From assembly GCA_036253035.1 (NCBI GenBank), contig GCA_036253035.1_4123.1: 64,000 bases of DNA; one strand, 5' to 3'. The number at the start of each line of letters is the position of its first letter. Positions within the stretch are counted from its first letter, which is position 1. Position numbers and translations under genes: made by a program. Positions 1 through 64,000 of the stretch are shown one piece after another. The notes beneath the pieces are model-generated. The model made no database searches and was not told the DNA's origin. It worked only from the letters and a program-made list of their open reading frames with translations. Source of the stretch: a phage.

Positions 1-598
1 ATGAACCACCACGGATAGGATGCCCACTACCACTTAAAAAGCTTTTCGGTGTAATATCAAACTCACCAAATTCAGGATCAATAATAGTTACTTTTGTTTT
101 AGTATTAATATAATTAACTTTGCTATAATCAAAATCAATGTCAGATCTCTTTTCTTTTGCTTCTTTAATAAATTGTTCTGTTGTTTTTGTTTTTTTTACA
201 ATATCGTTATTAATAGATCTAGAAGGATGTCCACAACCACTTAAAAAGTTGGTGGGTGTAATATCGAATTCACCATATTCAGGATCAATAATAGTTACTT
301 TTGTTTTAGTATTAATATAATTAACTTTGCTATAATCAAAATCAATGTCAGATCTCTTTTCTTTTGCTTCTTTAATAAATTGTTCTGTTGTTTTTTTAGA
401 TGAACCACCACGGATAGGATGCCCACTACCACTTAAAAAGTGATTGGGTGTAATATCAAACTCACCAAATTCAGGATCAATAATAGTTACTTTTGTAAAA
501 GAATTAATATAATTAACTTTACTATAATCAAAATCAATGTCAGTTCTTTTTTCTTTTGCGTCTTTAATGAATTGTTCAGTTGTTTTTTTAGCTGGCAT
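1..598 (-). CDS. tandem-repeat protein, N-terminal part (three ~65-aa repeats; gene continues past window start)
   Basis: ATG at 598 on minus strand, frame open to position 1; repeat unit FIKxAKEKRxDIDFDYSKVNYINxxTKVTIIDPEFGEFDITP..SGxGHP; resembles nucleic-acid-binding repeat modules found with phage homing endonucleases, Cys mostly lost. Confidence 0.55.
   Translation of the reverse strand, partial: MPAKKTTEQFIKDAKEKRTDIDFDYSKVNYINSFTKVTIIDPEFGEFDITPNHFLSGSGHPIRGGSSKKTTEQFIKEAKEKRSDIDFDYSKVNYINTKTKVTIIDPEYGEFDITPTNFLSGCGHPSRSINNDIVKKTKTTEQFIKEAKEKRSDIDFDYSKVNYINTKTKVTIIDPEFGEFDITPKSFLSGSGHPIRGGS
1..598. repeat. tandem direct repeat, about 3 copies of a ~200 bp unit (coding)
   Basis: near-identical blocks starting near 1, 205 and 400 (e.g. 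ccacttaaaaag...caggatcaataatagttacttttg recurs). Confidence 0.8.
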
Positions 599-648
599 TA
601 ATTAAAAACTCCAATTTAGTACTTTAATTTCTATAAAATAATTATAGC

Positions 649-676
649 AAAAAAGGCTGACCGAAGTCAACCTTTT
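649..676 (-). terminator. rho-independent terminator (GGUUGAC-UUCG-GUCAGCC hairpin + U tract)
   Basis: plus aaaaaaGGCTGACCGAAGTCAACC; on minus strand perfect stem with one G-U pair, UUCG tetraloop, followed by U run. Confidence 0.8.
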
Positions 677-679
677 CCT

Positions 680-1156
680 TTAATAGTTATTCATTTCATC
701 TTTGATTTGTTCTTCAATTTCATTCAACATATCTTTAACGTACTGTGGACATTCAACATCAGTAAACTTATACCACGTAGGCTTCATCTGGAGCTTCTCA
801 ATCAAACGGTCACGAGACATTTTAATCTCTGACTCCGTTGGTACGTAGTCATTACAAAACTCAGCAGGGAAGCCGCTAATGTCGTTTACTTCAGTGTTTT
901 GAATCTTCATACCACGACGCAGACATTCGTTGACAATATCAATATGACGCTTCTGTAAGTACAGTAACTTGTCGTAGAAAAATGTTACATGACCTGAACC
1001 TAACAGATAAGTACTGTTAATTTTGAAATCACGTACACGCTTACGTGCTTGAACGTGTTTTTGTACAGCACCAAATACACGTGGGAGTTCACGATATTCA
1101 GCCATCAGATGTTGGTCAGCAAGTTCTTTAACGTGTACTAAGTTAATGCGTGTCAT
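680..1156 (-). CDS. denV: endonuclease V, pyrimidine-dimer DNA glycosylase
   Basis: 158 aa; [32 protein letters not shown] closely matches T4 DenV as I recall it; RBS AGAGGA. Confidence 0.85.
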
Positions 1157-1191
1157 GTATTCATCCTCTCGTTTCGATGAAATGATTATAG

Positions 1192-1217
1192 CAAAAAGGG
1201 CTGACCGAAGTCAACCC
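1192..1217 (-). terminator. rho-independent terminator, same conserved hairpin
   Basis: GGGCTGACCGAAGTCAACCC flanked by A run (plus); stop codon of 1211..1624 lies inside hairpin. Confidence 0.75.
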
Positions 1218-1624
1218 TTTTTTCTTTCAATCAAACATAGTCTACCAGAATGTACCATGCGATGGTGATTAGAACAAAGAATCATACACTTTCGAATTTC
1301 ATCTTTGATAGCATCTCGACTTTTACTGAACATAGAACTTGGTGTATGTTCTTTGGTATTAGGGTCAAGATGGTGAAAGTCTAAACATTCTGGATACTTC
1401 ATCATACAAATACTACAACCATAAAATGATTTAACTCTGGTCATGAAATCTTTATTTTTTCTTTTGATTTCTTCAAGTTTTTTGACATCAGTTTTTTTAT
1501 TTCTGGTTTTCTTACTGGTAATATTACTACAACCTTTGCATGTATTTCTATGTTTCCCAGTATCTTTTCTTATACCAAATTCACTAATGTCTTTTTCAAT
1601 ATTACACGTGATACACTTCTTCAT
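1211..1624 (-). CDS. HNH endonuclease with N-terminal Cys-rich zinc finger
   Basis: 137 aa; CxxC..CxxC then DFHHLDP..CSNHHRMVH (HNH-type His/Asn pattern). Confidence 0.65.
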   Translation of the reverse strand: MKKCITCNIEKDISEFGIRKDTGKHRNTCKGCSNITSKKTRNKKTDVKKLEEIKRKNKDFMTRVKSFYGCSICMMKYPECLDFHHLDPNTKEHTPSSMFSKSRDAIKDEIRKCMILCSNHHRMVHSGRLCLIERKKG

Positions 1625-1636
1625 TGTTTAATCCAT

Positions 1637-1924
1637 TTATTCAACAATCCCCAACTTCACAATCTCATACCCGTCCAGATAGCCGTAGGAACACTCAGGT
1701 GTTTCATAAGATGAACCATCATGGATGCCCTGGCATTGACTTTTGGAATTCTCAAGCAATCGTTGTAGTACTGATACGTCATCAAGAACGTAATACAAGT
1801 TAGCATATAGGTCAGTTACAATACAGTACTCCAACATATCAAATGTATCAATCGAAATTTCAACCTTAGCAAATCGTTTCTTTTCTTTATTATACAGTGC
1901 GTACATATTAATCTCCATAATCAA
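1637..1924 (-). CDS. hypothetical protein
   Basis: minus ORF 95 aa tiled with neighbours. Confidence 0.5.
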   Translation of the reverse strand: MIMEINMYALYNKEKKRFAKVEISIDTFDMLEYCIVTDLYANLYYVLDDVSVLQRLLENSKSQCQGIHDGSSYETPECSYGYLDGYEIVKLGIVE

Positions 1925-2324
1925 GTTTAACTAACTTACCATTCAGATAACCAAAGTTTTCTGGCTTCGCATCTGAATAAAAGAAGTCAGTACTTAACTC
2001 TGAATTCAATGCTAAAGCACACAACTCCACCCAAAATAAACCCCTATGTTGAACTGGCTTACAACGTTTCTGTACAGTTACTAGTCCAGTACATGATGAC
2101 CACAAAGTAGGACAGATACCAGTATCACTACGATTGGAGTACTGCATCCACGAACGTTCATTGAGGTTAGCTATCATCCCTGTTAAGAATAGCTTCCAAC
2201 TTTTAAAGGTTGGAATCTTGATAGCATATTCCCCAATGAGGATAACAGTTCGTGTTGCACCTTTAAAATCTATATTCATATTTTTAATTAGAAGAACACA
2301 AACCAAGTCCAGAACAAATTCCAC
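1908..2324 (-). CDS. hypothetical protein
   Basis: minus ORF 138 aa. Confidence 0.5.
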   Translation of the reverse strand: MEFVLDLVCVLLIKNMNIDFKGATRTVILIGEYAIKIPTFKSWKLFLTGMIANLNERSWMQYSNRSDTGICPTLWSSCTGLVTVQKRCKPVQHRGLFWVELCALALNSELSTDFFYSDAKPENFGYLNGKLVKLDYGD

Positions 2325-2539
2325 ATTACAAATAAAGACATAGTGGTTTTATGTACGATATCAGCAGTACTGGTCCATCCTCCACCGTGTCCTATTCCAT
2401 TTATGAATAGAACTAAGAACAAGATACCATTTACTACAATAGTACATACTAAGTACACAAATACATTCCATGCAAGTCCAGGGGATACTAAAGTAAATGG
2501 TAAAACTATTAGTAGTATTAGAACTAATAATATTTTCAT
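2288..2539 (-). CDS. small membrane protein
   Basis: 83 aa, two hydrophobic helices (ILLVLILLIVLPF.., GILFLVLFINGIG). Confidence 0.5.
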   Translation of the reverse strand: MKILLVLILLIVLPFTLVSPGLAWNVFVYLVCTIVVNGILFLVLFINGIGHGGGWTSTADIVHKTTMSLFVMWNLFWTWFVFF

Positions 2540-2578
2540 TTATCGCCTCACTTAATTAACGTGACATATCACGTAATA

Positions 2579-2755
2579 TTAGTACGAATCAGATTCCCAG
2601 TACTCGATTGCTTCTTTCAGCAATTCTTTAGCACGTTGTTTTGCAATGCGAGCGGGAAACTGATATGTGTACATTAACTGACGCTTCACTTCATTCAGTG
2701 AAAGCTGTTCATGGTACAGTGCATCCATCAGTCGATTACGAGTACGTAGTTTCAT
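2579..2755 (-). CDS. small hypothetical protein (58 aa), not in ORF track
   Basis: MKLRTRNRLMDALYHEQLSLNEVKRQ..; RBS AAGGA 6 nt upstream of ATG. Confidence 0.45.
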   Translation of the reverse strand: MKLRTRNRLMDALYHEQLSLNEVKRQLMYTYQFPARIAKQRAKELLKEAIEYWESDSY

Positions 2756-2766
2756 ATAAGTTATCC

Positions 2767-3321
2767 TTATTTCAAAGAATCATAGTAAGCAGTGTCAAAG
2801 ATTGGAGTCATAATAACATAGTCAATACGGTCAATGTAAGTTGAACTCCACATTTCTGGTTTGTCATATAACTGACGCTCGCGTTCATTCATACGAGTCA
2901 GTACTTCTTCCAATTTACTACGTGAATCCATCAATGTATTACTCGAACCATAAGTGAAGTACTCAGTCCAATGATATTCATATTCAGTACTGATAGATTG
3001 AATAGTACCATCTTTGAAATGAGCTAAGGCATAACCTTTCTCTACAAAGTTATCAGGTGGAAGAACACCATCTGGATTAGTTTTCAAGGCTTGTGCTAAC
3101 TTTTCTTTAATTTCAGTTAACGTGCATACTGAACGAATGTTCTTCAGGTTTGATACTTGAAAATCACTGTACTTTCCAAAGAAAAAGACACGCCAATCTT
3201 TAGGTTCATTATCAGATACGGTAGCATTAGGATGATGGGCGAGTAAACGAAGAAGGCCAGCTTTATGACCGTTAATGTAGATTTCATGGATGTGGTTAGC
3301 AGTTTTCTTAAAAGTAATCAT
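2767..3321 (-). CDS. hypothetical protein
   Basis: minus ORF 184 aa. Confidence 0.6.
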   Translation of the reverse strand: MITFKKTANHIHEIYINGHKAGLLRLLAHHPNATVSDNEPKDWRVFFFGKYSDFQVSNLKNIRSVCTLTEIKEKLAQALKTNPDGVLPPDNFVEKGYALAHFKDGTIQSISTEYEYHWTEYFTYGSSNTLMDSRSKLEEVLTRMNERERQLYDKPEMWSSTYIDRIDYVIMTPIFDTAYYDSLK

Positions 3322-3369
3322 GGTAGTTCCTCGATTGTAGGGATGAGAAGTTCATCCCCCTTGATAAGC

Positions 3370-3397
3370 ATTATACAGTACTGAATGTGTTTGTCAA
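3370..3397 (-). promoter_or_regulatory. sigma-70-type promoter (TTGACA-16-TATAAT)
   Basis: minus strand GTTGACAaacacattcagtactgTATAATG; spacer contains CAGTACTG. Confidence 0.65.
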
Positions 3398-3398
3398 C

Positions 3399-3794
3399 TC
3401 AAAATAAATTCATTTCATGTGCGTATTGTGGTTCAAGATAAGATAAGTTTTTGAAACTGTCTTTCAATTCCGCAGCATCTACGTACACAGTACCAGGTAC
3501 ATTCCCCATAGTGAAGCCAACCCAAACAGTCATGTTTCCAGTTCCTAAGCGGGGCATTGATAGCGTCCCATCAGGTGAAACATCAAACGCTACACTAAAG
3601 TCATCCGTTACAACTTCCGAACCATTTTCCAGAATAATACAACCACGTTCTTTAAGCTTCTGAATGTGGATAGCAGCCTCTACAGCACGTTTAAAGTTAT
3701 AGTAAGACTCTTTATCCTCAAACATAGATTGTTTAACCAGACGCTTGTTTAGCTCGGTTACTTTGTACATTTGTCGCATTATTTCAACACCCAT
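3399..3794 (-). CDS. hypothetical protein
   Basis: minus ORF 131 aa. Confidence 0.55.
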   Translation of the reverse strand: MGVEIMRQMYKVTELNKRLVKQSMFEDKESYYNFKRAVEAAIHIQKLKERGCIILENGSEVVTDDFSVAFDVSPDGTLSMPRLGTGNMTVWVGFTMGNVPGTVYVDAAELKDSFKNLSYLEPQYAHEMNLF

Positions 3795-4033
3795 AGTGGT
3801 AGGATTTCATATGAACCTGGAGGTGCTGGATTGATAATCTCAGGGTATTCAGTACTGTTAGGATTACCACCAGCATTGAACTCAGCAAGTAATAATTCGA
3901 GTTCATTCCTATCATGTACAACAAACACGCAATATCCAGTTCCTTCTTCAAGAACTGTAGTTGACCCCGCACAATCCCATACGGTATCAATACATAATAA
4001 TTCTTTAGTGTTTTTATTACGCAACGCAAACAT
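3779..4033 (-). CDS. hypothetical protein
   Basis: 84 aa; strong RBS AGGAGA before ATG; preferred over alternate-frame ORF 3784..4086. Confidence 0.55.
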   Translation of the reverse strand: MFALRNKNTKELLCIDTVWDCAGSTTVLEEGTGYCVFVVHDRNELELLLAEFNAGGNPNSTEYPEIINPAPPGSYEILPLWVLK

Positions 4034-4042
4034 ATATGTCTC

Positions 4043-4387
4043 CTATCGATTCGGCATATTCGTTCGTAGTCGCAAGAGAAATTCAACCACTGACCATGTT
4101 GTAATGAAGGCTATATAAGTTGCAAGGAATCCAGTAAGAATAAATGCAACCAGCGTACTACCATTTGGGGAATCAGTTTTAATGCCGATGACACCATCGG
4201 CTACAGTGAAACATGTAGCCATTAATGTGTAACCTACGTACAACACAAAGAAAAACTCATTCTCCATTGAAGGATAGAAACGGTTAAACACTTTATAAAA
4301 TTTAAAGTACAGTAGGATTATACCAACAAAGGCATAGAATGTAAACAGTGTTGTTATAATATATGAGATTAGGTTCAAATTATACAT
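4043..4387 (-). CDS. membrane protein, paralog 1 of 3 (4 predicted TM)
   Basis: ATG at 4387 with GGAG RBS (track ORF starts 4411 at GTG); motifs F(K/R)Y.(V/T)L..R.YP and C-terminal R..NxPE(R/K) shared with next two genes. Confidence 0.6.
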   Translation of the reverse strand: MYNLNLISYIITTLFTFYAFVGIILLYFKFYKVFNRFYPSMENEFFFVLYVGYTLMATCFTVADGVIGIKTDSPNGSTLVAFILTGFLATYIAFITTWSVVEFLLRLRTNMPNR

Positions 4388-4388
4388 A

Positions 4389-4730
4389 TCAACGCTCCGG
4401 TAGATTATCACGTAATGTTTTAATTCGATGATACATTTTCATACCAATATTACCAAAGATACCATATCCAAGTACTAAAATGTATGCAATAAGCATAGTA
4501 ATAATTACTATAGTACCAAAACTATAATGTACACTACTGATACCCATTGTAGTTTCAACGATTATTTGAGAAACTGAAAGAATCAAAAGTACAACTACAA
4601 TTGGATGATTTGGGTACATTCGGTTGAACAACGTTTTGTACTTAAAGAAGCACAGTACTCCACCGAATAAGAAGTAAACAATGTAAATGCAAGCAACAGC
4701 ATAGGCAAACATGTTAGTGTAATAAATCAT
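4389..4730 (-). CDS. membrane protein, paralog 2 of 3
   Basis: 113 aa, hydrophobic, shared motifs as above. Confidence 0.6.
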   Translation of the reverse strand: MIYYTNMFAYAVACIYIVYFLFGGVLCFFKYKTLFNRMYPNHPIVVVLLILSVSQIIVETTMGISSVHYSFGTIVIITMLIAYILVLGYGIFGNIGMKMYHRIKTLRDNLPER

Positions 4731-4739
4731 TACAAATCC

Positions 4740-5078
4740 TTACTTTTCAGGGATATTAGAACGCCATATATCAATGCGATGAACTAGTCCAAAGAACAAC
4801 CATACTGGAACGGCAGCTATCATAACAACAAATGAAAACCCAGTCAAGACCGATACCAGATTTAATTCATCAGTACTATACCCACATATCAGTACTTCTA
4901 ATATTCCCCACGTACATGCACAAAACATCAAGAATGAAATTGGGGCATCATAGTAGATACGTTCATATAAAGTAGTGTATCGGAAGAATGCAATAATGTA
5001 GCAAAACATATAATACACCCAAACCAAAGATACTACATAAAATGATACTTTGTTTATTAATTCAAAATATTGTTCCAT
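4740..5078 (-). CDS. membrane protein, paralog 3 of 3
   Basis: 112 aa, hydrophobic, shared motifs as above. Confidence 0.6.
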   Translation of the reverse strand: MEQYFELINKVSFYVVSLVWVYYMFCYIIAFFRYTTLYERIYYDAPISFLMFCACTWGILEVLICGYSTDELNLVSVLTGFSFVVMIAAVPVWLFFGLVHRIDIWRSNIPEK

Positions 5079-5080
5079 TT

Positions 5081-5362
5081 TTACCCCAATATATATTCAG
5101 AGAGTAATGTATTAGCTTCATCTTTGTTCTTAAGGTAATACATGTAATATAGATTCGGTTCACCATCTTTAGCACTCAAATCGAAGTACTTTAAACTATG
5201 TACTTTCATAGTAAAAACAAATAATGGCTTAAAACCAATCTCACCGTACTTAATAAACAGTTCATCCAAATGAATGTAACTTTTTGATTTGGATAATTCT
5301 TTAACGTCTGCATCAATTTCAGATAAAAGATGCTTACCTATTAAGTTTTCAAATGAACGCAT
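5081..5362 (-). CDS. hypothetical protein
   Basis: minus ORF 93 aa. Confidence 0.5.
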   Translation of the reverse strand: MRSFENLIGKHLLSEIDADVKELSKSKSYIHLDELFIKYGEIGFKPLFVFTMKVHSLKYFDLSAKDGEPNLYYMYYLKNKDEANTLLSEYILG

Positions 5363-5423
5363 GATTTTATCCTTTACCGCAATTTTTATGGTTTATTAAG
5401 AATACACCAGAACATCAGTTCTG

Positions 5424-6065
5424 TCAATAAAAAACTGGATCTTCTTCAGTAACTGGTATTTCTCTACGTACATCACACGAAAGAGGATCAGTAATGAATA
5501 CATTGCCATCTTTATCCATCATGACATTACTGGAATGAATGTCTGGTACAAAACGCCCGTGAAACTCTTTCATGATGTTAGCAGCGACCGTCGCAATAGC
5601 AATCTCTTCAGAATTTCCACGCATATCATTCACTGAAGTAGCGTACTGACCAGCATGTGCATACGAATACAAATCACCAATTTTAGTACTAACAAAGTCA
5701 TCATAATTATTTTTTTGTTTAATTATAGGATAGTACTTGTCCATCTCATACCATCCAAAGTTTCCTTGTTCGTTGGCACTGTAGATCACTGGAAGAAACT
5801 TGGTTCCTGCGTTTTCAATGCAGTACTTTGCATAAGCACGAAAACCATCCCAGCGTGAAGTGGTTACTTTAAATGCACGTCCAGGATAGTTTTTATGTTC
5901 AACTACTACAGAGTACATCCCCATTCCAAGCAAAGTAAGTCCAGCAGCTTTAACTTGTGGAAAGATTACGCGTTCAGCATAAGGAATATCAAACTCCATC
6001 GCACAACGAGTTTTTGATGGACGCAAAATGTCAATTAAAGTTTTGAATATTTCTTGCTTAGTCAT
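5424..6065 (-). CDS. protein-kinase-like fold protein (putative Ser/Thr kinase)
   Basis: Gly-rich loop LGMGMYSVV, AFKV lysine motif, catalytic-loop-like DIHSSNVMMD, ITD; probable start ATG 6065 with AGGA RBS (track start 6098). Confidence 0.5.
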   Translation of the reverse strand: MTKQEIFKTLIDILRPSKTRCAMEFDIPYAERVIFPQVKAAGLTLLGMGMYSVVVEHKNYPGRAFKVTTSRWDGFRAYAKYCIENAGTKFLPVIYSANEQGNFGWYEMDKYYPIIKQKNNYDDFVSTKIGDLYSYAHAGQYATSVNDMRGNSEEIAIATVAANIMKEFHGRFVPDIHSSNVMMDKDGNVFITDPLSCDVRREIPVTEEDPVFY

Positions 6066-6101
6066 TACTTTATCCTCTGTAGTTAATATCAACATCATAA
6101 C

Positions 6102-6126
6102 AAAAAAGGCTGACCGAAGTCAACCC
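6102..6126 (-). terminator. rho-independent terminator, conserved UUCG hairpin
   Basis: aaaaaaGGCTGACCGAAGTCAACC. Confidence 0.8.
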
Positions 6127-6134
6127 TTTTATTA

Positions 6135-6554
6135 TCATTTACAGTTTTCTATAACTATTGCACGTTTTAGTATTTTACTTTCATAAACATACTTAAGATG
6201 ACCTTCTTCACGAATACGATTGAACACATATCCTAGTTTATCTTTTAGTACTGAAGCGGTATCAATGTCAAGATTAACTTCAACCCCTCCTGTTAATTTA
6301 ACTTTATATGTAAAGCTAAAAGCATCACCAGATTCAACCAATGGGACTACTTGTTCATACGTATTCAACATAACTCGTTCATCATTAACTAAATTATATA
6401 TTACAATATCACAAGTTTTTACCCCAATTTCCTCTAAGGTAGGAGCATTGTCTACTATAACATCTTTTACTGTATTAGCAACCTGTTTAGCATCTGCTGC
6501 ATATACATTAAAACTAAGAAGTACTAAAATAATACTTAAAAAAATCTTTTTCAT
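6135..6554 (-). CDS. secreted protein (signal peptide)
   Basis: 139 aa; MKKIFLSIILVLLSFNVYA|AD. Confidence 0.6.
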   Translation of the reverse strand: MKKIFLSIILVLLSFNVYAADAKQVANTVKDVIVDNAPTLEEIGVKTCDIVIYNLVNDERVMLNTYEQVVPLVESGDAFSFTYKVKLTGGVEVNLDIDTASVLKDKLGYVFNRIREEGHLKYVYESKILKRAIVIENCK

Positions 6555-6563
6555 TATATATCC

Positions 6564-6887
6564 TTATTTTATTTTACACGTCATATCGGGTTGTGCTGGT
6601 TTATTATTTTTAAAAGGATTAGGTTTTTTATCTTTCTTTTTATCTTTTAATGGTTTTTTGTCTTCTTTTTTATCTTTGTCTTTTTTATTGGTATCAGATT
6701 CAGTTGGAGTATTACATTGTGCTGGTGATGGGTTTGTTGGGTTACAGCTATTGTCTGGTGGGAGTTTTACTTCTTTACAATTGTAAAATAGTAAACTTTT
6801 ATTTGTGGTTAAATTATGAAAACGATAATTTATTTCATTATTATAATAAATTTTTTTAGTACTTTCAATGTCATTACACATTGCCAC
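6564..6887 (-). CDS. hypothetical Lys/Asp-rich low-complexity protein
   Basis: 107 aa, KDKDKKEDKKP repeats. Confidence 0.4.
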   Translation of the reverse strand: MAMCNDIESTKKIYYNNEINYRFHNLTTNKSLLFYNCKEVKLPPDNSCNPTNPSPAQCNTPTESDTNKKDKDKKEDKKPLKDKKKDKKPNPFKNNKPAQPDMTCKIK

Positions 6888-6891
6888 GGAA

Positions 6892-7143
6892 TCACCGAAA
6901 CTCTTTTTCTATTCCGAGTACATCCGTCTTACGCTCAGATAGTATACCTGAAGTATATGAATCTTTGTTGTCAAACGCATTAAATCCAATAGTTCTGTCG
7001 GTGTCGTGTATTATTCCTTTTGTGTATGAGGTAGTATAGAACTCCCCATTTCTGAAATCCTGCCTTGCTACGGAGCAATGATAATCTGCACCATAAGCAG
7101 TACTGGAAAATAATACAATTCCAAATATAATATATTTTTTCAT
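6892..7143 (-). CDS. secreted protein (signal peptide)
   Basis: 83 aa; MKKYIIFGIVLFSSTAYGA. Confidence 0.55.
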   Translation of the reverse strand: MKKYIIFGIVLFSSTAYGADYHCSVARQDFRNGEFYTTSYTKGIIHDTDRTIGFNAFDNKDSYTSGILSERKTDVLGIEKEFR

Positions 7144-7177
7144 TGTAATCCTCTTCTTAATTCCTCTTTTGTATTTA

Positions 7178-7202
7178 CAAAAAAAGGCTGACCGAAGTCA
7201 AC
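7178..7202 (-). terminator. rho-independent terminator, conserved UUCG hairpin
   Basis: aaaaaaaGGCTGACCGAAGTCAACC. Confidence 0.8.
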
Positions 7203-7213
7203 CTTTAGTTTTA

Positions 7214-8767
7214 TCATTTACCGTATTTGCTCATGATGTCCTTTTCCCAATGAGTTACGTTACCGTTATCGTAATCTTTAAAGGAATTATCAAGAGTAGT
7301 TAATGCATATTCGTATGCTTCAGGTGATTCAATGTCAACATCATCAGCACCATTTACTAAATCAGTCCATGCTTTTTGTAGTTTACGAGCATTTTTACCA
7401 ACATTACTTTTAATCCAACTAATGTTTTTGTTGATACTCTTATTATCAGCACCAGCTTTTTTACCAATATCGGATATCCACATCATTAGCTTTTGGAGTT
7501 CATGAATGGAGTTGTCGTTCATTTCACGATCTTTAGCCAATTCTGCTTCCATGCCATCAGTATCAGTACCATCTTTAGAACCTACATCAATTCCATGTTT
7601 AGCTAATAGTTTACCAAGTTCAAAGAATGCTGCCTCAGCAGGGAAGTCATAACCTTTGTCTTTGTAGTTGTTCCATGCACTATCAAACTCATCTACAAAT
7701 CGGTTGGCATAATCTGGATTGTCCACGAGAGCTTTGTACACTGCCATTGCATGTTCAAATCCTTCTTTGTCAGAACCAAACTCTCCCATTTCTGGACGAT
7801 GAATGTAACCATCCATATCAACAGTATCAGGTAAATCATCATGAGATGTTTCAGCATCTTTCTGGTCAACTGCACCTTCTTCATCATCACGCATCAGATA
7901 ACCATCTCGTGTAACCTTCTCACCGTGATCAGCTTCATACTTTTTCATAGTATTGAATGCAGCATCCATTGCAGTTACAAAACGACTCTTTTCACCTTGT
8001 ACATAAGATTTAAGTGCATCGTTAACTGCATCAGATACTAATTTAATCTTATCGTCTTTACCTTCCAGACGGTTTTCTAACTTAGCTAGTACATTCTTAA
8101 CTTGTTGAGCATTAGCACGGTCTTCTTTACCAATACTATCAAATGTTTTAAGTACGCTTTCAAGACTTACTTCCTCTTGTGCAGGCACATCACCTTGTTG
8201 CGTACCTTCAAGTGCACGCATTATAGTACTGAATACTTCAGTTGGTTCAGTACTGGTATTTCCACTCATTGCATCAAGTACAGCTTGTGCTTTGACTTTT
8301 AATTCTTCTTTAGGTACAGATTGCAATTCTTTCACAATACCTTGGATAAGTTGTGGTTTATTAGCAAAAATCTTACCTAACTTATCAGACAATTCTTTGA
8401 CAGGGTTAACCGCCTTTGGTGCTTCTTGTTTTGGTTCTTCTTTCGCAGGAGAAGACTTTTCTTTTTCTTCACGTTCCATATCAGCTAGGCGTTGTTTTTG
8501 TGTAGCATTAAGAAGTCCCAATGAATTAACATAACGTAGCTTTTCTAGCTCAGTCATGTTCTCAGTACTCTTAACTTCACCTGCTTCTGCGTTTGCTTTA
8601 CCAGCTAGACCAGTTCCTTGGTTACGTGATCCACGTGAACCTTGACCTGCTTGATAACTATTTGGTCGGCGGTTGCGTTCACTCCATTTATCCGAGTGAC
8701 CAGCCATGTTACCACCATTTTTATCAGTAAAATTACTTGGCATTTGATTTCTCTCCATAGATTTCAT
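7214..8767 (-). CDS. large hydrophilic protein, unknown function
   Basis: 517 aa, acidic/coiled; shares KYLxSLGLL motif with 9014..9397; TATAAATA-like motif about 25 nt upstream. Confidence 0.7.
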   Translation of the reverse strand: MKSMERNQMPSNFTDKNGGNMAGHSDKWSERNRRPNSYQAGQGSRGSRNQGTGLAGKANAEAGEVKSTENMTELEKLRYVNSLGLLNATQKQRLADMEREEKEKSSPAKEEPKQEAPKAVNPVKELSDKLGKIFANKPQLIQGIVKELQSVPKEELKVKAQAVLDAMSGNTSTEPTEVFSTIMRALEGTQQGDVPAQEEVSLESVLKTFDSIGKEDRANAQQVKNVLAKLENRLEGKDDKIKLVSDAVNDALKSYVQGEKSRFVTAMDAAFNTMKKYEADHGEKVTRDGYLMRDDEEGAVDQKDAETSHDDLPDTVDMDGYIHRPEMGEFGSDKEGFEHAMAVYKALVDNPDYANRFVDEFDSAWNNYKDKGYDFPAEAAFFELGKLLAKHGIDVGSKDGTDTDGMEAELAKDREMNDNSIHELQKLMMWISDIGKKAGADNKSINKNISWIKSNVGKNARKLQKAWTDLVNGADDVDIESPEAYEYALTTLDNSFKDYDNGNVTHWEKDIMSKYGK

Positions 8768-8798
8768 TTTTTTCTCTATGTCTATATTTATAGTATAA

Positions 8799-8822
8799 AG
8801 AAAAGGCTGACCGAAGTCAACC
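8799..8822 (-). terminator. rho-independent terminator, conserved UUCG hairpin
   Basis: gaaaaGGCTGACCGAAGTCAACC. Confidence 0.75.
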
Positions 8823-8830
8823 TTATTTTG

Positions 8831-8944
8831 TTACTTAGATTGTTCTTGTGCAGGTGGATTTACTTTTTGATCCACTACATAGAATACACCACCAACCAGT
8901 ACTGCGGCGATGAGTGCAGCAACTACAAATTTCAAACCTTGCAT
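8831..8944 (-). CDS. small membrane peptide (37 aa), not in ORF track
   Basis: MQGLKFVVAALIAAVLVGGVFYVVDQK..; RBS GAGGT; bracketed by two terminators. Confidence 0.45.
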   Translation of the reverse strand: MQGLKFVVAALIAAVLVGGVFYVVDQKVNPPAQEQSK

Positions 8945-8980
8945 ATATGATACCTCAGTTATATTGAGAAGTTATGATAC

Positions 8981-9006
8981 AACAAAGGGCTGACCTTAGT
9001 CAACCC
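8981..9006 (-). terminator. rho-independent terminator, variant of conserved hairpin
   Basis: GGGCTGACCTTAGTCAACCCC with flanking A/T runs. Confidence 0.7.
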
Positions 9007-9013
9007 CTTTTTA

Positions 9014-9397
9014 TTACTTCTTGAACTTATGTTTTTCACTTTCGATTGCATTCACGATTTCATCATGAATTTTACGAAGATTGTGAGTTTTCTTGAGAGA
9101 ATCATGCAATGCACGGAATGCAGAGTGTACTGTTGCTTTAAAGTGCTCTTTAGGAGTTACTTTAAGTTTCTCGATAATATCACGTACATAGATTGGGTGA
9201 TCCTCAAACACACGATTAAGCTCATGACCTAGTGATTCTAGGCTAAATGCTTTTTCACGGGATGGACGATCATGTGCAAGACTTTGGTCCGGTTTTAGAA
9301 GACCTAGTGAATCTAGATACTTGTGCTTATGTGCATTGTCTAGACCAGAAATATCAACATCATGTGATGGATCTTTCTTATTCCATTTATCAACCAT
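9014..9397 (-). CDS. hypothetical protein sharing N-terminal motif with 517-aa protein
   Basis: 127 aa; KYLDSLGLLKPDQ. Confidence 0.6.
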   Translation of the reverse strand: MVDKWNKKDPSHDVDISGLDNAHKHKYLDSLGLLKPDQSLAHDRPSREKAFSLESLGHELNRVFEDHPIYVRDIIEKLKVTPKEHFKATVHSAFRALHDSLKKTHNLRKIHDEIVNAIESEKHKFKK

Positions 9398-9475
9398 TTT
9401 TATAACTCCTATAAGAGATAAATTTTACTATAATATTTATAGTTCCGTTGTCATTTATATCGAATGACATAAAAC

Positions 9476-9503
9476 ATTATATCATAATAAGAATGGTTGT
9501 CCC
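9476..9503 (-). promoter_or_regulatory. promoter, extended -10 (TGaTATAAT) with weak -35
   Basis: minus GGGACA-16-TATAAT preceded by TG; upstream of 9014..9397. Confidence 0.4.
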
Positions 9504-9512
9504 AAAGTTAAA

Positions 9513-9956
9513 TTAGTACTGATCAAGTTCAGATGTAAAAATGAATGCATCCATGTCTTCCAACGTAAGTTTTAAGTCTGGTACATACTTAAGAATAACG
9601 CACTCTGGCTTCTTAATAGCAGCTTGATAAGCAGCAATGGCAAGGGATTCCAACTGCTGTGCTGTATAATTTTTACGTTCTGCATTAAAAACTTTGTTTT
9701 TGATATCACCACCTGGGAGTTTTTCAAACTCACGCATAACTGCGGCAAGAACATCGTCGGCAGTGTTACTATATACCCATTGGGGTAATTGCATTACATT
9801 ATAAATCACACCACTATCATCCATCAAAGAGATCCATTTATATCCATCACTCGCACTGAACAAACGCCCTTTTAGTACTGTATTATTGGTTAAATTTACA
9901 AATGCAAAAATATCTTGTTCGTTAAGTTCAATACTATTAACATTTACCCAACTCAT
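9513..9956 (-). CDS. hypothetical protein
   Basis: minus ORF 147 aa. Confidence 0.55.
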   Translation of the reverse strand: MSWVNVNSIELNEQDIFAFVNLTNNTVLKGRLFSASDGYKWISLMDDSGVIYNVMQLPQWVYSNTADDVLAAVMREFEKLPGGDIKNKVFNAERKNYTAQQLESLAIAAYQAAIKKPECVILKYVPDLKLTLEDMDAFIFTSELDQY

Positions 9957-9969
9957 TACGATTCCCTAT

Positions 9970-10566
9970 TCATAAATCACGAACAATATTCATTAAACAC
10001 AATTTAGGCTTTATAGCATTCAAAACCCATATGCACTCTTTGTAAGTAGCTATTATATCATCTAAATGCTCAGTCACAATACTTTCTTGAAAATATTCTT
10101 CATCATTGAGCTTTGCTAATTTAGTAACATCACATGTAGGTACTATAGGTCTGGATTGTACACCCATGCCATTATTAATATTAGTAAAATGTACAAAATT
10201 GTATTTCACTACACCTTTATCTAGATTTACTATACATGACAAGTTTTCCAACTCAGTTAGTTCTTTACTACAAGTAACATTAATGAAACCAGTATTATAG
10301 GCTCTATAATCATCTACTGATATCTCAAAATCATTACGCTGAAATATAAGTGAAATGAGTTTGTCCAGTGGTTTTACATTCATATATTTTAATGAATTTA
10401 CGTATGATACTTCAATCTTAGATGAAATTATTTTTTTACTAAGTGCAGTTAATTCTTTGTTAGATTTAACTGTTAAAACAATAGGTTTAAACCTAGAACT
10501 TTTGTTCTTTTTTGATACTTTAAAACGACCTTTACGATTCATAATTTCCTCAATTAATAATTTCAC
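9970..10566 (-). CDS. hypothetical protein
   Basis: minus ORF 198 aa. Confidence 0.6.
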   Translation of the reverse strand: MKLLIEEIMNRKGRFKVSKKNKSSRFKPIVLTVKSNKELTALSKKIISSKIEVSYVNSLKYMNVKPLDKLISLIFQRNDFEISVDDYRAYNTGFINVTCSKELTELENLSCIVNLDKGVVKYNFVHFTNINNGMGVQSRPIVPTCDVTKLAKLNDEEYFQESIVTEHLDDIIATYKECIWVLNAIKPKLCLMNIVRDL

Positions 10567-10771
10567 ATTTAACGTGTGGTTTATATAACATAATTAACCC
10601 ATTTTTAAGTACAATGATTGTTCCTCGGTCAGTAATAGAAACGTTTTTAATTATACTTTTTTTATATGTTTCAACATATTTCTCTTCGTAATTTATACAT
10701 TTAACATATTCTTTTTGTTTAGCACTTACAACAGTACTGAATAATATCAGTACAAGTACTATATATTTCAT
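10550..10771 (-). CDS. small secreted protein
   Basis: 73 aa; signal peptide MKYIVLVLILFSTVVSA. Confidence 0.5.
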   Translation of the reverse strand: MKYIVLVLILFSTVVSAKQKEYVKCINYEEKYVETYKKSIIKNVSITDRGTIIVLKNGLIMLYKPHVKCEIIN

Positions 10772-10823
10772 TACTATACCTTATAAACAAAAAGGAATTC
10801 ATTTAAGAATTCCTATTTTACAA

Positions 10824-11117
10824 TCATTTATCTAACATACCATTGTGTAAACGTTCATATACTTCAGTTCGACGCAAATTCACAATATCTTCTGCGTATT
10901 TTAATGTAAATGCCCATGCTTTTGGATGTACGTTAAGCTTCATACGAATTCGATTTTTCATCAACTCTCCACTTAAACGAATAAATTCGTGTACACCACG
11001 ACTACCGTATTCAGTAATTAAATCATTAATGTACATATCACGAAGAGTTTCATCTGCACATTCTTTAACCATTTCTACGTCAGCGACGATGCTTTCATTA
11101 ACTGAAGTACTGATCAT
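10824..11117 (-). CDS. hypothetical protein
   Basis: minus ORF 97 aa. Confidence 0.5.
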   Translation of the reverse strand: MISTSVNESIVADVEMVKECADETLRDMYINDLITEYGSRGVHEFIRLSGELMKNRIRMKLNVHPKAWAFTLKYAEDIVNLRRTEVYERLHNGMLDK

Positions 11118-11129
11118 TTTTAATTTACC

Positions 11130-11396
11130 TTATTTAAATTCGACTGTAATTTTATCACCTTCAACTACGAACTTACAGTTGTAGCGACGTGCCATATCCA
11201 TGTACATATGCTCAGAGTACCAAGGAACATCAATAATCGGATGCTCTGCGTATTGTAGAACTTCACGGTCGCCCACTGTAGTAATGATGAAAGGAATGTT
11301 CATCTCTCGTAAAAACAGTTCAGCACCAGGAGAACGATTAATAAATTCAGTATCATTACGTAAAGTAAATCCATTATATTGTAATTTAAGCTTCAT
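11130..11396 (-). CDS. hypothetical protein
   Basis: minus ORF 88 aa. Confidence 0.5.
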   Translation of the reverse strand: MKLKLQYNGFTLRNDTEFINRSPGAELFLREMNIPFIITTVGDREVLQYAEHPIIDVPWYSEHMYMDMARRYNCKFVVEGDKITVEFK

Positions 11397-11410
11397 ATGT
11401 TATCCTCTAT

Positions 11411-11755
11411 TCAATACCATTCTTTAAAACCATTAAGTTCGGCTATGTGAGTAATTATAACACATATAACATTCAGGTCAAGTATAATTTGATCATAATT
11501 TAATTTTATACGATCATCATTATATGCCCTAAAGACTACATCGTAATCAAAGAAATTTGCGTTTTCATCATTCATTGAAACGATTCGGTATCTACGTCTT
11601 CCATCTGTATTGAATATTGTTAAACACTGTTGAAACTTTCTCATTAACTGTTTAGATAGGATATTATAATATTCAATATCTTTTTGTGAATTACGTGGGT
11701 CATCAGGAAGATAGAATGAAACAAATTTCTTTAATTCTATTTGAGTTTTATCCAT
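11411..11755 (-). CDS. hypothetical protein
   Basis: minus ORF 114 aa. Confidence 0.5.
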   Translation of the reverse strand: MDKTQIELKKFVSFYLPDDPRNSQKDIEYYNILSKQLMRKFQQCLTIFNTDGRRRYRIVSMNDENANFFDYDVVFRAYNDDRIKLNYDQIILDLNVICVIITHIAELNGFKEWY

Positions 11756-12188
11756 ATATTACCTCATGTGTTTCTCTTTTACTTTGTCGGAACTCATCCT
11801 TTGCTTCCTTAACTGACATGATACGAACTAATTTAGCACTACCGCAATAGTACTGAACCTGATTACGACCAATGTCTACATGGTGGTCTGGAACTTCATA
11901 TACAGATATAGCAAACCCAGCACGATGCAATTTACCTAAGTCCATAGTGAAGAATCTGAACAAATCTTTCAAACTTTGACAGCCAAATACCCATCCACTT
12001 TTGATTGAATAGATCCCATCCTCAGTTGGTTCAGGTTGGAATTGAGAAGGTGTAGTCATGAGCAAACGGTCAAATCCATTTTTAGTACTGTATCTGGTTG
12101 AATACCGTGCAAACGGACCTACAGTTCGTGCAGGATCTAAGTTAGGTTCAATGTAACTAAATTTAAGTTCAAAACGATATACATACAT
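11748..12188 (-). CDS. hypothetical protein
   Basis: minus ORF 146 aa. Confidence 0.55.
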   Translation of the reverse strand: MYVYRFELKFSYIEPNLDPARTVGPFARYSTRYSTKNGFDRLLMTTPSQFQPEPTEDGIYSIKSGWVFGCQSLKDLFRFFTMDLGKLHRAGFAISVYEVPDHHVDIGRNQVQYYCGSAKLVRIMSVKEAKDEFRQSKRETHEVIYG

Positions 12189-12224
12189 AATTAAAATCCT
12201 CTAATTTATTAAGAGAATTATAAC

Positions 12225-12248
12225 AAAAAAGGCTGACCGAAGTCAACC
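12225..12248 (-). terminator. rho-independent terminator, conserved UUCG hairpin
   Basis: aaaaaaGGCTGACCGAAGTCAACC; stop codon of 12243..12434 embedded in hairpin. Confidence 0.75.
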
Positions 12249-12434
12249 TTTGTTTTGAAGTTCTTGAACTAATTGTCGTACTTCGTTAATATTATTACAC
12301 TGCTTTACAGTGAAGTAATCATACTTACGACCATAGGTTCTTGGGTCATCACCTTCCATATACTGCTGCACATCAAAGATTTGTAAGTAGGGATGCTGCA
12401 TAACACGAATATTTTCACTTTGATAAATCAACAT
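12243..12434 (-). CDS. hypothetical protein
   Basis: track ORF 12243..12488; internal ATG 12434 avoids overlap with upstream gene. Confidence 0.45.
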   Translation of the reverse strand: MLIYQSENIRVMQHPYLQIFDVQQYMEGDDPRTYGRKYDYFTVKQCNNINEVRQLVQELQNKG

Positions 12435-12438
12435 AATA

Positions 12439-12789
12439 TCAATCCTTATATTTACACAAGCCACCAAAACTAGTTTCTTTAGCACCACGACGCATCATAA
12501 CTAATTTAGCATATTGTGTACCATTACTATCTTCATATACATCTACTTCAATAAACGCTAAGAAGTTAGGGTCTGTGTCGTTAGAAAACTCAGTGAAGCT
12601 AATGTCGCCTACTGTATGCTCTTTAACAAACGTATATGATTGTCCATCAATATATACAATATCTCGATCGTCACTATCACCTTGATAGATATGTTTAATA
12701 TTACCATCTGTACAAACTAAACCTTCCAATGGTTCAGCATATGACAATCCACACATTAACATACATACAAAAAATAAAATAATTTTCAT
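12439..12789 (-). CDS. secreted protein (signal peptide)
   Basis: 116 aa; MKIILFFVCMLMCGLSYA|EP. Confidence 0.55.
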   Translation of the reverse strand: MKIILFFVCMLMCGLSYAEPLEGLVCTDGNIKHIYQGDSDDRDIVYIDGQSYTFVKEHTVGDISFTEFSNDTDPNFLAFIEVDVYEDSNGTQYAKLVMMRRGAKETSFGGLCKYKD

Positions 12790-12791
12790 GA

Positions 12792-13169
12792 TTATTTTCC
12801 TCCAACGTTAAGTGATTTCTTGTACTGATATTCTTTATAAGTACTATACCATATATCACCAACGTAAATCAAGTACCACGTAGCAGGATAAAGAGCCAAT
12901 CCAGTACTGATGTATACGAACTTTTGGTCAAGGACATCAAATACATGCAGAAGGAAAGTTACTCCCATAATGCAAGAACAAATTAACCATAAGTTATAAG
13001 CCATTGAATCGCAAGCAAAAATAGAATCAAGCTTAGAAATTAGGACATATTTGTTTGTTAAAATAAAATGAATTACTGCAACTAAACAATATCCTGCCAT
13101 AAAAATAGAAATTAAAAAAGACAGAATAATTGGAATATTCAACAACAAAAGTAAAATAGTGTTTACCAT
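12792..13169 (-). CDS. membrane protein
   Basis: 125 aa, multiple hydrophobic helices. Confidence 0.55.
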   Translation of the reverse strand: MVNTILLLLLNIPIILSFLISIFMAGYCLVAVIHFILTNKYVLISKLDSIFACDSMAYNLWLICSCIMGVTFLLHVFDVLDQKFVYISTGLALYPATWYLIYVGDIWYSTYKEYQYKKSLNVGGK

Positions 13170-13180
13170 TTTTTTAAGTC

Positions 13181-13540
13181 CTATATTTCACAGTGTAAGT
13201 TCAATTTATCTATATCTAGGTCACGGCGTACCGATGAGTCCAAGTAAATTACTATATAGATATCACCATTACCAGTTCTTGGGTCTACAATTAATATTAC
13301 GTTTGCTAATGTACCAGAATCATCTCTATAAGTCGAGATTTTTTTATTACCAATAATACTTTCTACTTTAAAACGATAAATCACGCCATCAACAACTATA
13401 TTTTTACCATTTCTAGGGTCGTTAGTCAATACATGCCACGTTCCCTTAGTACTACGACAATATGTTTCTGCTGCTGCACCATAACTAAAACATGAAAATA
13501 ATGCACACACAAGTGCTATTAATTTTATATAACTTTTCAT
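13181..13540 (-). CDS. secreted protein (signal peptide)
   Basis: 119 aa; MKSYIKLIALVCALFSCFSYGAAA. Confidence 0.55.
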   Translation of the reverse strand: MKSYIKLIALVCALFSCFSYGAAAETYCRSTKGTWHVLTNDPRNGKNIVVDGVIYRFKVESIIGNKKISTYRDDSGTLANVILIVDPRTGNGDIYIVIYLDSSVRRDLDIDKLNLHCEI

Positions 13541-13618
13541 AACAAACCTCTAACGAGAAATACTTCTGTACTATATATATGTACAGAAGTATTTAATACT
13601 ATAGAGGTATTTTGACTG

Positions 13619-13945
13619 TTACATCTTATTCGTGAACTTGAATTTGATAATATCAATCCAAATTTTAACATTTCCTGCAAATAGTGCTTTGATTAGCCAC
13701 ATAATTGCAACAAAGTTCTCAACTAAATCCAAAGTTTTAACTACTGCACCGAGTGGGAAGATAAAACTCAAAACCCATACAATTACTGAAACCACAACGA
13801 CTGTATAGAAAATACGCACAATCGGTGAATCAAGCATAAACAACTCAGAGAACTCTTTTTTATCATTATCATCAGTAATAAAGCATTCGTAAACCAGAAG
13901 CCAAATCAGAATTAAAGACGGAATTGAAATTAGTACTGATAGCAT
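13619..13945 (-). CDS. membrane protein
   Basis: 108 aa hydrophobic. Confidence 0.55.
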   Translation of the reverse strand: MLSVLISIPSLILIWLLVYECFITDDNDKKEFSELFMLDSPIVRIFYTVVVVSVIVWVLSFIFPLGAVVKTLDLVENFVAIMWLIKALFAGNVKIWIDIIKFKFTNKM

Positions 13946-13991
13946 ATTTTTTACCTCAAGTTTAAGTGTTAAGTTTCAGACTACAGGAACC

Positions 13992-14019
13992 ATTATACAG
14001 TACTACTAATGGTTGTCAA
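13992..14019 (-). promoter_or_regulatory. sigma-70-type promoter (TTGACA-16-TATAAT)
   Basis: minus GTTGACAaccattagtagtactgTATAATG. Confidence 0.6.
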
Positions 14020-14245
14020 CTGGTTTTTCTTCAATAAGCATAAGATAACTGATTACGAAGAGTAATACCGACACAATATCAATAACAGTAAAGCTCACGG
14101 GAATGATAATAGAAACCAGTACTAATGCCACGTTTAGCAAGAATACAGTAGTGATATCTACAATCGGTCGTTTAGTGGCTAATGCTACTAGTGTAGGATA
14201 AAACATAAACAATAGTGCAACAACAAAACTTAGTACTAGATACAT
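14006..14245 (-). CDS. small membrane protein
   Basis: 79 aa hydrophobic. Confidence 0.5.
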   Translation of the reverse strand: MYLVLSFVVALLFMFYPTLVALATKRPIVDITTVFLLNVALVLVSIIIPVSFTVIDIVSVLLFVISYLMLIEEKPVDNH

Positions 14246-14916
14246 TTCTTTTTCACCTTAATAAAATTATAACACAAAACCACATCAACATCTGGTTCAT
14301 CATACAAGTACTCAAAACGTTCTTTACTTCGTTTAGTACCAATATAATCACCATTCTTATGCCAACGCCATCCACCATCCTTTGGTTGTTCAGACTTCAG
14401 TACTGGGTGATAGCACAGGACAATTTCTTCTGGACCTTCAATTAGGTTCTTGTACTTATTCATAATCTGTTCAAGCGTATCTGCTACACCATAAGATGGA
14501 TGCATAAGATAAGACTCAGGACGTGGACGTCCACTTGGTAGAATATCATCAGTACTATTAAAGATAGCACGGAAGTCTTCAGATGTGTATAGACTTCCAT
14601 CTTCATGGATCATTGGGTATTCATCCACTACATCGTAATCAGTGAAGTGTTCAATTGCATGTCCAGGTCGATAACCTGCAAGGATACCTGCATGTTTAGT
14701 CTGGACAATAGTCATAACAGATGTATTGTTGTTTACAGTTGGATCATGAATTTCAGCCCAGAACGGATGATTTGGGTCAAAAGTTGCATTTACCAATGTA
14801 CACTCACCAATGTAATCAAACATAGTTTCCTTGAAGTTTAAAGAAACCCCACGTAATGCCCAGTCAGGTGAAGTGATGAAATTAAGATTAACTAACATAA
14901 GTATCCTCAGATGCAA
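14236..14916 (-). CDS. hypothetical protein
   Basis: minus ORF 226 aa. Confidence 0.6.
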   Translation of the reverse strand: MHLRILMLVNLNFITSPDWALRGVSLNFKETMFDYIGECTLVNATFDPNHPFWAEIHDPTVNNNTSVMTIVQTKHAGILAGYRPGHAIEHFTDYDVVDEYPMIHEDGSLYTSEDFRAIFNSTDDILPSGRPRPESYLMHPSYGVADTLEQIMNKYKNLIEGPEEIVLCYHPVLKSEQPKDGGWRWHKNGDYIGTKRSKERFEYLYDEPDVDVVLCYNFIKVKKKCI

Positions 14917-14929
14917 TTTTTTGATGTGG

Positions 14930-15145
14930 TTATTGTATCAAAGATGTATCGATTTGTACAACATTTATTGTAACTATTTCGTACATAAAATCAATTGCAT
15001 TGAACTCTGCATACCACTCTACAATCTCACAAGCAGCATCAACTTGGTTTTTCGCATTAACACGTCTGGCATAGGTGCTGCTCATTTTGAATCTACCATA
15101 TTCATAGACATTGTAGACACCATGACACCACCACATCTTAGTCAT
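14930..15145 (-). CDS. hypothetical protein
   Basis: track ORF 14930..15253; ATG 15145 overlaps upstream stop (ATGACTAA). Confidence 0.4.
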   Translation of the reverse strand: MTKMWWCHGVYNVYEYGRFKMSSTYARRVNAKNQVDAACEIVEWYAEFNAIDFMYEIVTINVVQIDTSLIQ

Positions 15146-15356
15146 TAATGCTAGGCCATACAGTGAATTGTAAGTCTTGGTATTCAAATTTACCAATATC
15201 ATTCTTCTTACGGAATGATTCTTCAACCTGAATTTCTGCGTCGTACTGACCATCGGCCTTTACTACGTACTTAAAATATTCTACATGTGAAAAACGATAC
15301 CCTTCTCCGTCTTGCTTGGATACTTGTACTGACCCTTCAACTAGATATAAATTCAT
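15138..15356 (-). CDS. hypothetical protein
   Basis: minus ORF 72 aa. Confidence 0.5.
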   Translation of the reverse strand: MNLYLVEGSVQVSKQDGEGYRFSHVEYFKYVVKADGQYDAEIQVEESFRKKNDIGKFEYQDLQFTVWPSIND

Positions 15357-15359
15357 TTG

Positions 15360-15581
15360 TCATTCTCCATCATATTCAGTGAGTATTACACTATGTACTG
15401 TTTCAATATAGCGTTGTGTTTTTGGTGTGTTGTACTTAGTTACTTCATCAAACAATTTAAATAGTGCATGTGTTGGACTTAATGCACGAACAAATACATC
15501 AATCTTCTGTACTTCTTTCTTATAACCACGTACATTATTAAACTCAGATACATGCTCATACACAATGTAGTAACGATTCAT
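15360..15581 (-). CDS. hypothetical protein
   Basis: minus ORF 73 aa. Confidence 0.5.
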   Translation of the reverse strand: MNRYYIVYEHVSEFNNVRGYKKEVQKIDVFVRALSPTHALFKLFDEVTKYNTPKTQRYIETVHSVILTEYDGE

Positions 15582-16093
15582 ATATTAAGTAGTTCCATAA
15601 ATTCATCGATCAAGGAAGTTCTAATGCACATAACAAATTCAAAATCAACATCGATAGTATCGAGTAGTTTGAACAACTTTGGTACATTTGGATCATTCAA
15701 CTGGAAGTTATGAATCAAGCTCTGTTGAAACACACTTTCTTCAGTACTGTAATCAATAACAAAATATTCAGCTACACCTGGAGGTGAATAAACATCATAT
15801 AATATCTGACGTTTATTGTGTGTTTCTGAACCAGGACAATATATAAGTTCTATTTCATACGAACCTGCCGAGGATCTATCATAAAACACAATTTCAGTAC
15901 TGATTATTTCACTACCATCACTTCGTTCATGAAAACATACATCGGCATATCGTTTGCCATTTGGCTTCAAAATCTCATGAGTTGTTTTACCATAACATTT
16001 ATCAGTTTCAATGTGAATTTTGTCTTGATATTCAGAACGTCTTACATCATTTCCACGATTAAACAATAAGATCAACAACTCATTAATATCCAT
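15578..16093 (-). CDS. EExxFQxS-motif family protein (outlying member)
   Basis: 171 aa; YSTEESVFQQSLIHNF. Confidence 0.6.
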   Translation of the reverse strand: MDINELLILLFNRGNDVRRSEYQDKIHIETDKCYGKTTHEILKPNGKRYADVCFHERSDGSEIISTEIVFYDRSSAGSYEIELIYCPGSETHNKRQILYDVYSPPGVAEYFVIDYSTEESVFQQSLIHNFQLNDPNVPKLFKLLDTIDVDFEFVMCIRTSLIDEFMELLNI

Positions 16094-16293
16094 TATTTCG
16101 CCTCGATAACCTTAAGGTTAACAAAATCACCTTTTACTTTCATGCATTTGAATTCAGTGCGAGTTTCATCCCCACTATCGCGAGGCCAATGAGTAGCAGA
16201 GTAGCACTGGTCTGGTGTTTTATATACACCTTCACCAATAGTACGAGTGATTTCACCATTGGTGAGAACTACTGCGAGATATAAAGTAAACAT
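16093..16293 (-). CDS. hypothetical protein
   Basis: track ORF 16093..16350; ATG 16293 with AAGG RBS. Confidence 0.45.
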   Translation of the reverse strand: MFTLYLAVVLTNGEITRTIGEGVYKTPDQCYSATHWPRDSGDETRTEFKCMKVKGDFVNLKVIEAK

Positions 16294-16303
16294 GATATTC
16301 GCC

Positions 16304-16450
16304 TTAGAATAATTTATTAATAATAATAGCACCCAACGCAAGAACTGCAATAATTACAGATACCCACATTACTGCATTCACTGTACCAGTTAGTTCTTTA
16401 TCAAACTCCCTGCACTTCTTACGGTACTCTTCCCACTCTTTGTTATTCAC
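16304..16450 (-). CDS. small C-terminal-TM peptide (48 aa, GTG start), not in ORF track
   Basis: AGGAG 7 nt before GTG; ..VNAVMWVSVIIAVLALGAIIINKLF. Confidence 0.35.
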   Translation of the reverse strand: MNNKEWEEYRKKCREFDKELTGTVNAVMWVSVIIAVLALGAIIINKLF

Positions 16451-16662
16451 ACTGCCGCTCCTAATAGGTCGGTAGCTTTCTTCAGTACTACGTCAATTGT
16501 TTCCAGTACTGCACCTTTGTGTTCAATTGATACAATATTATTATAAGTATCAAGGTCCAAGTACTCCATATATTCAGTTTTGAATACACGAACATCAGTA
16601 CTGGTGATTTTAAGATCGCAACCTTTATCCCAGATGACCTGCATCATTTCATTGGTAGTCAT
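16447..16662 (-). CDS. hypothetical protein
   Basis: minus ORF 71 aa. Confidence 0.5.
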   Translation of the reverse strand: MTTNEMMQVIWDKGCDLKITSTDVRVFKTEYMEYLDLDTYNNIVSIEHKGAVLETIDVVLKKATDLLGAAV

Positions 16663-16937
16663 TATTCAACCTTATCATAAACAAGTTTGTGAGTGCTCAG
16701 TACTTTGTTGAGATGACCAGGGCATTCATATACATACAATCGCTCCTGACGTTTTTCCCAACCACCACAGATACGACCTGATTGTGTGCATATTTCATAC
16801 TCGTTAATAAAAGACTTACCTGTGAATGTACAATCCTGACGAACTAAGTCTTTTGCACTAAACCTGCCGTCATCATTACATGCTGTAAGAAACATTGTAC
16901 AGAATACAAAGACAACTGTCAATAGTTTTTTAATCAT
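16662..16937 (-). CDS. lipoprotein
   Basis: 91 aa; lipobox LTAC after signal peptide. Confidence 0.55.
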   Translation of the reverse strand: MIKKLLTVVFVFCTMFLTACNDDGRFSAKDLVRQDCTFTGKSFINEYEICTQSGRICGGWEKRQERLYVYECPGHLNKVLSTHKLVYDKVE

Positions 16938-17302
16938 TGAACATCACCCCAACGGAAACCTTTCATATAATTCAAATTCACCTCAACGAGTTCATGTGTT
17001 TTTGTACACCAAATGGAGAGAGTTTTTGTAACATCACCAGGTTCAGATTCATAATTCACACAATAACCTTCAATGCGTAGAGTTTTGTTAGTCCAATGTT
17101 CCCACTCAATCCAAATTTCATTTGGATAATAAACCATATCTTCTTTGAACGTATGGAATTGATCCATTGGTAAATGACCTTTAACTTCAATTACTTCAGC
17201 ACTTCGAGCCAGTTTTTCAAGCTTGTACTTTATTTCAGCAAGATATTCTTCATCATTCAGACGAGTGAATAAATCTGTTGCACGGGTTGTATCAAGGCTC
17301 AT
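16934..17302 (-). CDS. hypothetical protein
   Basis: minus ORF 122 aa. Confidence 0.55.
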   Translation of the reverse strand: MSLDTTRATDLFTRLNDEEYLAEIKYKLEKLARSAEVIEVKGHLPMDQFHTFKEDMVYYPNEIWIEWEHWTNKTLRIEGYCVNYESEPGDVTKTLSIWCTKTHELVEVNLNYMKGFRWGDVQ

Positions 17303-17550
17303 TGTTGTACTCCATTAATCACTGAAGTGTTGATTCGTGTTTTTCCGCTAGTGTATCCAGTACTGGTGTTTGCATTAGGACAATAAACTGTATACAACGT
17401 TGCACCAGCACCTTCCTGTTGCATACGATAAATCTTACATCCTGCTTCTTTTAATTCAGTAGGGAGTTCAAAATCACTTGTGCGTTCTTTGGTTGAAGCA
17501 TCACATGCAGTGAGTAAAAATGCGACGAGTACTGCTACAATGTATTTCAT
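17299..17550 (-). CDS. lipoprotein
   Basis: 83 aa; MKYIVAVLVAFLLTAC (lipobox). Confidence 0.55.
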   Translation of the reverse strand: MKYIVAVLVAFLLTACDASTKERTSDFELPTELKEAGCKIYRMQQEGAGATLYTVYCPNANTSTGYTSGKTRINTSVINGVQQ

Positions 17551-17858
17551 TAACGAACCTCCACTTCTTGAGAAAGAGCATGAGTCAGTGCATTTGAGTT
17601 CGAACCATTCATTTCACGCTGACATACAAACATAATGGCATCTTGTACTGAACCTGCGATTTCATACTCACGACCTTCTGGATCAGTTACCAGATGTTCA
17701 ACGATACAACCACCCCTCAGTACAGAAGCACCAGTACTTACACTAATTCTGTAACCTAAGAAATCAAACTGCATACATGCGTCAGTAGGTTTCATCCAAT
17801 AACCGCTGTTTTGATTCAAATCGATGATTACAAAACCTTGAGTGTTAGTTTGAAACAT
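17550..17858 (-). CDS. hypothetical protein
   Basis: minus ORF 102 aa. Confidence 0.55.
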   Translation of the reverse strand: MFQTNTQGFVIIDLNQNSGYWMKPTDACMQFDFLGYRISVSTGASVLRGGCIVEHLVTDPEGREYEIAGSVQDAIMFVCQREMNGSNSNALTHALSQEVEVR

Positions 17859-17951
17859 AGTTAATTCCTTAATTAATTTAAAAGGGTGGAAACGCAGTGA
17901 CGAGTACGATTATGCTGTCTTTCCTTTCACTGCATTCCCTTTGATATAAAC

Positions 17952-17980
17952 ATTATACTGCTATTATTCAGTACTGTCAA
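17952..17980 (-). promoter_or_regulatory. sigma-70-type promoter (TTGACA-17-TATAAT)
   Basis: minus TTGACAgtactgaataatagcagTATAATG. Confidence 0.65.
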
Positions 17981-18270
17981 TCGATATAAGTACCTTTTTT
18001 AACATCACAGACTTCTTCCATCCAATGTGGATTTTCGTTTTTATCAGTGACGATTTGTTCTGCTTCTTCTTTTGTTTCAGCTAGGACAATACGATCCCCT
18101 TCATCCAAATCACGGATACGATACACTTTTAGATCTTGTTTCTTCTCAAAGATATTACACAGTTCACGTGCTTTTTCTTCATCGCACTTCCCTTCATTAG
18201 CATAAAACCAGATTGCTTTTTTAATAAGGTCACGTTCTTCTTTAGAAAAAGACATAATATTTCCTATCAT
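17977..18270 (-). CDS. hypothetical protein
   Basis: minus ORF 97 aa. Confidence 0.55.
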   Translation of the reverse strand: MIGNIMSFSKEERDLIKKAIWFYANEGKCDEEKARELCNIFEKKQDLKVYRIRDLDEGDRIVLAETKEEAEQIVTDKNENPHWMEEVCDVKKGTYID

Positions 18271-18300
18271 TTGTTAAAGTGGATTTCGTTTGATATAAAC

Positions 18301-18328
18301 ATTATACAGTACTGATATCTTATGTCAA
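18301..18328 (-). promoter_or_regulatory. sigma-70-type promoter, perfect consensus (TTGACA-16-TATAAT)
   Basis: minus TTGACAtaagatatcagtactgTATAATgtttatatcaaa. Confidence 0.75.
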
Positions 18329-18424
18329 GTATTAATCACCAAAAATCATCAGATACCCAAACCAACCCACACAGACGACTAAGCTAACAATACCAAAGAC
18401 AATCTCTAAAGTCATGTTGTATCC

Positions 18425-18643
18425 TTAATCAATGATTTTATATTCACGATGACCATAGAATCCAGCCTCAAGGATGCGATTACCATCAGCATCTTCCAAA
18501 TCCCACCCACGGGATGTTTCGGCAATAATAGTCATGATGTGACCTCTTGGGAAAATGCCACTCAGAGTGGATACATCCTCAAGTAATTGAACTTTCTTTC
18601 CAACATTGGAATTCGGTTTAAACATTTTATGGCCCTTATTCAT
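18425..18643 (-). CDS. hypothetical protein
   Basis: minus ORF 72 aa. Confidence 0.5.
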   Translation of the reverse strand: MNKGHKMFKPNSNVGKKVQLLEDVSTLSGIFPRGHIMTIIAETSRGWDLEDADGNRILEAGFYGHREYKIID

Positions 18644-18818
18644 TGATCACATCAAGTACTTTATCCAGCTTTTTACCAATGCTTTCCTTTGGTTTCTCAC
18701 CATTCTGGAATACATTAGAACTGCAATAGTCAGGACGTGTATTAGGAAACTTCTCCTGCATCCAACTATGACCATACACACCCAGCATAATACCAACAAT
18801 AAGAATGATAATTTGCAT
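18636..18818 (-). CDS. small membrane protein
   Basis: 60 aa; N-terminal TM helix. Confidence 0.45.
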   Translation of the reverse strand: MQIIILIVGIMLGVYGHSWMQEKFPNTRPDYCSSNVFQNGEKPKESIGKKLDKVLDVINE

Positions 18819-18895
18819 GATAAACCTCTTAATTAATGTTTTATTTTAGAACTCAATATAGAAAGTATACTCTAGTACTTCTTATATGTCAACTA

Positions 18896-19105
18896 TTATT
18901 CTTTCTCACCAACAAACAGTTTAACTTTTGTATTACTGTTATAACACCACATCTGTTCTTTGTTAATAGACATCCAGATATTTTTATTGACCTGTTCGTA
19001 GGTACTATCACGAACAGAAATACATTGATTCATGGAATTCATTGGAGTGATTTGTACACCGCTTTGCATGGAAAGAGCTACTACTAAAAAGATTACTGAA
19101 TTCAT
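18896..19105 (-). CDS. small secreted protein
   Basis: 69 aa; signal-peptide-like N-terminus. Confidence 0.5.
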   Translation of the reverse strand: MNSVIFLVVALSMQSGVQITPMNSMNQCISVRDSTYEQVNKNIWMSINKEQMWCYNSNTKVKLFVGEKE

Positions 19106-19693
19106 TGGATATTCCTTAATGGTTAATCATCCATCTCTTCGAGATGTCTGTTCGCTTCTAATACTACGTATTCTACGCGAATGATCAATAACTGTCAAGG
19201 ACTTTTAATATTGACGGGATTTGAGGAAGGGATTTTTCTTCCCCCCACAAGGAGGGAAATTTGACGCTGATGGTATCAGAGCTATTGCATTGAAGATTAC
19301 TCATAACGAGTGCGAAAGCGGGTCATCCTGTTTCTCTCTACTTCAGTTTCATATGACGGTCTACACTTTTAAACATAGTGTATCTTCATTAAGTATCTAT
19401 GCAATCAAATACTTAATGTGAGTACTCAAATTTTGGACGCAACTTTCCTGTACAAAATTCGATAACTCTCCCTTAGATAATTCGTAAGGTGTTATCCTTA
19501 TATGTCTATCAAGGAACCACCAGCTATCCTAACGTGGTTCTTTATACAGCCGCATTGCCGTGAGGGGTTCAAACTATGCCCACATCTAACGGGTTTCTTT
19601 TGCTGTTCGCACTGTCGGACTGCTCAACTGCCCTCTACGTTTTCGAGTGGATCAGGTACATGAATATCATGCCAACAGAATTGTACAAGATAA
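19106..19693 (-). ncRNA. candidate structured non-coding RNA (unclassified)
   Basis: about 590 bp with no credible ORF in a tightly packed genome, locally GC-richer, multiple stem-loops, extended -10 promoter upstream and terminator of sigma gene further upstream. Confidence 0.3.
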
Positions 19694-19704
19694 TTATATC
19701 ACAA
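19694..19704 (-). promoter_or_regulatory. extended -10 promoter element (TGTGATATAAT)
   Basis: same 11-mer recurs at 39745 and 63615 upstream of genes. Confidence 0.4.
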
Positions 19705-19723
19705 ACTTTTACTTCATCCCATA

Positions 19724-19755
19724 AAAAAAGGTTGGCATAAGCCAACCTTTTTTCT
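19724..19755. terminator. bidirectional rho-independent terminator
   Basis: aaaaaaaGGTTGGCataaGCCAACCtttttt. Confidence 0.8.
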
Positions 19756-20721
19756 TTAGAAATCTTCGTATTCGTACCCTTTTGCAAGTACTAGCTTCTT
19801 AAGCTTTTGCATAGCTTCACTGTACTTTCGATGTATTGATGAACGGGATTTAACATATTTTCCATTATCATCAACAAAACCATTATCAGCAATCTCACGA
19901 AGCGTTTCAGGTTCATATTCACCTAGACCATGAACACGATGGATAATCTCACGTTCTTTAGTACTCAATTCGTTAGTCAGTTCATTGATAGCATAACGTA
20001 AAGGTGCACGAATACTATCAACATTGAGGTTAAAATCAGAAGCAGGTGAATGAATAATGTCACCTAGTGTACCATCGGTAACACCGTCTAATGGTGCATC
20101 CAGAGAAGTGTATTCGCTTTGAAATAACAAACAGTTATTAACATGCTGAATCTCAATCCCAGTACCCTCTGAGATTATTTCAGGAGTTGGGCGAACACCA
20201 TGTTTACGCATATATTCCTGGCAGAATCTTTTTACTTTGATCTTATGAACACTCATATAACGTGGGAAGTGTACCATATAGTTAGCGTCAGAACTTTCGT
20301 TATAAACTGTCATGTAAATACTAGAAGAAGCATAGGTAATGAACTTAACATTCTTATTAAGATCAAAGGTTTTTAGTGCTCTCATGAACCCCTCAACACC
20401 ATATGAAATCTTATCTTCAAATGGGATATAACAAGTACATTTACTTGCTACATCAATAATAAGTCCATAATTGTAACGAACTAACAGTTCAGTGTTTTTC
20501 TTTACATTGATACCAGCTTGAATATCACGAATTAGATCTTCATTGGAAACATTTGGTGGTCGCTTAAGTGTAATATTATATTTGAAACTGCTTTGTACTT
20601 TACCTTCATTTTCATCTTTATCTTCAACGAAATCTAAGGCTTCTAGTGTGTTGACTTCTTCATTAGCAAAACATTCATCCAGAACTTCTTCGGCAATTGT
20701 ATTTAAATCAAGCTTTTTCAC
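19756..20721 (-). CDS. RNA polymerase sigma factor, sigma-70 family
   Basis: 321 aa, GTG start with AGGAGA RBS; region 2 EGFMRALKTFDLNKNVKFITYA and region 4-like TLREIAD..SRSSIHRKYSEAMQKLKK. Confidence 0.7.
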   Translation of the reverse strand: MKKLDLNTIAEEVLDECFANEEVNTLEALDFVEDKDENEGKVQSSFKYNITLKRPPNVSNEDLIRDIQAGINVKKNTELLVRYNYGLIIDVASKCTCYIPFEDKISYGVEGFMRALKTFDLNKNVKFITYASSSIYMTVYNESSDANYMVHFPRYMSVHKIKVKRFCQEYMRKHGVRPTPEIISEGTGIEIQHVNNCLLFQSEYTSLDAPLDGVTDGTLGDIIHSPASDFNLNVDSIRAPLRYAINELTNELSTKEREIIHRVHGLGEYEPETLREIADNGFVDDNGKYVKSRSSIHRKYSEAMQKLKKLVLAKGYEYEDF

Positions 20722-20742
20722 TTACATCTCCTAATGACGAAA

Positions 20743-21240
20743 TCAAAATCGATATACATTAATATTATCATCTGTGAAGCAATCATGGTTATGCACATCC
20801 ATGAAAGTACTAAACACTTTATCATATAAAGTTGTATGTTCTTCATGAATAGCAGCATCTAGCATGTATTCTCCACCACTACCCATAAAGAAAGTGTAGT
20901 CTTCATGTAGATATTCAAGTTTTTTAATAAACTTTCCTTTAGTTAAAATCATATGAATAACATAATCTTTAGAAAGAAGCACACAATGGCAACTTAACTT
21001 TCTGTCAGGTATAACTGGTACTTTATTAATTAACCAATCCAGTACTTTATCAATTTCACTTACTGACCCACTAGCACTGAATAAACGGTCATGTACATAT
21101 AAAGTTTTTTGATTAACAACTCCATATTGATATTTTGGTCTTAGTGGGAAAAAACCAAATAAGTTTCGTGGTATAGTTGACGTAACTCTAGAATCGGTAA
21201 TCAATAAATTTAATCGTTTATCAATATAAACAGTTGTCAT
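20743..21240 (-). CDS. hypothetical protein
   Basis: minus ORF 165 aa. Confidence 0.6.
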   Translation of the reverse strand: MTTVYIDKRLNLLITDSRVTSTIPRNLFGFFPLRPKYQYGVVNQKTLYVHDRLFSASGSVSEIDKVLDWLINKVPVIPDRKLSCHCVLLSKDYVIHMILTKGKFIKKLEYLHEDYTFFMGSGGEYMLDAAIHEEHTTLYDKVFSTFMDVHNHDCFTDDNINVYRF

Positions 21241-21241
21241 A

Positions 21242-21661
21242 TTAAACCTTATCTAAGAATTTATCGTATATATAAAATTCTTTATCGGTGAATACATTAA
21301 TTCTAGTATCGAATCTTTGCATCGTGTTCATATACAATGAACTTTTTAAATAAAAATACAAAGCAACAAATTCTGATATATGCATATTCTTTTTATTGTT
21401 ACATAAATTCTTTAGCATTTTGATGCTATCAAATTCTTCTTTATCAAATCTGTACTGGTAAAAATTGTATCTATTGGAACGGCACTCATAGATACGAAGT
21501 GCCATTATATCAATACATTCTTTAGATTTACAGTACTTATTCAATACGTCATAATCACCCGTACATAATGCTACAAAGATTTTATGTGCAAGCGTAGCTT
21601 TGCCCTCAATCGTATAATAGCCAAAGAATTTAATGATTAAGTACTGAATGAATGTAATCAT
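21242..21661 (-). CDS. hypothetical protein
   Basis: minus ORF 139 aa. Confidence 0.55.
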   Translation of the reverse strand: MITFIQYLIIKFFGYYTIEGKATLAHKIFVALCTGDYDVLNKYCKSKECIDIMALRIYECRSNRYNFYQYRFDKEEFDSIKMLKNLCNNKKNMHISEFVALYFYLKSSLYMNTMQRFDTRINVFTDKEFYIYDKFLDKV

Positions 21662-21666
21662 TTGAT

Positions 21667-21927
21667 TTAGAATTTCTCCGAAATTACTAGAGTGTCATCA
21701 TAATCTTCTGCAATCTCATGAAGAACTTTTAAGTTACTTTCACCAGAAACGCTTTGTACTTCGTTCAAAAGATAGTTTAGATCAACTTTAGTTACTTTTT
21801 CTGAATCAAATACACAGAAAGTCAATTCAGCGTTTGGACAGATCTTCTTCAGATTATCAGCAACAACTTGTTTGAAGTTGAAAGATGGGGAAGCAACCAG
21901 GTTAACTGCAACGAGAATAGATTTCAT
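21667..21927 (-). CDS. hypothetical protein
   Basis: minus ORF 86 aa. Confidence 0.5.
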   Translation of the reverse strand: MKSILVAVNLVASPSFNFKQVVADNLKKICPNAELTFCVFDSEKVTKVDLNYLLNEVQSVSGESNLKVLHEIAEDYDDTLVISEKF

Positions 21928-22001
21928 AATGTTTTCCTTTTTAGCTGATAATTAAATTAGGAGCACATTGTACTCCATATTATTTGTTATGTAAAATACT
22001 T

Positions 22002-22253
22002 TTAGATACCAAGTGCAGTAGATAACTCTTTACGTTTGTTATATGAATCAGATTCAATCTTACTTTTCTTGTTGAAAAGGGATTCAATATCCTTATAGAT
22101 TGCTTCGATAGATTTAGTTACTACCCATTCTGATTCTTGAAGCATACCTTGGAGTCGTGCGTACTCAACTTTAATAGTACTGCGAAGTTCTTCACAAACT
22201 TCTTCATTCTTAATTAGTGCAGCACTAAGTTCTTTGACCTTATCGATGTTCAT
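22002..22253 (-). CDS. hypothetical coiled-coil protein
   Basis: minus ORF 83 aa. Confidence 0.5.
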   Translation of the reverse strand: MNIDKVKELSAALIKNEEVCEELRSTIKVEYARLQGMLQESEWVVTKSIEAIYKDIESLFNKKSKIESDSYNKRKELSTALGI

Positions 22254-22287
22254 AAGTTCCTTACTCTAATTTGTTTTTAACAAAATA

Positions 22288-22316
22288 ATTATATATAACA
22301 TACTAAATTATGTCAA
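22288..22316 (-). promoter_or_regulatory. sigma-70-type promoter (TTGACA-17-TATAAT)
   Basis: plus attata(22288-22293)..tgtcaa(22311-22316). Confidence 0.6.
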
Positions 22317-22738
22317 GTATTTTTAGTACCTTCTTCTGCCATTTTTGTGATATACCAATTAAGTACTGATTTGTGTACCATAAAAAATGTGAATGCAAAT
22401 ATAGCAATAGCTGCTGATGTAACACTATTAGATAATGACCCAAGTTGGATGTTAGTACCTAAAATAACAATAAATGGATACAACACAATTAATCTACTGT
22501 AAGGTTCGTCTCCAGTATCACGGAGAAATACAAGCCTTTCATGATCAGTATCCATTGTGACAATTGAACAGAACATAAGTGCAGACATAAGAGCAATACC
22601 AATTTGTGCTACATTAGAAATTGTAAACCACAAAGGATTTAAACCATATGAAATATTATTTTCTGTACAGTAGTAACCAAACGAATTGAATGCACAAACT
22701 AAAAATACAAAAATACAAATCTTATTATAACCTCTCAT
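22313..22738 (-). CDS. membrane protein
   Basis: 141 aa, several TM helices. Confidence 0.55.
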   Translation of the reverse strand: MRGYNKICIFVFLVCAFNSFGYYCTENNISYGLNPLWFTISNVAQIGIALMSALMFCSIVTMDTDHERLVFLRDTGDEPYSRLIVLYPFIVILGTNIQLGSLSNSVTSAAIAIFAFTFFMVHKSVLNWYITKMAEEGTKNT

Positions 22739-23157
22739 TTGTTTAGCTCCGTTAATTTTCGTTTAACTTCTAGATCATGAAACTCATCTGCATATGAGTT
22801 TTGAACAGTTCTGATGTATTCCAACATAACAAACATAGTTCCACATACCCATAGATATGTATAGTAATCAAATACAAATGCATATAACATACACGGTACT
22901 AAAATGAAAGTGTAAACAAAACTATATCGGGTAGTTCCAAATACTTTCAGATATAACAAACGTCGATGATCACGGGCAAATGTATTGATGCACACTGAAA
23001 ATGTAATTAATGTATACCATGAAATACCCTGAATTAAACCTGAAACATTTAAAAGTTTATGTTCATCGGAAAACCCCAGTGCATTTAGCACTGGAGCCAT
23101 AACCCAACCAATAATACTAATAAGAAAAAGATATTTTGCATTACTTAGTGTGAACAT
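22735..23157 (-). CDS. membrane protein
   Basis: 140 aa, several TM helices. Confidence 0.55.
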   Translation of the reverse strand: MFTLSNAKYLFLISIIGWVMAPVLNALGFSDEHKLLNVSGLIQGISWYTLITFSVCINTFARDHRRLLYLKVFGTTRYSFVYTFILVPCMLYAFVFDYYTYLWVCGTMFVMLEYIRTVQNSYADEFHDLEVKRKLTELNK

Positions 23158-23158
23158 A

Positions 23159-23617
23159 TTACTTTAGTCCCCATGCTTTTTTGATTGCATCAACAGAGTT
23201 TTGGTCCACTACTTCCTTTTTTTCTGATGTAGTTTGAAGTTTATTAATTACATATTCCTTTGCATCTTTTTCTATCATAAATTTACCATCAACCAACACA
23301 CCAAAAACTTTAGAATTTCGGGCTGGATATGGATTAATTTCATCAAGAGTACGGACTTTCTTATCAACTATAATGGCTTTGATGTAACCAGTTTCAAGTA
23401 CTGTTGTAATCACAGTCATTTCAATTGCAACTGGTGAATCTTCCCAATACGCAATCCATTTAGTAAAGCTACGATCAGGTGAATCTTTTGTGCATTTTAA
23501 TTTAATTGCACTATTAAAAATGTATTGTTTAAAATTGTCATCGACAACTTCACTAATACTAAAATAACCTTCACGCTCTTCAACATTACGTTTGAAATTT
23601 GTAGCTAATACATCCAT
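23159..23617 (-). CDS. hypothetical protein
   Basis: minus ORF 152 aa. Confidence 0.6.
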   Translation of the reverse strand: MDVLATNFKRNVEEREGYFSISEVVDDNFKQYIFNSAIKLKCTKDSPDRSFTKWIAYWEDSPVAIEMTVITTVLETGYIKAIIVDKKVRTLDEINPYPARNSKVFGVLVDGKFMIEKDAKEYVINKLQTTSEKKEVVDQNSVDAIKKAWGLK

Positions 23618-23649
23618 TTTCCATCCCCCTTGGGTTACTTGGTGTGTTA

Positions 23650-23678
23650 ATTATAATACTAAGAATCTTTGTTGTCAA
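23650..23678 (-). promoter_or_regulatory. sigma-70-type promoter (TTGACA-17-TATAAT)
   Basis: plus attata(23650-23655)..tgtcaa(23673-23678). Confidence 0.6.
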
Positions 23679-24135
23679 ACTTTTCCCTCAAATATTTTTC
23701 TATTAATCTAATTTGTGTTGGTGGTAAGATAAAATAATCGTACATAGATTTACTACCATGTATCGAACAACCTACACTAATACTATAATCATATGGATAT
23801 AAGTATATTGGGTCTTGTATATCAGGTATGAAAACTATTCTTGATATATTACCATTTCCTATTCTTACTTGGACGTTATCATTATTATTAATATAATTTC
23901 TTATACAGTACTCAATTATACCATTTACTTTAGAATCATAACCATAATTTTTATATTCAGGAAAAATGAAATAGCGTTCATGGTATAGATATGAGCATAG
24001 TAATGCTGGGAAAAAATTCCAAAAACCTTCATGCTTTGCAATTGTTTGTGCATATTTAAAATGATTAGCATTACTAAAAATATTATACAGCACAAAATAC
24101 ACAAATGGACTAACCAACAACACTATTGTTAACAT
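23659..24135 (-). CDS. hypothetical protein with N-terminal TM helix
   Basis: minus ORF 158 aa. Confidence 0.55.
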   Translation of the reverse strand: MLTIVLLVSPFVYFVLYNIFSNANHFKYAQTIAKHEGFWNFFPALLCSYLYHERYFIFPEYKNYGYDSKVNGIIEYCIRNYINNNDNVQVRIGNGNISRIVFIPDIQDPIYLYPYDYSISVGCSIHGSKSMYDYFILPPTQIRLIEKYLREKFDNKDS

Positions 24136-24596
24136 CAGAAGCCTCTGTATTTTTCATACACTTCAACGCATTCCATGATTTTGTCATCGTCCATCATATC
24201 ATAGCCTTGTAGAAATTCTTCTTTATCAACCTTCCCTGCCATCATATCTGTGTCAGAAATTCTGGAGTCATAGAAGGAATACATATCTTTATAGTACTGG
24301 TTTTTGTGCTGCTCAATCTTTACTTTAGCATATCCAGCACAAAATGAAGGAGATTTAACAACTTCCCATTTATGCTTCTTGATGGGTTTATCATTAGCAT
24401 ATTTTTCCCTGTATGTCTGACGATAACGTTCACGCATTTCAGGCATGTATTCGTCAGCAGTACGTTTGGGGGGAGTTTTACCAGTCCCAATAGTTTTAAT
24501 AGTTTGACGTTGTTCTTCTGCGTGTACTGGGGAAATAAAACATGATGTGCCAAACAGTACTGCTACGATAACCATAAAATTCTTAAACATAATCAA
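24135..24596 (-). CDS. secreted protein (signal peptide)
   Basis: 153 aa; MIMFKNFMVIVAVLFGTSCFISPVHA|EE. Confidence 0.6.
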   Translation of the reverse strand: MIMFKNFMVIVAVLFGTSCFISPVHAEEQRQTIKTIGTGKTPPKRTADEYMPEMRERYRQTYREKYANDKPIKKHKWEVVKSPSFCAGYAKVKIEQHKNQYYKDMYSFYDSRISDTDMMAGKVDKEEFLQGYDMMDDDKIMECVEVYEKYRGF

Positions 24597-24820
24597 ACCT
24601 CTTTTACAATAATATCGATTGATACTGGAATTGCAATTTCACTATTACATGAATACACATCAGCACAGTACTCAATATCTAGAACTTTATAATATTTCTC
24701 AAACCCACAAATGGTAAGATTCAACGTTGACCCAACTACTGGGAGTACAGGAAATGATAAGAACGCAATTTTAGAATGAAATTCTTCATTGATATCTTGA
24801 TATACAGTTGCAGTAATCAC
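24593..24820 (-). CDS. hypothetical protein
   Basis: minus ORF 75 aa. Confidence 0.5.
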   Translation of the reverse strand: MITATVYQDINEEFHSKIAFLSFPVLPVVGSTLNLTICGFEKYYKVLDIEYCADVYSCNSEIAIPVSIDIIVKEV

Positions 24821-25401
24821 AATGGTAACTCCTGTAGTGGTTTCATAATACCGAGTACTGGGTGATTTTCAATCATTGGTCGCCCTGGTACACCAGTGAG
24901 GATAACTGGGATAGAACTAATATCTTTTACATAGTTGAATCCCTCAAACGTGAACTCTTGTTTTTTCTCATTATATAATACCCATAGTATTACGTCAGCT
25001 TTTTTCTGGATATTTTTTAACTGTCTAGTACTAACACATGGCCCAAAGTCAGTCCATGATTTATACTTGATACCTTTTACTTCAATACGAAGGTTGTTTA
25101 CCTTAATATCACATTCACCGTCGCGTGCTTCATTTTGGAATGCTGGATCGATATTAAGTTTAATACCAGTATTGTTTTCAATTTCATTAAAAAGTACTAA
25201 AGATGCGTGCTCACATACCATACCAACAAAATGACTATGTGCATGATTAAAACCATATGGCGATTTACTTGCTGGAGCCAAAAGTTTATATCTTTCTGAT
25301 TTTTCAATCGCTTTTGCCATAAAAGAATCAGCTTCATCTTTATATAACTTAACAGTCATTTTTCCATTTTTCAGTACTAATCTATTATCAATAACATTCA
25401 T
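24817..25401 (-). CDS. hypothetical protein (possible PD-(D/E)xK nuclease-like motif)
   Basis: 194 aa; DGECDIKVNNLRIEVKG; assignment weak. Confidence 0.55.
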   Translation of the reverse strand: MNVIDNRLVLKNGKMTVKLYKDEADSFMAKAIEKSERYKLLAPASKSPYGFNHAHSHFVGMVCEHASLVLFNEIENNTGIKLNIDPAFQNEARDGECDIKVNNLRIEVKGIKYKSWTDFGPCVSTRQLKNIQKKADVILWVLYNEKKQEFTFEGFNYVKDISSIPVILTGVPGRPMIENHPVLGIMKPLQELPL

Positions 25402-25517
25402 AAAAACACCTCATTATTCATTCACTACATGATAACACCAAATCATACACCAGTCAAACTCATTTTTTGGATATGCATAATAAATACGTTATAATAATTA
25501 TACCAATGGAGGGATAA

Positions 25518-26672
25518 ATGTCAAGGTCAATTGCTGCGGCTGGACACTATAAGTTTGGTGAATGTGGTTATGTTGTTGATGGTGCAATCCTCAACGATGG
25601 AACTAGACTAAAAAATATTAGAATCTATCGCCAAAGAAGCCATAGATTATATGATTTAGTTGATCCAAGAACTAATATAATATATCGTAAAGTACAAATA
25701 ACAACTAAAGATAATAAAGGTTATCTATTAAATTACAATAAAACTAATGACCAACTATTAAGTGAAATTAATAAAAATTGTTTCTTTGTTCGTGGATATT
25801 CTGAAGAGCCACAAGAAACTGATACTGGATTTGTATATAAATTTATGCTACATAAAACAATTTTAGGTAGTTCACAAACCTTGTATCATATGTATACACC
25901 TGAATGTGGTATTATAGATCGTGATATAGATAATATTCTCATTTCACCAGTATTTGTTGGTAATGACTCAATTAGTGGTAAATTATTCAACACTGGTTCA
26001 GAAATTGATACTAACGGTATGGTAATAACAATCGTATTACCAGACGGGACAGAATACTTTACTACCCAATTTGTTAATGATGCATTTACAATTCCAGTTG
26101 ATGTTATCACACAATCAGGGAAAGGTACTGCTACGCTCACTTCTCCATATTATAACACTAAAGTGGTGGAATTTGATGTTCTTGAAAGTGGTGAGGATAT
26201 TGATTTTGTTACATCAGTTCTTCTATCCCAATTTGAACCTGTTTCGGAAGGTGTATTTTCTGCGGTTGTTCCATTTGATGTTCATGATCGTGGACAGTAC
26301 TTAGCACTTCAAGCATACAGTGGTGACTTATATCAAGTTGGTGTAGATCTTTCTGTAGACGCAGAAGGTAATATTACTGTGTATCAAACTGATAATTTAC
26401 CTGTTTCTTTGAGTATAATCGGAAAAACACTGCATACTACTCCTTTCCATAAAGAATATACTTTAAGTGAGTGGGTTCTCGGTGAAGACTCTATGTACTC
26501 TATCTCAGTTCCAGTAACTGAACATGGTAAAGCACTACCACAAGTTCAATTATATTCTTCAGACAATCATGTAGTTCATAGTGAAATACAAGTGGATGAA
26601 GATGATAATGTAATTCTTAAAGTAGTAGAACCGCTTGACTGCTCAGTCGTAATAGTTGGTTACAACGCATAA
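25518..26672 (+). CDS. hypothetical protein; only plus-strand gene in window
   Basis: 384 aa; strong RBS GGAGGG; upstream TAATAAATA late-promoter-like motif; followed by bidirectional terminator. Confidence 0.7.
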   Translation: MSRSIAAAGHYKFGECGYVVDGAILNDGTRLKNIRIYRQRSHRLYDLVDPRTNIIYRKVQITTKDNKGYLLNYNKTNDQLLSEINKNCFFVRGYSEEPQETDTGFVYKFMLHKTILGSSQTLYHMYTPECGIIDRDIDNILISPVFVGNDSISGKLFNTGSEIDTNGMVITIVLPDGTEYFTTQFVNDAFTIPVDVITQSGKGTATLTSPYYNTKVVEFDVLESGEDIDFVTSVLLSQFEPVSEGVFSAVVPFDVHDRGQYLALQAYSGDLYQVGVDLSVDAEGNITVYQTDNLPVSLSIIGKTLHTTPFHKEYTLSEWVLGEDSMYSISVPVTEHGKALPQVQLYSSDNHVVHSEIQVDEDDNVILKVVEPLDCSVVIVGYNA

Positions 26673-26673
26673 T

Positions 26674-26709
26674 AAAAAAAGCCACTACATTGTAGTGGCT
26701 TTAATTTTA
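26674..26709. terminator. bidirectional rho-independent terminator
   Basis: aaaaaaaGCCACTACattGTAGTGGCtttaatttt between convergent genes. Confidence 0.8.
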
Positions 26710-26714
26710 TCTAA

Positions 26715-27527
26715 TTATTTGAAATTGTCACGTAGAACTTCTTCAAGTGTTTTATCTGGATTGCTAATGGCTACATTATAAATCAATTCTTTAAATGCAG
26801 TTAGTGCCTGCTCAGTTGCTTCTGGACCAAAGTTCTCACTAATGCTTTTAAACATACTTTGTGCACGTTCTGATTTGATACAACTAGTTACAAACTTGTC
26901 AATTTCATTACGAAGCTGCTTAGTTGTCATGTCACCAATGAGCATCTCACTAATTTCTTTTGGTTCATCTGCACTTGTTCGGACATTCGTAAAACCAAAC
27001 ACATCATCACCTGAGCCAAAGCTACGTTTTTCTTTTTTAGTTTCTTTTACTGGTTCTTCTTCAACTTCTTGTTCGTATTCTTTAGTAAAGAGATGAGATA
27101 GTACATCATCAAGATTTTTAACCATACCATCAATACGAGATTCAGCATTCTTGGATACATGTTTGAATGCTTGCTCTAGTGCTTTTTCTTGAATCTGGTC
27201 ACGAACATTATTAACTACATTACGAAGTTTTTCATTACAGTTGTCTAAAATTTCTAATACTTCACCAGTTTTGATTTTTTCCAAAAGTACATCTAAATCA
27301 GATTTTACATTTTGTTTTTGACTTACTTCACCATTAAGAATTGAATTCAATTCTTTAGCACCTTCAACTGCTTCTTCATGTGTTTTAAATTCAACTGGTA
27401 CATCAACACCATCCAGTACAATATTAAGCACTTTACCATCAACGTAGGCGTAGGAGTAAGATGCTTTTTTGAAAGAAATAGTTTTGAAGAAAATGTTGCT
27501 CATATTGATATACTCCTTAGTGCCCAC
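26715..27527 (-). CDS. hypothetical acidic protein
   Basis: minus ORF 270 aa. Confidence 0.65.
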   Translation of the reverse strand: MGTKEYINMSNIFFKTISFKKASYSYAYVDGKVLNIVLDGVDVPVEFKTHEEAVEGAKELNSILNGEVSQKQNVKSDLDVLLEKIKTGEVLEILDNCNEKLRNVVNNVRDQIQEKALEQAFKHVSKNAESRIDGMVKNLDDVLSHLFTKEYEQEVEEEPVKETKKEKRSFGSGDDVFGFTNVRTSADEPKEISEMLIGDMTTKQLRNEIDKFVTSCIKSERAQSMFKSISENFGPEATEQALTAFKELIYNVAISNPDKTLEEVLRDNFK

Positions 27528-27858
27528 TAGCTGGGAAGGTTTTAAACATATAGTGACATTGTACTAAATCATTGAACTTCAATCCGAAATCTTTAGTACC
27601 CATCAGTGTGTGATAAAAATAATGCGAAATTGTATTAGTTTCAGCGTCTTTAATATAGATACCAAATTCGGTACAGCAAAACTGAACAACTTCATTATAA
27701 CTTTCTAACTTGGAAATTACAAGTACTTGATCATAAGAATTTTTATCAAATCCAATGATGTACATTTCCTCTGTTTCTGGGTGTACAATCATCCCACCGC
27801 GAGAAATAATTTTCTCGAAGTTACTGCTCAAGTACTGAATTGTTGAACTTAAGTTCAT
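27517..27858 (-). CDS. hypothetical protein
   Basis: minus ORF 113 aa. Confidence 0.55.
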   Translation of the reverse strand: MNLSSTIQYLSSNFEKIISRGGMIVHPETEEMYIIGFDKNSYDQVLVISKLESYNEVVQFCCTEFGIYIKDAETNTISHYFYHTLMGTKDFGLKFNDLVQCHYMFKTFPASGH

Positions 27859-28062
27859 TTACAACTCCTTACGTATTACTCGTCCGGTAAGATGTTCATC
27901 TGTACAGAACTTCATTATAAATGCTTTTAGATGGAAGTCTTCTAAAATTCTATATGCTTGCGTTTTCATAACGACTTCCTTCTTCTCCACATCAACAATT
28001 ATATCATGTTTCTCGTGAAGTTCCTGGATCATTTGATATGAATTCAAACTTAGTACGCTCAT
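27859..28062 (-). CDS. hypothetical protein
   Basis: track ORF 27859..28071 (TTG); ATG 28062; overlaps next gene by ~59 nt. Confidence 0.4.
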   Translation of the reverse strand: MSVLSLNSYQMIQELHEKHDIIVDVEKKEVVMKTQAYRILEDFHLKAFIMKFCTDEHLTGRVIRKEL

Positions 28063-28378
28063 AACCACCAATGTCCTCCATCTCCCACAAAATTTGAACT
28101 GCCACTTCTAATTCGTGGTGAATTTGAAAATAACCATTACTTGCAGTGTAGATGTAGCCATTTTTAGTAATTGCATAACCCCACTTTTTACTTTGAGAAT
28201 GCATCTCACGTTTCAACCCATAAGGGGAAGGTGGCTTCTTGACTGGTTCTGGTTCTCGGTTTTCGTTGTAAATCTCTTGTTCGATTCGCAACGCTTTATG
28301 ATATGAGTATACATGAATCAGGCGACAAAGTACAATAGTAATGCAACAAATAATTGTAAATGTGATCAAGCTCATCAA
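28004..28378 (-). CDS. hypothetical protein with N-terminal TM helix
   Basis: minus ORF 124 aa. Confidence 0.55.
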   Translation of the reverse strand: MMSLITFTIICCITIVLCRLIHVYSYHKALRIEQEIYNENREPEPVKKPPSPYGLKREMHSQSKKWGYAITKNGYIYTASNGYFQIHHELEVAVQILWEMEDIGGYERTKFEFISNDPGTSRET

Positions 28379-28794
28379 TTTGCCCTCTGCCTAGATACAT
28401 ATTCATTAATTGCATCTTCCAAATCATACCCTGACATTTTTACATTATCAATAGAAACATGATATTTTTTCAGCACTTTTTGTCCAGCAGTGTTCTCCCA
28501 TATCGACCCATCAGGTTCAATATGAACTTTATGGTTCAGGATGAAATCAAACATTTCTTCTTTTGATAAGTTTGCTTTACGGGTTTCAATGTGATTAGTA
28601 TTAAGTAATTCACGAGTATGTTTAATTCCATATTCAGTGTGCTCACCAACACTACGATGCAAAACTTTTAACTGCTCGGCAGCAGTTTCTTCATCATAAA
28701 CATGAATAGTTTCAGTACTATATAAAATATCCTGAATATTACCAGTACTTACTTCTGTCCAAGTGTCTTTGAAATGAATTTTGATTGTTTTCAT
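28375..28794 (-). CDS. hypothetical protein
   Basis: minus ORF 139 aa. Confidence 0.55.
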   Translation of the reverse strand: MKTIKIHFKDTWTEVSTGNIQDILYSTETIHVYDEETAAEQLKVLHRSVGEHTEYGIKHTRELLNTNHIETRKANLSKEEMFDFILNHKVHIEPDGSIWENTAGQKVLKKYHVSIDNVKMSGYDLEDAINEYVSRQRAN

Positions 28795-28805
28795 AGAAGC
28801 TCGTA

Positions 28806-29252
28806 TTAGTTATATGCTGTGAATAGGTCAATGTTTTTATCATCTACACTGATTAATTTGCCAGTTGAACTAACAAACACAATATTTCCACCGGGCGTTA
28901 GTTGAACACGCTGGTTAACTGAATATTGCCCATTAAGGTTGTAATCAGCCCATTCGACTACATAACGTTGAATAACACCGTTAGTATCATAAAGATAAAC
29001 GTGTGTCACGTCACGCATTTTCAAACGTTCCAACAATGTAGAGTTATCCATGAAATCAGATGGTGTATTGCTGCGTAAAGCAATACCAAACTCACCGATA
29101 ACAGTACTAATTGTCAGTCCGTTTGAAAAACGGCTACAAAGAGTCTTCTCATCAGCAATATGCATCCATAAAACATTCTTTACATCAATATCAACAAATT
29201 CACAGTTTTCAAAAACCAAACCTACTTTGGAAACTTTACCATTAAATTGCAT
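28806..29252 (-). CDS. hypothetical protein
   Basis: minus ORF 148 aa. Confidence 0.55.
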   Translation of the reverse strand: MQFNGKVSKVGLVFENCEFVDIDVKNVLWMHIADEKTLCSRFSNGLTISTVIGEFGIALRSNTPSDFMDNSTLLERLKMRDVTHVYLYDTNGVIQRYVVEWADYNLNGQYSVNQRVQLTPGGNIVFVSSTGKLISVDDKNIDLFTAYN

Positions 29253-29652
29253 TAGTAACTCCTATTTTTTTATATTTTAAAATTAAATCACTCACGGCTT
29301 TCATTAGATTATATGGAATAGCTAACTCTTTAACAGTACTATCCATAAAATGTTCTTCTTCGGTATCATAAAATGTTGAACTATAGTGTTCACAATCATT
29401 TATACTATCATAAAAAGAAGACGTAAGTTTATCGACAATGACAGTGATTTGTTTACCAGTTTTGGTATATCCTACCTGAACGGTTAATCCAATATCATCA
29501 GCCTCTACACGAATTATAAACGAATTATTAGTATAGTTCAGCCAACAATCTTCACCAAAGTATACAACACTGTGTTTCTTCTGAAATGAAGTTGCGGTGT
29601 TAAGAACGCCAATAGCAACATCAACTGTTTTTTCATTTAAAATATTAGACAT
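29242..29652 (-). CDS. EExxFQxS-motif family protein
   Basis: C-terminal TEEEHFMDSTVKE; internal ATG 29652 avoids overlap. Confidence 0.55.
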   Translation of the reverse strand: MSNILNEKTVDVAIGVLNTATSFQKKHSVVYFGEDCWLNYTNNSFIIRVEADDIGLTVQVGYTKTGKQITVIVDKLTSSFYDSINDCEHYSSTFYDTEEEHFMDSTVKELAIPYNLMKAVSDLILKYKKIGVTNAI

Positions 29653-30061
29653 TTGTGTTCCTGCTTCGTATGTTTCGTGAAATCTCAAAAATACCATTCA
29701 ACTGTTCAACAGTTAAACCCTGTAAATCATAAACAGTTGATAGTTGAAAGAAAAGTTCTGAATCTATACTATCATGTTCAATTGGAAGATTCAAGAGGTC
29801 TTTGTTAATAAAATAATCATATGTTCGAATTGTCAAAGAATCACCAAAGATATCAATGTAAAATTTCGGAACATTATGTAACGAAACATCTATTAATATG
29901 TTTTCAGCATATCTACAAGAAATTTTAGAATTATTTTTATAAGATTGGTATGAAAAATTATAAGGTTCATCGACCAATGTGTATGATGAGGTATCACCTT
30001 CGGAAAATATTACACCACATTCAATAAGATGTGTTAACGACTTAGGTGGAATTTTTAACAT
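29645..30061 (-). CDS. EExxFQxS-motif family protein
   Basis: 138 aa; DSELFFQLSTVYDLQGLT. Confidence 0.6.
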   Translation of the reverse strand: MLKIPPKSLTHLIECGVIFSEGDTSSYTLVDEPYNFSYQSYKNNSKISCRYAENILIDVSLHNVPKFYIDIFGDSLTIRTYDYFINKDLLNLPIEHDSIDSELFFQLSTVYDLQGLTVEQLNGIFEISRNIRSRNTNV

Positions 30062-30062
30062 T

Positions 30063-30491
30063 TCACTTCCTATCCTTACTCATATTACTACGGATCACCC
30101 CACTAAGAAAACATATTTTCCTTAATGTATCATAACTGATATTTGTAAGATCATGTACAAAATTCAACTGCAAGTACATTTCTTCAGTTAATTGATTAAA
30201 TGTATCATCAACACAAATGTTAGTATGTTCCGTTATATCTATTTCTATATTATTTTCCCAAATATCAATGCTAACAGCATAGTCTGATGTATGTCTGGAT
30301 TGAACTGAAATAAAAATATTATTACTGTTGTATAATGTCTCGGTGTATCCATTCAAAAATGATCCAACGACAACATCAAAAATGCCATCTCTAATTGGAT
30401 TTTTTGTTTCAAACGTATCACTACAAACTTGACGGTATACAATGTCAACATACTTATCAATTAAAGTAAACAAATAACTCATTGCATTCAC
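30063..30491 (-). CDS. EExxFQxS-motif family protein
   Basis: 142 aa; TEEMYLQLNFVHDLT. Confidence 0.6.
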   Translation of the reverse strand: MNAMSYLFTLIDKYVDIVYRQVCSDTFETKNPIRDGIFDVVVGSFLNGYTETLYNSNNIFISVQSRHTSDYAVSIDIWENNIEIDITEHTNICVDDTFNQLTEEMYLQLNFVHDLTNISYDTLRKICFLSGVIRSNMSKDRK

Positions 30492-30496
30492 CTATA

Positions 30497-30527
30497 TAAG
30501 AAAAAAGGCCGATTCATCGAATCAGCC
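30497..30527 (-). terminator. rho-independent terminator
   Basis: minus GGCTGATTCgatGAATCGGCC + tttttt. Confidence 0.7.
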
Positions 30528-30716
30528 TTAAGTATAACACAGTAGAAGTTAAAAAGTCAACTTCTAAATTACAGCATCCAAGAGGAATAAAAAGATACTG
30601 TTAGAGGGTAACGAATATAATGAATTTGAGGGTAATATCATTATACGTAAAAAAGTGATAGCTTCTATACATAAGGAGGAATCAGTACTGACTAGAAGCT
30701 ATCGGGTTAAACGATT

Positions 30717-31001
30717 TCAGTACTGAGTGTTTAGTTTAGGATGAGTATTTCCATCTTCGATTTGTTTTAGAATCGAGTCACGAATTTCTACTGCCCCTTG
30801 ATAACTATATTTATCTTTTGGGATCACCCATGTATATTCGCCATCAGTGGTTTTAAAATCAATACATGGATTATCCCTGTATTCAGATGCAATGATTGCA
30901 ATAACATGTAATGAATTCAATGAATGATTTGTATAAGGATAATTGTTATTATCTCTGAACGTGAATGTTTTAAGTTCATCAGGTGCAACAATGAATTCCA
31001 T
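30717..31001 (-). CDS. hypothetical protein
   Basis: minus ORF 94 aa. Confidence 0.5.
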   Translation of the reverse strand: MEFIVAPDELKTFTFRDNNNYPYTNHSLNSLHVIAIIASEYRDNPCIDFKTTDGEYTWVIPKDKYSYQGAVEIRDSILKQIEDGNTHPKLNTQY

Positions 31002-31192
31002 TATTCATCCTCGTACTTCTTGAATGGTGGAACATCTACCTTGAAGTCTTTGCACATCTTAGTTGTACGAACTTCAGTACCGTTGTGATAATTTTTCTTA
31101 AATTCATAAGAAACATAATTACGAATACCAGGTGTATGAATAATAGCAAGAACCAATGTACGACCAAACAAGCATAATAAATTCCAGAACAT
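31001..31192 (-). CDS. hypothetical protein
   Basis: minus ORF 63 aa. Confidence 0.45.
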   Translation of the reverse strand: MFWNLLCLFGRTLVLAIIHTPGIRNYVSYEFKKNYHNGTEVRTTKMCKDFKVDVPPFKKYEDE

Positions 31193-31201
31193 ATGAATCT
31201 C

Positions 31202-31567
31202 CTAATTGTGGGTTTTAACCAAACGTGAGACAGCTAGTATAGCATTAACCTCATCCAATGTCAACCCACCAATGTCATTAATCATTGAGTACTGAAATAG
31301 TGATTCTTCAGTGTAATGGTAATCATGAGAAGCAATAAAGATTGCTGGTTTAGATGCATCCAAAATTATCTTTGTCATTGTACTATATATATCAAATTGA
31401 TATAATAGATTTTCACCTGTATATGCTACGTAGATATTATTTGAATAGGCTGGATGTACCATTGTAAAACCATCATAACATAATATTTTTATGTTCGGAT
31501 CGTCAAAATTGCCTGTATAAAGGTTATTACAAACATCTTGCATTATACGTACTATTAGACTAGTCAT
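31202..31567 (-). CDS. EExxFQxS-motif family protein
   Basis: 121 aa; TEESLFQYSMINDIGGLT. Confidence 0.6.
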   Translation of the reverse strand: MTSLIVRIMQDVCNNLYTGNFDDPNIKILCYDGFTMVHPAYSNNIYVAYTGENLLYQFDIYSTMTKIILDASKPAIFIASHDYHYTEESLFQYSMINDIGGLTLDEVNAILAVSRLVKTHN

Positions 31568-31985
31568 TTAATGGATTTAGTACCTCTTCTGGAATCAACT
31601 TTTGAACTTTAAGTATAGCTTTAATGTCCTCAAATGTTAATCCTAATATGTCGTTAAGGAGGCAGTACTGGAAGAATTTTTCTTCAGTATCAATATCGTT
31701 AACATTCAATTCAATTGATTCATCATCATAATCATAATCTTCATTATCACATTCATAACTTCTGAATATAACTTTTTCAAAATACACATCAAATGAATAA
31801 AAATGATTATTGAATTCATAACCAAGAAAAATATTAAAACATTTACTCAAATCTGTGGTTTGATTCAAATCTGGATCATAGCAAAATACTCTAACTTCAC
31901 CAATATCTTCTAATTGTACATCATGCAATGACCATGCGTTGTTTTTTAATACATAGTTCACCATTCTAACAATGTTGTATTTCAT
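31560..31985 (-). CDS. EExxFQxS-motif family protein
   Basis: 141 aa; TEEKFFQYCLLNDILGLT. Confidence 0.6.
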   Translation of the reverse strand: MKYNIVRMVNYVLKNNAWSLHDVQLEDIGEVRVFCYDPDLNQTTDLSKCFNIFLGYEFNNHFYSFDVYFEKVIFRSYECDNEDYDYDDESIELNVNDIDTEEKFFQYCLLNDILGLTFEDIKAILKVQKLIPEEVLNPLND

Positions 31986-31991
31986 AGTGTA

Positions 31992-32081
<90 letters not shown>

Positions 32082-32093
32082 AGAAGTAAGATA

Positions 32094-32194
<101 letters not shown>

Positions 32195-32249
32195 GCCAAG
32201 TGTCGGCATAGGTGCAGCACTACAAAGTACTTCAAGCTGTTTGGCAGTC

Positions 32250-32336
<87 letters not shown>

Positions 32337-32338
32337 TA

Positions 32339-32464
<126 letters not shown>

Positions 32465-32483
32465 GCATACTCGAAGTACCTCT

Positions 32484-32589
<106 letters not shown>

Positions 32590-32633
32590 AATTGCTTTAT
32601 AAGCTACTGAATCGGGAATCACAACCTCCCCAT

Positions 32634-33151
<518 letters not shown>

Positions 33152-33172
33152 TTATACCTCTCATTGTTTATG

Positions 33173-33244
<72 letters not shown>

Positions 33245-33248
33245 TAAT

Positions 33249-33856
<608 letters not shown>

Positions 33857-33907
33857 ATAAACCTCACTATACGTAACTTACACCATATACGTCTGATTGT
33901 GGAATTC

Positions 33908-33932
33908 ATTATATCAGTACTGAACTATTTAG

Positions 33933-33936
<4 letters not shown>
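33908..33936 (-). promoter_or_regulatory. sigma-70-type promoter (TTGACT-17-TATAAT)
   Basis: plus attata(33908-33913)..agtcaa(33931-33936). Confidence 0.6.
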
Positions 33937-34345
<409 letters not shown>

Positions 34346-34355
34346 GCTTTTTTTT

Positions 34356-34517
<162 letters not shown>

Positions 34518-34521
<4 letters not shown>

Positions 34522-34678
34522 AATCGTACCAGTAGTTCAATTAAGTACATTTCATATGCTGGATCGTTGATAAGTTTATCATACAGATGTGGCTCTGAAA
34601 TGAATTCCCAATGATACTTTAGCCATCTACCGATACCCGAATATCTAAAATTAATGTCATTCATCCATTCTTCATGTG

Positions 34679-34682
<4 letters not shown>
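34518..34682 (-). CDS. MTHEEW-family mini-protein (54 aa), copy 2
   Basis: MTHEEWMNDINFRYSGIGRW..; ATGA overlap with copy 1. Confidence 0.5.
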
Positions 34683-34843
<161 letters not shown>

Positions 34844-34866
34844 GGTTTTTAACCTTTAATTAAAAT

Positions 34867-34943
34867 TGGCCGAGGTAGAGGGACTTGAACCCCCAACCTA
34901 GAGATTAGAATTCTCTTGCACTATCCAATTGTGCTATACCCCG
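34867..34943 (-). tRNA. tRNA-Arg (anticodon UCU), CCA encoded
   Basis: acceptor CGGGGTA/TACCTCG, T-arm GGGGG-TTCAAGT-CCCTC, anticodon loop AUUCUAA. Confidence 0.8.
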
Positions 34944-34947
34944 TATT

Positions 34948-35063
<116 letters not shown>

Positions 35064-35096
35064 ATGTTATGTCCCATTATATAATGAATTAATGAT

Positions 35097-35315
35097 TTAT
35101 GCAAGTGCTTTAGATACACCGACACCAATAATTCCAGTGATATCGATATGGATATTGGCAAGTTGATTACTATCATATGGGTTTGTTTCTGTAATAACCA
35201 ATGTTGTATCATTGACTAAAACCACAGTACCTTTTACACGATAACCATGTAGTAGTACTTGAACCTCATCTTCAGGTTTTAATGATTGAATAACTTCAAA
35301 TAAAGTTGTTTCCAT
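35097..35315 (-). CDS. hypothetical protein
   Basis: track ORF 35097..35423; ATG 35315 with AAGGA RBS avoids overlap. Confidence 0.45.
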   Translation of the reverse strand: METTLFEVIQSLKPEDEVQVLLHGYRVKGTVVLVNDTTLVITETNPYDSNQLANIHIDITGIIGVGVSKALA

Positions 35316-35331
35316 TTTTTGTATTCCTTGT

Positions 35332-35514
35332 TTAGTTTTGATTATTTGACTTTCTAAATGCCAGTTCGCATATAAACCAGGGTTTTCTGGTATCCAAAAC
35401 ATATGACCTGAAAAGATTTTCATCTCTTAATATATCATAATGTACCTGACGAATGCCATTCCCAAAGCAGTCATGTTCTTTATGCTGTTTGGACATCCAT
35501 TCTTCGTGTGTCAT
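35332..35514 (-). CDS. MTHEEW-family mini-protein
   Basis: MTHEEWMSKQHKEHDCFGNGIRQVHYDIL.. Confidence 0.5.
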   Translation of the reverse strand: MTHEEWMSKQHKEHDCFGNGIRQVHYDILRDENLFRSYVLDTRKPWFICELAFRKSNNQN

Positions 35515-35515
35515 T

Positions 35516-35851
<336 letters not shown>

Positions 35852-35856
35852 TCTTA

Positions 35857-36033
35857 CTATTTTTTATCTCTAATAGCAAGCTCGTAGATGAACCAGTGGT
35901 TGGAATCTTCGTCCAAAACCAATGATTCGAACGTTTTTTTATCGTTCAAAACATCATAATGGCCTTGGCGTATACCAAATCCAAAATGATCATGTTTATA
36001 TTTTAGTGACTCTATCCATTCTTCATGTGTCAT
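35857..36033 (-). CDS. MTHEEW-family mini-protein
   Basis: MTHEEWIESLKYKHDHFGFGIRQGHYDVL.. Confidence 0.5.
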   Translation of the reverse strand: MTHEEWIESLKYKHDHFGFGIRQGHYDVLNDKKTFESLVLDEDSNHWFIYELAIRDKK

Positions 36034-36111
36034 TTTATGTATCCAGTTCAATTAAGTGTTTCATTTATTCTTCTGTAAAGAAAGCATTGCAATGGACAAT
36101 GGAAAAGGTTA

Positions 36112-36291
36112 TTATATTTTTTTGTCTCTAACCGCAAGCTCATAGATGAACCAACGATTTCCATTCTCATCTAGTACATATGATTCGAACTTATATTTGT
36201 CTCGTAAAATATCGAAATGACCATCAATAAATCCATTTCCAAACTGGTCATAACGTTTTTTCATCATTGCCATCCATTCTTCATGTGTCAT
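36112..36291 (-). CDS. MTHEEW-family mini-protein (59 aa), not in ORF track
   Basis: MTHEEWMAMMKKRYDQFGNGFIDGHFDIL.. Confidence 0.45.
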   Translation of the reverse strand: MTHEEWMAMMKKRYDQFGNGFIDGHFDILRDKYKFESYVLDENGNRWFIYELAVRDKKI

Positions 36292-36473
36292 CTCTTAATA
36301 TCCATAACGGCTATACTAAAATATGTACCAAAATCATCACAATTGATAATGTTGTTATAGTACTCAATTGGGTTACGCAATGATATATACAATTCAAGCT
36401 TAAAATAGTATATATCTGCTGCATTTATATTATAGTGTAGATTAAACCACTCATCAAATGTCTTAGGCTGCAT
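36288..36473 (-). CDS. hypothetical protein
   Basis: minus ORF 61 aa. Confidence 0.4.
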   Translation of the reverse strand: MQPKTFDEWFNLHYNINAADIYYFKLELYISLRNPIEYYNNIINCDDFGTYFSIAVMDIKR

Positions 36474-36867
36474 TATATTTATCTTTATAAAAATCCATGA
36501 TTTTAGTCAACAGTACTGCAATCGTATAATCTAAATCAGGATAAAGTAAATTGTACTGAAATTCTTCCTCAACACTATAGTTAGTGGTACAGTACTGGTA
36601 ATCTTTATAACCTATTGAAAAATAATTCGGATACAATGTACAACGAAAGCGATAAGCTTCATCTGTCATATAATCATTGTATTCAACACAGAAGTATAGT
36701 GATTTTGAATTTAATTCGATAAGCTCAACGAATCCATCAGGTAATGAATGGTTATAAATTACTGAATCTTCATTAAACCATTCATAGTATTTTTCCAAAA
36801 AATCACTAATGGATACATCCAGACTTTGTATAGGTGGAGTTATGATAATTTGAACTTCTTTATTCAT
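36463..36867 (-). CDS. EExxFQxS-motif family protein
   Basis: 134 aa; YSVEEEFQYNLLYPDLD. Confidence 0.6.
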   Translation of the reverse strand: MNKEVQIIITPPIQSLDVSISDFLEKYYEWFNEDSVIYNHSLPDGFVELIELNSKSLYFCVEYNDYMTDEAYRFRCTLYPNYFSIGYKDYQYCTTNYSVEEEFQYNLLYPDLDYTIAVLLTKIMDFYKDKYNAA

Positions 36868-37367
36868 TTCGACCCCTTACTATATTTCACGTATGGGTTA
36901 TCATACAGATCATAACTTTTTTGTGCACGTTCTTTTCGGCGTTCATACATGATTCTATCATACTCTTTAGCTTTCTGATTTGCTTCATTATACAATTTTA
37001 AAATTAGCAAAAATGCATCAAGATCGGGATAGTTTGCCGGATTGATAGTACTCAGCATAAATCGTTCTTCTTCAGTTCTAGCTAAGTCAAATTCATACTT
37101 AATAGTTTTATACCCACTCCATTTATATATATGCGTTACTTTATTAGTAAGTACATTATATTCAACGAAGTCAGTACTACCATCAAGTACACGAGTAATC
37201 TTAATAGATGTACCAATGACAATCTGCACAGAACTCATTTCTGAAGTTTTAAAGTAATAAATGTTATTACGGCGAAGATTAACTTCTCGATCTCCAATGC
37301 GAACATGCTTAATAACTTCCATTAATGGTTCTGGGACACCACGAATCGGCATGTTAGTATTCCTCAA
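36864..37367 (-). CDS. EExxFQxS-motif family protein (with extended C-terminus)
   Basis: 167 aa; TEEERFMLSTINPA. Confidence 0.6.
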   Translation of the reverse strand: MRNTNMPIRGVPEPLMEVIKHVRIGDREVNLRRNNIYYFKTSEMSSVQIVIGTSIKITRVLDGSTDFVEYNVLTNKVTHIYKWSGYKTIKYEFDLARTEEERFMLSTINPANYPDLDAFLLILKLYNEANQKAKEYDRIMYERRKERAQKSYDLYDNPYVKYSKGSK

Positions 37368-37923
37368 TAACGGTTAGGAATCTATCCCAACCAGTATAAG
37401 TGAAATGATCAAAGTATTGTTTTTCGCCACCTACCATATATACTTCAATTAAACCGTGGTCGAAATAATTTTTTGGTTTTTTAACTTCAGTTACGATTGC
37501 TTTATGTCTGAAACCATTATAATCAGTATATGTTACAATATCGTGAATTTTGATATTATCAGGTGTATAAGTGTTGGCGTTATTATTGAGAACATGAAGA
37601 TGATGGTCTACGATTTCTTTACTGGAAATTACTCCAAATATGTTACCAGAAAATACTTTATTACCATTACAGGTCAATGCCCAGCCATCACCAACTTCAA
37701 TAGATTCAAATACATAATGTGTGCAAATTTTAGATACATCTGACGTATCCCAGTAATCACCATCAAGATTGGTGAATTTATAAACAGTTTTGAGTTTTTC
37801 GCCATCAAATGAAAGCAATGATACTCCGATAACAACCGTTCCGTCTTCAAGAATAATATTAAATTTATTATTTGTATTAAAATATGCTTCTGACTCATAT
37901 GTGTTGAATTTAATAAAGTTCAT
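37354..37923 (-). CDS. hypothetical protein
   Basis: minus ORF 189 aa. Confidence 0.6.
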   Translation of the reverse strand: MNFIKFNTYESEAYFNTNNKFNIILEDGTVVIGVSLLSFDGEKLKTVYKFTNLDGDYWDTSDVSKICTHYVFESIEVGDGWALTCNGNKVFSGNIFGVISSKEIVDHHLHVLNNNANTYTPDNIKIHDIVTYTDYNGFRHKAIVTEVKKPKNYFDHGLIEVYMVGGEKQYFDHFTYTGWDRFLTVIEEY

Positions 37924-37970
37924 ATGTTCTCCTTAGTAAGTCATAGTATTATATCAGAGTTTCATTGCAC

Positions 37971-38363
37971 TTACCAGCATGTTTTCATAACTTCTGTGAT
38001 GTAAATCATTTTATCTTTTAGTGTGTAAGGGATGCAAATTTCACCTGGGCTTAACGTTGTGTTCTTTTGAAACTCATCTTCTTCGGAATCAGCCAGGTAA
38101 AATGGGTGTGTCACAAAGGTATCATCAACTGGACGATTATGTGGTTTCATTAATGCATCATGATTGACAAAATAATAAGCATCAATATCAGGACGGAAAT
38201 ACAAACAATCAACCTTAATGCACGGGTGTAACCATAAGGACAAAGAATATGTTATTTGGTTACCAATTTGTCTTGGGCCTGATGCAATTGTATTGATGTT
38301 ATTTTTATCTTGTACCATTTCATAAATGAAATCTATCATTTCGTGTAGTTCTGATTCAGTCAT
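37971..38363 (-). CDS. EExxFQxS-motif family protein (divergent)
   Basis: 130 aa; SEEDEFQKNTTLSP. Confidence 0.55.
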   Translation of the reverse strand: MTESELHEMIDFIYEMVQDKNNINTIASGPRQIGNQITYSLSLWLHPCIKVDCLYFRPDIDAYYFVNHDALMKPHNRPVDDTFVTHPFYLADSEEDEFQKNTTLSPGEICIPYTLKDKMIYITEVMKTCW

Positions 38364-38373
38364 TTTATTTCCT

Positions 38374-38410
38374 TAAAAAAATACCCAGTACTTGACTGGG
38401 TATTTACAAA
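38374..38410 (-). terminator. rho-independent terminator
   Basis: ATACCCAGTacttgACTGGGTAT flanked by A run (plus) giving U run on minus transcript. Confidence 0.7.
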
Positions 38411-38417
38411 GTAACGT

Positions 38418-38567
38418 TTAATCAGATTTCTTTTCGTAATCTGTAAAAACAGTCAGGATTGTTGCACATAGTGAATCAACTACTGATGCACGTGTGTTAT
38501 CAAGGTCTTTAGCTAGTGCTTGAATCTCTTGAAGTTTTACTACTAAGTCGATTTTTTGATTACTCAT
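38418..38567 (-). CDS. small hypothetical protein (49 aa), not in ORF track
   Basis: MSNQKIDLVVKLQEIQALAKDL..; RBS AGGAGAAGTAATG. Confidence 0.45.
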   Translation of the reverse strand: MSNQKIDLVVKLQEIQALAKDLDNTRASVVDSLCATILTVFTDYEKKSD

Positions 38568-38589
38568 TACTTCTCCTATTGGATGTTTT

Positions 38590-38880
38590 TTAGATATTAA
38601 TTTTTATACCACTAAGGTCTAGAACTTTTTTATTAGATACTGTTTCTGATTCTAATTTAGTTTCTTTTACCTCAGTGTTAATATTTACGTCATCTTTGAG
38701 AATATCAGGGATAATACCATGTTGAATATCATCGTACATAGAAACAACGGTTTCGGCACAAGATAACATTTCACGAACTTTGTACTGATAACCCTGTGGT
38801 AACTCATTGATGATTTCCATAATATCTAGTAATTTAGTTTGGACATCAATAAGAATTTTTCTTGATTTTTCTGGTTCCAT
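38590..38880 (-). CDS. hypothetical protein
   Basis: minus ORF 96 aa. Confidence 0.55.
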   Translation of the reverse strand: MEPEKSRKILIDVQTKLLDIMEIINELPQGYQYKVREMLSCAETVVSMYDDIQHGIIPDILKDDVNINTEVKETKLESETVSNKKVLDLSGIKINI

Positions 38881-39386
38881 TACTCCAACTCCACAACATT
38901 ACTTTTTTTGGATTTAATCACTGATGGTGGCTCATTAACGCTTGTTTGACCACGAAGTGATTTTTCCAACGCAATGATGCGTTTTAAAGTTTTTATTGAT
39001 GGTCGCTTCTTCGTCAACTCAGCTTTTGCTTCTGAATAATATTTTCTTACATATCCATAGGCATAATATTTTGAACCAATGAAAATTTCAGCAACTACTG
39101 GATTTGAGTATTGTGTATCAATTCCATCTAGATCCGTGTCTACCGAGTAGAATGAAATATTTGTATCACATGCTGAAATTTTAGCCACCAAAAGATTTGC
39201 ATCGAACTTATCTAAAATTAGAGAAATTGTTTTTTCGGCATCAGCACTATATGGCATAGCAGACATTAAAAGTTGGAATGTCTTAAAGTACTTACTTCCA
39301 CTAATCATGGTATTGAAAATCAATCCAATGGTGATTAATGCAAGTGTACCAATACACACAAACAAAAACCAATATTCAACACTCAT
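38880..39386 (-). CDS. hypothetical protein with N-terminal TM helix
   Basis: minus ORF 168 aa. Confidence 0.6.
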   Translation of the reverse strand: MSVEYWFLFVCIGTLALITIGLIFNTMISGSKYFKTFQLLMSAMPYSADAEKTISLILDKFDANLLVAKISACDTNISFYSVDTDLDGIDTQYSNPVVAEIFIGSKYYAYGYVRKYYSEAKAELTKKRPSIKTLKRIIALEKSLRGQTSVNEPPSVIKSKKSNVVELE

Positions 39387-39451
39387 TTATAAATCCTCTT
39401 ACTTTATATGATTAAAATGCCCCATCAAAAATGATGAGGCGGTAAGATAAA

Positions 39452-39661
39452 TTACTTACGATTTGCTTTACGCAGTTCAGATAGTTCTTCTTGAAGACTT
39501 TTCTTCCATGCAATCAAGTGAGCAAAACGGATTGGCCTTGCACCAGTACCGTGGAATACTGCTAGAGCTTCTTCTGCTTGATGAATCTGGAATTGAATGT
39601 AGTTCACAGTGCGGTCGAAGTCGGTGATATCTAGTACTTGTGCGTTAGTTTCTTTAGCCAT
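39452..39661 (-). CDS. hypothetical protein
   Basis: minus ORF 69 aa. Confidence 0.5.
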   Translation of the reverse strand: MAKETNAQVLDITDFDRTVNYIQFQIHQAEEALAVFHGTGARPIRFAHLIAWKKSLQEELSELRKANRK

Positions 39662-39744
39662 TTTAATACCCTTTTATTTCTTTTTTATGAAAAACCCTCA
39701 TCATTGAGGAATGGTTTGCATTTTAATATCTGCCGATAACAAAC

Positions 39745-39772
39745 ATTATATCACAATATCTGTTCTTGTCCA
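39745..39772 (-). promoter_or_regulatory. promoter, extended -10 TGTGATATAAT with TGGACA -35
   Basis: plus attata(39745-39750), tcaca, tgtcca(39767-39772). Confidence 0.55.
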
Positions 39773-39776
39773 ATTT

Positions 39777-40073
39777 TTAATTATTAGAAAGAACAATTTT
39801 TGAAACTGGTAAATCTGTATCATTTACACGTTGTTCATTATATCCATTCTGTACAAGAATGTCAATAACTTTAGACTTATCAATTGTAAATGATTCTAAC
39901 ATATCATATCGGTAATAACCAATAGTCTGACTGAACTCATATTTTCCTGGCTGTTGACGACAACACGTATTTGTTTCAGCCATAATCTTATTGATTAGGT
40001 AATATGTTTCAGTACTATCAATATTTGGAATATAGATCTTATCATCAAAATGAATTACTTCATGTTTATTCAT
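39777..40073 (-). CDS. hypothetical protein
   Basis: track ORF 39777..40136; ATG 40073. Confidence 0.45.
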   Translation of the reverse strand: MNKHEVIHFDDKIYIPNIDSTETYYLINKIMAETNTCCRQQPGKYEFSQTIGYYRYDMLESFTIDKSKVIDILVQNGYNEQRVNDTDLPVSKIVLSNN

Positions 40074-40335
40074 AGAGTGATTCAATCTCCGCTTTAAGAA
40101 TGGAAATGATCTCTTTCTGAAGACCAGTAATTTCACTGTTCAAAGATGATAGTCGCTTTGATAATGCCATGAATTGCTTTGCATCTTCTTTAGAACGGTC
40201 ATTTCGTACTTTATCAGAACTCCAGTTAGCATATGATTGCTCATCTTTCCTGTTAAGGATATCCCAGTCTAAACGTACTAGTTTACGTTCTTTCTTCAGT
40301 TCGCTTAAGCGAGATTTCATTTCGTCTTTAGTCAT
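40066..40335 (-). CDS. hypothetical coiled-coil protein
   Basis: minus ORF 89 aa. Confidence 0.5.
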   Translation of the reverse strand: MTKDEMKSRLSELKKERKLVRLDWDILNRKDEQSYANWSSDKVRNDRSKEDAKQFMALSKRLSSLNSEITGLQKEIISILKAEIESLYE

Positions 40336-40625
40336 TAGATTGTTCCTTTCATGAAGTCTGGAATAACGATTACGATAGGAGGATTATACTCTACATAACC
40401 ATTTTTTGTCAATAGACTTTTAATATCTGAAATCACATTATCATGCTGTTCAATATCTTTGTCACAAAAGATTTCCAATTCTTTCTGAAACGGTTTTTTA
40501 ACCGAGATGTTTTGAGTCAGTGTTTGGATTCTCTGTAACATATCAATTGGATCTGGACTAAACTCATTACCAACATAAAGAGTACCAGATGCATCTTTTT
40601 CTAGCAAGACTTCTAAAATTTTCAT
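40335..40625 (-). CDS. hypothetical protein
   Basis: minus ORF 96 aa. Confidence 0.5.
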   Translation of the reverse strand: MKILEVLLEKDASGTLYVGNEFSPDPIDMLQRIQTLTQNISVKKPFQKELEIFCDKDIEQHDNVISDIKSLLTKNGYVEYNPPIVIVIPDFMKGTI

Positions 40626-41458
40626 TTCGTATCCTTCAATTTACTAAAGTTTTCTCGTGTAAATCCAGGAACTGGAAAATATACATCACAGTCAACATCA
40701 GGATTCATAATTACCATGTCATTACATATTATATCACGAATTTTACTGCCGTCCACGATTTTTTGCATTAAATCATTCCATTTTTTACGAGAAATAACGA
40801 ATGTACTAATTATACATAAATCATGTCCACGTTTTGAAATATATCCTAGTACTTCATTATCGTAAACAACACGTATGGTAACTTTTCCAATTGTAACCCC
40901 TCTTACTGGATTAATACTAGTATCTTCAAAAATTAATTCTAATTTAAGTTTACCATTCGAAATAAGTGATGAAGTATATTTAGAAACCATTTTATCAATT
41001 TCTTGAGTTAAATCATCTCTACCTAGATATTCAAATACAGAATAAGTTAATTCGTCTGCATCTAACTGTTGGATAGTTGGAAGCTGTGCAACCATATCTA
41101 AAGATACAGGTTCGATATATATTCTTTCAATATCAGAAGATTGTACAAATAGACAACCATCAGGTGTCGTATCTCTAACAATTTCGGCATAATATGTATA
41201 AAGATAAAAAACATTAGACTCTGATGAGTCAGTTTCTACCCAAATCTCAGATTGTTTCATTTCATCTTTATGAAGAATTCGTTGAGTAAATCCTATGTAA
41301 AAACCAAGATATAAATCATCATCAGTTTCAAACGGATTAAACATCAAATACGGATATTTGTCAAGGTACTCATTGAACTTACGCTGTACATCTCTATCAC
41401 AATCCATGATATACTTTCGGAATTCAGAAATGATTATTTTTTCTAATGACATAATCAA
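40622..41458 (-). CDS. hypothetical protein
   Basis: minus ORF 278 aa. Confidence 0.65.
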   Translation of the reverse strand: MIMSLEKIIISEFRKYIMDCDRDVQRKFNEYLDKYPYLMFNPFETDDDLYLGFYIGFTQRILHKDEMKQSEIWVETDSSESNVFYLYTYYAEIVRDTTPDGCLFVQSSDIERIYIEPVSLDMVAQLPTIQQLDADELTYSVFEYLGRDDLTQEIDKMVSKYTSSLISNGKLKLELIFEDTSINPVRGVTIGKVTIRVVYDNEVLGYISKRGHDLCIISTFVISRKKWNDLMQKIVDGSKIRDIICNDMVIMNPDVDCDVYFPVPGFTRENFSKLKDTK

Positions 41459-41652
41459 TCCTCAAGATGCATGTAGTACATAAACATCGCCAACCATATA
41501 AAAAACCCGAAACAACGAAGTAAAATATCAATTGTTGGATCTGTCCCACCATTAACTTGGTAAACGATTACTGGGATTAAAGCAATAGTAATAGACACAG
41601 CACATAAGATGAATGCAACAAACACCTCAAACATAAACTTAATCGTTTCCAT
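41455..41652 (-). CDS. small membrane protein
   Basis: 65 aa, two TM helices. Confidence 0.5.
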   Translation of the reverse strand: METIKFMFEVFVAFILCAVSITIALIPVIVYQVNGGTDPTIDILLRCFGFFIWLAMFMYYMHLED

Positions 41653-42211
41653 TATTATCCTTCAATGTGTAGTGTAGTACATCTAAAAAGTTATACATTG
41701 ATTCATTACGCACAACCTTGATTGTTAAATTACGACAACCCAACATACGTTTGAGGCGACGCTTCACCGCAGTTAAATCATGTGTACTATTCGTATACAG
41801 ACCATTAACCTGACCTGGAACAGTTGGCACATGAAGAATGTAATCATAATTCATTAGTAAGCGTTGATTATATTTCTTTAATGCTTGCTTGTATTCTGAA
41901 ATATTTTCAAAGAATGTACAATAACGGTCGTAACGATTCATTTTATTCAAAATTGAAATACGAAAAGCGTCACCACTATTCCAATCATCTTCAGTTGGGT
42001 TTGGGTTGATATGTGCCATGTTAGCTGTACTGTACCCACCACTTGTGAAAACTTCAGAATATCCATTCTCAAAAACATACAATGTTGCTTTGTGGCCTCG
42101 GAATTCTTTACGGTACTTTGACAGTACTTGAATGTGATTACGCTTGGACTTGTACATCTCGTAACCTTCATAATCTGAACTGAATTCACAAATTTTATCA
42201 ACACCAGCCAT
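41639..42211 (-). CDS. hypothetical protein
   Basis: minus ORF 190 aa. Confidence 0.6.
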   Translation of the reverse strand: MAGVDKICEFSSDYEGYEMYKSKRNHIQVLSKYRKEFRGHKATLYVFENGYSEVFTSGGYSTANMAHINPNPTEDDWNSGDAFRISILNKMNRYDRYCTFFENISEYKQALKKYNQRLLMNYDYILHVPTVPGQVNGLYTNSTHDLTAVKRRLKRMLGCRNLTIKVVRNESMYNFLDVLHYTLKDNNGND

Positions 42212-42243
42212 TTCGTATATCCTCGTTTAATTAATATAGGAGT

Positions 42244-42272
42244 ATTATATATACTCCATTTTCATGTGTCAA
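42244..42272 (-). promoter_or_regulatory. sigma-70-type promoter (TTGACA-17-TATAAT)
   Basis: plus attata(42244-42249)..tgtcaa(42267-42272). Confidence 0.6.
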
Positions 42273-42411
42273 GCTTTATAATACGGAAGACTTTTTACTA
42301 AAGATTCAGACGTATTATTTTTTACCCATGTACTACCGTTATCATTAGATACGTATCCAGTACCATTAATAAATTTACGCATAATACCAGTAAAAATATT
42401 AGTATACACCA

Positions 42412-42609
42412 TTACTCAGTATCCTTTGGTTTAGAATGTAAACCATACTTTTCATCATAACGATCATAGGTAGTACCATTAGTACTAGCTTTGATGCTTT
42501 CAGTACGATTGATTGGTTCAATCTTAACACCACGATAACCAATCTCTTCTTTAAATTGTTCCCATGATTCACGTAAACTCATTTTAGCCCCTTTTGTTAT
42601 TTCATACAC
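42412..42609 (-). CDS. hypothetical protein
   Basis: minus ORF 65 aa. Confidence 0.45.
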   Translation of the reverse strand: MYEITKGAKMSLRESWEQFKEEIGYRGVKIEPINRTESIKASTNGTTYDRYDEKYGLHSKPKDTE

Positions 42610-42740
42610 TCACGTAGGTCAATCTTTTCTACTGACCCACCGAGCACTAGATAGTGAAAATTAGAATCTTTGTTTGCCATATTCAAAAGATCTGCTTTCT
42701 GTTGAAGCGTAAAGCGTGAAGTACTGTTACGTACTGGCAT
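42597..42740 (-). CDS. small hypothetical protein (47 aa), not in ORF track
   Basis: MPVRNSTSRFTLQQKADLLNMANKD..; strong RBS AAGGAG. Confidence 0.45.
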   Translation of the reverse strand: MPVRNSTSRFTLQQKADLLNMANKDSNFHYLVLGGSVEKIDLRECMK

Positions 42741-42742
42741 AG

Positions 42743-43186
42743 TTACTCCTTAAAGTAGATATCACGAATTTGTTTAATCATCTCTAACTCTTGAAGTCCT
42801 ATCATACCAAAGTCTTCTTGTATTGTCAACTGCTGAAAGTACATTTCTTCTAAATTATTGTACGGGATCTCAACAAGATTCAAAGGCTCACTTTCCACAC
42901 GATAAATTGTATCTTGTACATCATGTTTTTCGATATGAATACTAAATGTATCTTTTTGAATTCTAAATTTATAAAATGTTTGATTTGTTGTAAACAAACC
43001 AACTTTAGGATGGAATCCCATTTGAATACACAAACAATCTTCATCCTTATATTTCAAGTATATAGCTTTTGACGTTGCTAGTACTTTAGATTTTGGGAAA
43101 TAAAAATCACCCATCAGCTTCTGACGTTTCCAGTCCTCATATACAACTGGATGCTTAACCTTCTTCAATTGGTGCAGTACTGTCAT
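42743..43186 (-). CDS. EExxFQxS-motif family protein
   Basis: 147 aa; NLEEMYFQQLTIQEDFG. Confidence 0.6.
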   Translation of the reverse strand: MTVLHQLKKVKHPVVYEDWKRQKLMGDFYFPKSKVLATSKAIYLKYKDEDCLCIQMGFHPKVGLFTTNQTFYKFRIQKDTFSIHIEKHDVQDTIYRVESEPLNLVEIPYNNLEEMYFQQLTIQEDFGMIGLQELEMIKQIRDIYFKE

Positions 43187-43566
43187 AGTTTTTTCCAGTC
43201 CAATGAATCGAAATCGATTTGTTCAGGATTATCAACAGCGACAACTCGTGCATTATGAAGAGTTTCAAAGTAGCCGTTCCACGGTGTACGTACTGGGATT
43301 TTTTCATCTCCAATTTTTACAAAGAAAGAGAATTCACATGACATTGGATCAAACCATTCTTTATGTTTGGCTTCATCGATTATTGTAGCACGTTCGTTAC
43401 TATATGCATCATCGAGTTTCTTAAAGAATACCCAATGCTCTTTCAAAGACTGTAATGCTACAACTGCCTCATCCTTTGATTCCCATTGAACATCCAATGT
43501 ATTGGTAACTGAATCTTCAGTTTCAGTGTCCCCTGTAGTGTAATGTACTTCAATGCAGTATTTCAT
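43183..43566 (-). CDS. hypothetical protein
   Basis: minus ORF 127 aa. Confidence 0.55.
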   Translation of the reverse strand: MKYCIEVHYTTGDTETEDSVTNTLDVQWESKDEAVVALQSLKEHWVFFKKLDDAYSNERATIIDEAKHKEWFDPMSCEFSFFVKIGDEKIPVRTPWNGYFETLHNARVVAVDNPEQIDFDSLDWKKL

Positions 43567-44018
43567 TATTCATCACCTTTTAGTAATTTACAAATTTCAA
43601 TCATATGATAATAACATGTATTCCAAAATTGTCCATTAGTACTTCCAACATCATGCACAGTACTTAGCTGGAACACATATTCATCGTTAAACATATTTTT
43701 CATATCTTCAACGTAACATTCTTTTTTAGAATCATAGTTATATTCTATACTCATTTCTCCATCTGGGTCAAGTGATATTGATGATATGTCTTGAACGAAG
43801 GCGGGGTTTGTTGGAGAAAAGTATAACGTAAGTTGATAGCAGTCTGGGTCAGTTTCATAACAATACACAATATTATAATTCCCACCCGTGGTTGGGCTGT
43901 ATTTAAATTCTGTTTTATTAGTATTTGACATGCTATACCCAAGGTTCTTTATCTCTTGGAGATGTAATAATATTTTATGTAAAGTTCCTAAAACATGAAT
44001 CAAATTATCAATTTTCAT
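43566..44018 (-). CDS. EExxFQxS-motif family protein
   Basis: 150 aa; DEYVFQLSTVHDVG. Confidence 0.6.
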   Translation of the reverse strand: MKIDNLIHVLGTLHKILLHLQEIKNLGYSMSNTNKTEFKYSPTTGGNYNIVYCYETDPDCYQLTLYFSPTNPAFVQDISSISLDPDGEMSIEYNYDSKKECYVEDMKNMFNDEYVFQLSTVHDVGSTNGQFWNTCYYHMIEICKLLKGDE

Positions 44019-44557
44019 TTACGTTCCTTTAAAAAGTTCAGTTTAAAAGTTTTACCAAATTCCATTGTAGCTTTACCCAGATTGTTAATATTTTCTTTCA
44101 ACATTTCTTGCATCTTCCTAATACTTTCATTCCAGGCTTCTTCTTCTTTGCGGAGGACTGGTCGCAATCGTTCCTGAATATCGTTAAAACGTGTATTGAG
44201 TTCAACCAATGATTCATATGTGAAATCTTTCATATCGATGATAGTACTACGTTGAAAGAATTCTTCTTCAGACAAATTACTTAAAATGATTTTATCACGA
44301 CCAATAGATAATGTCAATTCATCATCTTTATTTTTTTTAATTACAATACTAACAGGTGTTTTTAATGTAATGCAAATATCATGATTATTAAATGTTTCAG
44401 TTTGGTTTGACATTCTGAATTGAAGTTTCCCAGATAAAGCATGTACTGGTGATGGTTTCTTTTTACCAGTAATAACATCTTCCCATGAATCGAGAATATT
44501 ATTAATAATTTTAACATAAGGAATTGGCATATATGCACCTATGAAAAATCCACGCAA
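44015..44557 (-). CDS. EExxFQxS-motif family protein (with extended C-terminus)
   Basis: 180 aa; SEEEFFQRSTIIDM. Confidence 0.6.
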   Translation of the reverse strand: MRGFFIGAYMPIPYVKIINNILDSWEDVITGKKKPSPVHALSGKLQFRMSNQTETFNNHDICITLKTPVSIVIKKNKDDELTLSIGRDKIILSNLSEEEFFQRSTIIDMKDFTYESLVELNTRFNDIQERLRPVLRKEEEAWNESIRKMQEMLKENINNLGKATMEFGKTFKLNFLKERK

Positions 44558-44572
44558 TGCGTGGATTTGTAA

Positions 44573-45103
44573 TTATTCAAGTATAGTAATTTCAATTAAA
44601 CGAATTTCGATAAACTCGTTTTCAGTTTCCCATGACGTGCCAAATTTCTTTTCAAGTTCAGATTTCACATCACTTTTAAATTTTCCCATAGTATTAGGAA
44701 TAATTTGTTTGGTTAATTTGTCGTAACCACAATAAAACATAGGTTTCTCCCTTCGAGATATTAGCTGAACAAAATCTTTTGGATATGCAGGTATGTTATG
44801 CATCACTTCATGAATACACTCAGTACTTGAATCTTGTACTTTGTACATTACATTAAGTTTACCTCTGAAATTTGCGGTCATATCAACAATAGTTCCTTTA
44901 CCCGATTTAAGTAAAGTTCCATTCTTTGAATGAGAGCAATAAAATACCTCATCACCAATATTAGGATAATACAAATTAAATTCTAATTCAGATTTTACAG
45001 CCAGCCGTTTGAAACTTTCTGTACGTTTTATATAAGTTTGGTATTTGTTTATGTTCAAAAGAATATCTCTCTTAGTAAATGTGATATAACTGGCATAGTC
45101 CAT
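44573..45103 (-). CDS. hypothetical protein
   Basis: minus ORF 176 aa; 5' end overlaps methyltransferase gene. Confidence 0.5.
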   Translation of the reverse strand: MDYASYITFTKRDILLNINKYQTYIKRTESFKRLAVKSELEFNLYYPNIGDEVFYCSHSKNGTLLKSGKGTIVDMTANFRGKLNVMYKVQDSSTECIHEVMHNIPAYPKDFVQLISRREKPMFYCGYDKLTKQIIPNTMGKFKSDVKSELEKKFGTSWETENEFIEIRLIEITILE

Positions 45104-45915
45104 CCATTCCCAAGCATTTTGTATGCTTGTGTCTTACTAGACACTTTAAAGAAATCTTCAGGAACACCCTGTAATTTACAACATTCTACTACACTTAAGT
45201 GTCTATAGTCAATATTTCTTTTGCCATTCTCTAATAGATATTGACGACTGATCACTGGGTCACGAAACACCAATTGTCGTCTGGATTTATTAAAGTACTG
45301 GTTACAATCACCACCTTTAAAATAGTTAGCATCTATACAGTACGAAGCGGTTCTGTCAGTGTACCAACCATCTTCAATAATATCTTGAAGTTTAGGTGCA
45401 TTGGATAATGCAGGTGGTATAAAAAGCTTATCAGTACTGTACCAGTAATATCTCTGCCTGAAGTGAGGCGTATAATGCTGGGAGTTTATCAGTACTGGCG
45501 TGATTCCTAAAATACTATTAATGTATTCTTTGAAATCTTCCTTCATTTTAACATTTTCAAACAGAAATTTCAAGTTAGGATTGAGACTTTTGATATGATC
45601 AAAAATTTCAACCATTACTAAAAATAACTGCCCACGTATATCATTTAAACCACCCTGTTTACCTGCAACTGACCAGGCTTGGCATGGGAAACCACCCATT
45701 AATAAATCTATTTTGTCCCACTCAATATCCCATTCTCTCCACTTAGTTACATCACCCAATTGGATAATATCAGGAAAGTTAGATTGAGATTCAGCTATTG
45801 CGTACTTATCAATTTCGGATGAATAATATTTTTCAACTGGGATACCCGCATCTTGCAATGCCATATATCCCACACTCATTCCATTAAAAAGAGAAAGTAC
45901 TCGGATAGGTTTCAT
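45055..45915 (-). CDS. DNA (cytosine-5)-methyltransferase
   Basis: 286 aa; motif IV GGFPCQAWS, ENV, C-terminal QAYKMLGNGWTMPV. Confidence 0.75.
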   Translation of the reverse strand: MKPIRVLSLFNGMSVGYMALQDAGIPVEKYYSSEIDKYAIAESQSNFPDIIQLGDVTKWREWDIEWDKIDLLMGGFPCQAWSVAGKQGGLNDIRGQLFLVMVEIFDHIKSLNPNLKFLFENVKMKEDFKEYINSILGITPVLINSQHYTPHFRQRYYWYSTDKLFIPPALSNAPKLQDIIEDGWYTDRTASYCIDANYFKGGDCNQYFNKSRRQLVFRDPVISRQYLLENGKRNIDYRHLSVVECCKLQGVPEDFFKVSSKTQAYKMLGNGWTMPVISHLLREIFF

Positions 45916-45967
45916 ATAAAATCCTTTTTATATTGTTAAGGTACTATAATATATTATAGCATCTTAT

Positions 45968-46258
45968 TTAGAAATCTTCCAAACTTTTTTCATCACACCA
46001 TCGTGATGTACAGATGATTGCAGATGCCAGAATTGAAGCACTTGCACGTCCTCCACCGAGTAAATACTGGCTAATTACGCCAATCATATTGAACACTTTA
46101 TCATACTCGGTTAGTTGTTCAAAACCTTTCTTCCAATGCTGATATTCTTCTTCTGTGACATTAAACTCACCATCAAGTTCCTTTAAAATCTTTTTAAGCA
46201 CAGCACTATGTTCACTCATCATCATCTCCATATCGTTCGTCATAAAAATCATCATCAC
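45968..46258 (-). CDS. hypothetical protein
   Basis: minus ORF 96 aa. Confidence 0.5.
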   Translation of the reverse strand: MMMIFMTNDMEMMMSEHSAVLKKILKELDGEFNVTEEEYQHWKKGFEQLTEYDKVFNMIGVISQYLLGGGRASASILASAIICTSRWCDEKSLEDF

Positions 46259-46297
46259 GATCTAATGGTTCTTTTGGCTTTTCAGACATATATTTCC

Positions 46298-46558
46298 TCA
46301 CATGGTAAAGGTATTATCACCATCCATATCTTCATCAGTTGCTTCAGCTAATGTCTTGATTGTAAGTAATCCACGCTTCACGTACATCATGAAGACCTTT
46401 TCATAATTACCAAACATAATCTCAGGTGACATGTAATTCTCTGTTACAATGACGATTGGACGGCCCTGTGAAAGCATACGAAACATAGTACGATATTTGT
46501 CAAATGTGCGAAATTCATCCATGTTCATCATGTGGCGTTTACGAACTACTTTAGTCAT
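46298..46558 (-). CDS. hypothetical protein
   Basis: minus ORF 86 aa. Confidence 0.5.
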   Translation of the reverse strand: MTKVVRKRHMMNMDEFRTFDKYRTMFRMLSQGRPIVIVTENYMSPEIMFGNYEKVFMMYVKRGLLTIKTLAEATDEDMDGDNTFTM

Positions 46559-46572
46559 CTTATTACCTTTAG

Positions 46573-47013
46573 TTAATTGAACTCTACTTCTGGATAATGA
46601 TTATAGAACATCTCACGAACTGCGTCAAGATGTTCTTGAAATTGTTTTATATCTTCTAATGATGGTGCATCAATAACAGTACTAAGTTGAAACAACGATT
46701 CTTCTGTGTTATATAGTGACATATCAAATGAATTATTGTTGTCATCAGTTATGATATTATCACAAATTTCGTAAGTGTCAATACAAACATCATCAAGTGT
46801 TGTATTATCATATACAGTGTATACGAATACAAAAATAAAAGAAGAATGTTCTTTACCATAACGGGGTGGGTCATATGTCACATAGCATTTGTGGTCAAAT
46901 GTATCGAGTTCCATAGACACCACCCCAGCTTCACGATATTCATTAGTTTCACTGGTAAGATCCGGTATTGATGTTATCGAAAGTAAGTGGAGAAATTTAC
47001 TTGGATTTAGCAT
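46573..47013 (-). CDS. EExxFQxS-motif family protein
   Basis: 146 aa; TEESLFQLSTVIDAPSL. Confidence 0.6.
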   Translation of the reverse strand: MLNPSKFLHLLSITSIPDLTSETNEYREAGVVSMELDTFDHKCYVTYDPPRYGKEHSSFIFVFVYTVYDNTTLDDVCIDTYEICDNIITDDNNNSFDMSLYNTEESLFQLSTVIDAPSLEDIKQFQEHLDAVREMFYNHYPEVEFN

Positions 47014-47468
47014 TTCACCACCATTGGATTTTGCGACTGTATATTAAAAAGGGATAATACAAAAGTACTCAATTTTTCGAAACAATCTACTAATACATTT
47101 AACTCATCATAACTAACACCAATTTCACGAATAAGCGATTGTTGAAAGAATCCTTCTTCGGTTAACGTTAAACTACTAACCTCAGTTATGTTATAATAAC
47201 TTTGGGATGTTGTGGTTGATATTAGTTGTATTGCAATCGTATCTGATGTTGTGTTGTACAGATATAAATATTTTGTTTTTCTTTCCAATGGATCTATACA
47301 TGAAAGATCGATCATGTCATAGGTTTTTCCAATAAAAATATTACAATCATCTGACAATTCACAACAAATGCGTATATGTTCTTTCGGGTCATGAACACGT
47401 TGTGTGTCAAATTCACATGACATTGCAATTTCAAAATGATTTTTTATTTCGTCAACATTCATCTGCAC
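47007..47468 (-). CDS. EExxFQxS-motif family protein
   Basis: 153 aa; TEEGFFQQSLIREIG. Confidence 0.6.
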   Translation of the reverse strand: MQMNVDEIKNHFEIAMSCEFDTQRVHDPKEHIRICCELSDDCNIFIGKTYDMIDLSCIDPLERKTKYLYLYNTTSDTIAIQLISTTTSQSYYNITEVSSLTLTEEGFFQQSLIREIGVSYDELNVLVDCFEKLSTFVLSLFNIQSQNPMVVKC

Positions 47469-47836
47469 CCACCATTAATTCTTATATTTGTATAGTTTAA
47501 TGCTTTTTTAATAATACCAATTTCTGTAATTCCTATTACATTTTTCTCAATCAATGACAATTGGAATAGTTCCTCTTCGGAAATATCAATACTGTGGATT
47601 CTTGTACAATAATCGTTGAAGTCATATACATATCGTATTGTATAGTCGTTTATAGAAACTGATACAATTGCAATTCCATCATGGATGTAAGTTAGTTCAT
47701 TTGAGTATCTATTAAAAATTAACCTATCTGGTGAACCTATTGGTAGTTGAAATGTATTTCTAGTATCTTGAACAATAACAAAATCATCATCTATATTTCT
47801 ACTCAGAACACCCAAAATATCATATATAGTAGTCAT
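47459..47836 (-). CDS. EExxFQxS-motif family protein
   Basis: 125 aa; SEEELFQLSLIEKN. Confidence 0.6.
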   Translation of the reverse strand: MTTIYDILGVLSRNIDDDFVIVQDTRNTFQLPIGSPDRLIFNRYSNELTYIHDGIAIVSVSINDYTIRYVYDFNDYCTRIHSIDISEEELFQLSLIEKNVIGITEIGIIKKALNYTNIRINGGCR

Positions 47837-47837
47837 G

Positions 47838-48242
47838 TTATTCTTTACCTTCAGCAGTTCTGATAATTTTCATAACTTCTCTGGATAGTGCGTATATTTT
47901 TTTATAGTACTCAAATGTAACTGAACCAAAATCATTAATAGTACTAGCCATGAAGAACGATTCTTCTGTATATAGTTCATTTGACAAAGCAACCAGTTCT
48001 TGGTGAAATTTTGCGTCCTTCCAATAACGAAATTCAAAAACAAATTGTCCGTCATGACCGACTCTACAACATTCAGAACGATCACTGTCTACACAGCTAA
48101 ACACAATATCCCTTTCAGAGTCGTACCAGATATTTCCAATATTTGTTTCAATAACAGCATAATCAATTTTTTTAGAATTTGGAATTAAACCTTTTTTCAC
48201 CAGCACTAAACTGGTATTATCAATATCTAGTAAACTTACCAT
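47838..48242 (-). CDS. EExxFQxS-motif family protein
   Basis: 134 aa; TEESFFMASTINDFG. Confidence 0.6.
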   Translation of the reverse strand: MVSLLDIDNTSLVLVKKGLIPNSKKIDYAVIETNIGNIWYDSERDIVFSCVDSDRSECCRVGHDGQFVFEFRYWKDAKFHQELVALSNELYTEESFFMASTINDFGSVTFEYYKKIYALSREVMKIIRTAEGKE

Positions 48243-48243
48243 A

Positions 48244-48654
48244 TCAATTCCCCATTACTAAAGTGTTTTTAATCTCCAACAATTCACTATACATATTCTT
48301 CAATTGTAATATATCTTCAAAAGTAATACCACCAAGATCATCAACTAATGAACGTTGGAATAAAGATTCACTTGTTTGTAATGTATCTAAATCGGTGATT
48401 TTTAATAAAGAACTTGGATTAAGTGTTTCGACTAGTAGTATGTTTTTGTATGGTACATATGTGATCTTGATGTTCTTTTTATAATTAATCTTATAAAATC
48501 GCATAATTGACGATTCATCACTTAGTTGGATAATTGGGTCGTCTTGTTCATTAGACCACCATACAGTACTAGTCATATGATTGACGTGGTGGTTCAATTC
48601 TGATATATCCAAATCTAAAAAATATTTTAGTTCATTGTGTAAATCTAAACTCAT
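48244..48654 (-). CDS. EExxFQxS-motif family protein
   Basis: 136 aa; TSESLFQRSLVDDLGGIT. Confidence 0.6.
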   Translation of the reverse strand: MSLDLHNELKYFLDLDISELNHHVNHMTSTVWWSNEQDDPIIQLSDESSIMRFYKINYKKNIKITYVPYKNILLVETLNPSSLLKITDLDTLQTSESLFQRSLVDDLGGITFEDILQLKNMYSELLEIKNTLVMGN

Positions 48655-48709
48655 AAATTTATCCTCAATGCAGCATCATCATGTATTGTAGGATAAACCC
48701 ACAATAATG

Positions 48710-49105
48710 TCAAGATGTGAAATAATTATACCAGTAATATAGTTCTTTTAATTCTTCAGTACTGAACAATACTTCTTCTATTGTAGATTGTTGAAAGTGA
48801 TATTCATCATTTAGATACATAGAAATATTACTATATACTTTCCTATTGTATTGACATAAAAAAGAAGTTTTTTGATTAATGTATTCAGTAAATGTTAATT
48901 TATCTAACTCAATATCGAATGATAATTTAATAATATGACTATTATCATTTACATACATTAGTTTCTTTGAAAAATGATCAATTGTAATATATTCTTTATG
49001 AGAGAACTGAAATATATTATTAAATTTATTACCATTTGTGCTTCTAAATTTTTCAAGGTAATAAGAAAGTGGTTTAATTATTGAAGTTCCAATATTGTTC
49101 TTCAT
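48710..49105 (-). CDS. EExxFQxS-motif family protein
   Basis: 131 aa; NDEYHFQQSTIEEV. Confidence 0.55.
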   Translation of the reverse strand: MKNNIGTSIIKPLSYYLEKFRSTNGNKFNNIFQFSHKEYITIDHFSKKLMYVNDNSHIIKLSFDIELDKLTFTEYINQKTSFLCQYNRKVYSNISMYLNDEYHFQQSTIEEVLFSTEELKELYYWYNYFTS

Positions 49106-49118
49106 ATATCCTCAATTT

Positions 49119-49146
49119 TAGATAAGAAAAATGCCCCGAAGATCGG
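49119..49146 (-). terminator. rho-independent terminator
   Basis: GCCCCGAagaTCGGGGC with flanking A/T runs. Confidence 0.65.
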
Positions 49147-49265
49147 GGCAGTACTAAAATGATTTTGTACCAAAAGGGGAATAAGAACAAAATGAAAATA
49201 TAATAACGCATCATTATTATGTAAGGGAGGAAAGTAACATGATATGTTAACCATTTCTGGTATAT

Positions 49266-49817
49266 TTATTTATCATTTAATTCTTTAAGTTGGGTTTGTA
49301 TATCTTTAGTTATATTTCGAATTTTCTTAAAGCAATAAACACTATCGTCCAATTCGATTTTAAGTTCATGTGTAAATGCATACAGAAGTTCAGCAAATAC
49401 TAAATCTTGACGCATCCAGTTTCCATCTTTATATAAAGTCATTACACAATATGGGCATTCACTATTAGAAGTTTGCTTTCCAATAAAAACACTTTGAATT
49501 GATTCATGCTTAAAGCCAATAAAACTTTCATTTATTTTTTTAATTTCAGTACTGATATCGAATTTAGCACTGGTGTTGATTGCAAAAATTTTATTCCCAC
49601 TTTCATCAGTATTGATATTGAGTTCAATATCACTACCTAGTTTACGTACTGCTAGAGTATAAAGAAGTAATTCATACATGTCGTAACTTGTTACATTACC
49701 ATTTGGTGCAATTACATCAACACTAACACCGTGCATTTTTACTTCTGTATTAAATCCATCTTTATCAGAAAGAAAATCAGTGATTTGCTTTGTAAGGATT
49801 TTAATTTGGTCTATCAT
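49266..49817 (-). CDS. hypothetical protein
   Basis: minus ORF 183 aa. Confidence 0.6.
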   Translation of the reverse strand: MIDQIKILTKQITDFLSDKDGFNTEVKMHGVSVDVIAPNGNVTSYDMYELLLYTLAVRKLGSDIELNINTDESGNKIFAINTSAKFDISTEIKKINESFIGFKHESIQSVFIGKQTSNSECPYCVMTLYKDGNWMRQDLVFAELLYAFTHELKIELDDSVYCFKKIRNITKDIQTQLKELNDK

Positions 49818-49837
49818 ATTTCATTTCCTTATGTGAT

Positions 49838-49863
49838 AAAAGCCTCCATTATGGAGGCTTTTG
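49838..49863. terminator. bidirectional rho-independent terminator
   Basis: aaAGCCTCCattatGGAGGCTtttt. Confidence 0.7.
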
Positions 49864-49870
49864 TATTTAC

Positions 49871-50299
49871 TTAGAGAGATTCTTCGTATTCAGCAACAAT
49901 CCCAACCATTTCATTAATGAACTTGATGTGAGAATGTGTCACTGTACGGAAGTCGTAAACAAGTGACTGTTGGAAAAATACATCTTCATCAAGAGAACCA
50001 TCAAAGTTCAAATCAATGTTTTCATCGTCATTGCTTGGTGCAACTTTAATATTCAGAAGATTTTCATCAACTGCAAGTTTTACAACACAACCCAGTGCAA
50101 TGGCAAGAACATATGCTGGTTTCTTAGCTTTTTCATTACGGAATGGTGCACGTAGAGCACAAAAAGTACTGCTAATCTCATCATTTGGTTCTTTGTATTT
50201 AACATTGACCATTAGTTCTTCGATTTTGACGCTCTCAATAACACGACCAGTTTCTGGAGCGAAGAAAGAATGTTCACGGATAGTTTGTTCGATATTCAT
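49871..50299 (-). CDS. EExxFQxS-motif family protein
   Basis: 142 aa; DEDVFFQQSLVYDF. Confidence 0.6.
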   Translation of the reverse strand: MNIEQTIREHSFFAPETGRVIESVKIEELMVNVKYKEPNDEISSTFCALRAPFRNEKAKKPAYVLAIALGCVVKLAVDENLLNIKVAPSNDDENIDLNFDGSLDEDVFFQQSLVYDFRTVTHSHIKFINEMVGIVAEYEESL

Positions 50300-50302
50300 A
50301 TA

Positions 50303-50497
50303 TTATTCCTTATTTAGATTGCTAAAAATACGAAGATTGCGGTTTGCTTTAAACTGTTTCAAATCACCAAATCTATCATCAACGATGAAAGTTGCTGATT
50401 TCTTTGACTGACATATTGTACAAATCAACATACCTTGTATTGTATACTCAGTTGAGCAATTTGTACAGTACTTTTTTTCATAAAGTTCAGTACTCAT
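50303..50497 (-). CDS. small zinc-ribbon protein
   Basis: 64 aa; CTNC..(14)..CTIC. Confidence 0.5.
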   Translation of the reverse strand: MSTELYEKKYCTNCSTEYTIQGMLICTICQSKKSATFIVDDRFGDLKQFKANRNLRIFSNLNKE

Positions 50498-50829
50498 AAA
50501 ACCTTCACATCAGTACGTTTTTCTCTTTGTTCTTTTTTAACCTCATCAGTTCTAGTATCTTCTAATTGTAACACAACTTCTTTTAGAATGTCAACATCAA
50601 TTGTTGCTTCTACATATTGATAGTCGTTTACACCAAAAACATACTTTACTGCAACCCATACACGGTTATACCATTTTAAAAAAGGATTTAAACGCATACT
50701 TATCAGACATTGACCAAGTTTATCATCTCCATATTCCTCTGTCAAGTCAAATTGTGCAATGTGAACGCAATGCTCCATTTTATCGCCACAAGAACAACGT
50801 AAAATATACTCTTTACTATCTTCACTCAT
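50494..50829 (-). CDS. hypothetical protein
   Basis: minus ORF 111 aa. Confidence 0.55.
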   Translation of the reverse strand: MSEDSKEYILRCSCGDKMEHCVHIAQFDLTEEYGDDKLGQCLISMRLNPFLKWYNRVWVAVKYVFGVNDYQYVEATIDVDILKEVVLQLEDTRTDEVKKEQREKRTDVKVL

Positions 50830-51248
50830 ACTGGATAAGCCTTTAAAAATTGTTTAAGAACTCCAAACTTAGATGAATCGTAATCGTATTGATAGTTAAG
50901 CTCTCGCTTATCATTCATACGATACACCATATGAAAATTTGGATAACCAATTCTAACAGGTTTTTTAGGATTAGCAAGTAAAATTGCCCATTCTTTTACA
51001 GGAAATACGTTTTCAGACAGCATTTTGATATTTGTTTCAAAATACTTCATGGCTTGCTTTCCGTGCTTGTAATCTTCTTCACTAATCTCTTGACAATCAA
51101 TTCTATGTGTTTCGGTATCTAACACCCATTGTTGATCTTCGGTATATAAATCAATTACATCATCAATAGTATAACTATCAGGTAAATCATAAAATACCCA
51201 ATGAGATAAACCAGAACTTACACCAATTCGAATTTTAAAGAACTTCAT
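50826..51248 (-). CDS. hypothetical protein
   Basis: minus ORF 140 aa. Confidence 0.55.
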   Translation of the reverse strand: MKFFKIRIGVSSGLSHWVFYDLPDSYTIDDVIDLYTEDQQWVLDTETHRIDCQEISEEDYKHGKQAMKYFETNIKMLSENVFPVKEWAILLANPKKPVRIGYPNFHMVYRMNDKRELNYQYDYDSSKFGVLKQFLKAYPV

Positions 51249-51406
51249 TCTTTATCACCTTTTACATAATTATAACACACGACACAGTGAATTACAAGAA
51301 GAATTATTTCCACAATATTAAGAGACAATACATGACTCTGCGGTGTGAAAAGTGCCAATAACAACATTATAGCAGGTATTGTGAATATTTTCCAAGTTTT
51401 TTTCAT
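51245..51406 (-). CDS. small membrane protein
   Basis: track ORF 51245..51550; ATG 51406 gives MKKTWKIFTIPAIMLLLALF.. Confidence 0.4.
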   Translation of the reverse strand: MKKTWKIFTIPAIMLLLALFTPQSHVLSLNIVEIILLVIHCVVCYNYVKGDKE

Positions 51407-51407
51407 T

Positions 51408-51638
51408 TTATTCCTTTGTATATGCATATGGTAAAAATAAAACCTCTGCATTAGGAATGCATTGTGCCAATCCTTCAACAATAGATTTGTTTTTATTACA
51501 TTGCCAAACTTTAGTAATTTTATGTCTAAATACTTTTTTATCAACGACAATCCAGTACATGTCCATTTTAACAGTACTGTTATCAGATGGTGTTAGTAAA
51601 GTATCGATGTCATATGTATCAAAGATTTTGTCGTTCAT
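51408..51638 (-). CDS. hypothetical protein
   Basis: minus ORF 76 aa. Confidence 0.5.
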   Translation of the reverse strand: MNDKIFDTYDIDTLLTPSDNSTVKMDMYWIVVDKKVFRHKITKVWQCNKNKSIVEGLAQCIPNAEVLFLPYAYTKE

Positions 51639-51900
51639 ATAATCTCCTAATAAAATATTCTCGATTCTCTCTTATATACCCAGATACACAGTTAGTTGTG
51701 GCTTGGTTAGTGAATGAAATCTCACTATTGGACACGCCATTTGCATCACACAAAGGACATATTCCCATGTACTTGGGGGTCGGGTAGGTGTCCAATTTGT
51801 ATTTTCCATTACATACCATGTACTGCTGTGGCAATACATCTAATATTATTTCATATTCTTCATCAAACACCTTGAAGCATACCCAACATTTACCCATCAT
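51619..51900 (-). CDS. Cys-rich putative zinc-binding protein
   Basis: 93 aa; CWVC..CPLC. Confidence 0.5.
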   Translation of the reverse strand: MMGKCWVCFKVFDEEYEIILDVLPQQYMVCNGKYKLDTYPTPKYMGICPLCDANGVSNSEISFTNQATTNCVSGYIRENREYFIRRLYERQNL

Positions 51901-52381
51901 AGTTTTCCTTTAACACAGTTCTTATATATTCGAATGTTTTAACAAACCAATCATGTTCGTCGGATACATCTACAACTTTACCACCATATACATAGTAATG
52001 GTAAAAAGGCAACTTGCTTTTTCTTAATCTTTCGGCTAACTCTGGATTTTGAATTATTTTAGCACAAATAGCATCTTGAATAATAGAAATACAATCATCC
52101 GTCATTTCAATTCGATCATGCATATATTTGTTAGCGGCTGCTTTTGCTGCTGCACCAGATACTTTTCTAAGGTCATCATGTTTTTGCCCAGTTAAAAACC
52201 AAAAGTAAAATGTTTCAACTGAAGGGAACCAACCATATGGTTCAAGTGTGAAGCTATGCGAAGAAAAGTTAGATAGATCTCTACCTAACTTCGTTCTGGC
52301 TTTACTATAAATGTTAATATGTCGGTATCCATCATCAGTAGGGTCAATGAAGTTAAATGACTCTTCTGGGAATTCAAACAT
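51890..52381 (-). CDS. NADAR/YbiA-like (DUF1768-like) protein
   Basis: 163 aa; LSNFSSHSF, IIQDAICAKIIQNPELAERLRKS resemble YbiA-family motifs as I recall them. Confidence 0.45.
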   Translation of the reverse strand: MFEFPEESFNFIDPTDDGYRHINIYSKARTKLGRDLSNFSSHSFTLEPYGWFPSVETFYFWFLTGQKHDDLRKVSGAAAKAAANKYMHDRIEMTDDCISIIQDAICAKIIQNPELAERLRKSKLPFYHYYVYGGKVVDVSDEHDWFVKTFEYIRTVLKENYDG

Positions 52382-52383
52382 AA

Positions 52384-52737
52384 TTATTCTTCTTCTCCTG
52401 AAGGTGTTCCACGTAGTTTATCAAAATCAACCCAAATACCATGCTGGTTTTTAAATCGACATTTCTCATAGTACCAACTATAGTCTGTTTCAACACCTTG
52501 TGAAATAGAACGCACACTACAATCATACATATTATATAAATGTTCCCTGACAATATATGTATTAATCAGTACAACGAATAATACAATAATACCACAGATT
52601 TTAGGATGGTCCATAATCAAGTCAAGTACTGAACTAGTTTCAGAACTATCAATCTTACTTCTACAAATAGCAACAATTTTAAGAACAGCGAATGATACCA
52701 GTAATGAAATTACAATAACACTTAAATAAATTAGCAT
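52384..52737 (-). CDS. membrane protein
   Basis: 117 aa, N-terminal TM helices. Confidence 0.55.
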   Translation of the reverse strand: MLIYLSVIVISLLVSFAVLKIVAICRSKIDSSETSSVLDLIMDHPKICGIIVLFVVLINTYIVREHLYNMYDCSVRSISQGVETDYSWYYEKCRFKNQHGIWVDFDKLRGTPSGEEE

Positions 52738-52740
52738 AAA

Positions 52741-53322
52741 TTACACTCCTACACCAAAACGTAAAATAATATTATTAACAAACACTAAATCAAAAGGTGA
52801 CTTTGGTTCAGATACTGAGTACTGAAATGATTCTGCTGCGAAATTTTCTCTATTATACCATGTTTCAGAATTTATTAGCATTTTTTTATCACCAATCGTC
52901 ACTGAATGTAATGGAACATTTGAAGAAGAATTTATTGAATATGCATTAAGATTACCGTTTTCATCTAATGTGATACTAAGATAATATTTTTTCTCAATAT
53001 CAGGAATAAGTTCTTTTGTATACGAATAGATTGAATCAACCCATTCATCATGTACATTTTCTGCACCAATCAGGTGTCCGAATGATAAATTACGTTTAAC
53101 TGGCTTTGATCCTGGTCGAGTTAGAATGAATTGTTTTGTTAAGTAAAAATTATTATGTTTTACTTCAATATTAACATTTTTAAAATTCACCACTTTATCA
53201 TATACATTTCGAAAAACTGTTATATCCCAAGTACTAATTTCATCCATAATACTTATCACCAGTTCTTCTAGTTCTTGTATAAATGGCAAATCATCTTGAT
53301 GAAATCTAGTCATGGTTTTCAT
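52741..53322 (-). CDS. hypothetical protein
   Basis: minus ORF 193 aa. Confidence 0.6.
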   Translation of the reverse strand: MKTMTRFHQDDLPFIQELEELVISIMDEISTWDITVFRNVYDKVVNFKNVNIEVKHNNFYLTKQFILTRPGSKPVKRNLSFGHLIGAENVHDEWVDSIYSYTKELIPDIEKKYYLSITLDENGNLNAYSINSSSNVPLHSVTIGDKKMLINSETWYNRENFAAESFQYSVSEPKSPFDLVFVNNIILRFGVGV

Positions 53323-53923
53323 ATACCTTTTTCAAATTCATAATTTCAAGAATGCTGTATTCTTTATCACCAATCAAATCTTCAGTGAATGCAGTGGGGT
53401 CAGCATCGCTATACAACTTACCATTGATGATAACACAACCATTACTAAGATACAATGCACTCATGATCTGTTGTCCTTCTTTCACATTTTGTGCTAGACC
53501 TGTATTTGTTACTACAAATCCATTTGTTGCTAATGATGATGTTAGTTCTGACCATTCAACTGATATTAAGTCGCGATAGTCCTTAGATACTTTTATATTC
53601 ACAATACAAGCAACTCGTTTAATAGGTGGAGTGCTAATCGTGTACATTTGTGGTTGTTGGTAATTAGAGTTGTATGTTTGTGGTGTTTTAACAGCAGTTC
53701 CTGAATTTTGAGTTGATTTGGTAATTACTGGTTCTACACTGGGGACTGTTGTTCTTAGTGATATAATACGTCCAGTTTCATCCAATTTAAGGACTAAACG
53801 ATGAGTTTCATCCTCAGAGTAATAGGGAAACAAGCCACCGGAATTCATATTTTGAAGCATTTTAATTAATTCATAAGTATTTTTTAAAAACATAGTACAC
53901 CCCATAGAAAAGGGGGAGTACAA
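53306..53923 (-). CDS. hypothetical protein
   Basis: minus ORF 205 aa. Confidence 0.6.
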   Translation of the reverse strand: MYSPFSMGCTMFLKNTYELIKMLQNMNSGGLFPYYSEDETHRLVLKLDETGRIISLRTTVPSVEPVITKSTQNSGTAVKTPQTYNSNYQQPQMYTISTPPIKRVACIVNIKVSKDYRDLISVEWSELTSSLATNGFVVTNTGLAQNVKEGQQIMSALYLSNGCVIINGKLYSDADPTAFTEDLIGDKEYSILEIMNLKKVYENHD

Positions 53924-53941
53924 AGTACTCCCAACATTTAA

Positions 53942-54496
53942 TTATAGTTTAATTGATTCTTGAATACCAGTATCCATTGCTTTCTTGGTACGTGTATCAG
54001 ATACTACTGTACAAAGGTGTTCAATATTTTCACTTGGAAACGTATTCGAATCAAGAATTTTGGAATTCCAGAAGCCTTTGCGGAACTTAGCATAATCAGT
54101 ACACTGGTCAATTTTCATTTTCTGAAGATTGTTGAACTTTGTACGTCCTGTTTCAATTGTCACCATCAATTCCTGATAAATTTTAGGATCAAGATTTGGA
54201 ACCTGTTGTTGAATCTGTGACATTACAAACTTCTGGTCAACACCTTCACGCCCTTTAAAGTATGATTCAATCGTTTCTTTCAACGCATCTTTATACTTAT
54301 CGGCTACTTGAACCTTATCTTGAATAGTAAGAGTATAATTGCTAAGTTGACTTTCTGATGCATCATAATACTTTTTAATGTTTCCTTCAAACTCAACTGC
54401 ACGATCATGTGCACCAACATACATACTAATAGAACCAAACACCATTAGTACGATAACTACCAAAATACCAATTAACGCAAGGAGTTTACCATTCAT
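53942..54496 (-). CDS. LemA-like membrane-anchored protein (tentative)
   Basis: 184 aa; single N-terminal TM then helical domain; size and layout match LemA family; ATGA overlap with upstream gene. Confidence 0.45.
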   Translation of the reverse strand: MNGKLLALIGILVVIVLMVFGSISMYVGAHDRAVEFEGNIKKYYDASESQLSNYTLTIQDKVQVADKYKDALKETIESYFKGREGVDQKFVMSQIQQQVPNLDPKIYQELMVTIETGRTKFNNLQKMKIDQCTDYAKFRKGFWNSKILDSNTFPSENIEHLCTVVSDTRTKKAMDTGIQESIKL

Positions 54497-55587
54497 AAAT
54501 CGTTATCCCTCATATAAAGGCCAATGAAAATAGACAGAATCAACAACACAATGGAAGCACCGATAAGAACATCTTTTCTAGGTTCCATTTTTACTGACAA
54601 GTACTCAAACTCTTTATTAGAGAGTCTCTCAAAATGTTTGTCAATATTATGTACTTCTTTAACTAGTAAGTCAAGAGTTAATTTTTCATTTAATGCATCA
54701 ATACGCATCTTTGCATGTAACTCTTCATTCTTCATTCCTTGTGCAAATGATGTACTGTAAAATTTTACAACGTTACCATCATTGTCAATACCAAAGAACA
54801 TAATAACATCATTCTTCTTACCACCACGCCACGATGCAAGGGTAGCATCAACAAAATCAACATCTTTGTAATCATAAACTAGTACTTGGATGTTTACCTG
54901 CTTTCGTGCACCCATCGTTTTTAGCTCATTACGAAGGTATTCATCGTAACCATCAACGTTGTAATTTGTAGTGTTAATTACGTGATGTGTTTTGTAATAA
55001 TCAACTACACTTGGGTATTCTGGAATAGTACTAAGATACTTTTCATCATACATGTTGTGTAGTTCTTCAGGACTAAACAATGAGTTCTTATCAGCAAATA
55101 GATAGTTGATATATGAACTCTCTGCTGCGGCATAGTCACCAATAATAACTTGCTGCCAACGTGGTGGTGTCATTGTACCTTGACGGTTCACACGTTCAAT
55201 CTCAAACTCACCTACTGTACTTTTCACATACCAATCAACTTCATATGAGTAATCAAAAACCTTATATGATTCACACTCACGATGTGATTTACCTTTACTA
55301 TCATATCGCGTATGGCACTTCTCATGCCATGTATAGTGCTTACATGAACTAGATTGTGTGCAATATTCTTTGTGGCTGTATTTTGAAGTTACTTGACCAT
55401 TCAGAATCTCAACATCATAAAGCTGGCTATAGTTGATTGCGTATGAAATACCAAGAACAAGAGCCGCACCAACCAGACAACAAGCAATATGAATCAATAG
55501 TTCTTTAGTACTGATATGCTTATCGTACATGTATTTCATAACGAATACAACGATAAGAGCAGGTATTAACAGAATAATGAAATTCAT
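54493..55587 (-). CDS. membrane protein with N- and C-terminal TM helices and Cys-rich loop
   Basis: 364 aa; translationally coupled to LemA-like gene. Confidence 0.6.
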   Translation of the reverse strand: MNFIILLIPALIVVFVMKYMYDKHISTKELLIHIACCLVGAALVLGISYAINYSQLYDVEILNGQVTSKYSHKEYCTQSSSCKHYTWHEKCHTRYDSKGKSHRECESYKVFDYSYEVDWYVKSTVGEFEIERVNRQGTMTPPRWQQVIIGDYAAAESSYINYLFADKNSLFSPEELHNMYDEKYLSTIPEYPSVVDYYKTHHVINTTNYNVDGYDEYLRNELKTMGARKQVNIQVLVYDYKDVDFVDATLASWRGGKKNDVIMFFGIDNDGNVVKFYSTSFAQGMKNEELHAKMRIDALNEKLTLDLLVKEVHNIDKHFERLSNKEFEYLSVKMEPRKDVLIGASIVLLILSIFIGLYMRDNDL

Positions 55588-55590
55588 GTA

Positions 55591-56280
55591 TTAATCCATT
55601 TTAAGCTTGTTTAGACAGAATGAAATCTGGATTGCTTCACGTGCTGCATCAAACAGTGGGTGATGTAACTCCAACCCATTAATCCCACACGTATTTGCAT
55701 ATGTGATAAATTTATCCAACTGTACCGAAACGATTTCATCCATTTCAATACGAGCTTCTTCATTCAATAAACGTTTCAATGTGCGTGCATTTTCAGGTGC
55801 ATCATACTTCCACAACTCACCAGCGTTCATTAGTTTTAAATGGTTTGCTTGTAAAATACTACAATCGAAGTTACATCCGTTGCCCCAGACTGAATGAGGA
55901 ACTTCTTCACCATAATCATTGTAACGTAATTCTTTCCAGAAATCAACAATACTACTGTATGCAAAAAATCGTCGTGATTGACCATTCGGTCCATACAGTT
56001 CAGGTGCTTTGAGTTTCATAGTACTGGCAACTTCAGAATATGCATTAGAGTATTCTTTCTGACATGTATTCATCCAAAAATCCATTGCACCTGCGTCTGA
56101 TTTTAAACCAGCAGCAACTTGATCCTGGTATGGTAATTTAATATATAAGAACTGACGAATGTCATTTTCAGGTTTACTTGGAACTACTACTGCTGCGTAA
56201 TTTGGGATAATAATATCATAACCGGAAAGTTCAGGTGTTCCAAGAGCTTCAATATCAACACTAATATGACGACGTTTCAT
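55591..56280 (-). CDS. DEDD-family 3'-5' exonuclease (DexA-like)
   Basis: 229 aa; N-terminal ISVDIEALG exo I motif, C-terminal HHPLFDA. Confidence 0.6.
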   Translation of the reverse strand: MKRRHISVDIEALGTPELSGYDIIIPNYAAVVVPSKPENDIRQFLYIKLPYQDQVAAGLKSDAGAMDFWMNTCQKEYSNAYSEVASTMKLKAPELYGPNGQSRRFFAYSSIVDFWKELRYNDYGEEVPHSVWGNGCNFDCSILQANHLKLMNAGELWKYDAPENARTLKRLLNEEARIEMDEIVSVQLDKFITYANTCGINGLELHHPLFDAAREAIQISFCLNKLKMD

Positions 56281-56300
56281 AAGTTAGTTCCTTATCTGTA

Positions 56301-56345
56301 CATTAAAAAGAGTGCGTTTTCAATAAGATTATATTAAAAACGCAC
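56301..56345 (-). terminator. long hairpin terminator overlapping next promoter
   Basis: GAGTGCGTTTT..AAAACGCACTC (11-bp stem). Confidence 0.5.
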
Positions 56346-56356
56346 TCATATGTCAA
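56328..56356 (-). promoter_or_regulatory. sigma-70-type promoter (TTGACA-17-TATAAT)
   Basis: plus attata(56328-56333)..tgtcaa(56351-56356). Confidence 0.55.
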
Positions 56357-56359
56357 CTA

Positions 56360-57496
56360 TTACTTGTTAGCTTTTTCGGCAATTTCACGAAGAGTGTCTT
56401 CCAGTTCATAGGAAAGTTGTGCAATTTCCTGTTTAGCACGTTCACGTTCCAATTTGCCTTTTTTCTCTTCTTCAATAACTGCTTCAATACTGTCAATCAT
56501 CGTTTTATGTACATTACGCAAGGTTTTAATATCCACAATACCACGGTTGTTTGCCTTTGCTGCGTCCAACATATTTGCTGCAACCATTTTAGAGTTAGTT
56601 TCCAAAAGACGGTTTGTCTCATTATCAATTAGATTGCCTAGTTCATTATCCTTACGTTGACGCTCGGAAATTAACTGTTCAGCCAATTGAGACTTCCATG
56701 CTGGAATAACAACAGATTTTAAATCTTCAAACTTAGAAACAGTGTTCAAGTTTACTTTTTTCATACTCATCAAACGTGGACCACTTAGCTCGCACATCAT
56801 GATAAGACGACGAATCTTATCTTCTTGTTTAGAAAGTGCTTCACAAATCATCTTTTGCTCTTGAATAGCAAAAGAGTCTACATTTTTGTCTGCTTGCATT
56901 TCTAATAATAATGCATCTTGTGTTTTAGTTACTTCTTCTAAACCAACTAATGTATCACGTAATTCAAACAAATATTCTTTGTTTTCATTATATGCTTTAT
57001 CAAGCCATTCACATTCTCCGTGCTGGCGATTAATACCAGTTTGAAGAGTTTTCATAATTTCGTCAATTTGCTCTTTACTGTTTTTGTACTGATCACCTAC
57101 TTTCTGTTGAGCATTAACAAAGAATTTCTTAATACGACCAACAATTGATTTATCTTCTTGAAGACTGTCAATATCAACTGCACGAGTCAACGTAAGAATT
57201 GTGGTGATTGATTTACCAAACTCGGTATTGTCATCCGTTACATTAACTTTAGACATAATTTCATCAGCCAAACGCCCAACAGCAGCACCAGCAGTTGTAC
57301 CAACAGTATTGATGTTTTGAACTGTTAGAGACATAGTATTTCCCTTAACATCTTTCAGTACTGGTAGTGATTTTGTAGTTTGGTTAAAAATATCACTTGC
57401 ATCAATTGTATGACCTTTAGACGCAGTTTTAGTAGTGCGTTTTGCTGATTTAGCTGCGGTGGATGCTTTTTTAGGATTGATTTCTTTCTCGGACAT
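56360..57496 (-). CDS. TelA/KlaA-like (toxic-anion-resistance family) protein, tentative
   Basis: 378 aa, long helical acidic protein; family call from size and composition only. Confidence 0.4.
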   Translation of the reverse strand: MSEKEINPKKASTAAKSAKRTTKTASKGHTIDASDIFNQTTKSLPVLKDVKGNTMSLTVQNINTVGTTAGAAVGRLADEIMSKVNVTDDNTEFGKSITTILTLTRAVDIDSLQEDKSIVGRIKKFFVNAQQKVGDQYKNSKEQIDEIMKTLQTGINRQHGECEWLDKAYNENKEYLFELRDTLVGLEEVTKTQDALLLEMQADKNVDSFAIQEQKMICEALSKQEDKIRRLIMMCELSGPRLMSMKKVNLNTVSKFEDLKSVVIPAWKSQLAEQLISERQRKDNELGNLIDNETNRLLETNSKMVAANMLDAAKANNRGIVDIKTLRNVHKTMIDSIEAVIEEEKKGKLERERAKQEIAQLSYELEDTLREIAEKANK

Positions 57497-57544
57497 TTAG
57501 TATTCCTCGTTTAATTTAATATGATGTGCTGCTCTGTGATAAAC

Positions 57545-57573
57545 ATTATACGGGCAGCACGTATGATAGTCAA
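57545..57573 (-). promoter_or_regulatory. sigma-70-type promoter (TTGACT-17-TATAAT)
   Basis: plus attata(57545-57550)..agtcaa(57568-57573). Confidence 0.6.
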
Positions 57574-57581
57574 GTATTTTT

Positions 57582-58709
57582 TTACTCTTTGTTACCATAT
57601 GCCAGATTACGAATAATTTCTACAGTACTCTCATCCACAGCTTTACCTGTCTGTGATTGTAAACGATTGATAATCAAAGGAATAGTAATAGTTTGAATAT
57701 CTACCATACGATTCATATCAACTTGATATTGCTTACTTGTTGCAATAATGCTCGTTTCAGTCATGGAGGTGGTGATTCCCATTTTCATAATACGTTCTAA
57801 TGTTAATTCATATTCAAACGCATCATCCACACAACGTAGTGCGTATTCACAACCCAACTTACCATATTCAAGTTCATTTTTGATTTCATTAACTTCGTTT
57901 CTAAGTTCTGAAAACATCGTACTAAGACCACTAAACTTATTAGTGTCATACTTAACTGCTTCATTTAGTGCTTTCATCACTTTTGGCAAATCTGATGGTT
58001 GCACTTTGATATCAGTTTTACCAAACAATTTCTGTGTAAAGGTCGGCTTCAATGGGAACAACGTTTCCAACGCAACAGTAAGGTTATTCATAAGCATTCT
58101 AATATAATCACTATGCTGTTGTAATGCTGAGTTAAGATCCAATTGACGTTCTGAAATTTGTTGAATCTTAGTTCCAATTTCTTGTGCACAAACTGGTAAG
58201 TTTACAAACCAGTCTAGTACTTTTACTGAATTCTTTTCAATAGTACTAGGGAATTCAACCCATCTTTCAATGTCATCAATTCTGCTATCGTCTGGGTTGA
58301 TAGGTTTTTTCTTAAGAACAATAGGTGCAGGTACATCTGGTGATGTTTGTACCAAGTCTAAACGTGGTTTGGCACGACCTTCTTTCCATTCACGATATTC
58401 ACGCTCTAATGGCGGTACTGGCATGTTAGGATCAATTCTAATATTACTAAAATGAATTTTATCCTTCATTAAATCAAGAACTTTCAGACGTTTATTATCA
58501 AAATAGATTTCATCTAATGACAGAGTTTTTACATCAAATAACGGATTACCCAATGAGTCATAGGTGCGGCGAACAATTACATTATAAATGTATTTTTTGT
58601 TTGATGAACGGTCATATTGTTTCAATAAAGAGTTCAGTACATAATTATAGTTAAATTCTTGAATCTCAACTTCTTTGCCATTTTCAATGAAAAAATATTT
58701 ACCTTTCAT
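57582..58709 (-). CDS. hypothetical protein
   Basis: minus ORF 375 aa. Confidence 0.65.
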   Translation of the reverse strand: MKGKYFFIENGKEVEIQEFNYNYVLNSLLKQYDRSSNKKYIYNVIVRRTYDSLGNPLFDVKTLSLDEIYFDNKRLKVLDLMKDKIHFSNIRIDPNMPVPPLEREYREWKEGRAKPRLDLVQTSPDVPAPIVLKKKPINPDDSRIDDIERWVEFPSTIEKNSVKVLDWFVNLPVCAQEIGTKIQQISERQLDLNSALQQHSDYIRMLMNNLTVALETLFPLKPTFTQKLFGKTDIKVQPSDLPKVMKALNEAVKYDTNKFSGLSTMFSELRNEVNEIKNELEYGKLGCEYALRCVDDAFEYELTLERIMKMGITTSMTETSIIATSKQYQVDMNRMVDIQTITIPLIINRLQSQTGKAVDESTVEIIRNLAYGNKE

Positions 58710-58805
58710 TATAAAACCTCATAATCAATTAAAATTTACGCTATGGTGATATTGTACATACTTCGACTACACATGTCAACACCTGAAAAGAAAAAAGGAC
58801 GCACC

Positions 58806-59624
58806 TTAGTGCATCCTTTTGTTACTTTTATCCTTGTACCATACAAATGTCTTGACAGGTGGATATTTTTCATTCTTTGGTGGTTCAGGCATGTCGTATA
58901 CAGTTGCATTTCTAAACTTAAGAATGTATGTGTCCATTAAACGGATTATACAATAGTTTAAACATTTTTGTGCTCTTTCTTTCCAAAAATGTTTATATGG
59001 TTCTGGACAACCAAGATAATCAAGTTTATACATACTCATAGCAACTTGCATAAATCTTTGGGCCGAGAATTTTCGCTTATCAATCTTACTTGCTCTGTGT
59101 TGGTCACATGTCCAACTTGATACACCAGGCAAGTGACAAAACAAATCAAAACTAACCATACTATCAAAGTATTTGTTATGACCATGTAACTCACCATAAA
59201 ATACAGCTTCTGACACAGTATCATATAATGAGAAATTTGAATGTATATGTTCATTATCAAAAATACTTTTTAAATCTTTATAAGTTTCTGGAACAGGTGG
59301 CTCAGGTAATACTTCACCGAATACTTCAACACACCATATCTTCCATAAACCTTTTGTAAATTTATTTTCTAATTCTCTATCACTATCAATATAAAAAGTT
59401 TTTTCATTTATGAAAACTTTTCTAGCCATGTATGCTTTAAAAATTGCATCTGGATCAATGTCTTCACGATTTACATCATCCCAGCCTTTACCAATTCTTG
59501 AAATTTCAAATCTACGCATATACATACGACATGCTAAATCTTTAGTAAGGCTGCGACGATACTTTTCATCCTGATGTAATTTGGTTGTTTCGTGAAGAGA
59601 TTTAAGCATATTTAAAATTCTCAT
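58806..59624 (-). CDS. hypothetical protein
   Basis: minus ORF 272 aa. Confidence 0.65.
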   Translation of the reverse strand: MRILNMLKSLHETTKLHQDEKYRRSLTKDLACRMYMRRFEISRIGKGWDDVNREDIDPDAIFKAYMARKVFINEKTFYIDSDRELENKFTKGLWKIWCVEVFGEVLPEPPVPETYKDLKSIFDNEHIHSNFSLYDTVSEAVFYGELHGHNKYFDSMVSFDLFCHLPGVSSWTCDQHRASKIDKRKFSAQRFMQVAMSMYKLDYLGCPEPYKHFWKERAQKCLNYCIIRLMDTYILKFRNATVYDMPEPPKNEKYPPVKTFVWYKDKSNKRMH

Positions 59625-60301
59625 CGCAACACCAAATATTTCCCGTTTCTTCCAATTACATATTGATCACCACTTCGTAGTACTGTATAGCTTTCCCCTA
59701 GTATGGAACTAAGACGCGAAGTGTCTAATTGTGTATCATTCTTTAATAACTTTTTCACATATGTTTCTGAAACAAAACCGCTTCCAGTACTGTAATGTAA
59801 TTTACCATATGCTGTTTTTAATGTCAACATGTTTCCTTCTTTGATTACTGAAACACCAGCATAATCAAGGAACTCACTAATTGAACTAGGAATACCCAAA
59901 TCAATTCTCTGCTGTATTTCTTCAAAATCAACATCGATTGGGTCATTAACACCATATAGTTGTATTTTCCAACCTGGGTCTGGACAAATATTTTCAATAG
60001 TTTTAATTAAACGTAAAAGTTTTTCAGGGAATTCAGCATTTCGTTCCATTTCAACATAAACTTGATATCGACCATCTAAATTTGGTGTTTCTGCTGCTTC
60101 TGTATCAGCTACATCAATAGGTGATTTTTCAATAAAAGAAGATAAATCATATGCTGCATCAAAATTGTTAAGTACCTGAAACATAATAACAATATTACTA
60201 TCTTCAATTTTAGGAGTATATTCATCAACACTAATGATAGGATGAATCAAATCTTTGAGAACTTGCGGACGTAAGCCTTGTTCATTTAATTTCTTTTTCA
60301 T
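59621..60301 (-). CDS. hypothetical protein
   Basis: minus ORF 226 aa. Confidence 0.65.
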   Translation of the reverse strand: MKKKLNEQGLRPQVLKDLIHPIISVDEYTPKIEDSNIVIMFQVLNNFDAAYDLSSFIEKSPIDVADTEAAETPNLDGRYQVYVEMERNAEFPEKLLRLIKTIENICPDPGWKIQLYGVNDPIDVDFEEIQQRIDLGIPSSISEFLDYAGVSVIKEGNMLTLKTAYGKLHYSTGSGFVSETYVKKLLKNDTQLDTSRLSSILGESYTVLRSGDQYVIGRNGKYLVLR

Positions 60302-60864
60302 TACATTCCACCTTCTTGTGTCTCATCCGTTACTTCTACATCTAAATCCACATCATCACCAGTTACAGGTTCTTCAATATTCTCAGGAGAATTCATTGGA
60401 TTACTATTGAATTCTGCTGCCATTAGTTTATATTCATCAAAACTTTCTGGATTAATCAAGTTTCGTGGAATCTGCACTCTAACCAATAGTACTGGTATTC
60501 TTTCATTTTTTGGTATACGTACCGATCCTGATTGTGTCGCAACACTTTTCATATCAGCTTGTCGATTAGGTTCTTTGATAGGAGTTATTTCATAATCAGC
60601 TTTAACATATACTTTAGTACCATGCTTCTCCAAAATAGAGAATGCTGTCGGATCAGGGAAGTTTTCACGATAGTATTTAAAAGTTACAGTACACCAATAC
60701 TTACTTACAATTGGCCCCTCTACCAACTCACCCTCAATAATTCCTTTATACGCATATAAATCATTATCATCGAAATATTTCTCTACAGCAAGAAGTATAT
60801 CTAACATACCACTGTTATCATACAACTGCTGAATAGCATTATCTGTATAATCTAAATCGTCCAT
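60301..60864 (-). CDS. hypothetical acidic protein
   Basis: minus ORF 187 aa. Confidence 0.65.
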   Translation of the reverse strand: MDDLDYTDNAIQQLYDNSGMLDILLAVEKYFDDNDLYAYKGIIEGELVEGPIVSKYWCTVTFKYYRENFPDPTAFSILEKHGTKVYVKADYEITPIKEPNRQADMKSVATQSGSVRIPKNERIPVLLVRVQIPRNLINPESFDEYKLMAAEFNSNPMNSPENIEEPVTGDDVDLDVEVTDETQEGGM

Positions 60865-60960
60865 ATTTTATATTATCCTTAAAAACTAGCACATATAATA
60901 CTATTTACTACTTTTAAAATACAACAAAAGGGGTTTGAATCAAACCCCAATTTAAAAGTT

Positions 60961-61605
60961 TTATTTGTAATATTTACCTAGTACTGAATAAATTTTCAGT
61001 CTAAGTTCTGTCCAGTTTTCGATATATTCAAAACCACTATGATTCTTATACATAGTATTATGAGAACATCCCATCATAACTGATGGAATACCAAGACCCA
61101 TAGCAGTTTCAATATTATTGATATAATCATCAATCATTAGTTTTACATCATATCGTGTTTGTAAATCCTCTAATGCTTCTTTCTTTGATTCATTCATTTC
61201 TATGATAATAATCTCATCAAAGCAGTTTTCACCAAATTCACGCATTAGATTTACATTTCGTAAAACTTCACCATAGCCTTTTTTACCACATTTTGTGAGT
61301 ACTACGAATTTTTCTTTATGAAAACGATCACGTAGCTCTTGTACAATATCAACTGTATTTGGTTCGACTGGCTTTAACAACCCAAACAAATATGATTGTT
61401 GGTTGAACTGTTCAAGAATCTTTTTAACTTCAGGTTGAGGAACACCCAACCAGTCTGATAAATCATATTCTAATGGGTATGGTGTTGATGGTGTGATATT
61501 ATAAGTTTGTTTTACAAACTCAGAAAGCATACCCATATGGTCCAATAGAACTTCATCACAATCAAAAACTATACAACGTGGTTTCATTACATGTTCCCCG
61601 AACAA
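60961..61605 (-). CDS. HAD-superfamily hydrolase (5'-nucleotidase-like)
   Basis: 214 aa; motif I FDCDEVL (DxDxV). Confidence 0.55.
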   Translation of the reverse strand: MFGEHVMKPRCIVFDCDEVLLDHMGMLSEFVKQTYNITPSTPYPLEYDLSDWLGVPQPEVKKILEQFNQQSYLFGLLKPVEPNTVDIVQELRDRFHKEKFVVLTKCGKKGYGEVLRNVNLMREFGENCFDEIIIIEMNESKKEALEDLQTRYDVKLMIDDYINNIETAMGLGIPSVMMGCSHNTMYKNHSGFEYIENWTELRLKIYSVLGKYYK

Positions 61606-62576
61606 ATTAGGTCAATCTCACACAGTAAAGCACTAAGATTCATTTCACGGTCTGATACTGTTGCTTGCTTAACAACTGCATCACGAATTTTAACTTTAAT
61701 CTTCATCAGTGTGATTTCATCAGTACTGAACATTTCAGCATTACGATACAGATAAGAAAAGAATGCATCCATCTCATCATCAGGGATATTTTGTACAATT
61801 TGTTCACGCATTTGGCGAATGTTTCCTGCCTTTAATGCTTCAACAATTGCAGTACGATACCCTGCTGAATTTTCAATACTATCTTCAAGTTTTACTAGCT
61901 TACCATCAACAACTGAACTTTGCAATACGTTTAGTGTTTTACGGAAATCAGGATAGGAAGCATTGATATACTTTTGAACTTGTTCAACACTATCATCACT
62001 ACTCAAATCAACACCTTCTGCTAGAAGAATATTATAAATTCGAGTCATGAATTGTTCCATATCATGCTTTTCGATTGTAATAACTTGAACACGAGAAATG
62101 ATAGGTTTTTGAATTTTATGTGGTTCGTTACTTGTTAAAATAAAGCGAGCATTTTCATGATAGTCTTCCATTACACGTTTCAAACTACCTTGTGCTTTGT
62201 GGTTCATCTGCTCCATTTCTTCAAGAACAAAAATACGATATCTACCAAAACATGATAGCTTTGCTGCGGCATCGATTTTGTCACGAACAGCATCAATGCC
62301 TTCATCGGACATGTTAAGCGTGGTCACATCACTTGGATCAAGGTGTCCATTTTGAACTAGTCCATTAATTAGTACTTTGATCGCAGATGTTTTACCAGTT
62401 CCTGCTGGGCCAAAAAACCCAATATGTGGAATGTCACCAGTCTTAATCCATTCTTCCATTTTCTGGCGTAGTGCATCGTTTTTTGATACATAATCTTCCA
62501 TTGATTGTGGGCGATATTTTTCAGTCCATAGTGTGGTCATTTGTATTTCCTTATGTGTACGTGTTATAGAATCCAA
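61587..62576 (-). CDS. clamp-loader AAA+ ATPase subunit (T4 gp44 / RFC small-subunit-like)
   Basis: 329 aa; EKYRPQ, Walker A GPAGTGKT, FVLEEMEQ, SRVQVITI (SRC-like). Confidence 0.8.
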   Translation of the reverse strand: MDSITRTHKEIQMTTLWTEKYRPQSMEDYVSKNDALRQKMEEWIKTGDIPHIGFFGPAGTGKTSAIKVLINGLVQNGHLDPSDVTTLNMSDEGIDAVRDKIDAAAKLSCFGRYRIFVLEEMEQMNHKAQGSLKRVMEDYHENARFILTSNEPHKIQKPIISRVQVITIEKHDMEQFMTRIYNILLAEGVDLSSDDSVEQVQKYINASYPDFRKTLNVLQSSVVDGKLVKLEDSIENSAGYRTAIVEALKAGNIRQMREQIVQNIPDDEMDAFFSYLYRNAEMFSTDEITLMKIKVKIRDAVVKQATVSDREMNLSALLCEIDLICSGNM

Positions 62577-62836
62577 TCGGCTGAATTATATAATAAAGCC
62601 GTGAAAAGTTCTTCTGTCATTTCCAATTGATTTAATAAAAAATTAAAAGAATTTGCCTTATTTTTAATCCCAGTACTTTCAGCTTGGGCTGATGCAACTA
62701 ATAAAACTTTAAACATATCATGTGAAACTTCATATACATATTTGGTATTTTTTCTATCTTCAAACATGAATCTTCCGTTTTTAGATACTAATGTTACATC
62801 CTTGAAACTAAATTTTCCATCATCAGTTATCATCAA
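62564..62836 (-). CDS. hypothetical protein
   Basis: minus ORF 90 aa. Confidence 0.5.
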   Translation of the reverse strand: MMITDDGKFSFKDVTLVSKNGRFMFEDRKNTKYVYEVSHDMFKVLLVASAQAESTGIKNKANSFNFLLNQLEMTEELFTALLYNSADWIL

Positions 62837-62889
62837 AATCTGTCCAAATAAAAAGCCCAGATATTCATCCGAGCTTTAATTATATTTTA

Positions 62890-63216
62890 TTAACGACCAA
62901 AGGTTAGCATTTTAGTTCGTGGATCTTCATCTGAAACTAAACTAACTGCGGCTGGGTAATCAACCAAGTTTAATTCAATACCATCAACTTCAATAGTTCT
63001 TGACCATCGACCATGATCAATTAAAATCCATTGACCTTCTTTAATATCAGTAATGTCTTCGCCTACAGAATAAACTTTTGCCCAGCGAGAACGAATACCT
63101 CTAATTTTACCGTCATCGTTTGTTAAAACGATACCACCTGCTGTTTTGCGTTCACCATGTTCCAGTTCAGTTACCAGTACTTTACCTTTACATGCAGTCA
63201 TTACTTTATTAGTCAT
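62890..63216 (-). CDS. GroES-like co-chaperonin (Cpn10 family)
   Basis: 108 aa; KTAGGIVLT mobile-loop-adjacent motif, size and beta-rich profile. Confidence 0.55.
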   Translation of the reverse strand: MTNKVMTACKGKVLVTELEHGERKTAGGIVLTNDDGKIRGIRSRWAKVYSVGEDITDIKEGQWILIDHGRWSRTIEVDGIELNLVDYPAAVSLVSDEDPRTKMLTFGR

Positions 63217-63224
63217 TTAATATA

Positions 63225-63569
63225 TTACTCCTGATCTTTGGTTCTAGCTCGACGTGGTGCTTTCTTCTCTTCAGAAACCTCAGCTTCTTGTTCTTCGGGC
63301 TTAACTTCAAAACTCTCATCATCCCATACTTCATCCGTACCATGTTCAGTACTATGAAGTTGATGTTCAGGGATATAATCAGGAATTTGCATTTCTCGTT
63401 CTTTTTCTTGAATCAACTCTTCACGAGTTTTAATAATTGTTCCACCTGAACCGATTTTATCACCACGTGCGTTTAAATTAGCATTACCTAATGCTACCTG
63501 ATGTTGATTTTGGTACTTGAGCATATCCATGTCAATTGTTGTACCACGATAAGTTGTATGTTTAGACAT
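63225..63569 (-). CDS. hypothetical acidic protein
   Basis: minus ORF 114 aa. Confidence 0.55.
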   Translation of the reverse strand: MSKHTTYRGTTIDMDMLKYQNQHQVALGNANLNARGDKIGSGGTIIKTREELIQEKEREMQIPDYIPEHQLHSTEHGTDEVWDDESFEVKPEEQEAEVSEEKKAPRRARTKDQE

Positions 63570-63614
63570 ATCAAAATCCTTTTATTGTATGTGTGATATA
63601 AGCCTACAATAAAC

Positions 63615-63625
63615 ATTATATCACA
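63615..63625 (-). promoter_or_regulatory. extended -10 promoter element (TGTGATATAAT)
   Basis: minus catgTGtgaTATAATgttt; inverted copy of the same motif 16 bp away. Confidence 0.4.
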
Positions 63626-63632
63626 TGTTTTT

Positions 63633-64000
63633 CTACCATTTCAAAAATTCGTTAACATCAAGTTCGTACTTCAATGAATCTACCATATGTAGTCCAATCA
63701 AAAACAAACAGTATGATGCAACAGAGCTTCCACGACCTAGACCCCAAAAGATCTCATTTTCTTCCATATAATCAACAAGCCATATCATACATCTTAATAG
63801 CTTTGTCATATTATAATATTCATATAAATCTAGTTCATACTCAACACGCTTTCGTGCTTCATCTGATGTACATTTTTGTAAGAAAAAGTCACGTAGATTT
63901 ATATTATCGTATACTGGATCATAACGCCAAAGTTCATGATTTTTATCATGCTCGATAGTATAATCCAGCATACGTTGTTCTAAGCCAAATTTTTTACAGT
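63633..64000 (-). CDS. DnaE (family-C polymerase) N-terminal-region homolog, C-terminal part of an ORF that starts beyond window end
   Basis: frame open to 64000; ..RVEYELDLYEYYNM..IWLVDYMEE..GLGRGSSVASYCL..ELDVNEFL parallels E. coli DnaE ..RLETELQVINQMGF..YFLIVMEF..GPGRGSGAGSLVAYAL..DLLFERFL as I recall it; ORF stops where PDFDVDF would follow. Confidence 0.5.
   Translation of the reverse strand, partial: CKKFGLEQRMLDYTIEHDKNHELWRYDPVYDNINLRDFFLQKCTSDEARKRVEYELDLYEYYNMTKLLRCMIWLVDYMEENEIFWGLGRGSSVASYCLFLIGLHMVDSLKYELDVNEFLKW

Follow-up and report, generated by a model that had tools for sequence, protein, structure and literature searches.

Five short open reading frames (ORFs) in a 64,000-nucleotide stretch of phage DNA (hereafter the window) are, very probably, all real genes that encode small proteins. 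They belong to an Asteriusvirus jumbo phage, in whose early region short genes are densely packed. The window comes from a 121Q/PBECO4-like (Asteriusvirus) jumbo coliphage, with 95-99% nucleotide identity to 121Q, PBECO4, G17 and slurp01; judged by its sequence, it is a further isolate of the 121Q phage group. The five ORFs are as follows.

2579 to 2755, minus strand: ORF1, 58 aa, equivalent to 121Q gp213, phrog_38182; soluble, basic.
8831 to 8944, minus strand: ORF2, 37 aa, equivalent to 121Q gp200, phrog_35037.
16304 to 16450, minus strand: ORF3, 48 aa, equivalent to 121Q gp179, phrog_38271.
38418 to 38567, minus strand: ORF4, 49 aa, equivalent to 121Q gp109, phrog_22175; soluble, mildly acidic.
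42597 to 42740, minus strand: ORF5, 47 aa, equivalent to 121Q gp97, phrog_26722; soluble.

All five are present exactly where the initial annotation placed them; it had left their strand unstated, and this is minus in every case. As it had also claimed, each occupies the space between adjacent genes and is preceded by a good ribosome-binding site, the Shine-Dalgarno (SD) sequence being located 5-8 nt upstream of the start codon (from ORF1 to ORF5: AAGGA at 8 nt, GAGG at 8, AGGAG at 7, AGGAG at 5 and AGGAG at 5). The start codon is ATG in four of the five and GTG in ORF3. The five ORFs exceed chance expectation. In shuffled gaps, an SD-preceded ORF of at least the same length arises in 13-17 of 5000 trials (0.3%) for ORF1, ORF3, ORF4 and ORF5, and in 155 of 5000 (3%) for ORF2. 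An SD is found ahead of 34 of 41 long genes versus 12 of 199 shadow ORFs (30-59 aa). Moreover, the codon-usage scores of the five are all higher than that of any shadow ORF and fall in the range of real-gene fragments. A literature search for ribosome profiling or infected-cell proteomics covering the five ORFs found none.

Short proteins had been said to be typically missed by automated annotation, but this is not the case here. For every one of the five, the 121Q RefSeq record (NC_025447) annotates a CDS that has the same boundaries, with lengths of 177, 114, 147, 150 and 144 nt from ORF1 to ORF5, and the neighbouring genes are the same. Compared with their 121Q counterparts, the window ORFs have equal length, the same synteny and 90-100% amino-acid identity; ORF3 and ORF5 differ at a few amino acids, and otherwise there is no substantive difference. 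Each ORF is carried by 20-42 related GenBank records (20 for ORF2 versus 34-42 for the other four; ORF1 is annotated in about 40), in most of which it is annotated as a hypothetical protein. The PHROG matches, all to families of unknown function, cover both protein and profile from first to last residue (hmmscan E about 1e-29 to 1e-45). The five genes are already known, in RefSeq and PHROGs, as hypothetical proteins; since public records annotate all of them in this way, the finding is correct but ordinary and, as stated, matters very little. They merely fall below the 60-aa display cutoff that preceded the first reading. Indeed, this cutoff hides more real genes than the five listed: 121Q annotates 19 CDS of less than 60 aa in the span, 14 of which are intact in the window, so that at least 14 annotated genes of this size, not five, are concerned and the original list is incomplete. 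No function for the five ORFs was obtained from Pfam, PDB sequences, Foldseek or a profile search of 1.84 billion proteins. What is added here is quantitative evidence of purifying selection for four of the five genes, and, for three of the products, a simple predicted structural class (membrane peptide for two, three-helix bundle for one); the evidence for the coding status of ORF2 is entirely intrinsic.

The ORF2 product is a predicted single-pass membrane peptide with a transmembrane (TM) segment at residues 6-24 and a polar C-terminal tail: its Kyte-Doolittle 19-residue maximum is 2.75 over these residues, and ORF1, ORF4 and ORF5 reach at most 0.95. The gene is flanked by two hairpin-promoter modules.

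8974 to 9005, minus strand: upstream module of this ORF2 cassette; the GGTTGACTAAGGTCAGCC hairpin contains the -35 hexamer TTGACT in its stem, and the spacer of 18 nt leads to the -10 hexamer TATCAT.
8785 to 8824, minus strand: downstream module; the loop of the AAGGTTGACTTCGGTCAGCCTT hairpin is C(UUCG)G, and the module also comprises a T-run and TATACT.

The RNA hairpins have folding energies of -17.0 kcal/mol (z = -4.4) upstream and -12.4 kcal/mol (z = -4.8) downstream; for both, none of 200 shuffles was as stable and a T-run follows the hairpin, as in predicted terminators. The downstream module scored as terminator-like, and two terminators are annotated under the corresponding stretch in the G17 record. 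It also overlaps a T4-late-type TATAAATA at 8792, ahead of the virion gene 7214-8767.

It is conceivable, although unlikely, that ORF2 is not a gene and that the segment 8768-9013, which separates two late virion genes, is a terminator/promoter spacer in duplicate, in which a frame of 37 codons is open by chance. The cassette is at least 98.6% nucleotide-identical in all 20 records having it, so that purifying selection is not demonstrable, there being no divergence on which to test it, and the 3% frequency of comparable ORFs in the shuffled gap is not negligible. ORF2 is unannotated in the SP27 record, and its homolog in phAPEC6, gp036c, was not detected in a virion proteome (MS) in which the neighbours gp035c and gp037c were. 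In spite of this, the ORF2 codon score (0.390) beats all 199 shadow ORFs and lies above the mean of real-gene fragments, and upstream of its start codon and SD there is a sigma70-like promoter, the -10 of which is TG-extended. In the product, a polar tail comes after a clean hydrophobic helix of 19 residues, the GC content is 40% against about 33-36% in the surrounding window, and the only change relative to 121Q is synonymous. In Turkey5 and JNE01, the corresponding slot holds different, promoter-driven tiny TM ORFs. Codon usage, SD, its own promoter and the predicted TM helix thus favour ORF2 as a gene, and its initial description as a plausible gene is reasonable on these grounds, its relatives being too alike to compare.

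For ORF1, ORF3, ORF4 and ORF5 the same description is strongly supported. Conservation of the reading frame in relatives, which had been suggested as a check, was observed with local exceptions in ORF1 and ORF3. In these four ORFs, dN/dS is about 0.02-0.2 in the proposed frame only (Fisher p about 1e-3 to 1e-10), with pS much greater than pN in that frame alone; the remaining five frames hold 1-12 stops, except that two comparisons leave one antisense frame of ORF3 open. Divergent relatives keep the start codon and SD, and length differences among them are multiples of three, the sole exception being a 1-nt deletion in an A-run of ORF3 in UE-S1, which causes a frameshift. On this comparative evidence, the four ORFs are demonstrably coding. 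Several of the five are dispensable in some lineages, ORF1, ORF2 and ORF3 being missing or disrupted in some records: TH47 has lost most of ORF1, SD-1_S14 carries a fused or truncated form of it (a 102-aa relative), and ORF3 is absent from JNE01 and Turkey5.

That short-ORF conservation reflects overlapping non-coding constraint (RNA structure, promoters or antisense genes) instead of coding is highly improbable. The region is promoter-dense, with 35 near-consensus sigma70 promoters on the minus strand, some inside coding sequence, and the antisense frame rev1, which has the same wobble positions, also gives pS > pN. However, substitutions pile up at third codon positions (variable sites by codon position 4/3/20 in ORF3 and 10/5/26 in ORF5; chi-square p 4e-5 and 1.5e-4, respectively), stops interrupt the alternative frames, antisense included, in nearly every comparison, indels are in frame, and ORF1 retains 50-58% protein identity with its EJP2 homolog despite saturated synonymous sites. 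There is equally little to commend the five ORFs as decaying fragments (pseudogene remnants) of once larger genes, still open, for although disrupted or fused versions exist (the UE-S1 frameshift, the SD-1_S14 relative and the TH47 deletion), start, stop and length are identical across many genomes and, for ORF1, across genera, dN/dS is far below 1, and family members in the 1.84-billion-protein search are almost all stand-alone proteins of 58-67 aa, with one of 102 aa and one 31-aa fragment.

The four genes under demonstrable selection have distinct characteristics. The SD of ORF1 (2768-2764) overlaps the stop codon of the upstream gene. Homologs with 50-58% identity occur in EJP2, Munch, fENko-Kae01 and Erwinia phage Hallingskeid, and dN/dS is 0.09-0.15 (p 1e-3 to 4e-8). 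The AF2 model (mean pLDDT 86.5; helices 3-14, 20-31 and 35-57) confidently predicts a three-helix bundle. No fold or Pfam assignment was found: the best Foldseek E values are 5.4 against PDB and 0.77 against BFVD, and a PDB profile search gave no relevant match. A helix-turn-helix DNA-binding assignment was considered and is not supported by any significant match, the best Pfam match (Clr5, 14.7 bits) falling below the 22.3-bit cutoff.

The GTG start of ORF3 is conserved in 121Q, A4, TH47 and UE-S1, and overlaps the TGA stop of the upstream gene (GTGA), an arrangement typical of translational coupling. An overlap of 47 nt with the ORF 16093-16350 is only apparent: 121Q annotates the downstream gene as 201 nt, placing its start at the ATG of window position 16293. 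ORF3 is a predicted tail-anchored membrane protein with a charged 25-aa N-terminus and a TM segment at residues 26-44 (Kyte-Doolittle 19-residue maximum 2.84). Its dN/dS is 0.05 against A4 (18 synonymous and 6 nonsynonymous changes; p = 2e-10) and 0.10 against 121Q, and TH47 carries an in-frame 1-codon deletion.

The frame of ORF4, judged helical from composition only, is conserved in UE-S1, TH47, A4, JNE01 and Turkey5, with an in-frame 2-codon difference. Its dN/dS is 0.13-0.20 (p 7e-5 to 3e-9), and about 0.96 against TH47 (3 synonymous and 10 nonsynonymous changes, in a record marked UNVERIFIED). ORF4 is the last gene ahead of a terminator; like ORF2, it has a predicted terminator hairpin on its 3' side.

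38374 to 38405, minus strand: predicted intrinsic terminator hairpin after ORF4, AAAUACCCAGU-CAAGU-ACUGGGUAUUU followed by a U-run.

This hairpin (-15.7 kcal/mol, z = -3.65) was missed by a consensus scan, probably because its stem runs into the T-run; the UE-S1 record has a terminator annotated at the homologous site. ORF5 opens a run of three successive tiny genes (gp97, gp98 and gp99), and its SD, extended to AAGGAG, lies within the end of the upstream gene. It is found in Asteriusvirus only, with a dN/dS of 0.02-0.09 (p 7e-3 to 4e-10); a weak AF2 model (pLDDT 67) suggests a helix and a beta-hairpin.

The setting of the five ORFs is an early region crowded with short minus-strand genes; early expression and the roles of the products are inferred. 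In the related phage CBB, RpoD-like promoters cluster among short hypothetical genes that its authors suspected to be early (PMC5259590). Transcription of the five ORFs would most likely be carried out by host sigma70 RNA polymerase from the many near-consensus minus-strand promoters, and translation would proceed via the canonical SD sites, with ORF3 coupled to the preceding gene. The products would be accessory small proteins: a cytoplasmic three-helix bundle conserved across Rak2-like phages (ORF1), a single-pass inner-membrane peptide of 37 aa, whose monocistronic cassette has its own promoter for expression (ORF2), a tail-anchored membrane protein (ORF3), and small soluble proteins limited to the genus (ORF4 and ORF5). 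Most likely, they would modulate the host or superinfection without being essential, as early small proteins of phages usually do.

ORF2 takes the form of a cassette between two copies of a repeated hairpin-plus-sigma70-promoter module, resembling the promoter-early stem-loop (PeSL) elements of T4-type phages. The window contains seven copies of this module against 0.02 expected, all on the gene strand and between a stop codon and the next SD-ATG, and relatives carry it at 3-18 places per genome. In six of the seven copies the promoter consists of TTGACT-N17/18 followed by TATAAT, TATGAT, TATACT or TATCAT, and a TG precedes the -10 in most of them; in the copy at 7186-7203, a -10 is not clearly recognisable. 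The slot occupied by ORF2 in the window and in 121Q is empty in UE-S1 and holds other cargo in Turkey5, JNE01 and TH47. The Turkey5 and JNE01 records leave the tiny TM ORFs of this slot without annotation. Homology with most relatives stops inside the module at 655-672, and 25 homology breakpoints lie near promoters against 9.6 expected, on a crude estimate.

Tentatively, it can be proposed that Rak2-like jumbo phages have a system of mobile regulatory cassettes similar to PeSLs, with ORF2 as a cargo. The module, GGTTGACTTCGGTCAGCC followed by a T-run and TATAAT, would be a portable recombination site swapping promoter-equipped tiny genes, and this slot may have repeatedly captured unrelated membrane peptides of 25-37 aa. 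If so, the module inserts, deletes and exchanges tiny genes even where late virion genes lie on both sides, and the captured peptides could exclude superinfecting phages or modulate the host membrane. The module is dispersed in Asteriusvirus and further Rak2-like phages, where it would mark points of cassette exchange and extend a T4-type genome-plasticity mechanism to Rak2-like jumbo phages, which is modestly more interesting than the five ORFs themselves.

Known small single-pass membrane proteins include the early superinfection-exclusion proteins of T4 and bacterial small membrane regulators and toxins. ORF2 and ORF3 are like these in their size (37-48 aa), their single hydrophobic segment of about 19 residues and their short charged flank; no sequence or profile similarity to any named family was found, and their membrane placement is a prediction.

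PeSL cassettes are described from the T4-type phages RB49/phi1, T4/PST and KVP40/nt-1 (Arbiol et al. 2010, PMC2839356; Comeau et al. 2014, PMC4122927), and consist of a stem-loop directly upstream of, and distinct from, the promoter (Comeau 2014, PMC4122927). In the window modules, the -35 hexamer TTGACT sits instead in the 5' arm of the stem, not downstream of it, and because it lies within the stem the element is termed PeSL-like and not PeSL. The stem is GGTTGAC/GTCAGCC with a UUCG loop in place of the G-run/C-run stem of PeSLs. PeSLs were defined in T4-like myoviruses, to which the host, a Rak2-like jumbo phage (Asteriusvirus), does not belong, and one cassette of the window lies between two late virion genes, not in a classical hyperplastic region. 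For PeSLs, recombination between copies that yields mini-circles or deletions also enters the definition; the window modules are described from sequence. The likenesses are nevertheless several. As with PeSLs, a repeated intergenic stem-loop, here a predicted terminator, is combined with a sigma70 promoter close to the consensus TTGACA-N17-TATAAT, behind which the next gene begins with its SD and start codon; a small ORFan (ORF2) lies between two copies, in a slot that is empty or differently filled in close relatives; and homology breaks coincide with the modules.

The five short ORFs that the initial annotation had proposed as plausible genes of fewer than 60 aa (ORF1-ORF5) are all present exactly where it placed them, all on the minus strand. 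The good ribosome-binding sites claimed for them were also found, with an SD sequence 5-8 nt upstream of each start:

2579-2755, minus strand, ORF1, 58 aa, ATG start, SD AAGGA at 8 nt
8831-8944, minus strand, ORF2, 37 aa, ATG start, SD GAGG at 8 nt
16304-16450, minus strand, ORF3, 48 aa, GTG start, SD AGGAG at 7 nt
38418-38567, minus strand, ORF4, 49 aa, ATG start, SD AGGAG at 5 nt
42597-42740, minus strand, ORF5, 47 aa, ATG start, SD AGGAG at 5 nt

The GTG start of ORF3 and the TGA stop of the upstream gene overlap as GTGA. An apparent overlap of ORF3 with the ORF at 16093-16350 vanishes if this downstream gene starts at the ATG at 16293, as it then matches a 201-nt gene annotated in 121Q. 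The five ORFs exceed chance expectation. In shuffled gaps, an SD-preceded ORF of at least the same length arose in 13-17 of 5000 trials for ORF1, ORF3, ORF4 and ORF5, and in 155 of 5000 for ORF2. An SD is present in 12 of 199 shadow ORFs (30-59 aa), compared with 34 of 41 long genes. Moreover, a codon-usage log-odds score trained on the 41 ORFs of at least 150 aa in the window lies between 0.18 and 0.39 for the five, against a maximum of 0.128 for the 199 shadow ORFs and a mean of 0.28 for fragments of real genes.

The window is AT-rich (GC about 33%) and nearly all its long ORFs are on the minus strand. Megablast places it with the 121Q/PBECO4/G17/slurp01 jumbo coliphages (genus Asteriusvirus, Rak2-like), to which it is 95-99% identical in nucleotide sequence over most of its length. 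Within this group the five ORFs are ordinary and already known. Tblastn searches of 50,697 phage records with the individual peptides recovered the ORFs from 20-42 Asteriusvirus-like records apiece; where these records are annotated, a 'hypothetical protein' feature nearly always covers the ORF. The 121Q RefSeq features gp213 (177 nt), gp200 (114 nt), gp179 (147 nt), gp109 (150 nt) and gp97 (144 nt) correspond to ORF1 to ORF5 in length and in neighbours, and all five peptides have full-length PHROG matches (E 1e-29 to 1e-45), each to a family of 'unknown function'. The expectation that automated annotation typically overlooks genes this short is not borne out here, since all five are annotated in 121Q RefSeq, each is annotated in most of the records that carry it, and each has its PHROG family.

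Other small genes were tallied by transferring the 121Q annotation to the window, in place of a gap-based ORF caller that gave some fragments of larger genes. Across the corresponding span 121Q annotates 19 CDS of fewer than 60 aa, 14 of which are intact ORFs in the window. They include matches to gp98 and gp99, which follow ORF5 directly, and to gp139, gp152 and gp168:

42269-42582, 32153-32266, 27859-27990 and 18896-19033, minus strand, intact ORFs of fewer than 60 aa

The intact ORFs also include a tandem array of five paralogs that encode 54-59 aa and start with MTHEEW; these too are below the 60-aa cutoff and are not among the five ORFs initially proposed. Its members are the counterparts of 121Q gp125, gp126, gp127 and gp118, with one extra copy in the window:

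34357-34843, 35857-36033 and 36112-36291, minus strand, MTHEEW paralogs in a tandem array within 34357-36291

Coding capacity was assessed by comparison with the syntenic region of about 40 kb from JNE01, Turkey5, TH47, A4, UE-S1 and 121Q, with ORF1 loci added from EJP2, Munch, fENko-Kae01 and Erwinia phage Hallingskeid. A frame not conserved in relatives had been named as the observation that would speak against these genes; frame, start codon and SD are all kept in the homologs that are present and intact, and length differences among these are whole codons. Nei-Gojobori estimates give a large synonymous excess in the proposed frame only. For example, dS is 0.72 and dN 0.07 for ORF1 against UE-S1 (p = 9e-8), and dN/dS is 0.13 for ORF4 against UE-S1 (p = 4e-6). 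Against A4, ORF3 shows 18 synonymous and 6 nonsynonymous changes (dN/dS 0.05, p = 2e-10) and ORF5 12 and 1, respectively (p = 1e-8); dN/dS is 0.06 for ORF5 against Turkey5 (p = 4e-10). The five alternative frames contain 1-12 stop codons, with the exception of one ORF3 antisense frame that is stop-free in two comparisons. Third positions dominate the variable sites, with counts at codon positions 1, 2 and 3 of 4, 3 and 20 for ORF3 and 10, 5 and 26 for ORF5. The synonymous excess in the proposed frame, the stops in the alternatives and the third-position variation firmly support ORF1, ORF3, ORF4 and ORF5 as coding genes.

Several relatives depart from this pattern. ORF3 and its neighbours are absent from JNE01 and Turkey5, and most of ORF1 is lost in TH47, an UNVERIFIED record. 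The ORF3 homolog of UE-S1 (L014 30459-30595) has lost 1 nt from an early A-run, so that its frame is shifted after about codon 10; past the deletion 38 codons have stayed open and conserved, in a stretch where the record has no annotated CDS. Sequencing error or recent pseudogenization would explain the frameshift. ORF4 differs from the TH47 copy by 10 nonsynonymous and 3 synonymous changes (dN/dS about 0.96 on 13 changes in this UNVERIFIED record, compared with 0.13-0.20 for other relatives), a pattern that may stem from relaxed or diversifying selection acting locally, or from mistakes in the record.

The proposal of five genes thus stands firmly, on selection and frame, for ORF1, ORF3, ORF4 and ORF5; ORF2 is probably a gene, as judged by its intrinsic features. 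Among the 20 records that carry it, the ORF2 cassette shows at least 98.6% identity, with one synonymous change relative to 121Q, too little divergence for a test of selection. No diverged ORF2 homolog was found by tblastn against the 50,697 phage records, and an IMG/VR scan anchored on the neighbouring gene gp199 returned 121Q alone, adding no diversity. ORF2 outscores the other four in codon usage (0.390) and has an SD and its own promoter (a consensus match), and its product is predicted to form a clean hydrophobic helix of 19 residues (residues 6-24) followed by a polar tail. In the phAPEC6 virion proteome gp035c and gp037c were detected, but the ORF2 homolog between them, gp036c, was not (PMC7247149), giving no sign of a role as a virion component.

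No Pfam family cutoff was reached by any of the five ORFs, and no relevant hits came from PDB sequences with phmmer or hmmsearch. The ORF1 family comprises 28 clusters in a collection of 5.8 billion proteins and, by profile search, 11 representatives among 1.84 billion, the latter nearly all of 58-67 aa; almost all members are stand-alone proteins of about 58-84 aa and, wherever a phage is named, it is a Rak2-like jumbo phage. The AF2 model of ORF1 is a confident three-helix bundle (pLDDT 86.5) with no significant Foldseek match (best E 5.4 against PDB and 0.77 against BFVD). A helix-turn-helix (HTH) assignment for ORF1 had no significant match behind it and was rejected. The palindrome ACGTGA-TATG-TCACGT downstream of ORF1 was likewise dropped as a feature, as it is no stabler than shuffles (z = -0.5). 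ORF3 is a predicted tail-anchored protein, in which a charged N-terminal stretch of 25 residues precedes a TM segment near the C-terminus (residues 26-44). ORF4 and ORF5 are predicted to be soluble and are confined to the genus, outside which tblastn and phmmer against PDB sequences detected no relatives; the AF2 model of ORF5 is weak (pLDDT 67) and insufficient for a fold search. A terminator hairpin 3' of ORF4 is supported by RNA folding and by the UE-S1 annotation, and was not picked up by a consensus terminator scan.

The gene strand of the window carries 35 near-consensus sigma70 promoters (TTGAC[AT]-N16-18-TAnnnT), for example at 33936, 33476, 18328, 17980, 14019 and 3397, all on the minus strand. 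In a subset of these a conserved spacer is shared that ends ...TCAGTACTG(T)ATAAT, pointing to a second class of repeated promoters. Only two minus-strand sites in the window match the T4-type late promoter TATAAATA: 8785-8792 and 9434-9441, which lie directly upstream of the gp201 and gp199 homologs (virion structural genes), respectively. They are consistent with the late motif ATAAATA described for CBB and GAP32 (PMC5259590). In the related phage CBB, RpoD-like promoters and short hypothetical genes abound in a region of equivalent kind, and the authors of that study suspect these genes to be early (PMC5259590). The best-supported reading of the five ORFs is that they would encode early, accessory small proteins, made from host-polymerase transcripts, that may modulate the host cell or its envelope; both timing and role are presumptive.

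ORF2 lies between the gp199 and gp201 homologs, flanked by two copies of a GGTTGAC-NNNN-GTCAGCC hairpin. The corresponding 18-mer, GGTTGACTTCGGTCAGCC, occurs seven times in the window with up to 3 mismatches, compared with 0.02 expected, each time on the gene strand:

655-672, minus strand, hairpin of a module copy
1199-1216, minus strand, hairpin of a module copy
6108-6125, minus strand, hairpin of a module copy
7186-7203, minus strand, hairpin of a module copy with no clear -10
8805-8822, minus strand, hairpin of a module copy
8988-9005, minus strand, hairpin of a module copy
12231-12248, minus strand, hairpin of a module copy

In each copy a stop codon is followed by an A-rich tract, the hairpin, a T-run, TGnTATAAT (or something close to it) and, about 25 nt further on, the SD and ATG of the next gene. 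A sigma70 promoter overlaps the hairpin, its -35 hexamer, TTGACT, lying within the stem, 18 nt from the -10. Both RNA hairpins flanking ORF2 are stable (z about -4.5): one, at -12.4 kcal/mol, has a C(UUCG)G loop, and the other reaches -17.0 kcal/mol. Across Rak2-like phages, each genome has 3-18 places that match the module sequence, which is also found in CBB, Yersinia fHe-Yen9-04, and Klebsiella, Erwinia and Serratia jumbo phages.

Between the gp199 and gp201 homologs is a cassette slot whose contents vary:

Window (8768-9013) and 121Q: ORF2
UE-S1 (L014 37451-37515): empty, 65 nt with a single module
Turkey5 (L007 36139-36481): a TTGACA-N17-TACAAT promoter followed by two unrelated TM ORFs, one of 25 aa and one of 28 aa
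JNE01 (L006 38666-39228): a 101-aa signal-peptide protein and the 28-aa TM ORF of Turkey5
TH47 (L008 7582-8891): a 394-aa ORF with zinc-ribbon repeats

Judged by eye only, the TH47 ORF looks like a GIY-YIG/T5orf172-type protein. The 25- and 28-aa TM ORFs are unannotated in the Turkey5 and JNE01 records. Independently of this slot, the module at 655-672 is where homology between the window and 121Q, G17 and most other relatives breaks off (at 622-633), which indicates that the cargo downstream of this module has been swapped; most of positions 1-620 is shared only by Turkey3 (95%) and WPEC5 (83.5%). Breakpoints of window-specific stretches lie within 60 nt of a sigma70-like promoter in 25 of 134 cases, compared with 9.6 ± 2.9 expected, in a crude test where breakpoints shared among relatives are non-independent and diverged genes count as stretches.

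In T4-type phages, promoter-early stem-loop cassettes (PeSLs) are repeated composites of a sigma70 promoter and a stem-loop terminator, followed by an SD and a start codon; they flank ORFans, and recombination at them leads to insertions, deletions and replacements (PMC2839356, PMC4122927). No description of PeSL-like elements was found for Asteriusvirus in the searchable literature, and the cassette architecture around ORF2 is the only element of the finding that is novel, and mildly so. The Asteriusvirus module resembles a PeSL in being a repeated promoter and stem-loop composite placed before an SD and start, with an ORFan between copies and slot contents that vary. We infer that recombination may occur at the module. 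Nevertheless, it is termed PeSL-like rather than PeSL because its -35 is embedded in the stem, whereas that of PeSLs is downstream of it, because its stem sequence is different, and because it belongs to a Rak2-like jumbo phage, whereas PeSLs were described in T4-type phages.

What the first reader, a model, noticed from the sequence alone, without database searches (positions are those of the whole stretch)
4043..5078. Three tandem paralogous four-helix membrane proteins
Three adjacent 112-114-aa genes encode hydrophobic proteins sharing an F(K/R)Y..L..R.YP motif after the first helix and an R..NxPE(R/K) C-terminus. A tandem membrane-protein triplet in an early region is a candidate for superinfection exclusion or injection blocking.
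Basis: partly seen in the sequence, partly recalled or inferred. Interest (0 to 1): 0.45.

Follow-up and report, generated by a model that had tools for sequence, protein, structure and literature searches.

The report
Tandem three-helix membrane proteins, jumbo phage
Three neighbouring genes of a 121Q-like giant E. coli phage encode real, related small inner-membrane proteins of a family found almost only in these phages; they are probably made early in infection, and their job (possibly blocking entry of rival phage DNA) is still untested.

Summary
The window is an Asteriusvirus jumbo phage (99% identical to Escherichia phage 121Q). Three minus-strand genes, C 4740-5078, B 4389-4730 and A 4043-4387 (121Q gp207-209), encode 112-114-aa paralogs. 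Pairwise BLASTP E-values are 1e-10 to 4e-4, and similarity survives within-region shuffling. dN/dS is 0.14-0.30.

Each protein has three, not four, membrane-spanning helices, plus a short loop helix. Charge distribution predicts the N-terminus outside and the C-terminus inside.

An exhaustive search of 1.84 billion representative proteins found only 13 clusters. Members whose source could be traced lie in E. coli/Salmonella jumbo phages, one Erwinia jumbo phage, or AT-rich metagenomic contigs with the same neighbouring genes. They occur as arrays of 1-4 copies in one syntenic block.

The genes sit in a tightly packed unit behind a hairpin plus sigma-70-type promoter cassette. No T4-type late-promoter motif is nearby, and the endolysin lies far away.

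No known family or fold matches: T4 Imm, holins, colicin immunity, Pfam, NCBIfam, PADLOC and PDB were all negative.

Function is unknown. My best guess (about 0.3) is Imm-like superinfection immunity acting at the inner membrane. This is a modest finding: a new, uncharacterised family of a familiar kind.

The parts
4740..5078 (-). Gene C (112 aa; 121Q gp207 orthologue), first member of the array. Three TM spans at about 13-31, 47-65 and 74-92; loop motif FFRYTTLYERIYY; C-terminus WRSNIPEK.
   Evidence: PHROG 19285, 3.9e-59; dN/dS 0.19.
4389..4730 (-). Gene B (113 aa; 121Q gp208 orthologue). Three TM spans at about 11-29, 44-62 and 73-91; loop motif FFKYKTLFNRMYP; C-terminus LRDNLPER. Its start is 9 nt after the stop of C.
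   Evidence: 1.4e-58; dN/dS 0.14; AF2 pLDDT 87.6.
4043..4387 (-). Gene A (114 aa from the ATG at 4387; 121Q gp209 orthologue), the most divergent member. Three TM spans at about 10-28, 45-63 and 78-96; loop motif YFKFYKVFNRFYP; C-terminus LRTNMPNR. Its start is 1 nt after the stop of B, and its GGAG Shine-Dalgarno lies inside B's last codons.
   Evidence: 4.3e-4; family HMM 7e-39; dN/dS 0.30.
6094..6127 (-). Hairpin (AAGGGTTGAC-TTCG-GTCAGCCTTTTTT) with the -35 TTGACT inside it, followed by TGTTATGAT. This is a combined terminator and sigma-70-type promoter cassette, and it is the nearest upstream copy of the six repeated cassettes. It probably starts the transcription unit kinase - gp206-like - C - B - A - gp210-like - gp211-like; a weaker promoter-like match (10/12) at 5427-5399 lies closer to the array.
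   Evidence: (6 copies, 0 expected). Function as a promoter is inferred, not measured.
5424..6065 (-). T7 gp0.7-like protein kinase, first gene of the unit (context only). It is absent from the same position in BF17, so it is not obligately linked to the array.
   Evidence: (PHROG 15752, 2.7e-98).
5081..5362 (-). gp206-like gene (93 aa, PHROG 37917, soluble). It is the gene immediately upstream of the array in 121Q, BF17 and Turkey5. Its stop is 2 nt before the ATG of C.
3779..4033 (-). gp210-like gene (84 aa, PHROG 8563), the conserved downstream neighbour of the array. It has a paralog at 1637-1924.
3370..3397 (-). Perfect consensus sigma-70 promoter (TTGACA-16-TATAAT) in the gap downstream of the gp211-like gene. 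It marks the start of the next promoter-headed segment.
   Evidence: 12/12 match.

Best explanation
Shown or strongly supported. A, B and C are old tandem duplicates, about 25% identical to one another. They belong to a lineage-restricted family of roughly 110-aa inner-membrane proteins with three transmembrane helices. The N-terminus is predicted in the periplasm and the C-terminus in the cytoplasm. A short cytoplasmic loop helix (FFKYxxLxxRxY) and a basic cytoplasmic tail ending RxNxPxR are conserved. The genes are co-transcribed in an early, host-RNA-polymerase-dependent unit.

Inferred mechanism. Each paralog inserts into the host inner membrane soon after infection. It then works as an independent module, alone or as a homo-oligomer, and gives the infected cell superinfection immunity. 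By analogy with T4 Imm, which binds the tape-measure protein, each would bind and block the membrane-inserting ejection or tape-measure proteins of incoming phages. Different paralogs would cover different competitors.
For: Identity, paralogy and selection.

Topology: three hydrophobic spans in every member. K+R residues cluster in loop 1 and the C-tail (6-8 per protein) against 0-1 in the N-terminus and loop 2, which are acidic. The AF2 model has pLDDT 87.6.

Early expression (inferred): hairpin plus sigma-70 promoter cassettes. Spacers of 1-9 nt separate gp206, C, B, A and gp210. The TATAAATA late motif is depleted in the window, and its two minus-strand copies sit only in front of the two virion-protein genes. 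In the related phage CBB, RpoD-like promoters mark the presumed early host-takeover block (PMC5259590).

Not virion components: gp028c and gp029c are absent from the phAPEC6 virion proteome.

Modular, accessory behaviour: copy number is 1 (EJP2, Kaldavass), 2 (L011, L013), 3 (121Q, BF17, Turkey5) or 4 (L018). One copy is present or absent between near-identical phages (L018 versus Turkey5). All arrays sit in the same syntenic block. Single-copy phages argue against an obligate A-B-C complex.

Narrow distribution and fast divergence: only 13 clusters at 50% identity among 1.84 billion representatives.

Precedent: T4 Imm is a small early membrane protein with a periplasmic N-terminus that blocks genome entry by binding the tape-measure protein (bioRxiv 10.64898/2026.03.06.709160).

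Neighbourhood: the same region encodes several other envelope-targeted small proteins.
Against: There is no homology to Imm, Sp, SieA-type or any other characterised exclusion protein. Fold searches return only generic helical hits.

The best conserved elements are TM1 and the predicted cytoplasmic loop and tail. A protein that recognises incoming periplasmic or membrane-inserting components might be expected to conserve its outer face, or to diversify there under positive selection. Instead dN/dS is 0.14-0.30, and orthologue substitutions fall mostly in TM2 and TM3 (31%), which may simply be lipid-facing drift.

Early timing rests on sequence motifs alone. No transcriptome or phenotype exists for this phage group in the papers read.
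Confidence: 0.3

Rival explanations
1. Host-takeover effectors that act from the cytoplasmic face. The conserved loop helix and the RxNxPxR tail would form a cytoplasmic surface, anchored by three TM helices. That surface would bind and inhibit or redirect a host inner-membrane or membrane-proximal protein, for example a division, transport, respiration or membrane-bound defence protein. Paralogs would address different host targets or host variants.
For: The most conserved positions are F/K/Y/R of loop 1 and R/P of the C-tail, both predicted cytoplasmic, together with TM1. The early operon is shared with a host-directed kinase in 121Q-type phages. Selection is purifying. The family is restricted to enterobacterial jumbo phages.
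Against: No partner is known and there is no similarity to any characterised inhibitor. Variable copy number and presence/absence between near-identical phages fit an accessory competition function somewhat better than a core takeover step. The kinase linkage is not conserved.
Confidence: 0.3
2. Holin or antiholin-type lysis-timing proteins. The proteins have class I holin architecture (small, three TM helices, N-out/C-in, charged C-terminal tail). They would accumulate in the membrane and permeabilise it, or regulate the real holin or the membrane-anchored endolysin.
For: Size, three TM spans, predicted N-out/C-in topology and a basic C-tail match the class I holin description (lambda S105 type; my own knowledge). 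The group's endolysin (121Q gp532) has an N-terminal TM domain, and no convincing holin has been assigned (PMC5259590). fEgEco12's 'holin' is only an HHpred hit with E = 2.6.
Against: The genes lie in a sigma-70-promoter unit with no late-promoter motif. They are far from the endolysin (gp207-209 versus gp532). There is no hit to any holin family in Pfam or PHROGs. There are one to four diverged copies. The C-tail carries a strictly conserved motif rather than merely charge. Early expression of a functional holin would be suicidal.
Confidence: 0.07
3. Subunits of one hetero-oligomeric membrane complex, such as a viroporin-like ion channel or a membrane scaffold for phage replication or assembly, in which A, B and C each occupy a fixed position.
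For: The A, B and C lineages are each retained over long divergence (A-like P0012, B-like P0014, C-like P0015 and Turkey5 copy 1). Tight translational coupling would favour equal stoichiometry. Polar residues are conserved near the outer ends of TM1 (Asn) and TM2 (Asp/Glu).
Against: Phages with a single member (EJP2, Kaldavass) or two (L011, L013), and gain or loss of one copy between near-identical phages, show that no fixed trio is required. There is no structural similarity to known channels.
Confidence: 0.12

Closest known systems
PHROG 19285 (unknown function)
   Same: B and C match over their full length at about 1e-58, and A matches at 4e-4. This is the only catalogued family that contains them.
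   Different: It is a purely computational cluster with no function, topology or paralogy described. A is only a marginal member.
T4 Imm (superinfection immunity protein)
   Same: A small early phage protein of the inner membrane with a periplasmic N-terminus and a compact helical core. It blocks genome entry by binding the tape-measure protein (bioRxiv 10.64898/2026.03.06.709160). The genomic setting among early genes is comparable.
   Different: There is no detectable sequence similarity: no hit to the Imm families in Pfam or PHROGs at E <= 1. Imm is 83-94 aa and single-copy. Here the proteins are 112-114 aa, have three clear TM spans, and come in arrays of 1-4. Function is untested.
Class I holins (lambda S105 type)
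   Same: About 100-115 aa, three TM helices, N-out/C-in, basic C-terminal tail (architecture known from the literature; own knowledge).
   Different: The promoter context is early, not late. The genes are not near the endolysin or spanins. There is no match to a holin family. There are multiple diverged copies, and the cytoplasmic motifs are strictly conserved.
E1-type pore-forming colicin immunity proteins (ColE1 Imm, 113 aa)
   Same: Same size and three hydrophobic spans (sequence read from ColE1). These proteins block a membrane-inserting pore former, the analogy drawn for T4 Imm.
   Different: hhalign probability is 0.5% and there is no plasmid-borne homologue. The charge distribution of ColE1 Imm implies the opposite orientation, N-in/C-out (my reading of the sequence).
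Tandem arrays of about 110-aa three-TM proteins with a ...KRGK C-terminus in Erwinia phage Kaldavass, GAP32, CBB, Serratia BF and Yersinia fHe-Yen9 phages
   Same: Same size, three TM spans, a conserved motif just after TM1 (ADYYxKL) and a basic C-terminus. They form tandem arrays in related jumbo phages; in Kaldavass the array lies about 2 kb from the one true family member.
   Different: Not demonstrably homologous: hhalign probability is 0.7%, and family-HMM hits are only E = 6e-4 to 2.6 in a 13-sequence search.

Membership tests
PHROG 19285 | Significant full-length match to the family profile | tested here: met
   C 3.9e-59, B 1.4e-58, A 4.3e-4 (A marginal).
T4 Imm-type superinfection immunity proteins | Sequence match to the Imm family (Pfam Imm_superinfect or the corresponding PHROG) | tested here: not met
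   No such family listed at E <= 1 for any of the 3 proteins or 17 family members.
T4 Imm-type superinfection immunity proteins | Small inner-membrane protein with a periplasmic N-terminus | tested here: met
   Three TM spans; the positive-inside rule gives N-out/C-in. This is a prediction only.
T4 Imm-type superinfection immunity proteins | Expressed early in infection | tested here: inconclusive
   A sigma-70-type promoter/hairpin cassette lies upstream and there is no late motif. No transcript data exist.
T4 Imm-type superinfection immunity proteins | Blocks DNA entry of superinfecting phage; binds the tape-measure protein | not testable with these tools
   Needs expression-and-challenge and binding experiments.
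Class I holins | Small protein, three TM helices, N-out/C-in, charged C-terminal tail | tested here: met
   (predicted).
Class I holins | Late expression and/or linkage to endolysin and spanin genes | tested here: not met
   Early-type promoter unit; TATAAATA is absent near the genes. The endolysin homologue is 121Q gp532, against gp207-209 here.
Class I holins | Match to a described holin family | tested here: not met
   No holin family in Pfam, PHROGs or NCBIfam at E <= 1. One BFVD 'holin-like' hit has E = 3.3 and TM-score 0.28.
Class I holins | Forms lethal membrane lesions that release endolysin | not testable with these tools
   Needs a lysis complementation assay.
E1-type colicin immunity proteins | Sequence or profile similarity to ColE1 Imm | tested here: not met
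   hhalign probability 0.5%; no tblastn hit in 72,556 plasmids.
E1-type colicin immunity proteins | Three TM helices in a protein of about 111-113 aa | tested here: met
   Orientation appears opposite, judged from the charge distribution.
Known anti-phage defence proteins (PADLOC) | Match to a defence-system protein model | tested here: not met
   best E = 0.84, in one member only.

The most novel reading that the evidence does not exclude
The family is a new class of modular inner-membrane immunity proteins unrelated to T4 Imm. Each paralog would neutralise the membrane-inserting genome-delivery apparatus (or another pore former) of a different competitor. Jumbo phages would then carry an expandable 'immunity array' of 1-4 copies, possibly analogous to the unrelated three-TM arrays of GAP32- and CBB-type phages.
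Probability: 0.2. Interest if true: 0.55.

Novelty: new member of a known kind. Interest (0 to 1): 0.3.

Why it matters
Most genes of the 121Q/PBECO4 group of jumbo coliphages have no assigned function (83% in phAPEC6), and these phages are being proposed for therapy. This work defines a clean, experimentally tractable family with a predicted topology, conserved motifs and a variable-copy array in the presumed early region. That gives a concrete entry point into how these phages remodel or guard the host membrane.

If the proteins prove to be exclusion factors, they would add a new sequence family to the few mechanistically understood injection blockers. They would also matter for designing phage cocktails, because one phage could exclude another. 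If they are not, the result is simply a better annotation of three hypothetical genes.

Tried and rejected
1. Family and domain assignment. Pfam, NCBIfam, PADLOC and a PDB sequence-profile search gave nothing significant. Weak hits to DUF350, TRAP-gamma, SLAC1 and MnhG/MnhF (E = 0.003-0.4) each occur in only 1-3 of 17 members, and I treat them as compositional.

3. Further paralogs in the 64-kb window. None was found: the next family-HMM hit has E = 0.074.

4. Homology to the Kaldavass/GAP32/CBB three-TM arrays. Rejected by hhalign, probability 0.7%.

5. Homology to ColE1 immunity protein. Rejected.

6. Plasmid-borne homologues. None.

7. More loci in IMG/VR. The search for related loci failed on the diverse alignment and found nothing for P0018 or P0014.

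8. Published functional data. Papers on phAPEC6, Sharanji, UE-S1 and fEgEco12 contain no mention of these genes, transmembrane paralogs or transcript timing.

9. C-terminal 'PER' conserved only because it encodes the next gene's Shine-Dalgarno. Rejected: this holds only at the B/A junction (CCGGAGCGT). C uses CCTGAAAAG, with the Shine-Dalgarno after the stop, and the motif persists in distant members.

10. Obligate linkage to the gp0.7-like kinase. Rejected: the kinase is absent at that position in BF17 and Turkey5.

Full report
**What the window is.** The region 3300-6200 is 99.2% identical to Escherichia phage 121Q (348 kb, genus Asteriusvirus). It is 98-99% identical to about 20 other E. 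coli and Salmonella jumbo phages, including PBECO4, phAPEC6, Sharanji and slurp01. A second group of Asteriusvirus phages (BF17, fEgEco12, Turkey3) matches at about 84%. Of 142 non-overlapping ORFs in the window, 133 are on the minus strand. The corresponding 121Q stretch is a run of more than 80 small, mostly hypothetical genes.

**The observation.** Three minus-strand ORFs occupy 4043-5078:
- C: 4740-5078, 112 aa.
- B: 4389-4730, 113 aa.
- A: 4043-4387, 114 aa from the ATG.

They are 121Q gp207, gp208 and gp209, all annotated 'hypothetical protein'. Spacing is tight. The gp206-like stop is 2 nt before C, C is 9 nt before B, B is 1 nt before A, and A is 9 nt before the gp210-like gene. A Shine-Dalgarno sequence precedes each start.

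**Paralogy is real.**
- BLASTP with composition adjustment gives B-C 1e-10, A-B 2e-6 and A-C 4e-4.
- PHROG 19285 matches C and B at about 1e-58 and A at 4e-4.
- Alignment scores beat 1000 composition-preserving shuffles (z = 12.3, 8.4, 6.8). They also beat shuffles restricted to each TM or loop segment (z = 8.1, 5.6, 3.4), so the similarity is not just shared hydrophobicity.
- Against the BF17 orthologues, dN/dS is 0.19 (C), 0.14 (B) and 0.30 (A), similar to the flanking genes at 0.12 and 0.14. These are real, constrained proteins.

**Architecture: three TM helices, not four.** Kyte-Doolittle profiles give three hydrophobic spans in each protein and in the 17-sequence family alignment.

With that alignment, AlphaFold2 gives a confident model of B (pLDDT 87.6, pTM 0.63). 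The helices are 2-28, 32-38, 43-62 and 71-108. There are thus three membrane helices, a 7-residue loop helix carrying the FKY..L..R motif, and a TM3 that continues into the C-terminal tail.

Lys and Arg concentrate in loop 1 (two columns at 94-100% K/R) and in the C-tail, which includes an invariant Arg. The N-terminus and loop 2 carry almost none and are acidic. The positive-inside rule therefore predicts N-out/C-in.

Family-wide conserved positions are:
- an Asn just before TM1;
- a Tyr (about 94% of sequences, nearly invariant) and a Gly in TM1;
- F-F-K-Y-x-x-L-x-x-R-x-Y in loop 1;
- an Asp or Glu near the outer end of TM2, followed by Gly;
- R-x-[NK]-x-P-x-[RK] at the C-terminus.

The C-terminal spacing is off by one, and A and C deviate at single positions.

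**Distribution.**
- The word-indexed search of 5.8 billion proteins with a profile found 11 clusters.
- The exhaustive HMMER search of 1.84 billion representatives found only 13 clusters with E <= 1e-3.
- tblastn against 50,697 phage records finds B only in 29 Escherichia and 4 Salmonella jumbo phages.
- More distant members sit in EJP2, Turkey5/JNE01 and Erwinia phage Kaldavass, and in AT-rich metagenomic contigs with the same neighbouring genes.
- Nothing was found in plasmids, or in IMG/VR for two distant members used as queries (P0018, P0014).

**Array structure.** Copy number varies, but the position is kept. The array lies downstream of the gp201-like virion protein and next to the gp206-, gp210-, gp211- and gp212-like genes.

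| Phage or contig | Copies | Arrangement |
|---|---|---|
| 121Q type, BF17 type | 3 | C-B-A |
| Turkey5 | 3 | C-like, X, then a lysine-rich 117-aa soluble gene, then D |
| Metagenomic contig L018 | 4 | as Turkey5, plus an extra A-like copy |
| Contigs L011, L013 | 2 | tandem pair |
| EJP2, Kaldavass | 1 | single |

A neighbour-joining tree shows that the A, B and C lineages each predate the split of these phages, and that other lineages (D, X) replace them in some genomes. Between orthologues, TM1 changes least (9%) and TM2 and TM3 change most (31%). No further paralog exists in the window.

**Expression context.** Six copies of AAGG(Y)TGAC-loop-GTCARCCTT occur on one strand, against 0 expected. 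Read on the minus strand, each is a hairpin with a TTCG loop, then a T-run, then TG-n-TATAAT. The -35 TTGACT lies inside the stem. This is a combined terminator and sigma-70 promoter. It resembles the 'promoter-early stem-loop' cassettes described for T4-type phages; that comparison is recalled from the literature and was not checked here.

The copy at 6127-6094 precedes the T7 gp0.7-like kinase (PHROG 15752). Before the next hairpin cassette at 1218, the scan lists a perfect consensus promoter at 3397-3370 and weaker promoter-like matches (9-11 of 12) at 5427-5399 and inside the array genes, plus a weak terminator-like hairpin at 5423-5408 just after the kinase. I treat these weaker matches as probable chance hits: the scan found fewer promoter-like sites than shuffled sequence gives (26 against a mean of 38). 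None has been tested, so the array could also be transcribed from the 5427 site.

The T4-type late motif TATAAATA is depleted in the window (3 against 12 expected). Its two minus-strand copies sit directly upstream of the two genes annotated as virion proteins. None is near the array.

In the related phage CBB, RpoD-like promoters cluster in the block of short genes taken to be early host-takeover genes, and ATAAATA motifs precede structural genes (PMC5259590).

The phAPEC6 virion proteome does not list the A or B orthologues, gp028c and gp029c. Small membrane proteins are easily missed by mass spectrometry, so this is weak evidence.

Early expression is therefore well supported by sequence but has not been measured.

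**Comparison with known families.**
- There are no significant hits in Pfam, NCBIfam, PADLOC or PDB sequences.
- T4 Imm is the closest functional analogue: small, early, with a periplasmic N-terminus, and it blocks genome entry by binding the tape-measure protein. No sequence relationship is detectable.
- Class I holins share the size and predicted topology. The early promoter context, the distance from the endolysin (121Q gp532), the multiple copies and the lack of any holin-family hit all argue against that role.
- ColE1 immunity protein (113 aa, three hydrophobic spans) is unrelated (hhalign 0.5%), and its charges suggest the opposite orientation.
- Kaldavass carries seven further tandem three-TM genes of about 110 aa, with relatives in GAP32, CBB, Serratia BF, Yersinia and Xanthomonas jumbo phages. 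These look analogous but are not demonstrably homologous.

**Interpretation.**

Established:
- This is a lineage-restricted multigene family of three-TM inner-membrane proteins.
- It arose by old tandem duplications.
- It is kept under purifying selection.
- It is arranged in arrays of variable size in the presumed early block of Asteriusvirus-type jumbo phages.

Not established: what the proteins do.

Single-copy genomes, and gain or loss of one copy between near-identical phages, argue that each protein is an independent module rather than a subunit of a fixed A-B-C complex. Narrow distribution, rapid divergence and copy-number flux fit an accessory competition or defence role.

I rank the explanations as follows:
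- Imm-like superinfection immunity at the inner membrane, about 0.3.
- Action on a host membrane-associated target through the conserved cytoplasmic motifs, about 0.3. This is about equally likely and better explains where conservation lies.
- A hetero-oligomeric channel or scaffold, about 0.12.
- A holin or antiholin role, about 0.07.

**Verdict.** The 'four-helix' description should read 'three transmembrane helices plus a short loop helix'. The finding is a new, uncharacterised family of a familiar kind (small early phage membrane proteins) and is of modest interest.

Noticed in passing
window 653-674, 1197-1218, 6106-6127, 7184-7205, 8803-8824, 12229-12250 (minus strand): Six near-identical cassettes, each a G+C-rich hairpin with a TTCG loop and the -35 TTGACT inside the stem, followed by a T-run and TGnTATAAT. 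Each sits between a stop codon and the next gene's Shine-Dalgarno. They look like combined terminator and early-promoter modules, reminiscent of the T4-type 'PeSL' elements as I recall them.
   Followed up: partly
window 8785-8792 and 9434-9441 (minus strand): The T4-type late-promoter motif TATAAATA is depleted in the window (3 found, 12 expected). Its two minus-strand copies lie directly upstream of the two genes annotated as virion structural proteins in 121Q (7214-8767 and about 9017-9424). This suggests it is the functional late promoter here.
   Followed up: partly
window 6065-6098: The first ATG of the kinase ORF (6098) lies inside the -10 box of the promoter cassette. The real start is probably the ATG at 6065, preceded by AGAGGA, giving 213 aa as annotated in phAPEC6 rather than the 224 aa annotated in 121Q.
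   Followed up: partly
window 1211-1624 (minus strand): A 137-aa HNH endonuclease ORF (PHROG 2255, 3e-32) lies between the gp216-like gene and endonuclease V. In 121Q these two genes are adjacent, so this looks like a homing-endonuclease insertion that distinguishes this phage from 121Q.
   Followed up: partly
window 3779-4033 and 1637-1924 (minus strand): Two small soluble proteins both match PHROG 8563 (8e-22 and 5e-25). They are a second pair of paralogs in the same block, and one of them is the conserved downstream neighbour of the membrane-protein array.
   Followed up: no
window 12439-14245 (minus strand): A second cluster of envelope-directed small genes. Two paralogous proteins with signal-peptide-like N-termini (12439-12789 and 13181-13540; BLASTP 5e-5) are interleaved with multi-TM proteins (12792-13169, 13619-13945, 14006-14245). 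None is related to the A/B/C family.
   Followed up: partly
window 6135-6554, 6892-7143 and 2288-2539 (minus strand): More small envelope-targeted proteins lie close to the array: two with signal-peptide-like N-termini (139 and 83 aa) and one 83-aa two-TM protein with no PHROG match.
   Followed up: no
L007 (Erwinia phage Kaldavass) 13935-17226, minus strand: Seven tandem genes of about 110-130 aa encode three-TM proteins with an ADYYxKL motif after TM1 and a ...KRGK C-terminus. Relatives occur in GAP32, CBB, Serratia BF, Erwinia, Yersinia and Xanthomonas jumbo phages. The architecture is analogous to the A/B/C family, but hhalign shows no homology.
   Followed up: partly
L005 (Turkey5) 4639-4992; L018 2494-2847: A 117-aa soluble gene with a lysine-rich N-terminal half (KPKKKAKKEVVKKQKPLVKGLKLKPF) is inserted inside the membrane-protein array in Turkey5-type phages. 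Its function is unknown.
   Followed up: no
P0010 (Salmonella phage SD-1_S14 orthologue of A): This orthologue is 101 aa, with a 13-residue internal deletion inside TM3. It is either a decaying copy or an assembly error.
   Followed up: no
L016 (phAPEC6) 1930-2281: The phAPEC6 GenBank annotation leaves a 350-nt gap where gene C lies, so this gene is unannotated in that record. CMSTMSU (L003) shows all three genes broken by frameshifts, consistent with its 'UNVERIFIED' low-quality assembly.
   Followed up: partly

What the first reader, a model, noticed from the sequence alone, without database searches (positions are those of the whole stretch)
5424..6065. Small protein-kinase-like protein
Gly-rich loop (LGMGMYSVV), an AFKV lysine motif, a catalytic-loop-like DIHSSNVMMD and an ITD motif are in the order and spacing of a protein-kinase fold, in a roughly 213-aa protein. 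Phage kinases are rare and typically act on host transcription or defence machinery.
Basis: partly seen in the sequence, partly recalled or inferred. Interest (0 to 1): 0.55.

Follow-up and report, generated by a model that had tools for sequence, protein, structure and literature searches.

The report
Jumbo-phage T7-type protein kinase

Summary

The window is about 99% identical to Asteriusvirus jumbo coliphages (121Q, PBECO4, G17, phAPEC6, Sharanji).

- **Family:** the protein belongs to the phage T7 gp0.7 kinase family. It matches PHROG 15752 (E 1e-91) and PHROG 2828 (E 8e-17), and its relatives carry Pfam PF27024 Phage_T7_kinase. It is 26% identical to the T7 gp0.7 kinase domain, and every catalytic motif aligns.
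- **Fold:** a confident AlphaFold2 model (pLDDT 93) hits only kinase-fold enzymes in the PDB: protein kinases plus a few aminoglycoside phosphotransferases. It also matches Autographiviridae kinase models (TM 0.70-0.75).
- **Differences from T7:** it lacks the T7 C-terminal shutoff/DNA-binding domain. The chain ends 20 residues after a DPL motif that stands in for DFG.
- **Expression:** a hairpin terminator with an embedded sigma-70-like promoter sits directly upstream, which suggests early expression. The protein is absent from the phAPEC6 virion proteome.

It is already known. GenBank annotates it as a protein kinase, and a 2025 Sharanji paper and a 2026 Nature paper both name this jumbophage homologue. 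Its activity and substrates remain untested. Interest is low.

The parts
5424..6065 (-). CDS of the 213-aa stand-alone T7 gp0.7-type protein kinase (stop codon 5424-5426; 24.3 kDa, pI 5.8)
   Evidence: ORF list and sequence; PHROG 15752 E 1e-91; BLASTP to T7 gp0.7 E 5e-9; relatives carry PF27024 Phage_T7_kinase; AF2 model pLDDT 93.3; mass and pI
5946..6065 (-). N-terminal region of three helices (residues 1-40), conserved within the jumbophage clade and different from the N-terminal 67 residues of T7 gp0.7
   Evidence: DSSP on the model: helices 3-14, 17-25, 27-40, pLDDT 94-98. Alignment A1. Similarity to T7 and to most listed T7-like phage kinases starts around residues 31-42
5913..5930 (-). 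Glycine-rich ATP loop LGMGMY (residues 46-51). G49 aligns with T7K G76, whose G76F change is the catalytic-dead mutant
   Evidence: Invariant G47 and G49; T7 numbering; G76F in PMC13645617
5868..5870 (-). K66, beta3 lysine of AFKV (aligns with T7K K93)
   Evidence: Lies in strand 63-68 of the model; invariant in 27/27 sequences and with T7
5526..5543 (-). Catalytic loop D175-I-H-S-S-N180 (aligns with T7K DMHSGN)
   Evidence: D175, H177 and N180 invariant; aligned to T7
5481..5489 (-). D193-P194-L195, the DFG-equivalent Mg-binding motif (T7K DPV 213-215). It is followed by S196, which aligns with T7K S216
   Evidence: Reverse complement of 5481-5489 reads GAT CCT CTT. D193 is 27/27 and P194 26/27; S196 is Ser in only 3/27. 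DPV motif described in PMC13645617
5427..5474 (-). Conserved acidic C-terminal tail DVRREIPVTEEDPVFY (residues 198-213). By position it is what remains of an activation segment
   Evidence: Consensus DLRREIPVTExDPxF: I203 26/27, P204 25/27, T206 20/27, E207 24/27, D209 23/27. Block pLDDT 73-74, against 86-98 for all earlier 10-residue blocks
6073..6077 (-). Shine-Dalgarno GAGGA, 7 nt upstream of the ATG at 6065
   Evidence: Sequence read on the minus strand
6094..6130 (-). Hairpin terminator (GGTTGAC-UUCG-GTCAGCC plus a T run) of the upstream gene, with an embedded sigma-70-like promoter: -35 TTGACT 6123-6118, 18-nt spacer, TG-extended -10 TATGAT 6099-6094
   Evidence: Promoter scan, 10 of 12 matches. 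RNA fold -17.4 kcal/mol, z -5.35. Seven copies in window 1-12.3 kb against 0.02 expected. G17 annotates a terminator at this spot

Best explanation
The gene encodes a catalytically active, stand-alone Ser/Thr(/Tyr) protein kinase of the phage T7 gp0.7 (T7K) family.

It consists of an N-terminal three-helix region, a normal kinase N-lobe (G-loop, beta3 Lys66), a catalytic loop (D175-x-H-x-x-N180) and a DPL motif in place of DFG. The chain then ends after a 20-residue acidic tail. It therefore has no regulated activation loop and none of the substrate-binding C-lobe helices.

Steps inferred, not shown:
- It is transcribed by host RNA polymerase from a sigma-70-like promoter soon after infection. 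It is not carried in the virion.
- Like T7K and JSS1_004, it phosphorylates many host proteins with little sequence specificity. This would help host takeover and weaken defence proteins.
- Because it lacks the T7K C-terminal shutoff/DNA-binding domain, it should neither shut off host transcription by that route nor be steered towards DNA-bound substrates in the way T7K is.

Shown here: family membership, conservation of catalytic residues, predicted fold, architecture and promoter-like context.

Inferred only: activity, timing, substrates and biological role.
For: - **Sequence family:** PHROG 15752 E 1.1e-91 and PHROG 2828 E 7.8e-17. All relatives carry PF27024 Phage_T7_kinase. BLASTP to T7 gp0.7 residues 68-230 gives 26% identity, E 5e-9. 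tblastn gives 776 phage records; the 748 distant ones (<60% identity) sampled are T7-like phages with gp0.7-type kinases.
- **Catalytic residues:** all are invariant, including G49, which aligns with the T7K G76 whose G76F mutant is catalytic-dead (PMC13645617).
- **Early expression:** a near-consensus sigma-70-like promoter is embedded in the upstream terminator. In the related phage CBB, RpoD-like promoters cluster in a region of short ORFs and a sigma factor that its authors propose as early (PMC5259590). The window carries the same kind of region, including the sigma factor gene.
- **Not in the virion:** phAPEC6 gp031c is missing from the virion MS table, while its neighbours gp035c and gp037c are listed.
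- **Role:** T7K and JSS1_004 are promiscuous kinases that disarm defence systems (PMC13645617; PMC12345140).
Against: - No experiment exists for this clade. PMC13645617 says the function and promiscuity of the jumbophage homologues remain to be elucidated.
- JSS1_004 needs both its kinase and shutoff domains for full anti-Dnd activity. A kinase-only protein may therefore be a weaker or different anti-defence factor.
- Proteins encoded in the window are not depleted in Ser/Thr/Tyr (17.6%). Autographiviridae early proteins show such depletion, which that paper takes as a mark of selection by a promiscuous kinase. The test is weak here: the genome is 33% G+C and expression classes are unknown.
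- The promoter position is not conserved. In the P0014 relative the preceding gene ends 14 nt before the kinase gene.
- No invariant alphaC glutamate could be assigned. E84 is variable, while D73 is invariant.
Confidence: 0.72

Rival explanations
1. It is an active protein kinase with a narrow substrate range. It would modify one or a few host or phage proteins, for example RNA polymerase, RNases or translation factors (the classical T7 gp0.7 targets). Specificity would come from the clade-specific N-terminal helical region and the conserved acidic tail, not from broad promiscuity.
For: - The N-terminal 40 residues and the tail DLRREIPVTExDPxF are strongly conserved within the jumbophage clade and differ from T7.
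- The window's proteins show no Ser/Thr/Tyr depletion.
- P1 Doc shows that phage kinase signalling need not be promiscuous (PMC13645617).
Against: - Every T7K-family member tested so far (T7, Bas64, Bas65, Bas66(T3K12), Bas68, JSS1_004) is promiscuous.
- The model has none of the C-lobe elements that give canonical kinases peptide specificity.
- The DP motif thought to hold T7K in an active state is retained.
Confidence: 0.2
2. It is a kinase-fold enzyme that phosphorylates a small molecule (nucleotide, sugar, lipid or antibiotic-like compound) and not proteins, in the manner of aminoglycoside phosphotransferases.
For: - The C-lobe is truncated.
- Pfam Pkinase does not match.
Confidence: 0.04
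3. It is a pseudokinase or scaffold that binds ATP or a host protein without transferring phosphate.
For: - The kinase core is very reduced.
- No clear alphaC glutamate can be assigned.
- The equivalent of the T7K S216 autophosphorylation site is not conserved in the clade.
Against: G47, G49, K66, D175, H177, N180 and D193 are invariant over sequences down to 38% identity and out to T7 itself. Pseudokinases usually lose some of these residues.
Confidence: 0.04

Closest known systems
Phage T7 gp0.7 protein kinase (T7K; UniProt P00513; Pfam PF27024 Phage_T7_kinase; PHROG 2828; CDD PHA00451) and its Autographiviridae homologues, including JSS1_004
   Same: - The kinase domains are homologous: 26% identity over 178 residues.
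- Residues align as G47/G49 = G74/G76, K66 = K93, D175-H177-N180 = D195-H197-N200, D193-P194 = D213-P214, and S196 = S216.
- The kinase domain is similarly minimal and ends shortly after the DPx motif.
- The predicted folds are similar: TMq 0.70-0.75 to BFVD models.
- Both are probably early genes read by host RNA polymerase. This is established knowledge for T7; it is inferred here.
   Different: - There is no C-terminal shutoff/DNA-binding domain: 213 aa against 359 aa.
- The motif is DPL, not DPV.
- The N-terminal region differs and is shorter (40 against 67 residues).
- It has a clade-specific acidic tail and an acidic pI of 5.8.
- It sits in a 350-kb myovirus and not in a 40-kb podovirus.
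- Its activity is untested.
The same gene in other Asteriusvirus phages: 121Q gp205, G17_00108, phAPEC6 gp031c, Sharanji gp144 (WNN14432.1). Also the Salmonella phage Munch-type jumbophage homologues
   Same: Proteins are 99-100% identical and occupy the same locus. The Munch-type and other jumbophage relatives are about 55-66% identical and 211-218 aa long.
   Different: Nothing of substance. Annotated starts differ: 224 aa in 121Q and Sharanji, 213 aa in G17 and phAPEC6.
Eukaryotic-type protein kinases (ePK; Pfam Pkinase PF00069) and bacterial Hanks-type kinases such as PknB
   Different: - Only about 125 of 213 residues superpose, and Foldseek TMq is 0.35-0.43.
- The model shows no activation loop/APE and no alphaF-alphaI helices.
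- The catalytic loop reads DxHxxN, not HRDxxxxN, and the motif is DPL, not DFG.
- Pfam has no match even at E 10.

Membership tests
Phage T7 gp0.7-type kinase family (PF27024 Phage_T7_kinase / PHROG 2828 and 15752) | Significant sequence similarity to the gp0.7 kinase domain or the family profile | tested here: met
   PHROG 15752 E 1.1e-91 and PHROG 2828 E 7.8e-17. BLASTP to T7 gp0.7 E 5e-9. The 99%-identical cluster representative P0001 and all relatives carry a precomputed PF27024 hit. The local Pfam copy does not appear to hold PF27024, since it returned no hit.
Phage T7 gp0.7-type kinase family (PF27024 Phage_T7_kinase / PHROG 2828 and 15752) | Catalytic residues: G-loop glycine equivalent to T7K G76, beta3 Lys, DxHxxN catalytic loop | tested here: met
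   G49, K66, D175, H177 and N180 are invariant in 27/27 relatives and in the alignment with T7 gp0.7.
Phage T7 gp0.7-type kinase family (PF27024 Phage_T7_kinase / PHROG 2828 and 15752) | DP(V) motif in place of DFG | tested here: met
   The motif is D193-P194-L195. DP is conserved; the third residue is Leu, not Val. This agrees with PMC13645617, which reports that the valine is less conserved in jumbophage homologues. Among 174 family representatives the counts are PV 90, PL 37, PI 17.
Phage T7 gp0.7-type kinase family (PF27024 Phage_T7_kinase / PHROG 2828 and 15752) | Protein Ser/Thr/Tyr kinase activity | not testable with these tools
   This needs purified protein or phosphoproteomics. No published test for this clade was found.
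Full-length T7K architecture (kinase domain plus C-terminal shutoff/DNA-binding domain) | C-terminal basic shutoff (SO) domain after the kinase domain | tested here: not met
   The protein ends 20 residues after D193 and its tail is acidic. PMC13645617 also states that the jumbophage homologues lost the SO domain.
Full-length T7K architecture (kinase domain plus C-terminal shutoff/DNA-binding domain) | Inhibitory autophosphorylation serine directly after DPV (T7K S216) | tested here: inconclusive
   S196 is present in this protein. The position is Ser in only 3 of 27 clade members (Ala 15, Gly 9). Phosphorylation itself cannot be tested here.
Eukaryotic-type protein kinase superfamily (protein-kinase-like fold) | Bilobal kinase fold with an ATP site between the lobes | tested here: met
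Eukaryotic-type protein kinase superfamily (protein-kinase-like fold) | Canonical C-lobe: activation segment ending in APE, and helices alphaF-alphaI | tested here: not met
   After D193 the model has one short strand (195-198) and a lower-confidence tail to residue 213. No helix follows residue 168.
Eukaryotic-type protein kinase superfamily (protein-kinase-like fold) | Match to Pfam Pkinase (PF00069) or PK_Tyr_Ser-Thr profiles | tested here: not met
   Pfam-A returned no family even at E up to 10. The best PDB sequence hits to kinases have E about 1.2.

The most novel reading that the evidence does not exclude
The jumbophage clade may have replaced the T7K shutoff/DNA-binding domain with a different control or targeting device. 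The candidate is the strongly conserved acidic tail DLRREIPVTExDPxF.

The tail lies where an activation segment would be. T206 is 13 residues after the Mg-binding Asp, the same distance as in PKA from the DFG Asp184 to Thr197 (PKA numbering from my own knowledge, not tested here).

The tail could be an autophosphorylated on/off switch. It could also be an acidic, DNA-mimicking peptide with an aromatic tip that docks the kinase onto nucleic-acid-binding proteins. Either way, a kinase-only protein would gain substrate bias without a DNA-binding domain.
Probability: 0.12. Interest if true: 0.5.

Novelty: already known. Interest (0 to 1): 0.2.

Why it matters
T7-type kinases have recently been shown to phosphorylate nearly the whole host proteome and to disarm several bacterial defence systems. 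The jumbophage version is a natural kinase-only form of that enzyme.

It could show what the kinase domain does without the shutoff/DNA-binding domain, and whether 350-kb phages use blanket phosphorylation as a counter-defence.

This is a reasonable experimental follow-up, not a discovery. The gene is already annotated and already named in the literature as an open case.

Tried and rejected
- **Local Pfam-A and NCBIfam scans** gave nothing useful. The relevant family, PF27024, only showed up in precomputed annotations.
- **Sequence search of the PDB** gave only insignificant kinase hits, E about 1. No structure of this family appears to be solved.
- **The AFDB50 fold library** was unavailable.
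- **The 224-aa start** used in 121Q and Sharanji was rejected: it has no Shine-Dalgarno, its ATG lies inside the -10 hexamer, and the homologues are 213 aa.
- **Ser/Thr/Tyr depletion** was tested as a footprint of a promiscuous kinase. None was seen: 17.6% overall, 16.8% in the first 12.3 kb against 17.9% in the rest. The test is weak, because the genome is AT-rich and expression classes are unknown.
- **Functional partners next to the gene:** the neighbours have no Pfam hits and only unknown-function PHROGs. The neighbourhood is not conserved in distant relatives beyond being a run of small same-strand ORFs.
- **Structured RNAs:** no Rfam match in 3000-9500.
- **Virion packaging:** not supported. 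The kinase is absent from the phAPEC6 virion MS table.
- **Model coordinates** are not exposed by the tools. I could not check the K66 salt bridge, the ATP-site geometry, or where the N-terminal helices pack.

Full report
**What is there.** The interval 5424-6065 lies on the minus strand inside an ORF that runs 5424-6098. Read from the ATG at 6065, it gives a 213-aa protein of 24.3 kDa and pI 5.8.

The 213-aa start is the better one. GAGGA sits 7 nt upstream of it. Most close relatives are 213 aa and have an invariant M1. G17 and phAPEC6 annotate this start. The alternative ATG at 6098-6096 lies inside the -10 hexamer of a promoter-like site.

**Where the window comes from.** A 1.6-kb stretch around the gene is 98.6-99.1% identical to Asteriusvirus jumbo coliphages of about 350 kb: phAPEC6, 121Q, PBECO4, G17, Sharanji and others. 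Almost all genes in the window lie on the minus strand. Most are short and of unknown function, and they are interspersed with tRNAs and a sigma-factor gene.

**Is it a kinase?**

By sequence:
- PHROG 15752 matches at E 1.1e-91. Its description is copied from T7 gp0.7. PHROG 2828, the T7 gp0.7 family, matches at E 7.8e-17.
- Every relative in the 5.8-billion-protein collection carries a precomputed hit to PF27024, named Phage_T7_kinase. The local Pfam copy does not seem to hold that family, and returned nothing, not even Pkinase.
- Direct BLASTP against T7 gp0.7 gives 26% identity over 178 residues, E 5e-9. It covers gp0.7 residues 68-230, which is the kinase domain.
- tblastn against 50,697 phage genomes finds 776 records. 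About 28 are jumbophage orthologues; the other 748 match at below 60% identity. The records listed from that distant group are about 40-kb T7-like phages, mostly annotated with gp0.7-type kinases, at 24-32% identity.

By aligned residues:
- G47/G49 = T7K G74/G76. G76F is the published catalytic-dead mutant (PMC13645617).
- K66 = K93.
- D175-x-H177-x-x-N180 = D195-H197-N200.
- D193-P194-L195 = the T7K DPV motif at 213-215.
- S196 = S216.

All of these except position 195 and S196 are invariant in 27 relatives.

By structure:
- The AlphaFold2 model built on those 27 sequences is confident: pLDDT 93.3, pTM 0.89.
- Foldseek against the PDB returns kinases at probability 1.0 and E about 1e-5, with TMq of only 0.35-0.43.
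- Foldseek against BFVD returns a 62%-identical jumbophage protein (TM 0.91), followed by Autographiviridae protein kinases at TMq 0.70-0.75 and E 1e-14 to 1e-15.

**Anatomy and how it differs from T7K and from ordinary kinases.** The model contains, in order:
- three N-terminal helices (3-40);
- strands beta1-beta3 (44-68) carrying the G-loop and K66;
- a short helix (74-84);
- strands beta4-beta5 (94-109);
- two helices (127-139 and 152-168);
- the catalytic and Mg-binding loops on short strands (172-198).

The chain then ends at residue 213. It has no activation loop/APE and no alphaF-alphaI helices. The T7K C-terminal shutoff/DNA-binding domain is also absent.

In its place is an acidic tail that is conserved across the clade, with consensus DLRREIPVTExDPxF. 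This short ending is typical of the wider family. Of 151 proteins of at most 450 aa carrying the motif, drawn from the 174 proteins retrieved to that point, 90 have at most 30 residues after the DFG-equivalent Asp. Of the 174, 100 are at most 260 aa long.

**Expression context.** Directly upstream, at 6094-6130, lies a hairpin GGTTGAC-UUCG-GTCAGCC followed by a T run. It folds at -17.4 kcal/mol with a z-score of -5.35, and G17 annotates it as a terminator. The stem contains TTGACT. Eighteen nucleotides later comes a TG-extended TATGAT, which together form a near-consensus sigma-70 promoter.

The same 18-mer occurs seven times in window 1-12.3 kb and nowhere else in the window, against 0.02 expected by chance. 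Five of the seven copies are followed by a -10-like TATAAT/TATGAT/TATCAT; the copy at 7186 is not.

In the related phage CBB, RpoD-like promoters cluster in a region of short ORFs plus a sigma factor. Its authors propose that this is the early region (PMC5259590). The kinase (phAPEC6 gp031c) is absent from the phAPEC6 virion proteome, although its neighbours gp035c and gp037c are present.

I infer that the kinase is made early by host RNA polymerase, as T7 gene 0.7 is. This is not shown.

**Most likely mechanism.** T7K is a hyperpromiscuous dual-specificity kinase. It disarms DNA-associated defence systems, and its C-terminal domain steers it towards nucleic-acid-binding substrates (PMC13645617). 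JSS1_004 phosphorylates DndFGH and other defence proteins, but needs both its domains for full effect (PMC12345140).

The protein here keeps the whole catalytic apparatus and the DP motif, which those authors suggest keeps T7K permanently active. The best explanation is therefore an active, poorly regulated, kinase-only enzyme that phosphorylates host proteins early in infection. It would do so without the shutoff function and without DNA-directed bias.

Rivals:
- a narrow-specificity kinase steered by the clade-specific N-terminus and tail (0.2);
- a small-molecule kinase (0.04);
- a pseudokinase (0.04).

One weak argument against strong promiscuity is that the window's proteins show no Ser/Thr/Tyr depletion.

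**Novelty.** None at the level of identification:
- 121Q gp205 has been annotated as a protein kinase with the T7 gp0.7 description.
- G17_00108 is annotated 'putative protein kinase, PHA00451'.
- phAPEC6 gp031c is annotated 'protein kinase; Klebsiella phage K11 gp0.7'.
- The Sharanji paper names WNN14432.1, which is this gene, as a T7 kinase homologue that may compromise host immunity (PMC11895373).
- The 2026 Nature paper lists the G17 and Munch jumbophage homologues and notes the loss of the SO domain. [quoted passage not shown]

- The family is much larger than the 222 proteins in that paper. The profile finds 1377 representatives at 50% identity with E at or below 1e-3, and 172 at or below 1e-10. 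Kinase-only forms are common among them.
- The S216-equivalent serine is not conserved in the jumbophage clade: 3 of 27. The paper says it is conserved in all variants.
- The tail motif and the hairpin-embedded promoter are described here.

**Verdict.** The gene is ordinary and already known. The only open matter is experimental: activity, substrates and role.

Noticed in passing
window 655-672, 1199-1216, 6108-6125, 7186-7203, 8805-8822, 8988-9005, 12231-12248 (all minus strand): There are seven copies of an 18-nt hairpin core, GGTTGACTTCGGTCAGCC, with a UUCG loop. Each is followed by a T run, and five of them by a -10-like TATAAT/TATGAT/TATCAT (the copy at 7186 is not). The stem contains the -35-like TTGACT, so one element could end one transcript and start the next. 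All copies lie in the first 12.3 kb; the remaining 52 kb has none. This may mark an early or host-RNAP-read block.
   Followed up: partly
L007 193-3258 (P0037, 1021 aa; 56-kb contig of GCA_017886315.1) and L008 10001-11941 (P0176, 646 aa; 493-kb metagenome contig): Some very large phage-like contigs encode single polypeptides made of 3-5 tandem T7-kinase-like domains of about 205 aa each. P0038 (1343 aa) has at least 4. In both loci examined, a Gad2 (anti-Gabija, PF26128) homologue lies 4-6 genes away. I found no description of such poly-kinases, although no dedicated literature search was made.
   Followed up: partly
window 5478-5480 (codon of S196); alignment A2: The serine equivalent to the T7K inhibitory autophosphorylation site S216 is Ser in only 3 of 27 jumbophage-clade sequences (Ala 15, Gly 9). 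PMC13645617 describes it as conserved in all variants. T206 in the tail is conserved in 20 of 27.
   Followed up: yes
window 4043-4387, 4389-4730, 4740-5078 (minus strand): Three tandem paralogous genes encode hydrophobic proteins of about 113 aa that look membrane-spanning (PHROG 19285, unknown function). They lie just downstream of the kinase operon position.
   Followed up: partly
window 7214-8767 and 9014-9397 (minus strand): These are orthologues of phAPEC6 gp035c and gp037c, both detected in the virion by MS. The first is preceded directly by a hairpin/sigma-70-like element; for the second a 2-mismatch copy lies downstream of it, so no upstream copy was confirmed. The 517-aa protein is highly charged. 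If these are virion proteins read from early-type promoters, they might be ejected internal proteins.
   Followed up: no
window 6135-6554, 6564-6887, 6892-7143 (minus strand): Two small proteins upstream of the kinase begin with signal-peptide-like sequences (MKKIFLSIILVLLSFNVYA and MKKYIIFGIVLFSSTAYG). The gene between them encodes a Lys/Asp-rich low-complexity stretch (KKDKDKKEDKKPLKDKKKDKKPNP). Two of the three have no PHROG hit, the third only an unknown-function PHROG, and none has a Pfam hit.
   Followed up: partly
whole window: Predicted proteins contain 17.6% Ser+Thr+Tyr and the kinase itself 17.4%. There is no depletion of phospho-acceptor residues of the kind reported for early proteins of T7-like phages. 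The window is 33.3% G+C.
   Followed up: partly
outside the window (Sharanji WNN14351.1, about 81 genes upstream of the kinase): The Sharanji paper mentions a second, unrelated protein kinase of unknown function in the same phage genus. By position it should lie outside this window.
   Followed up: no
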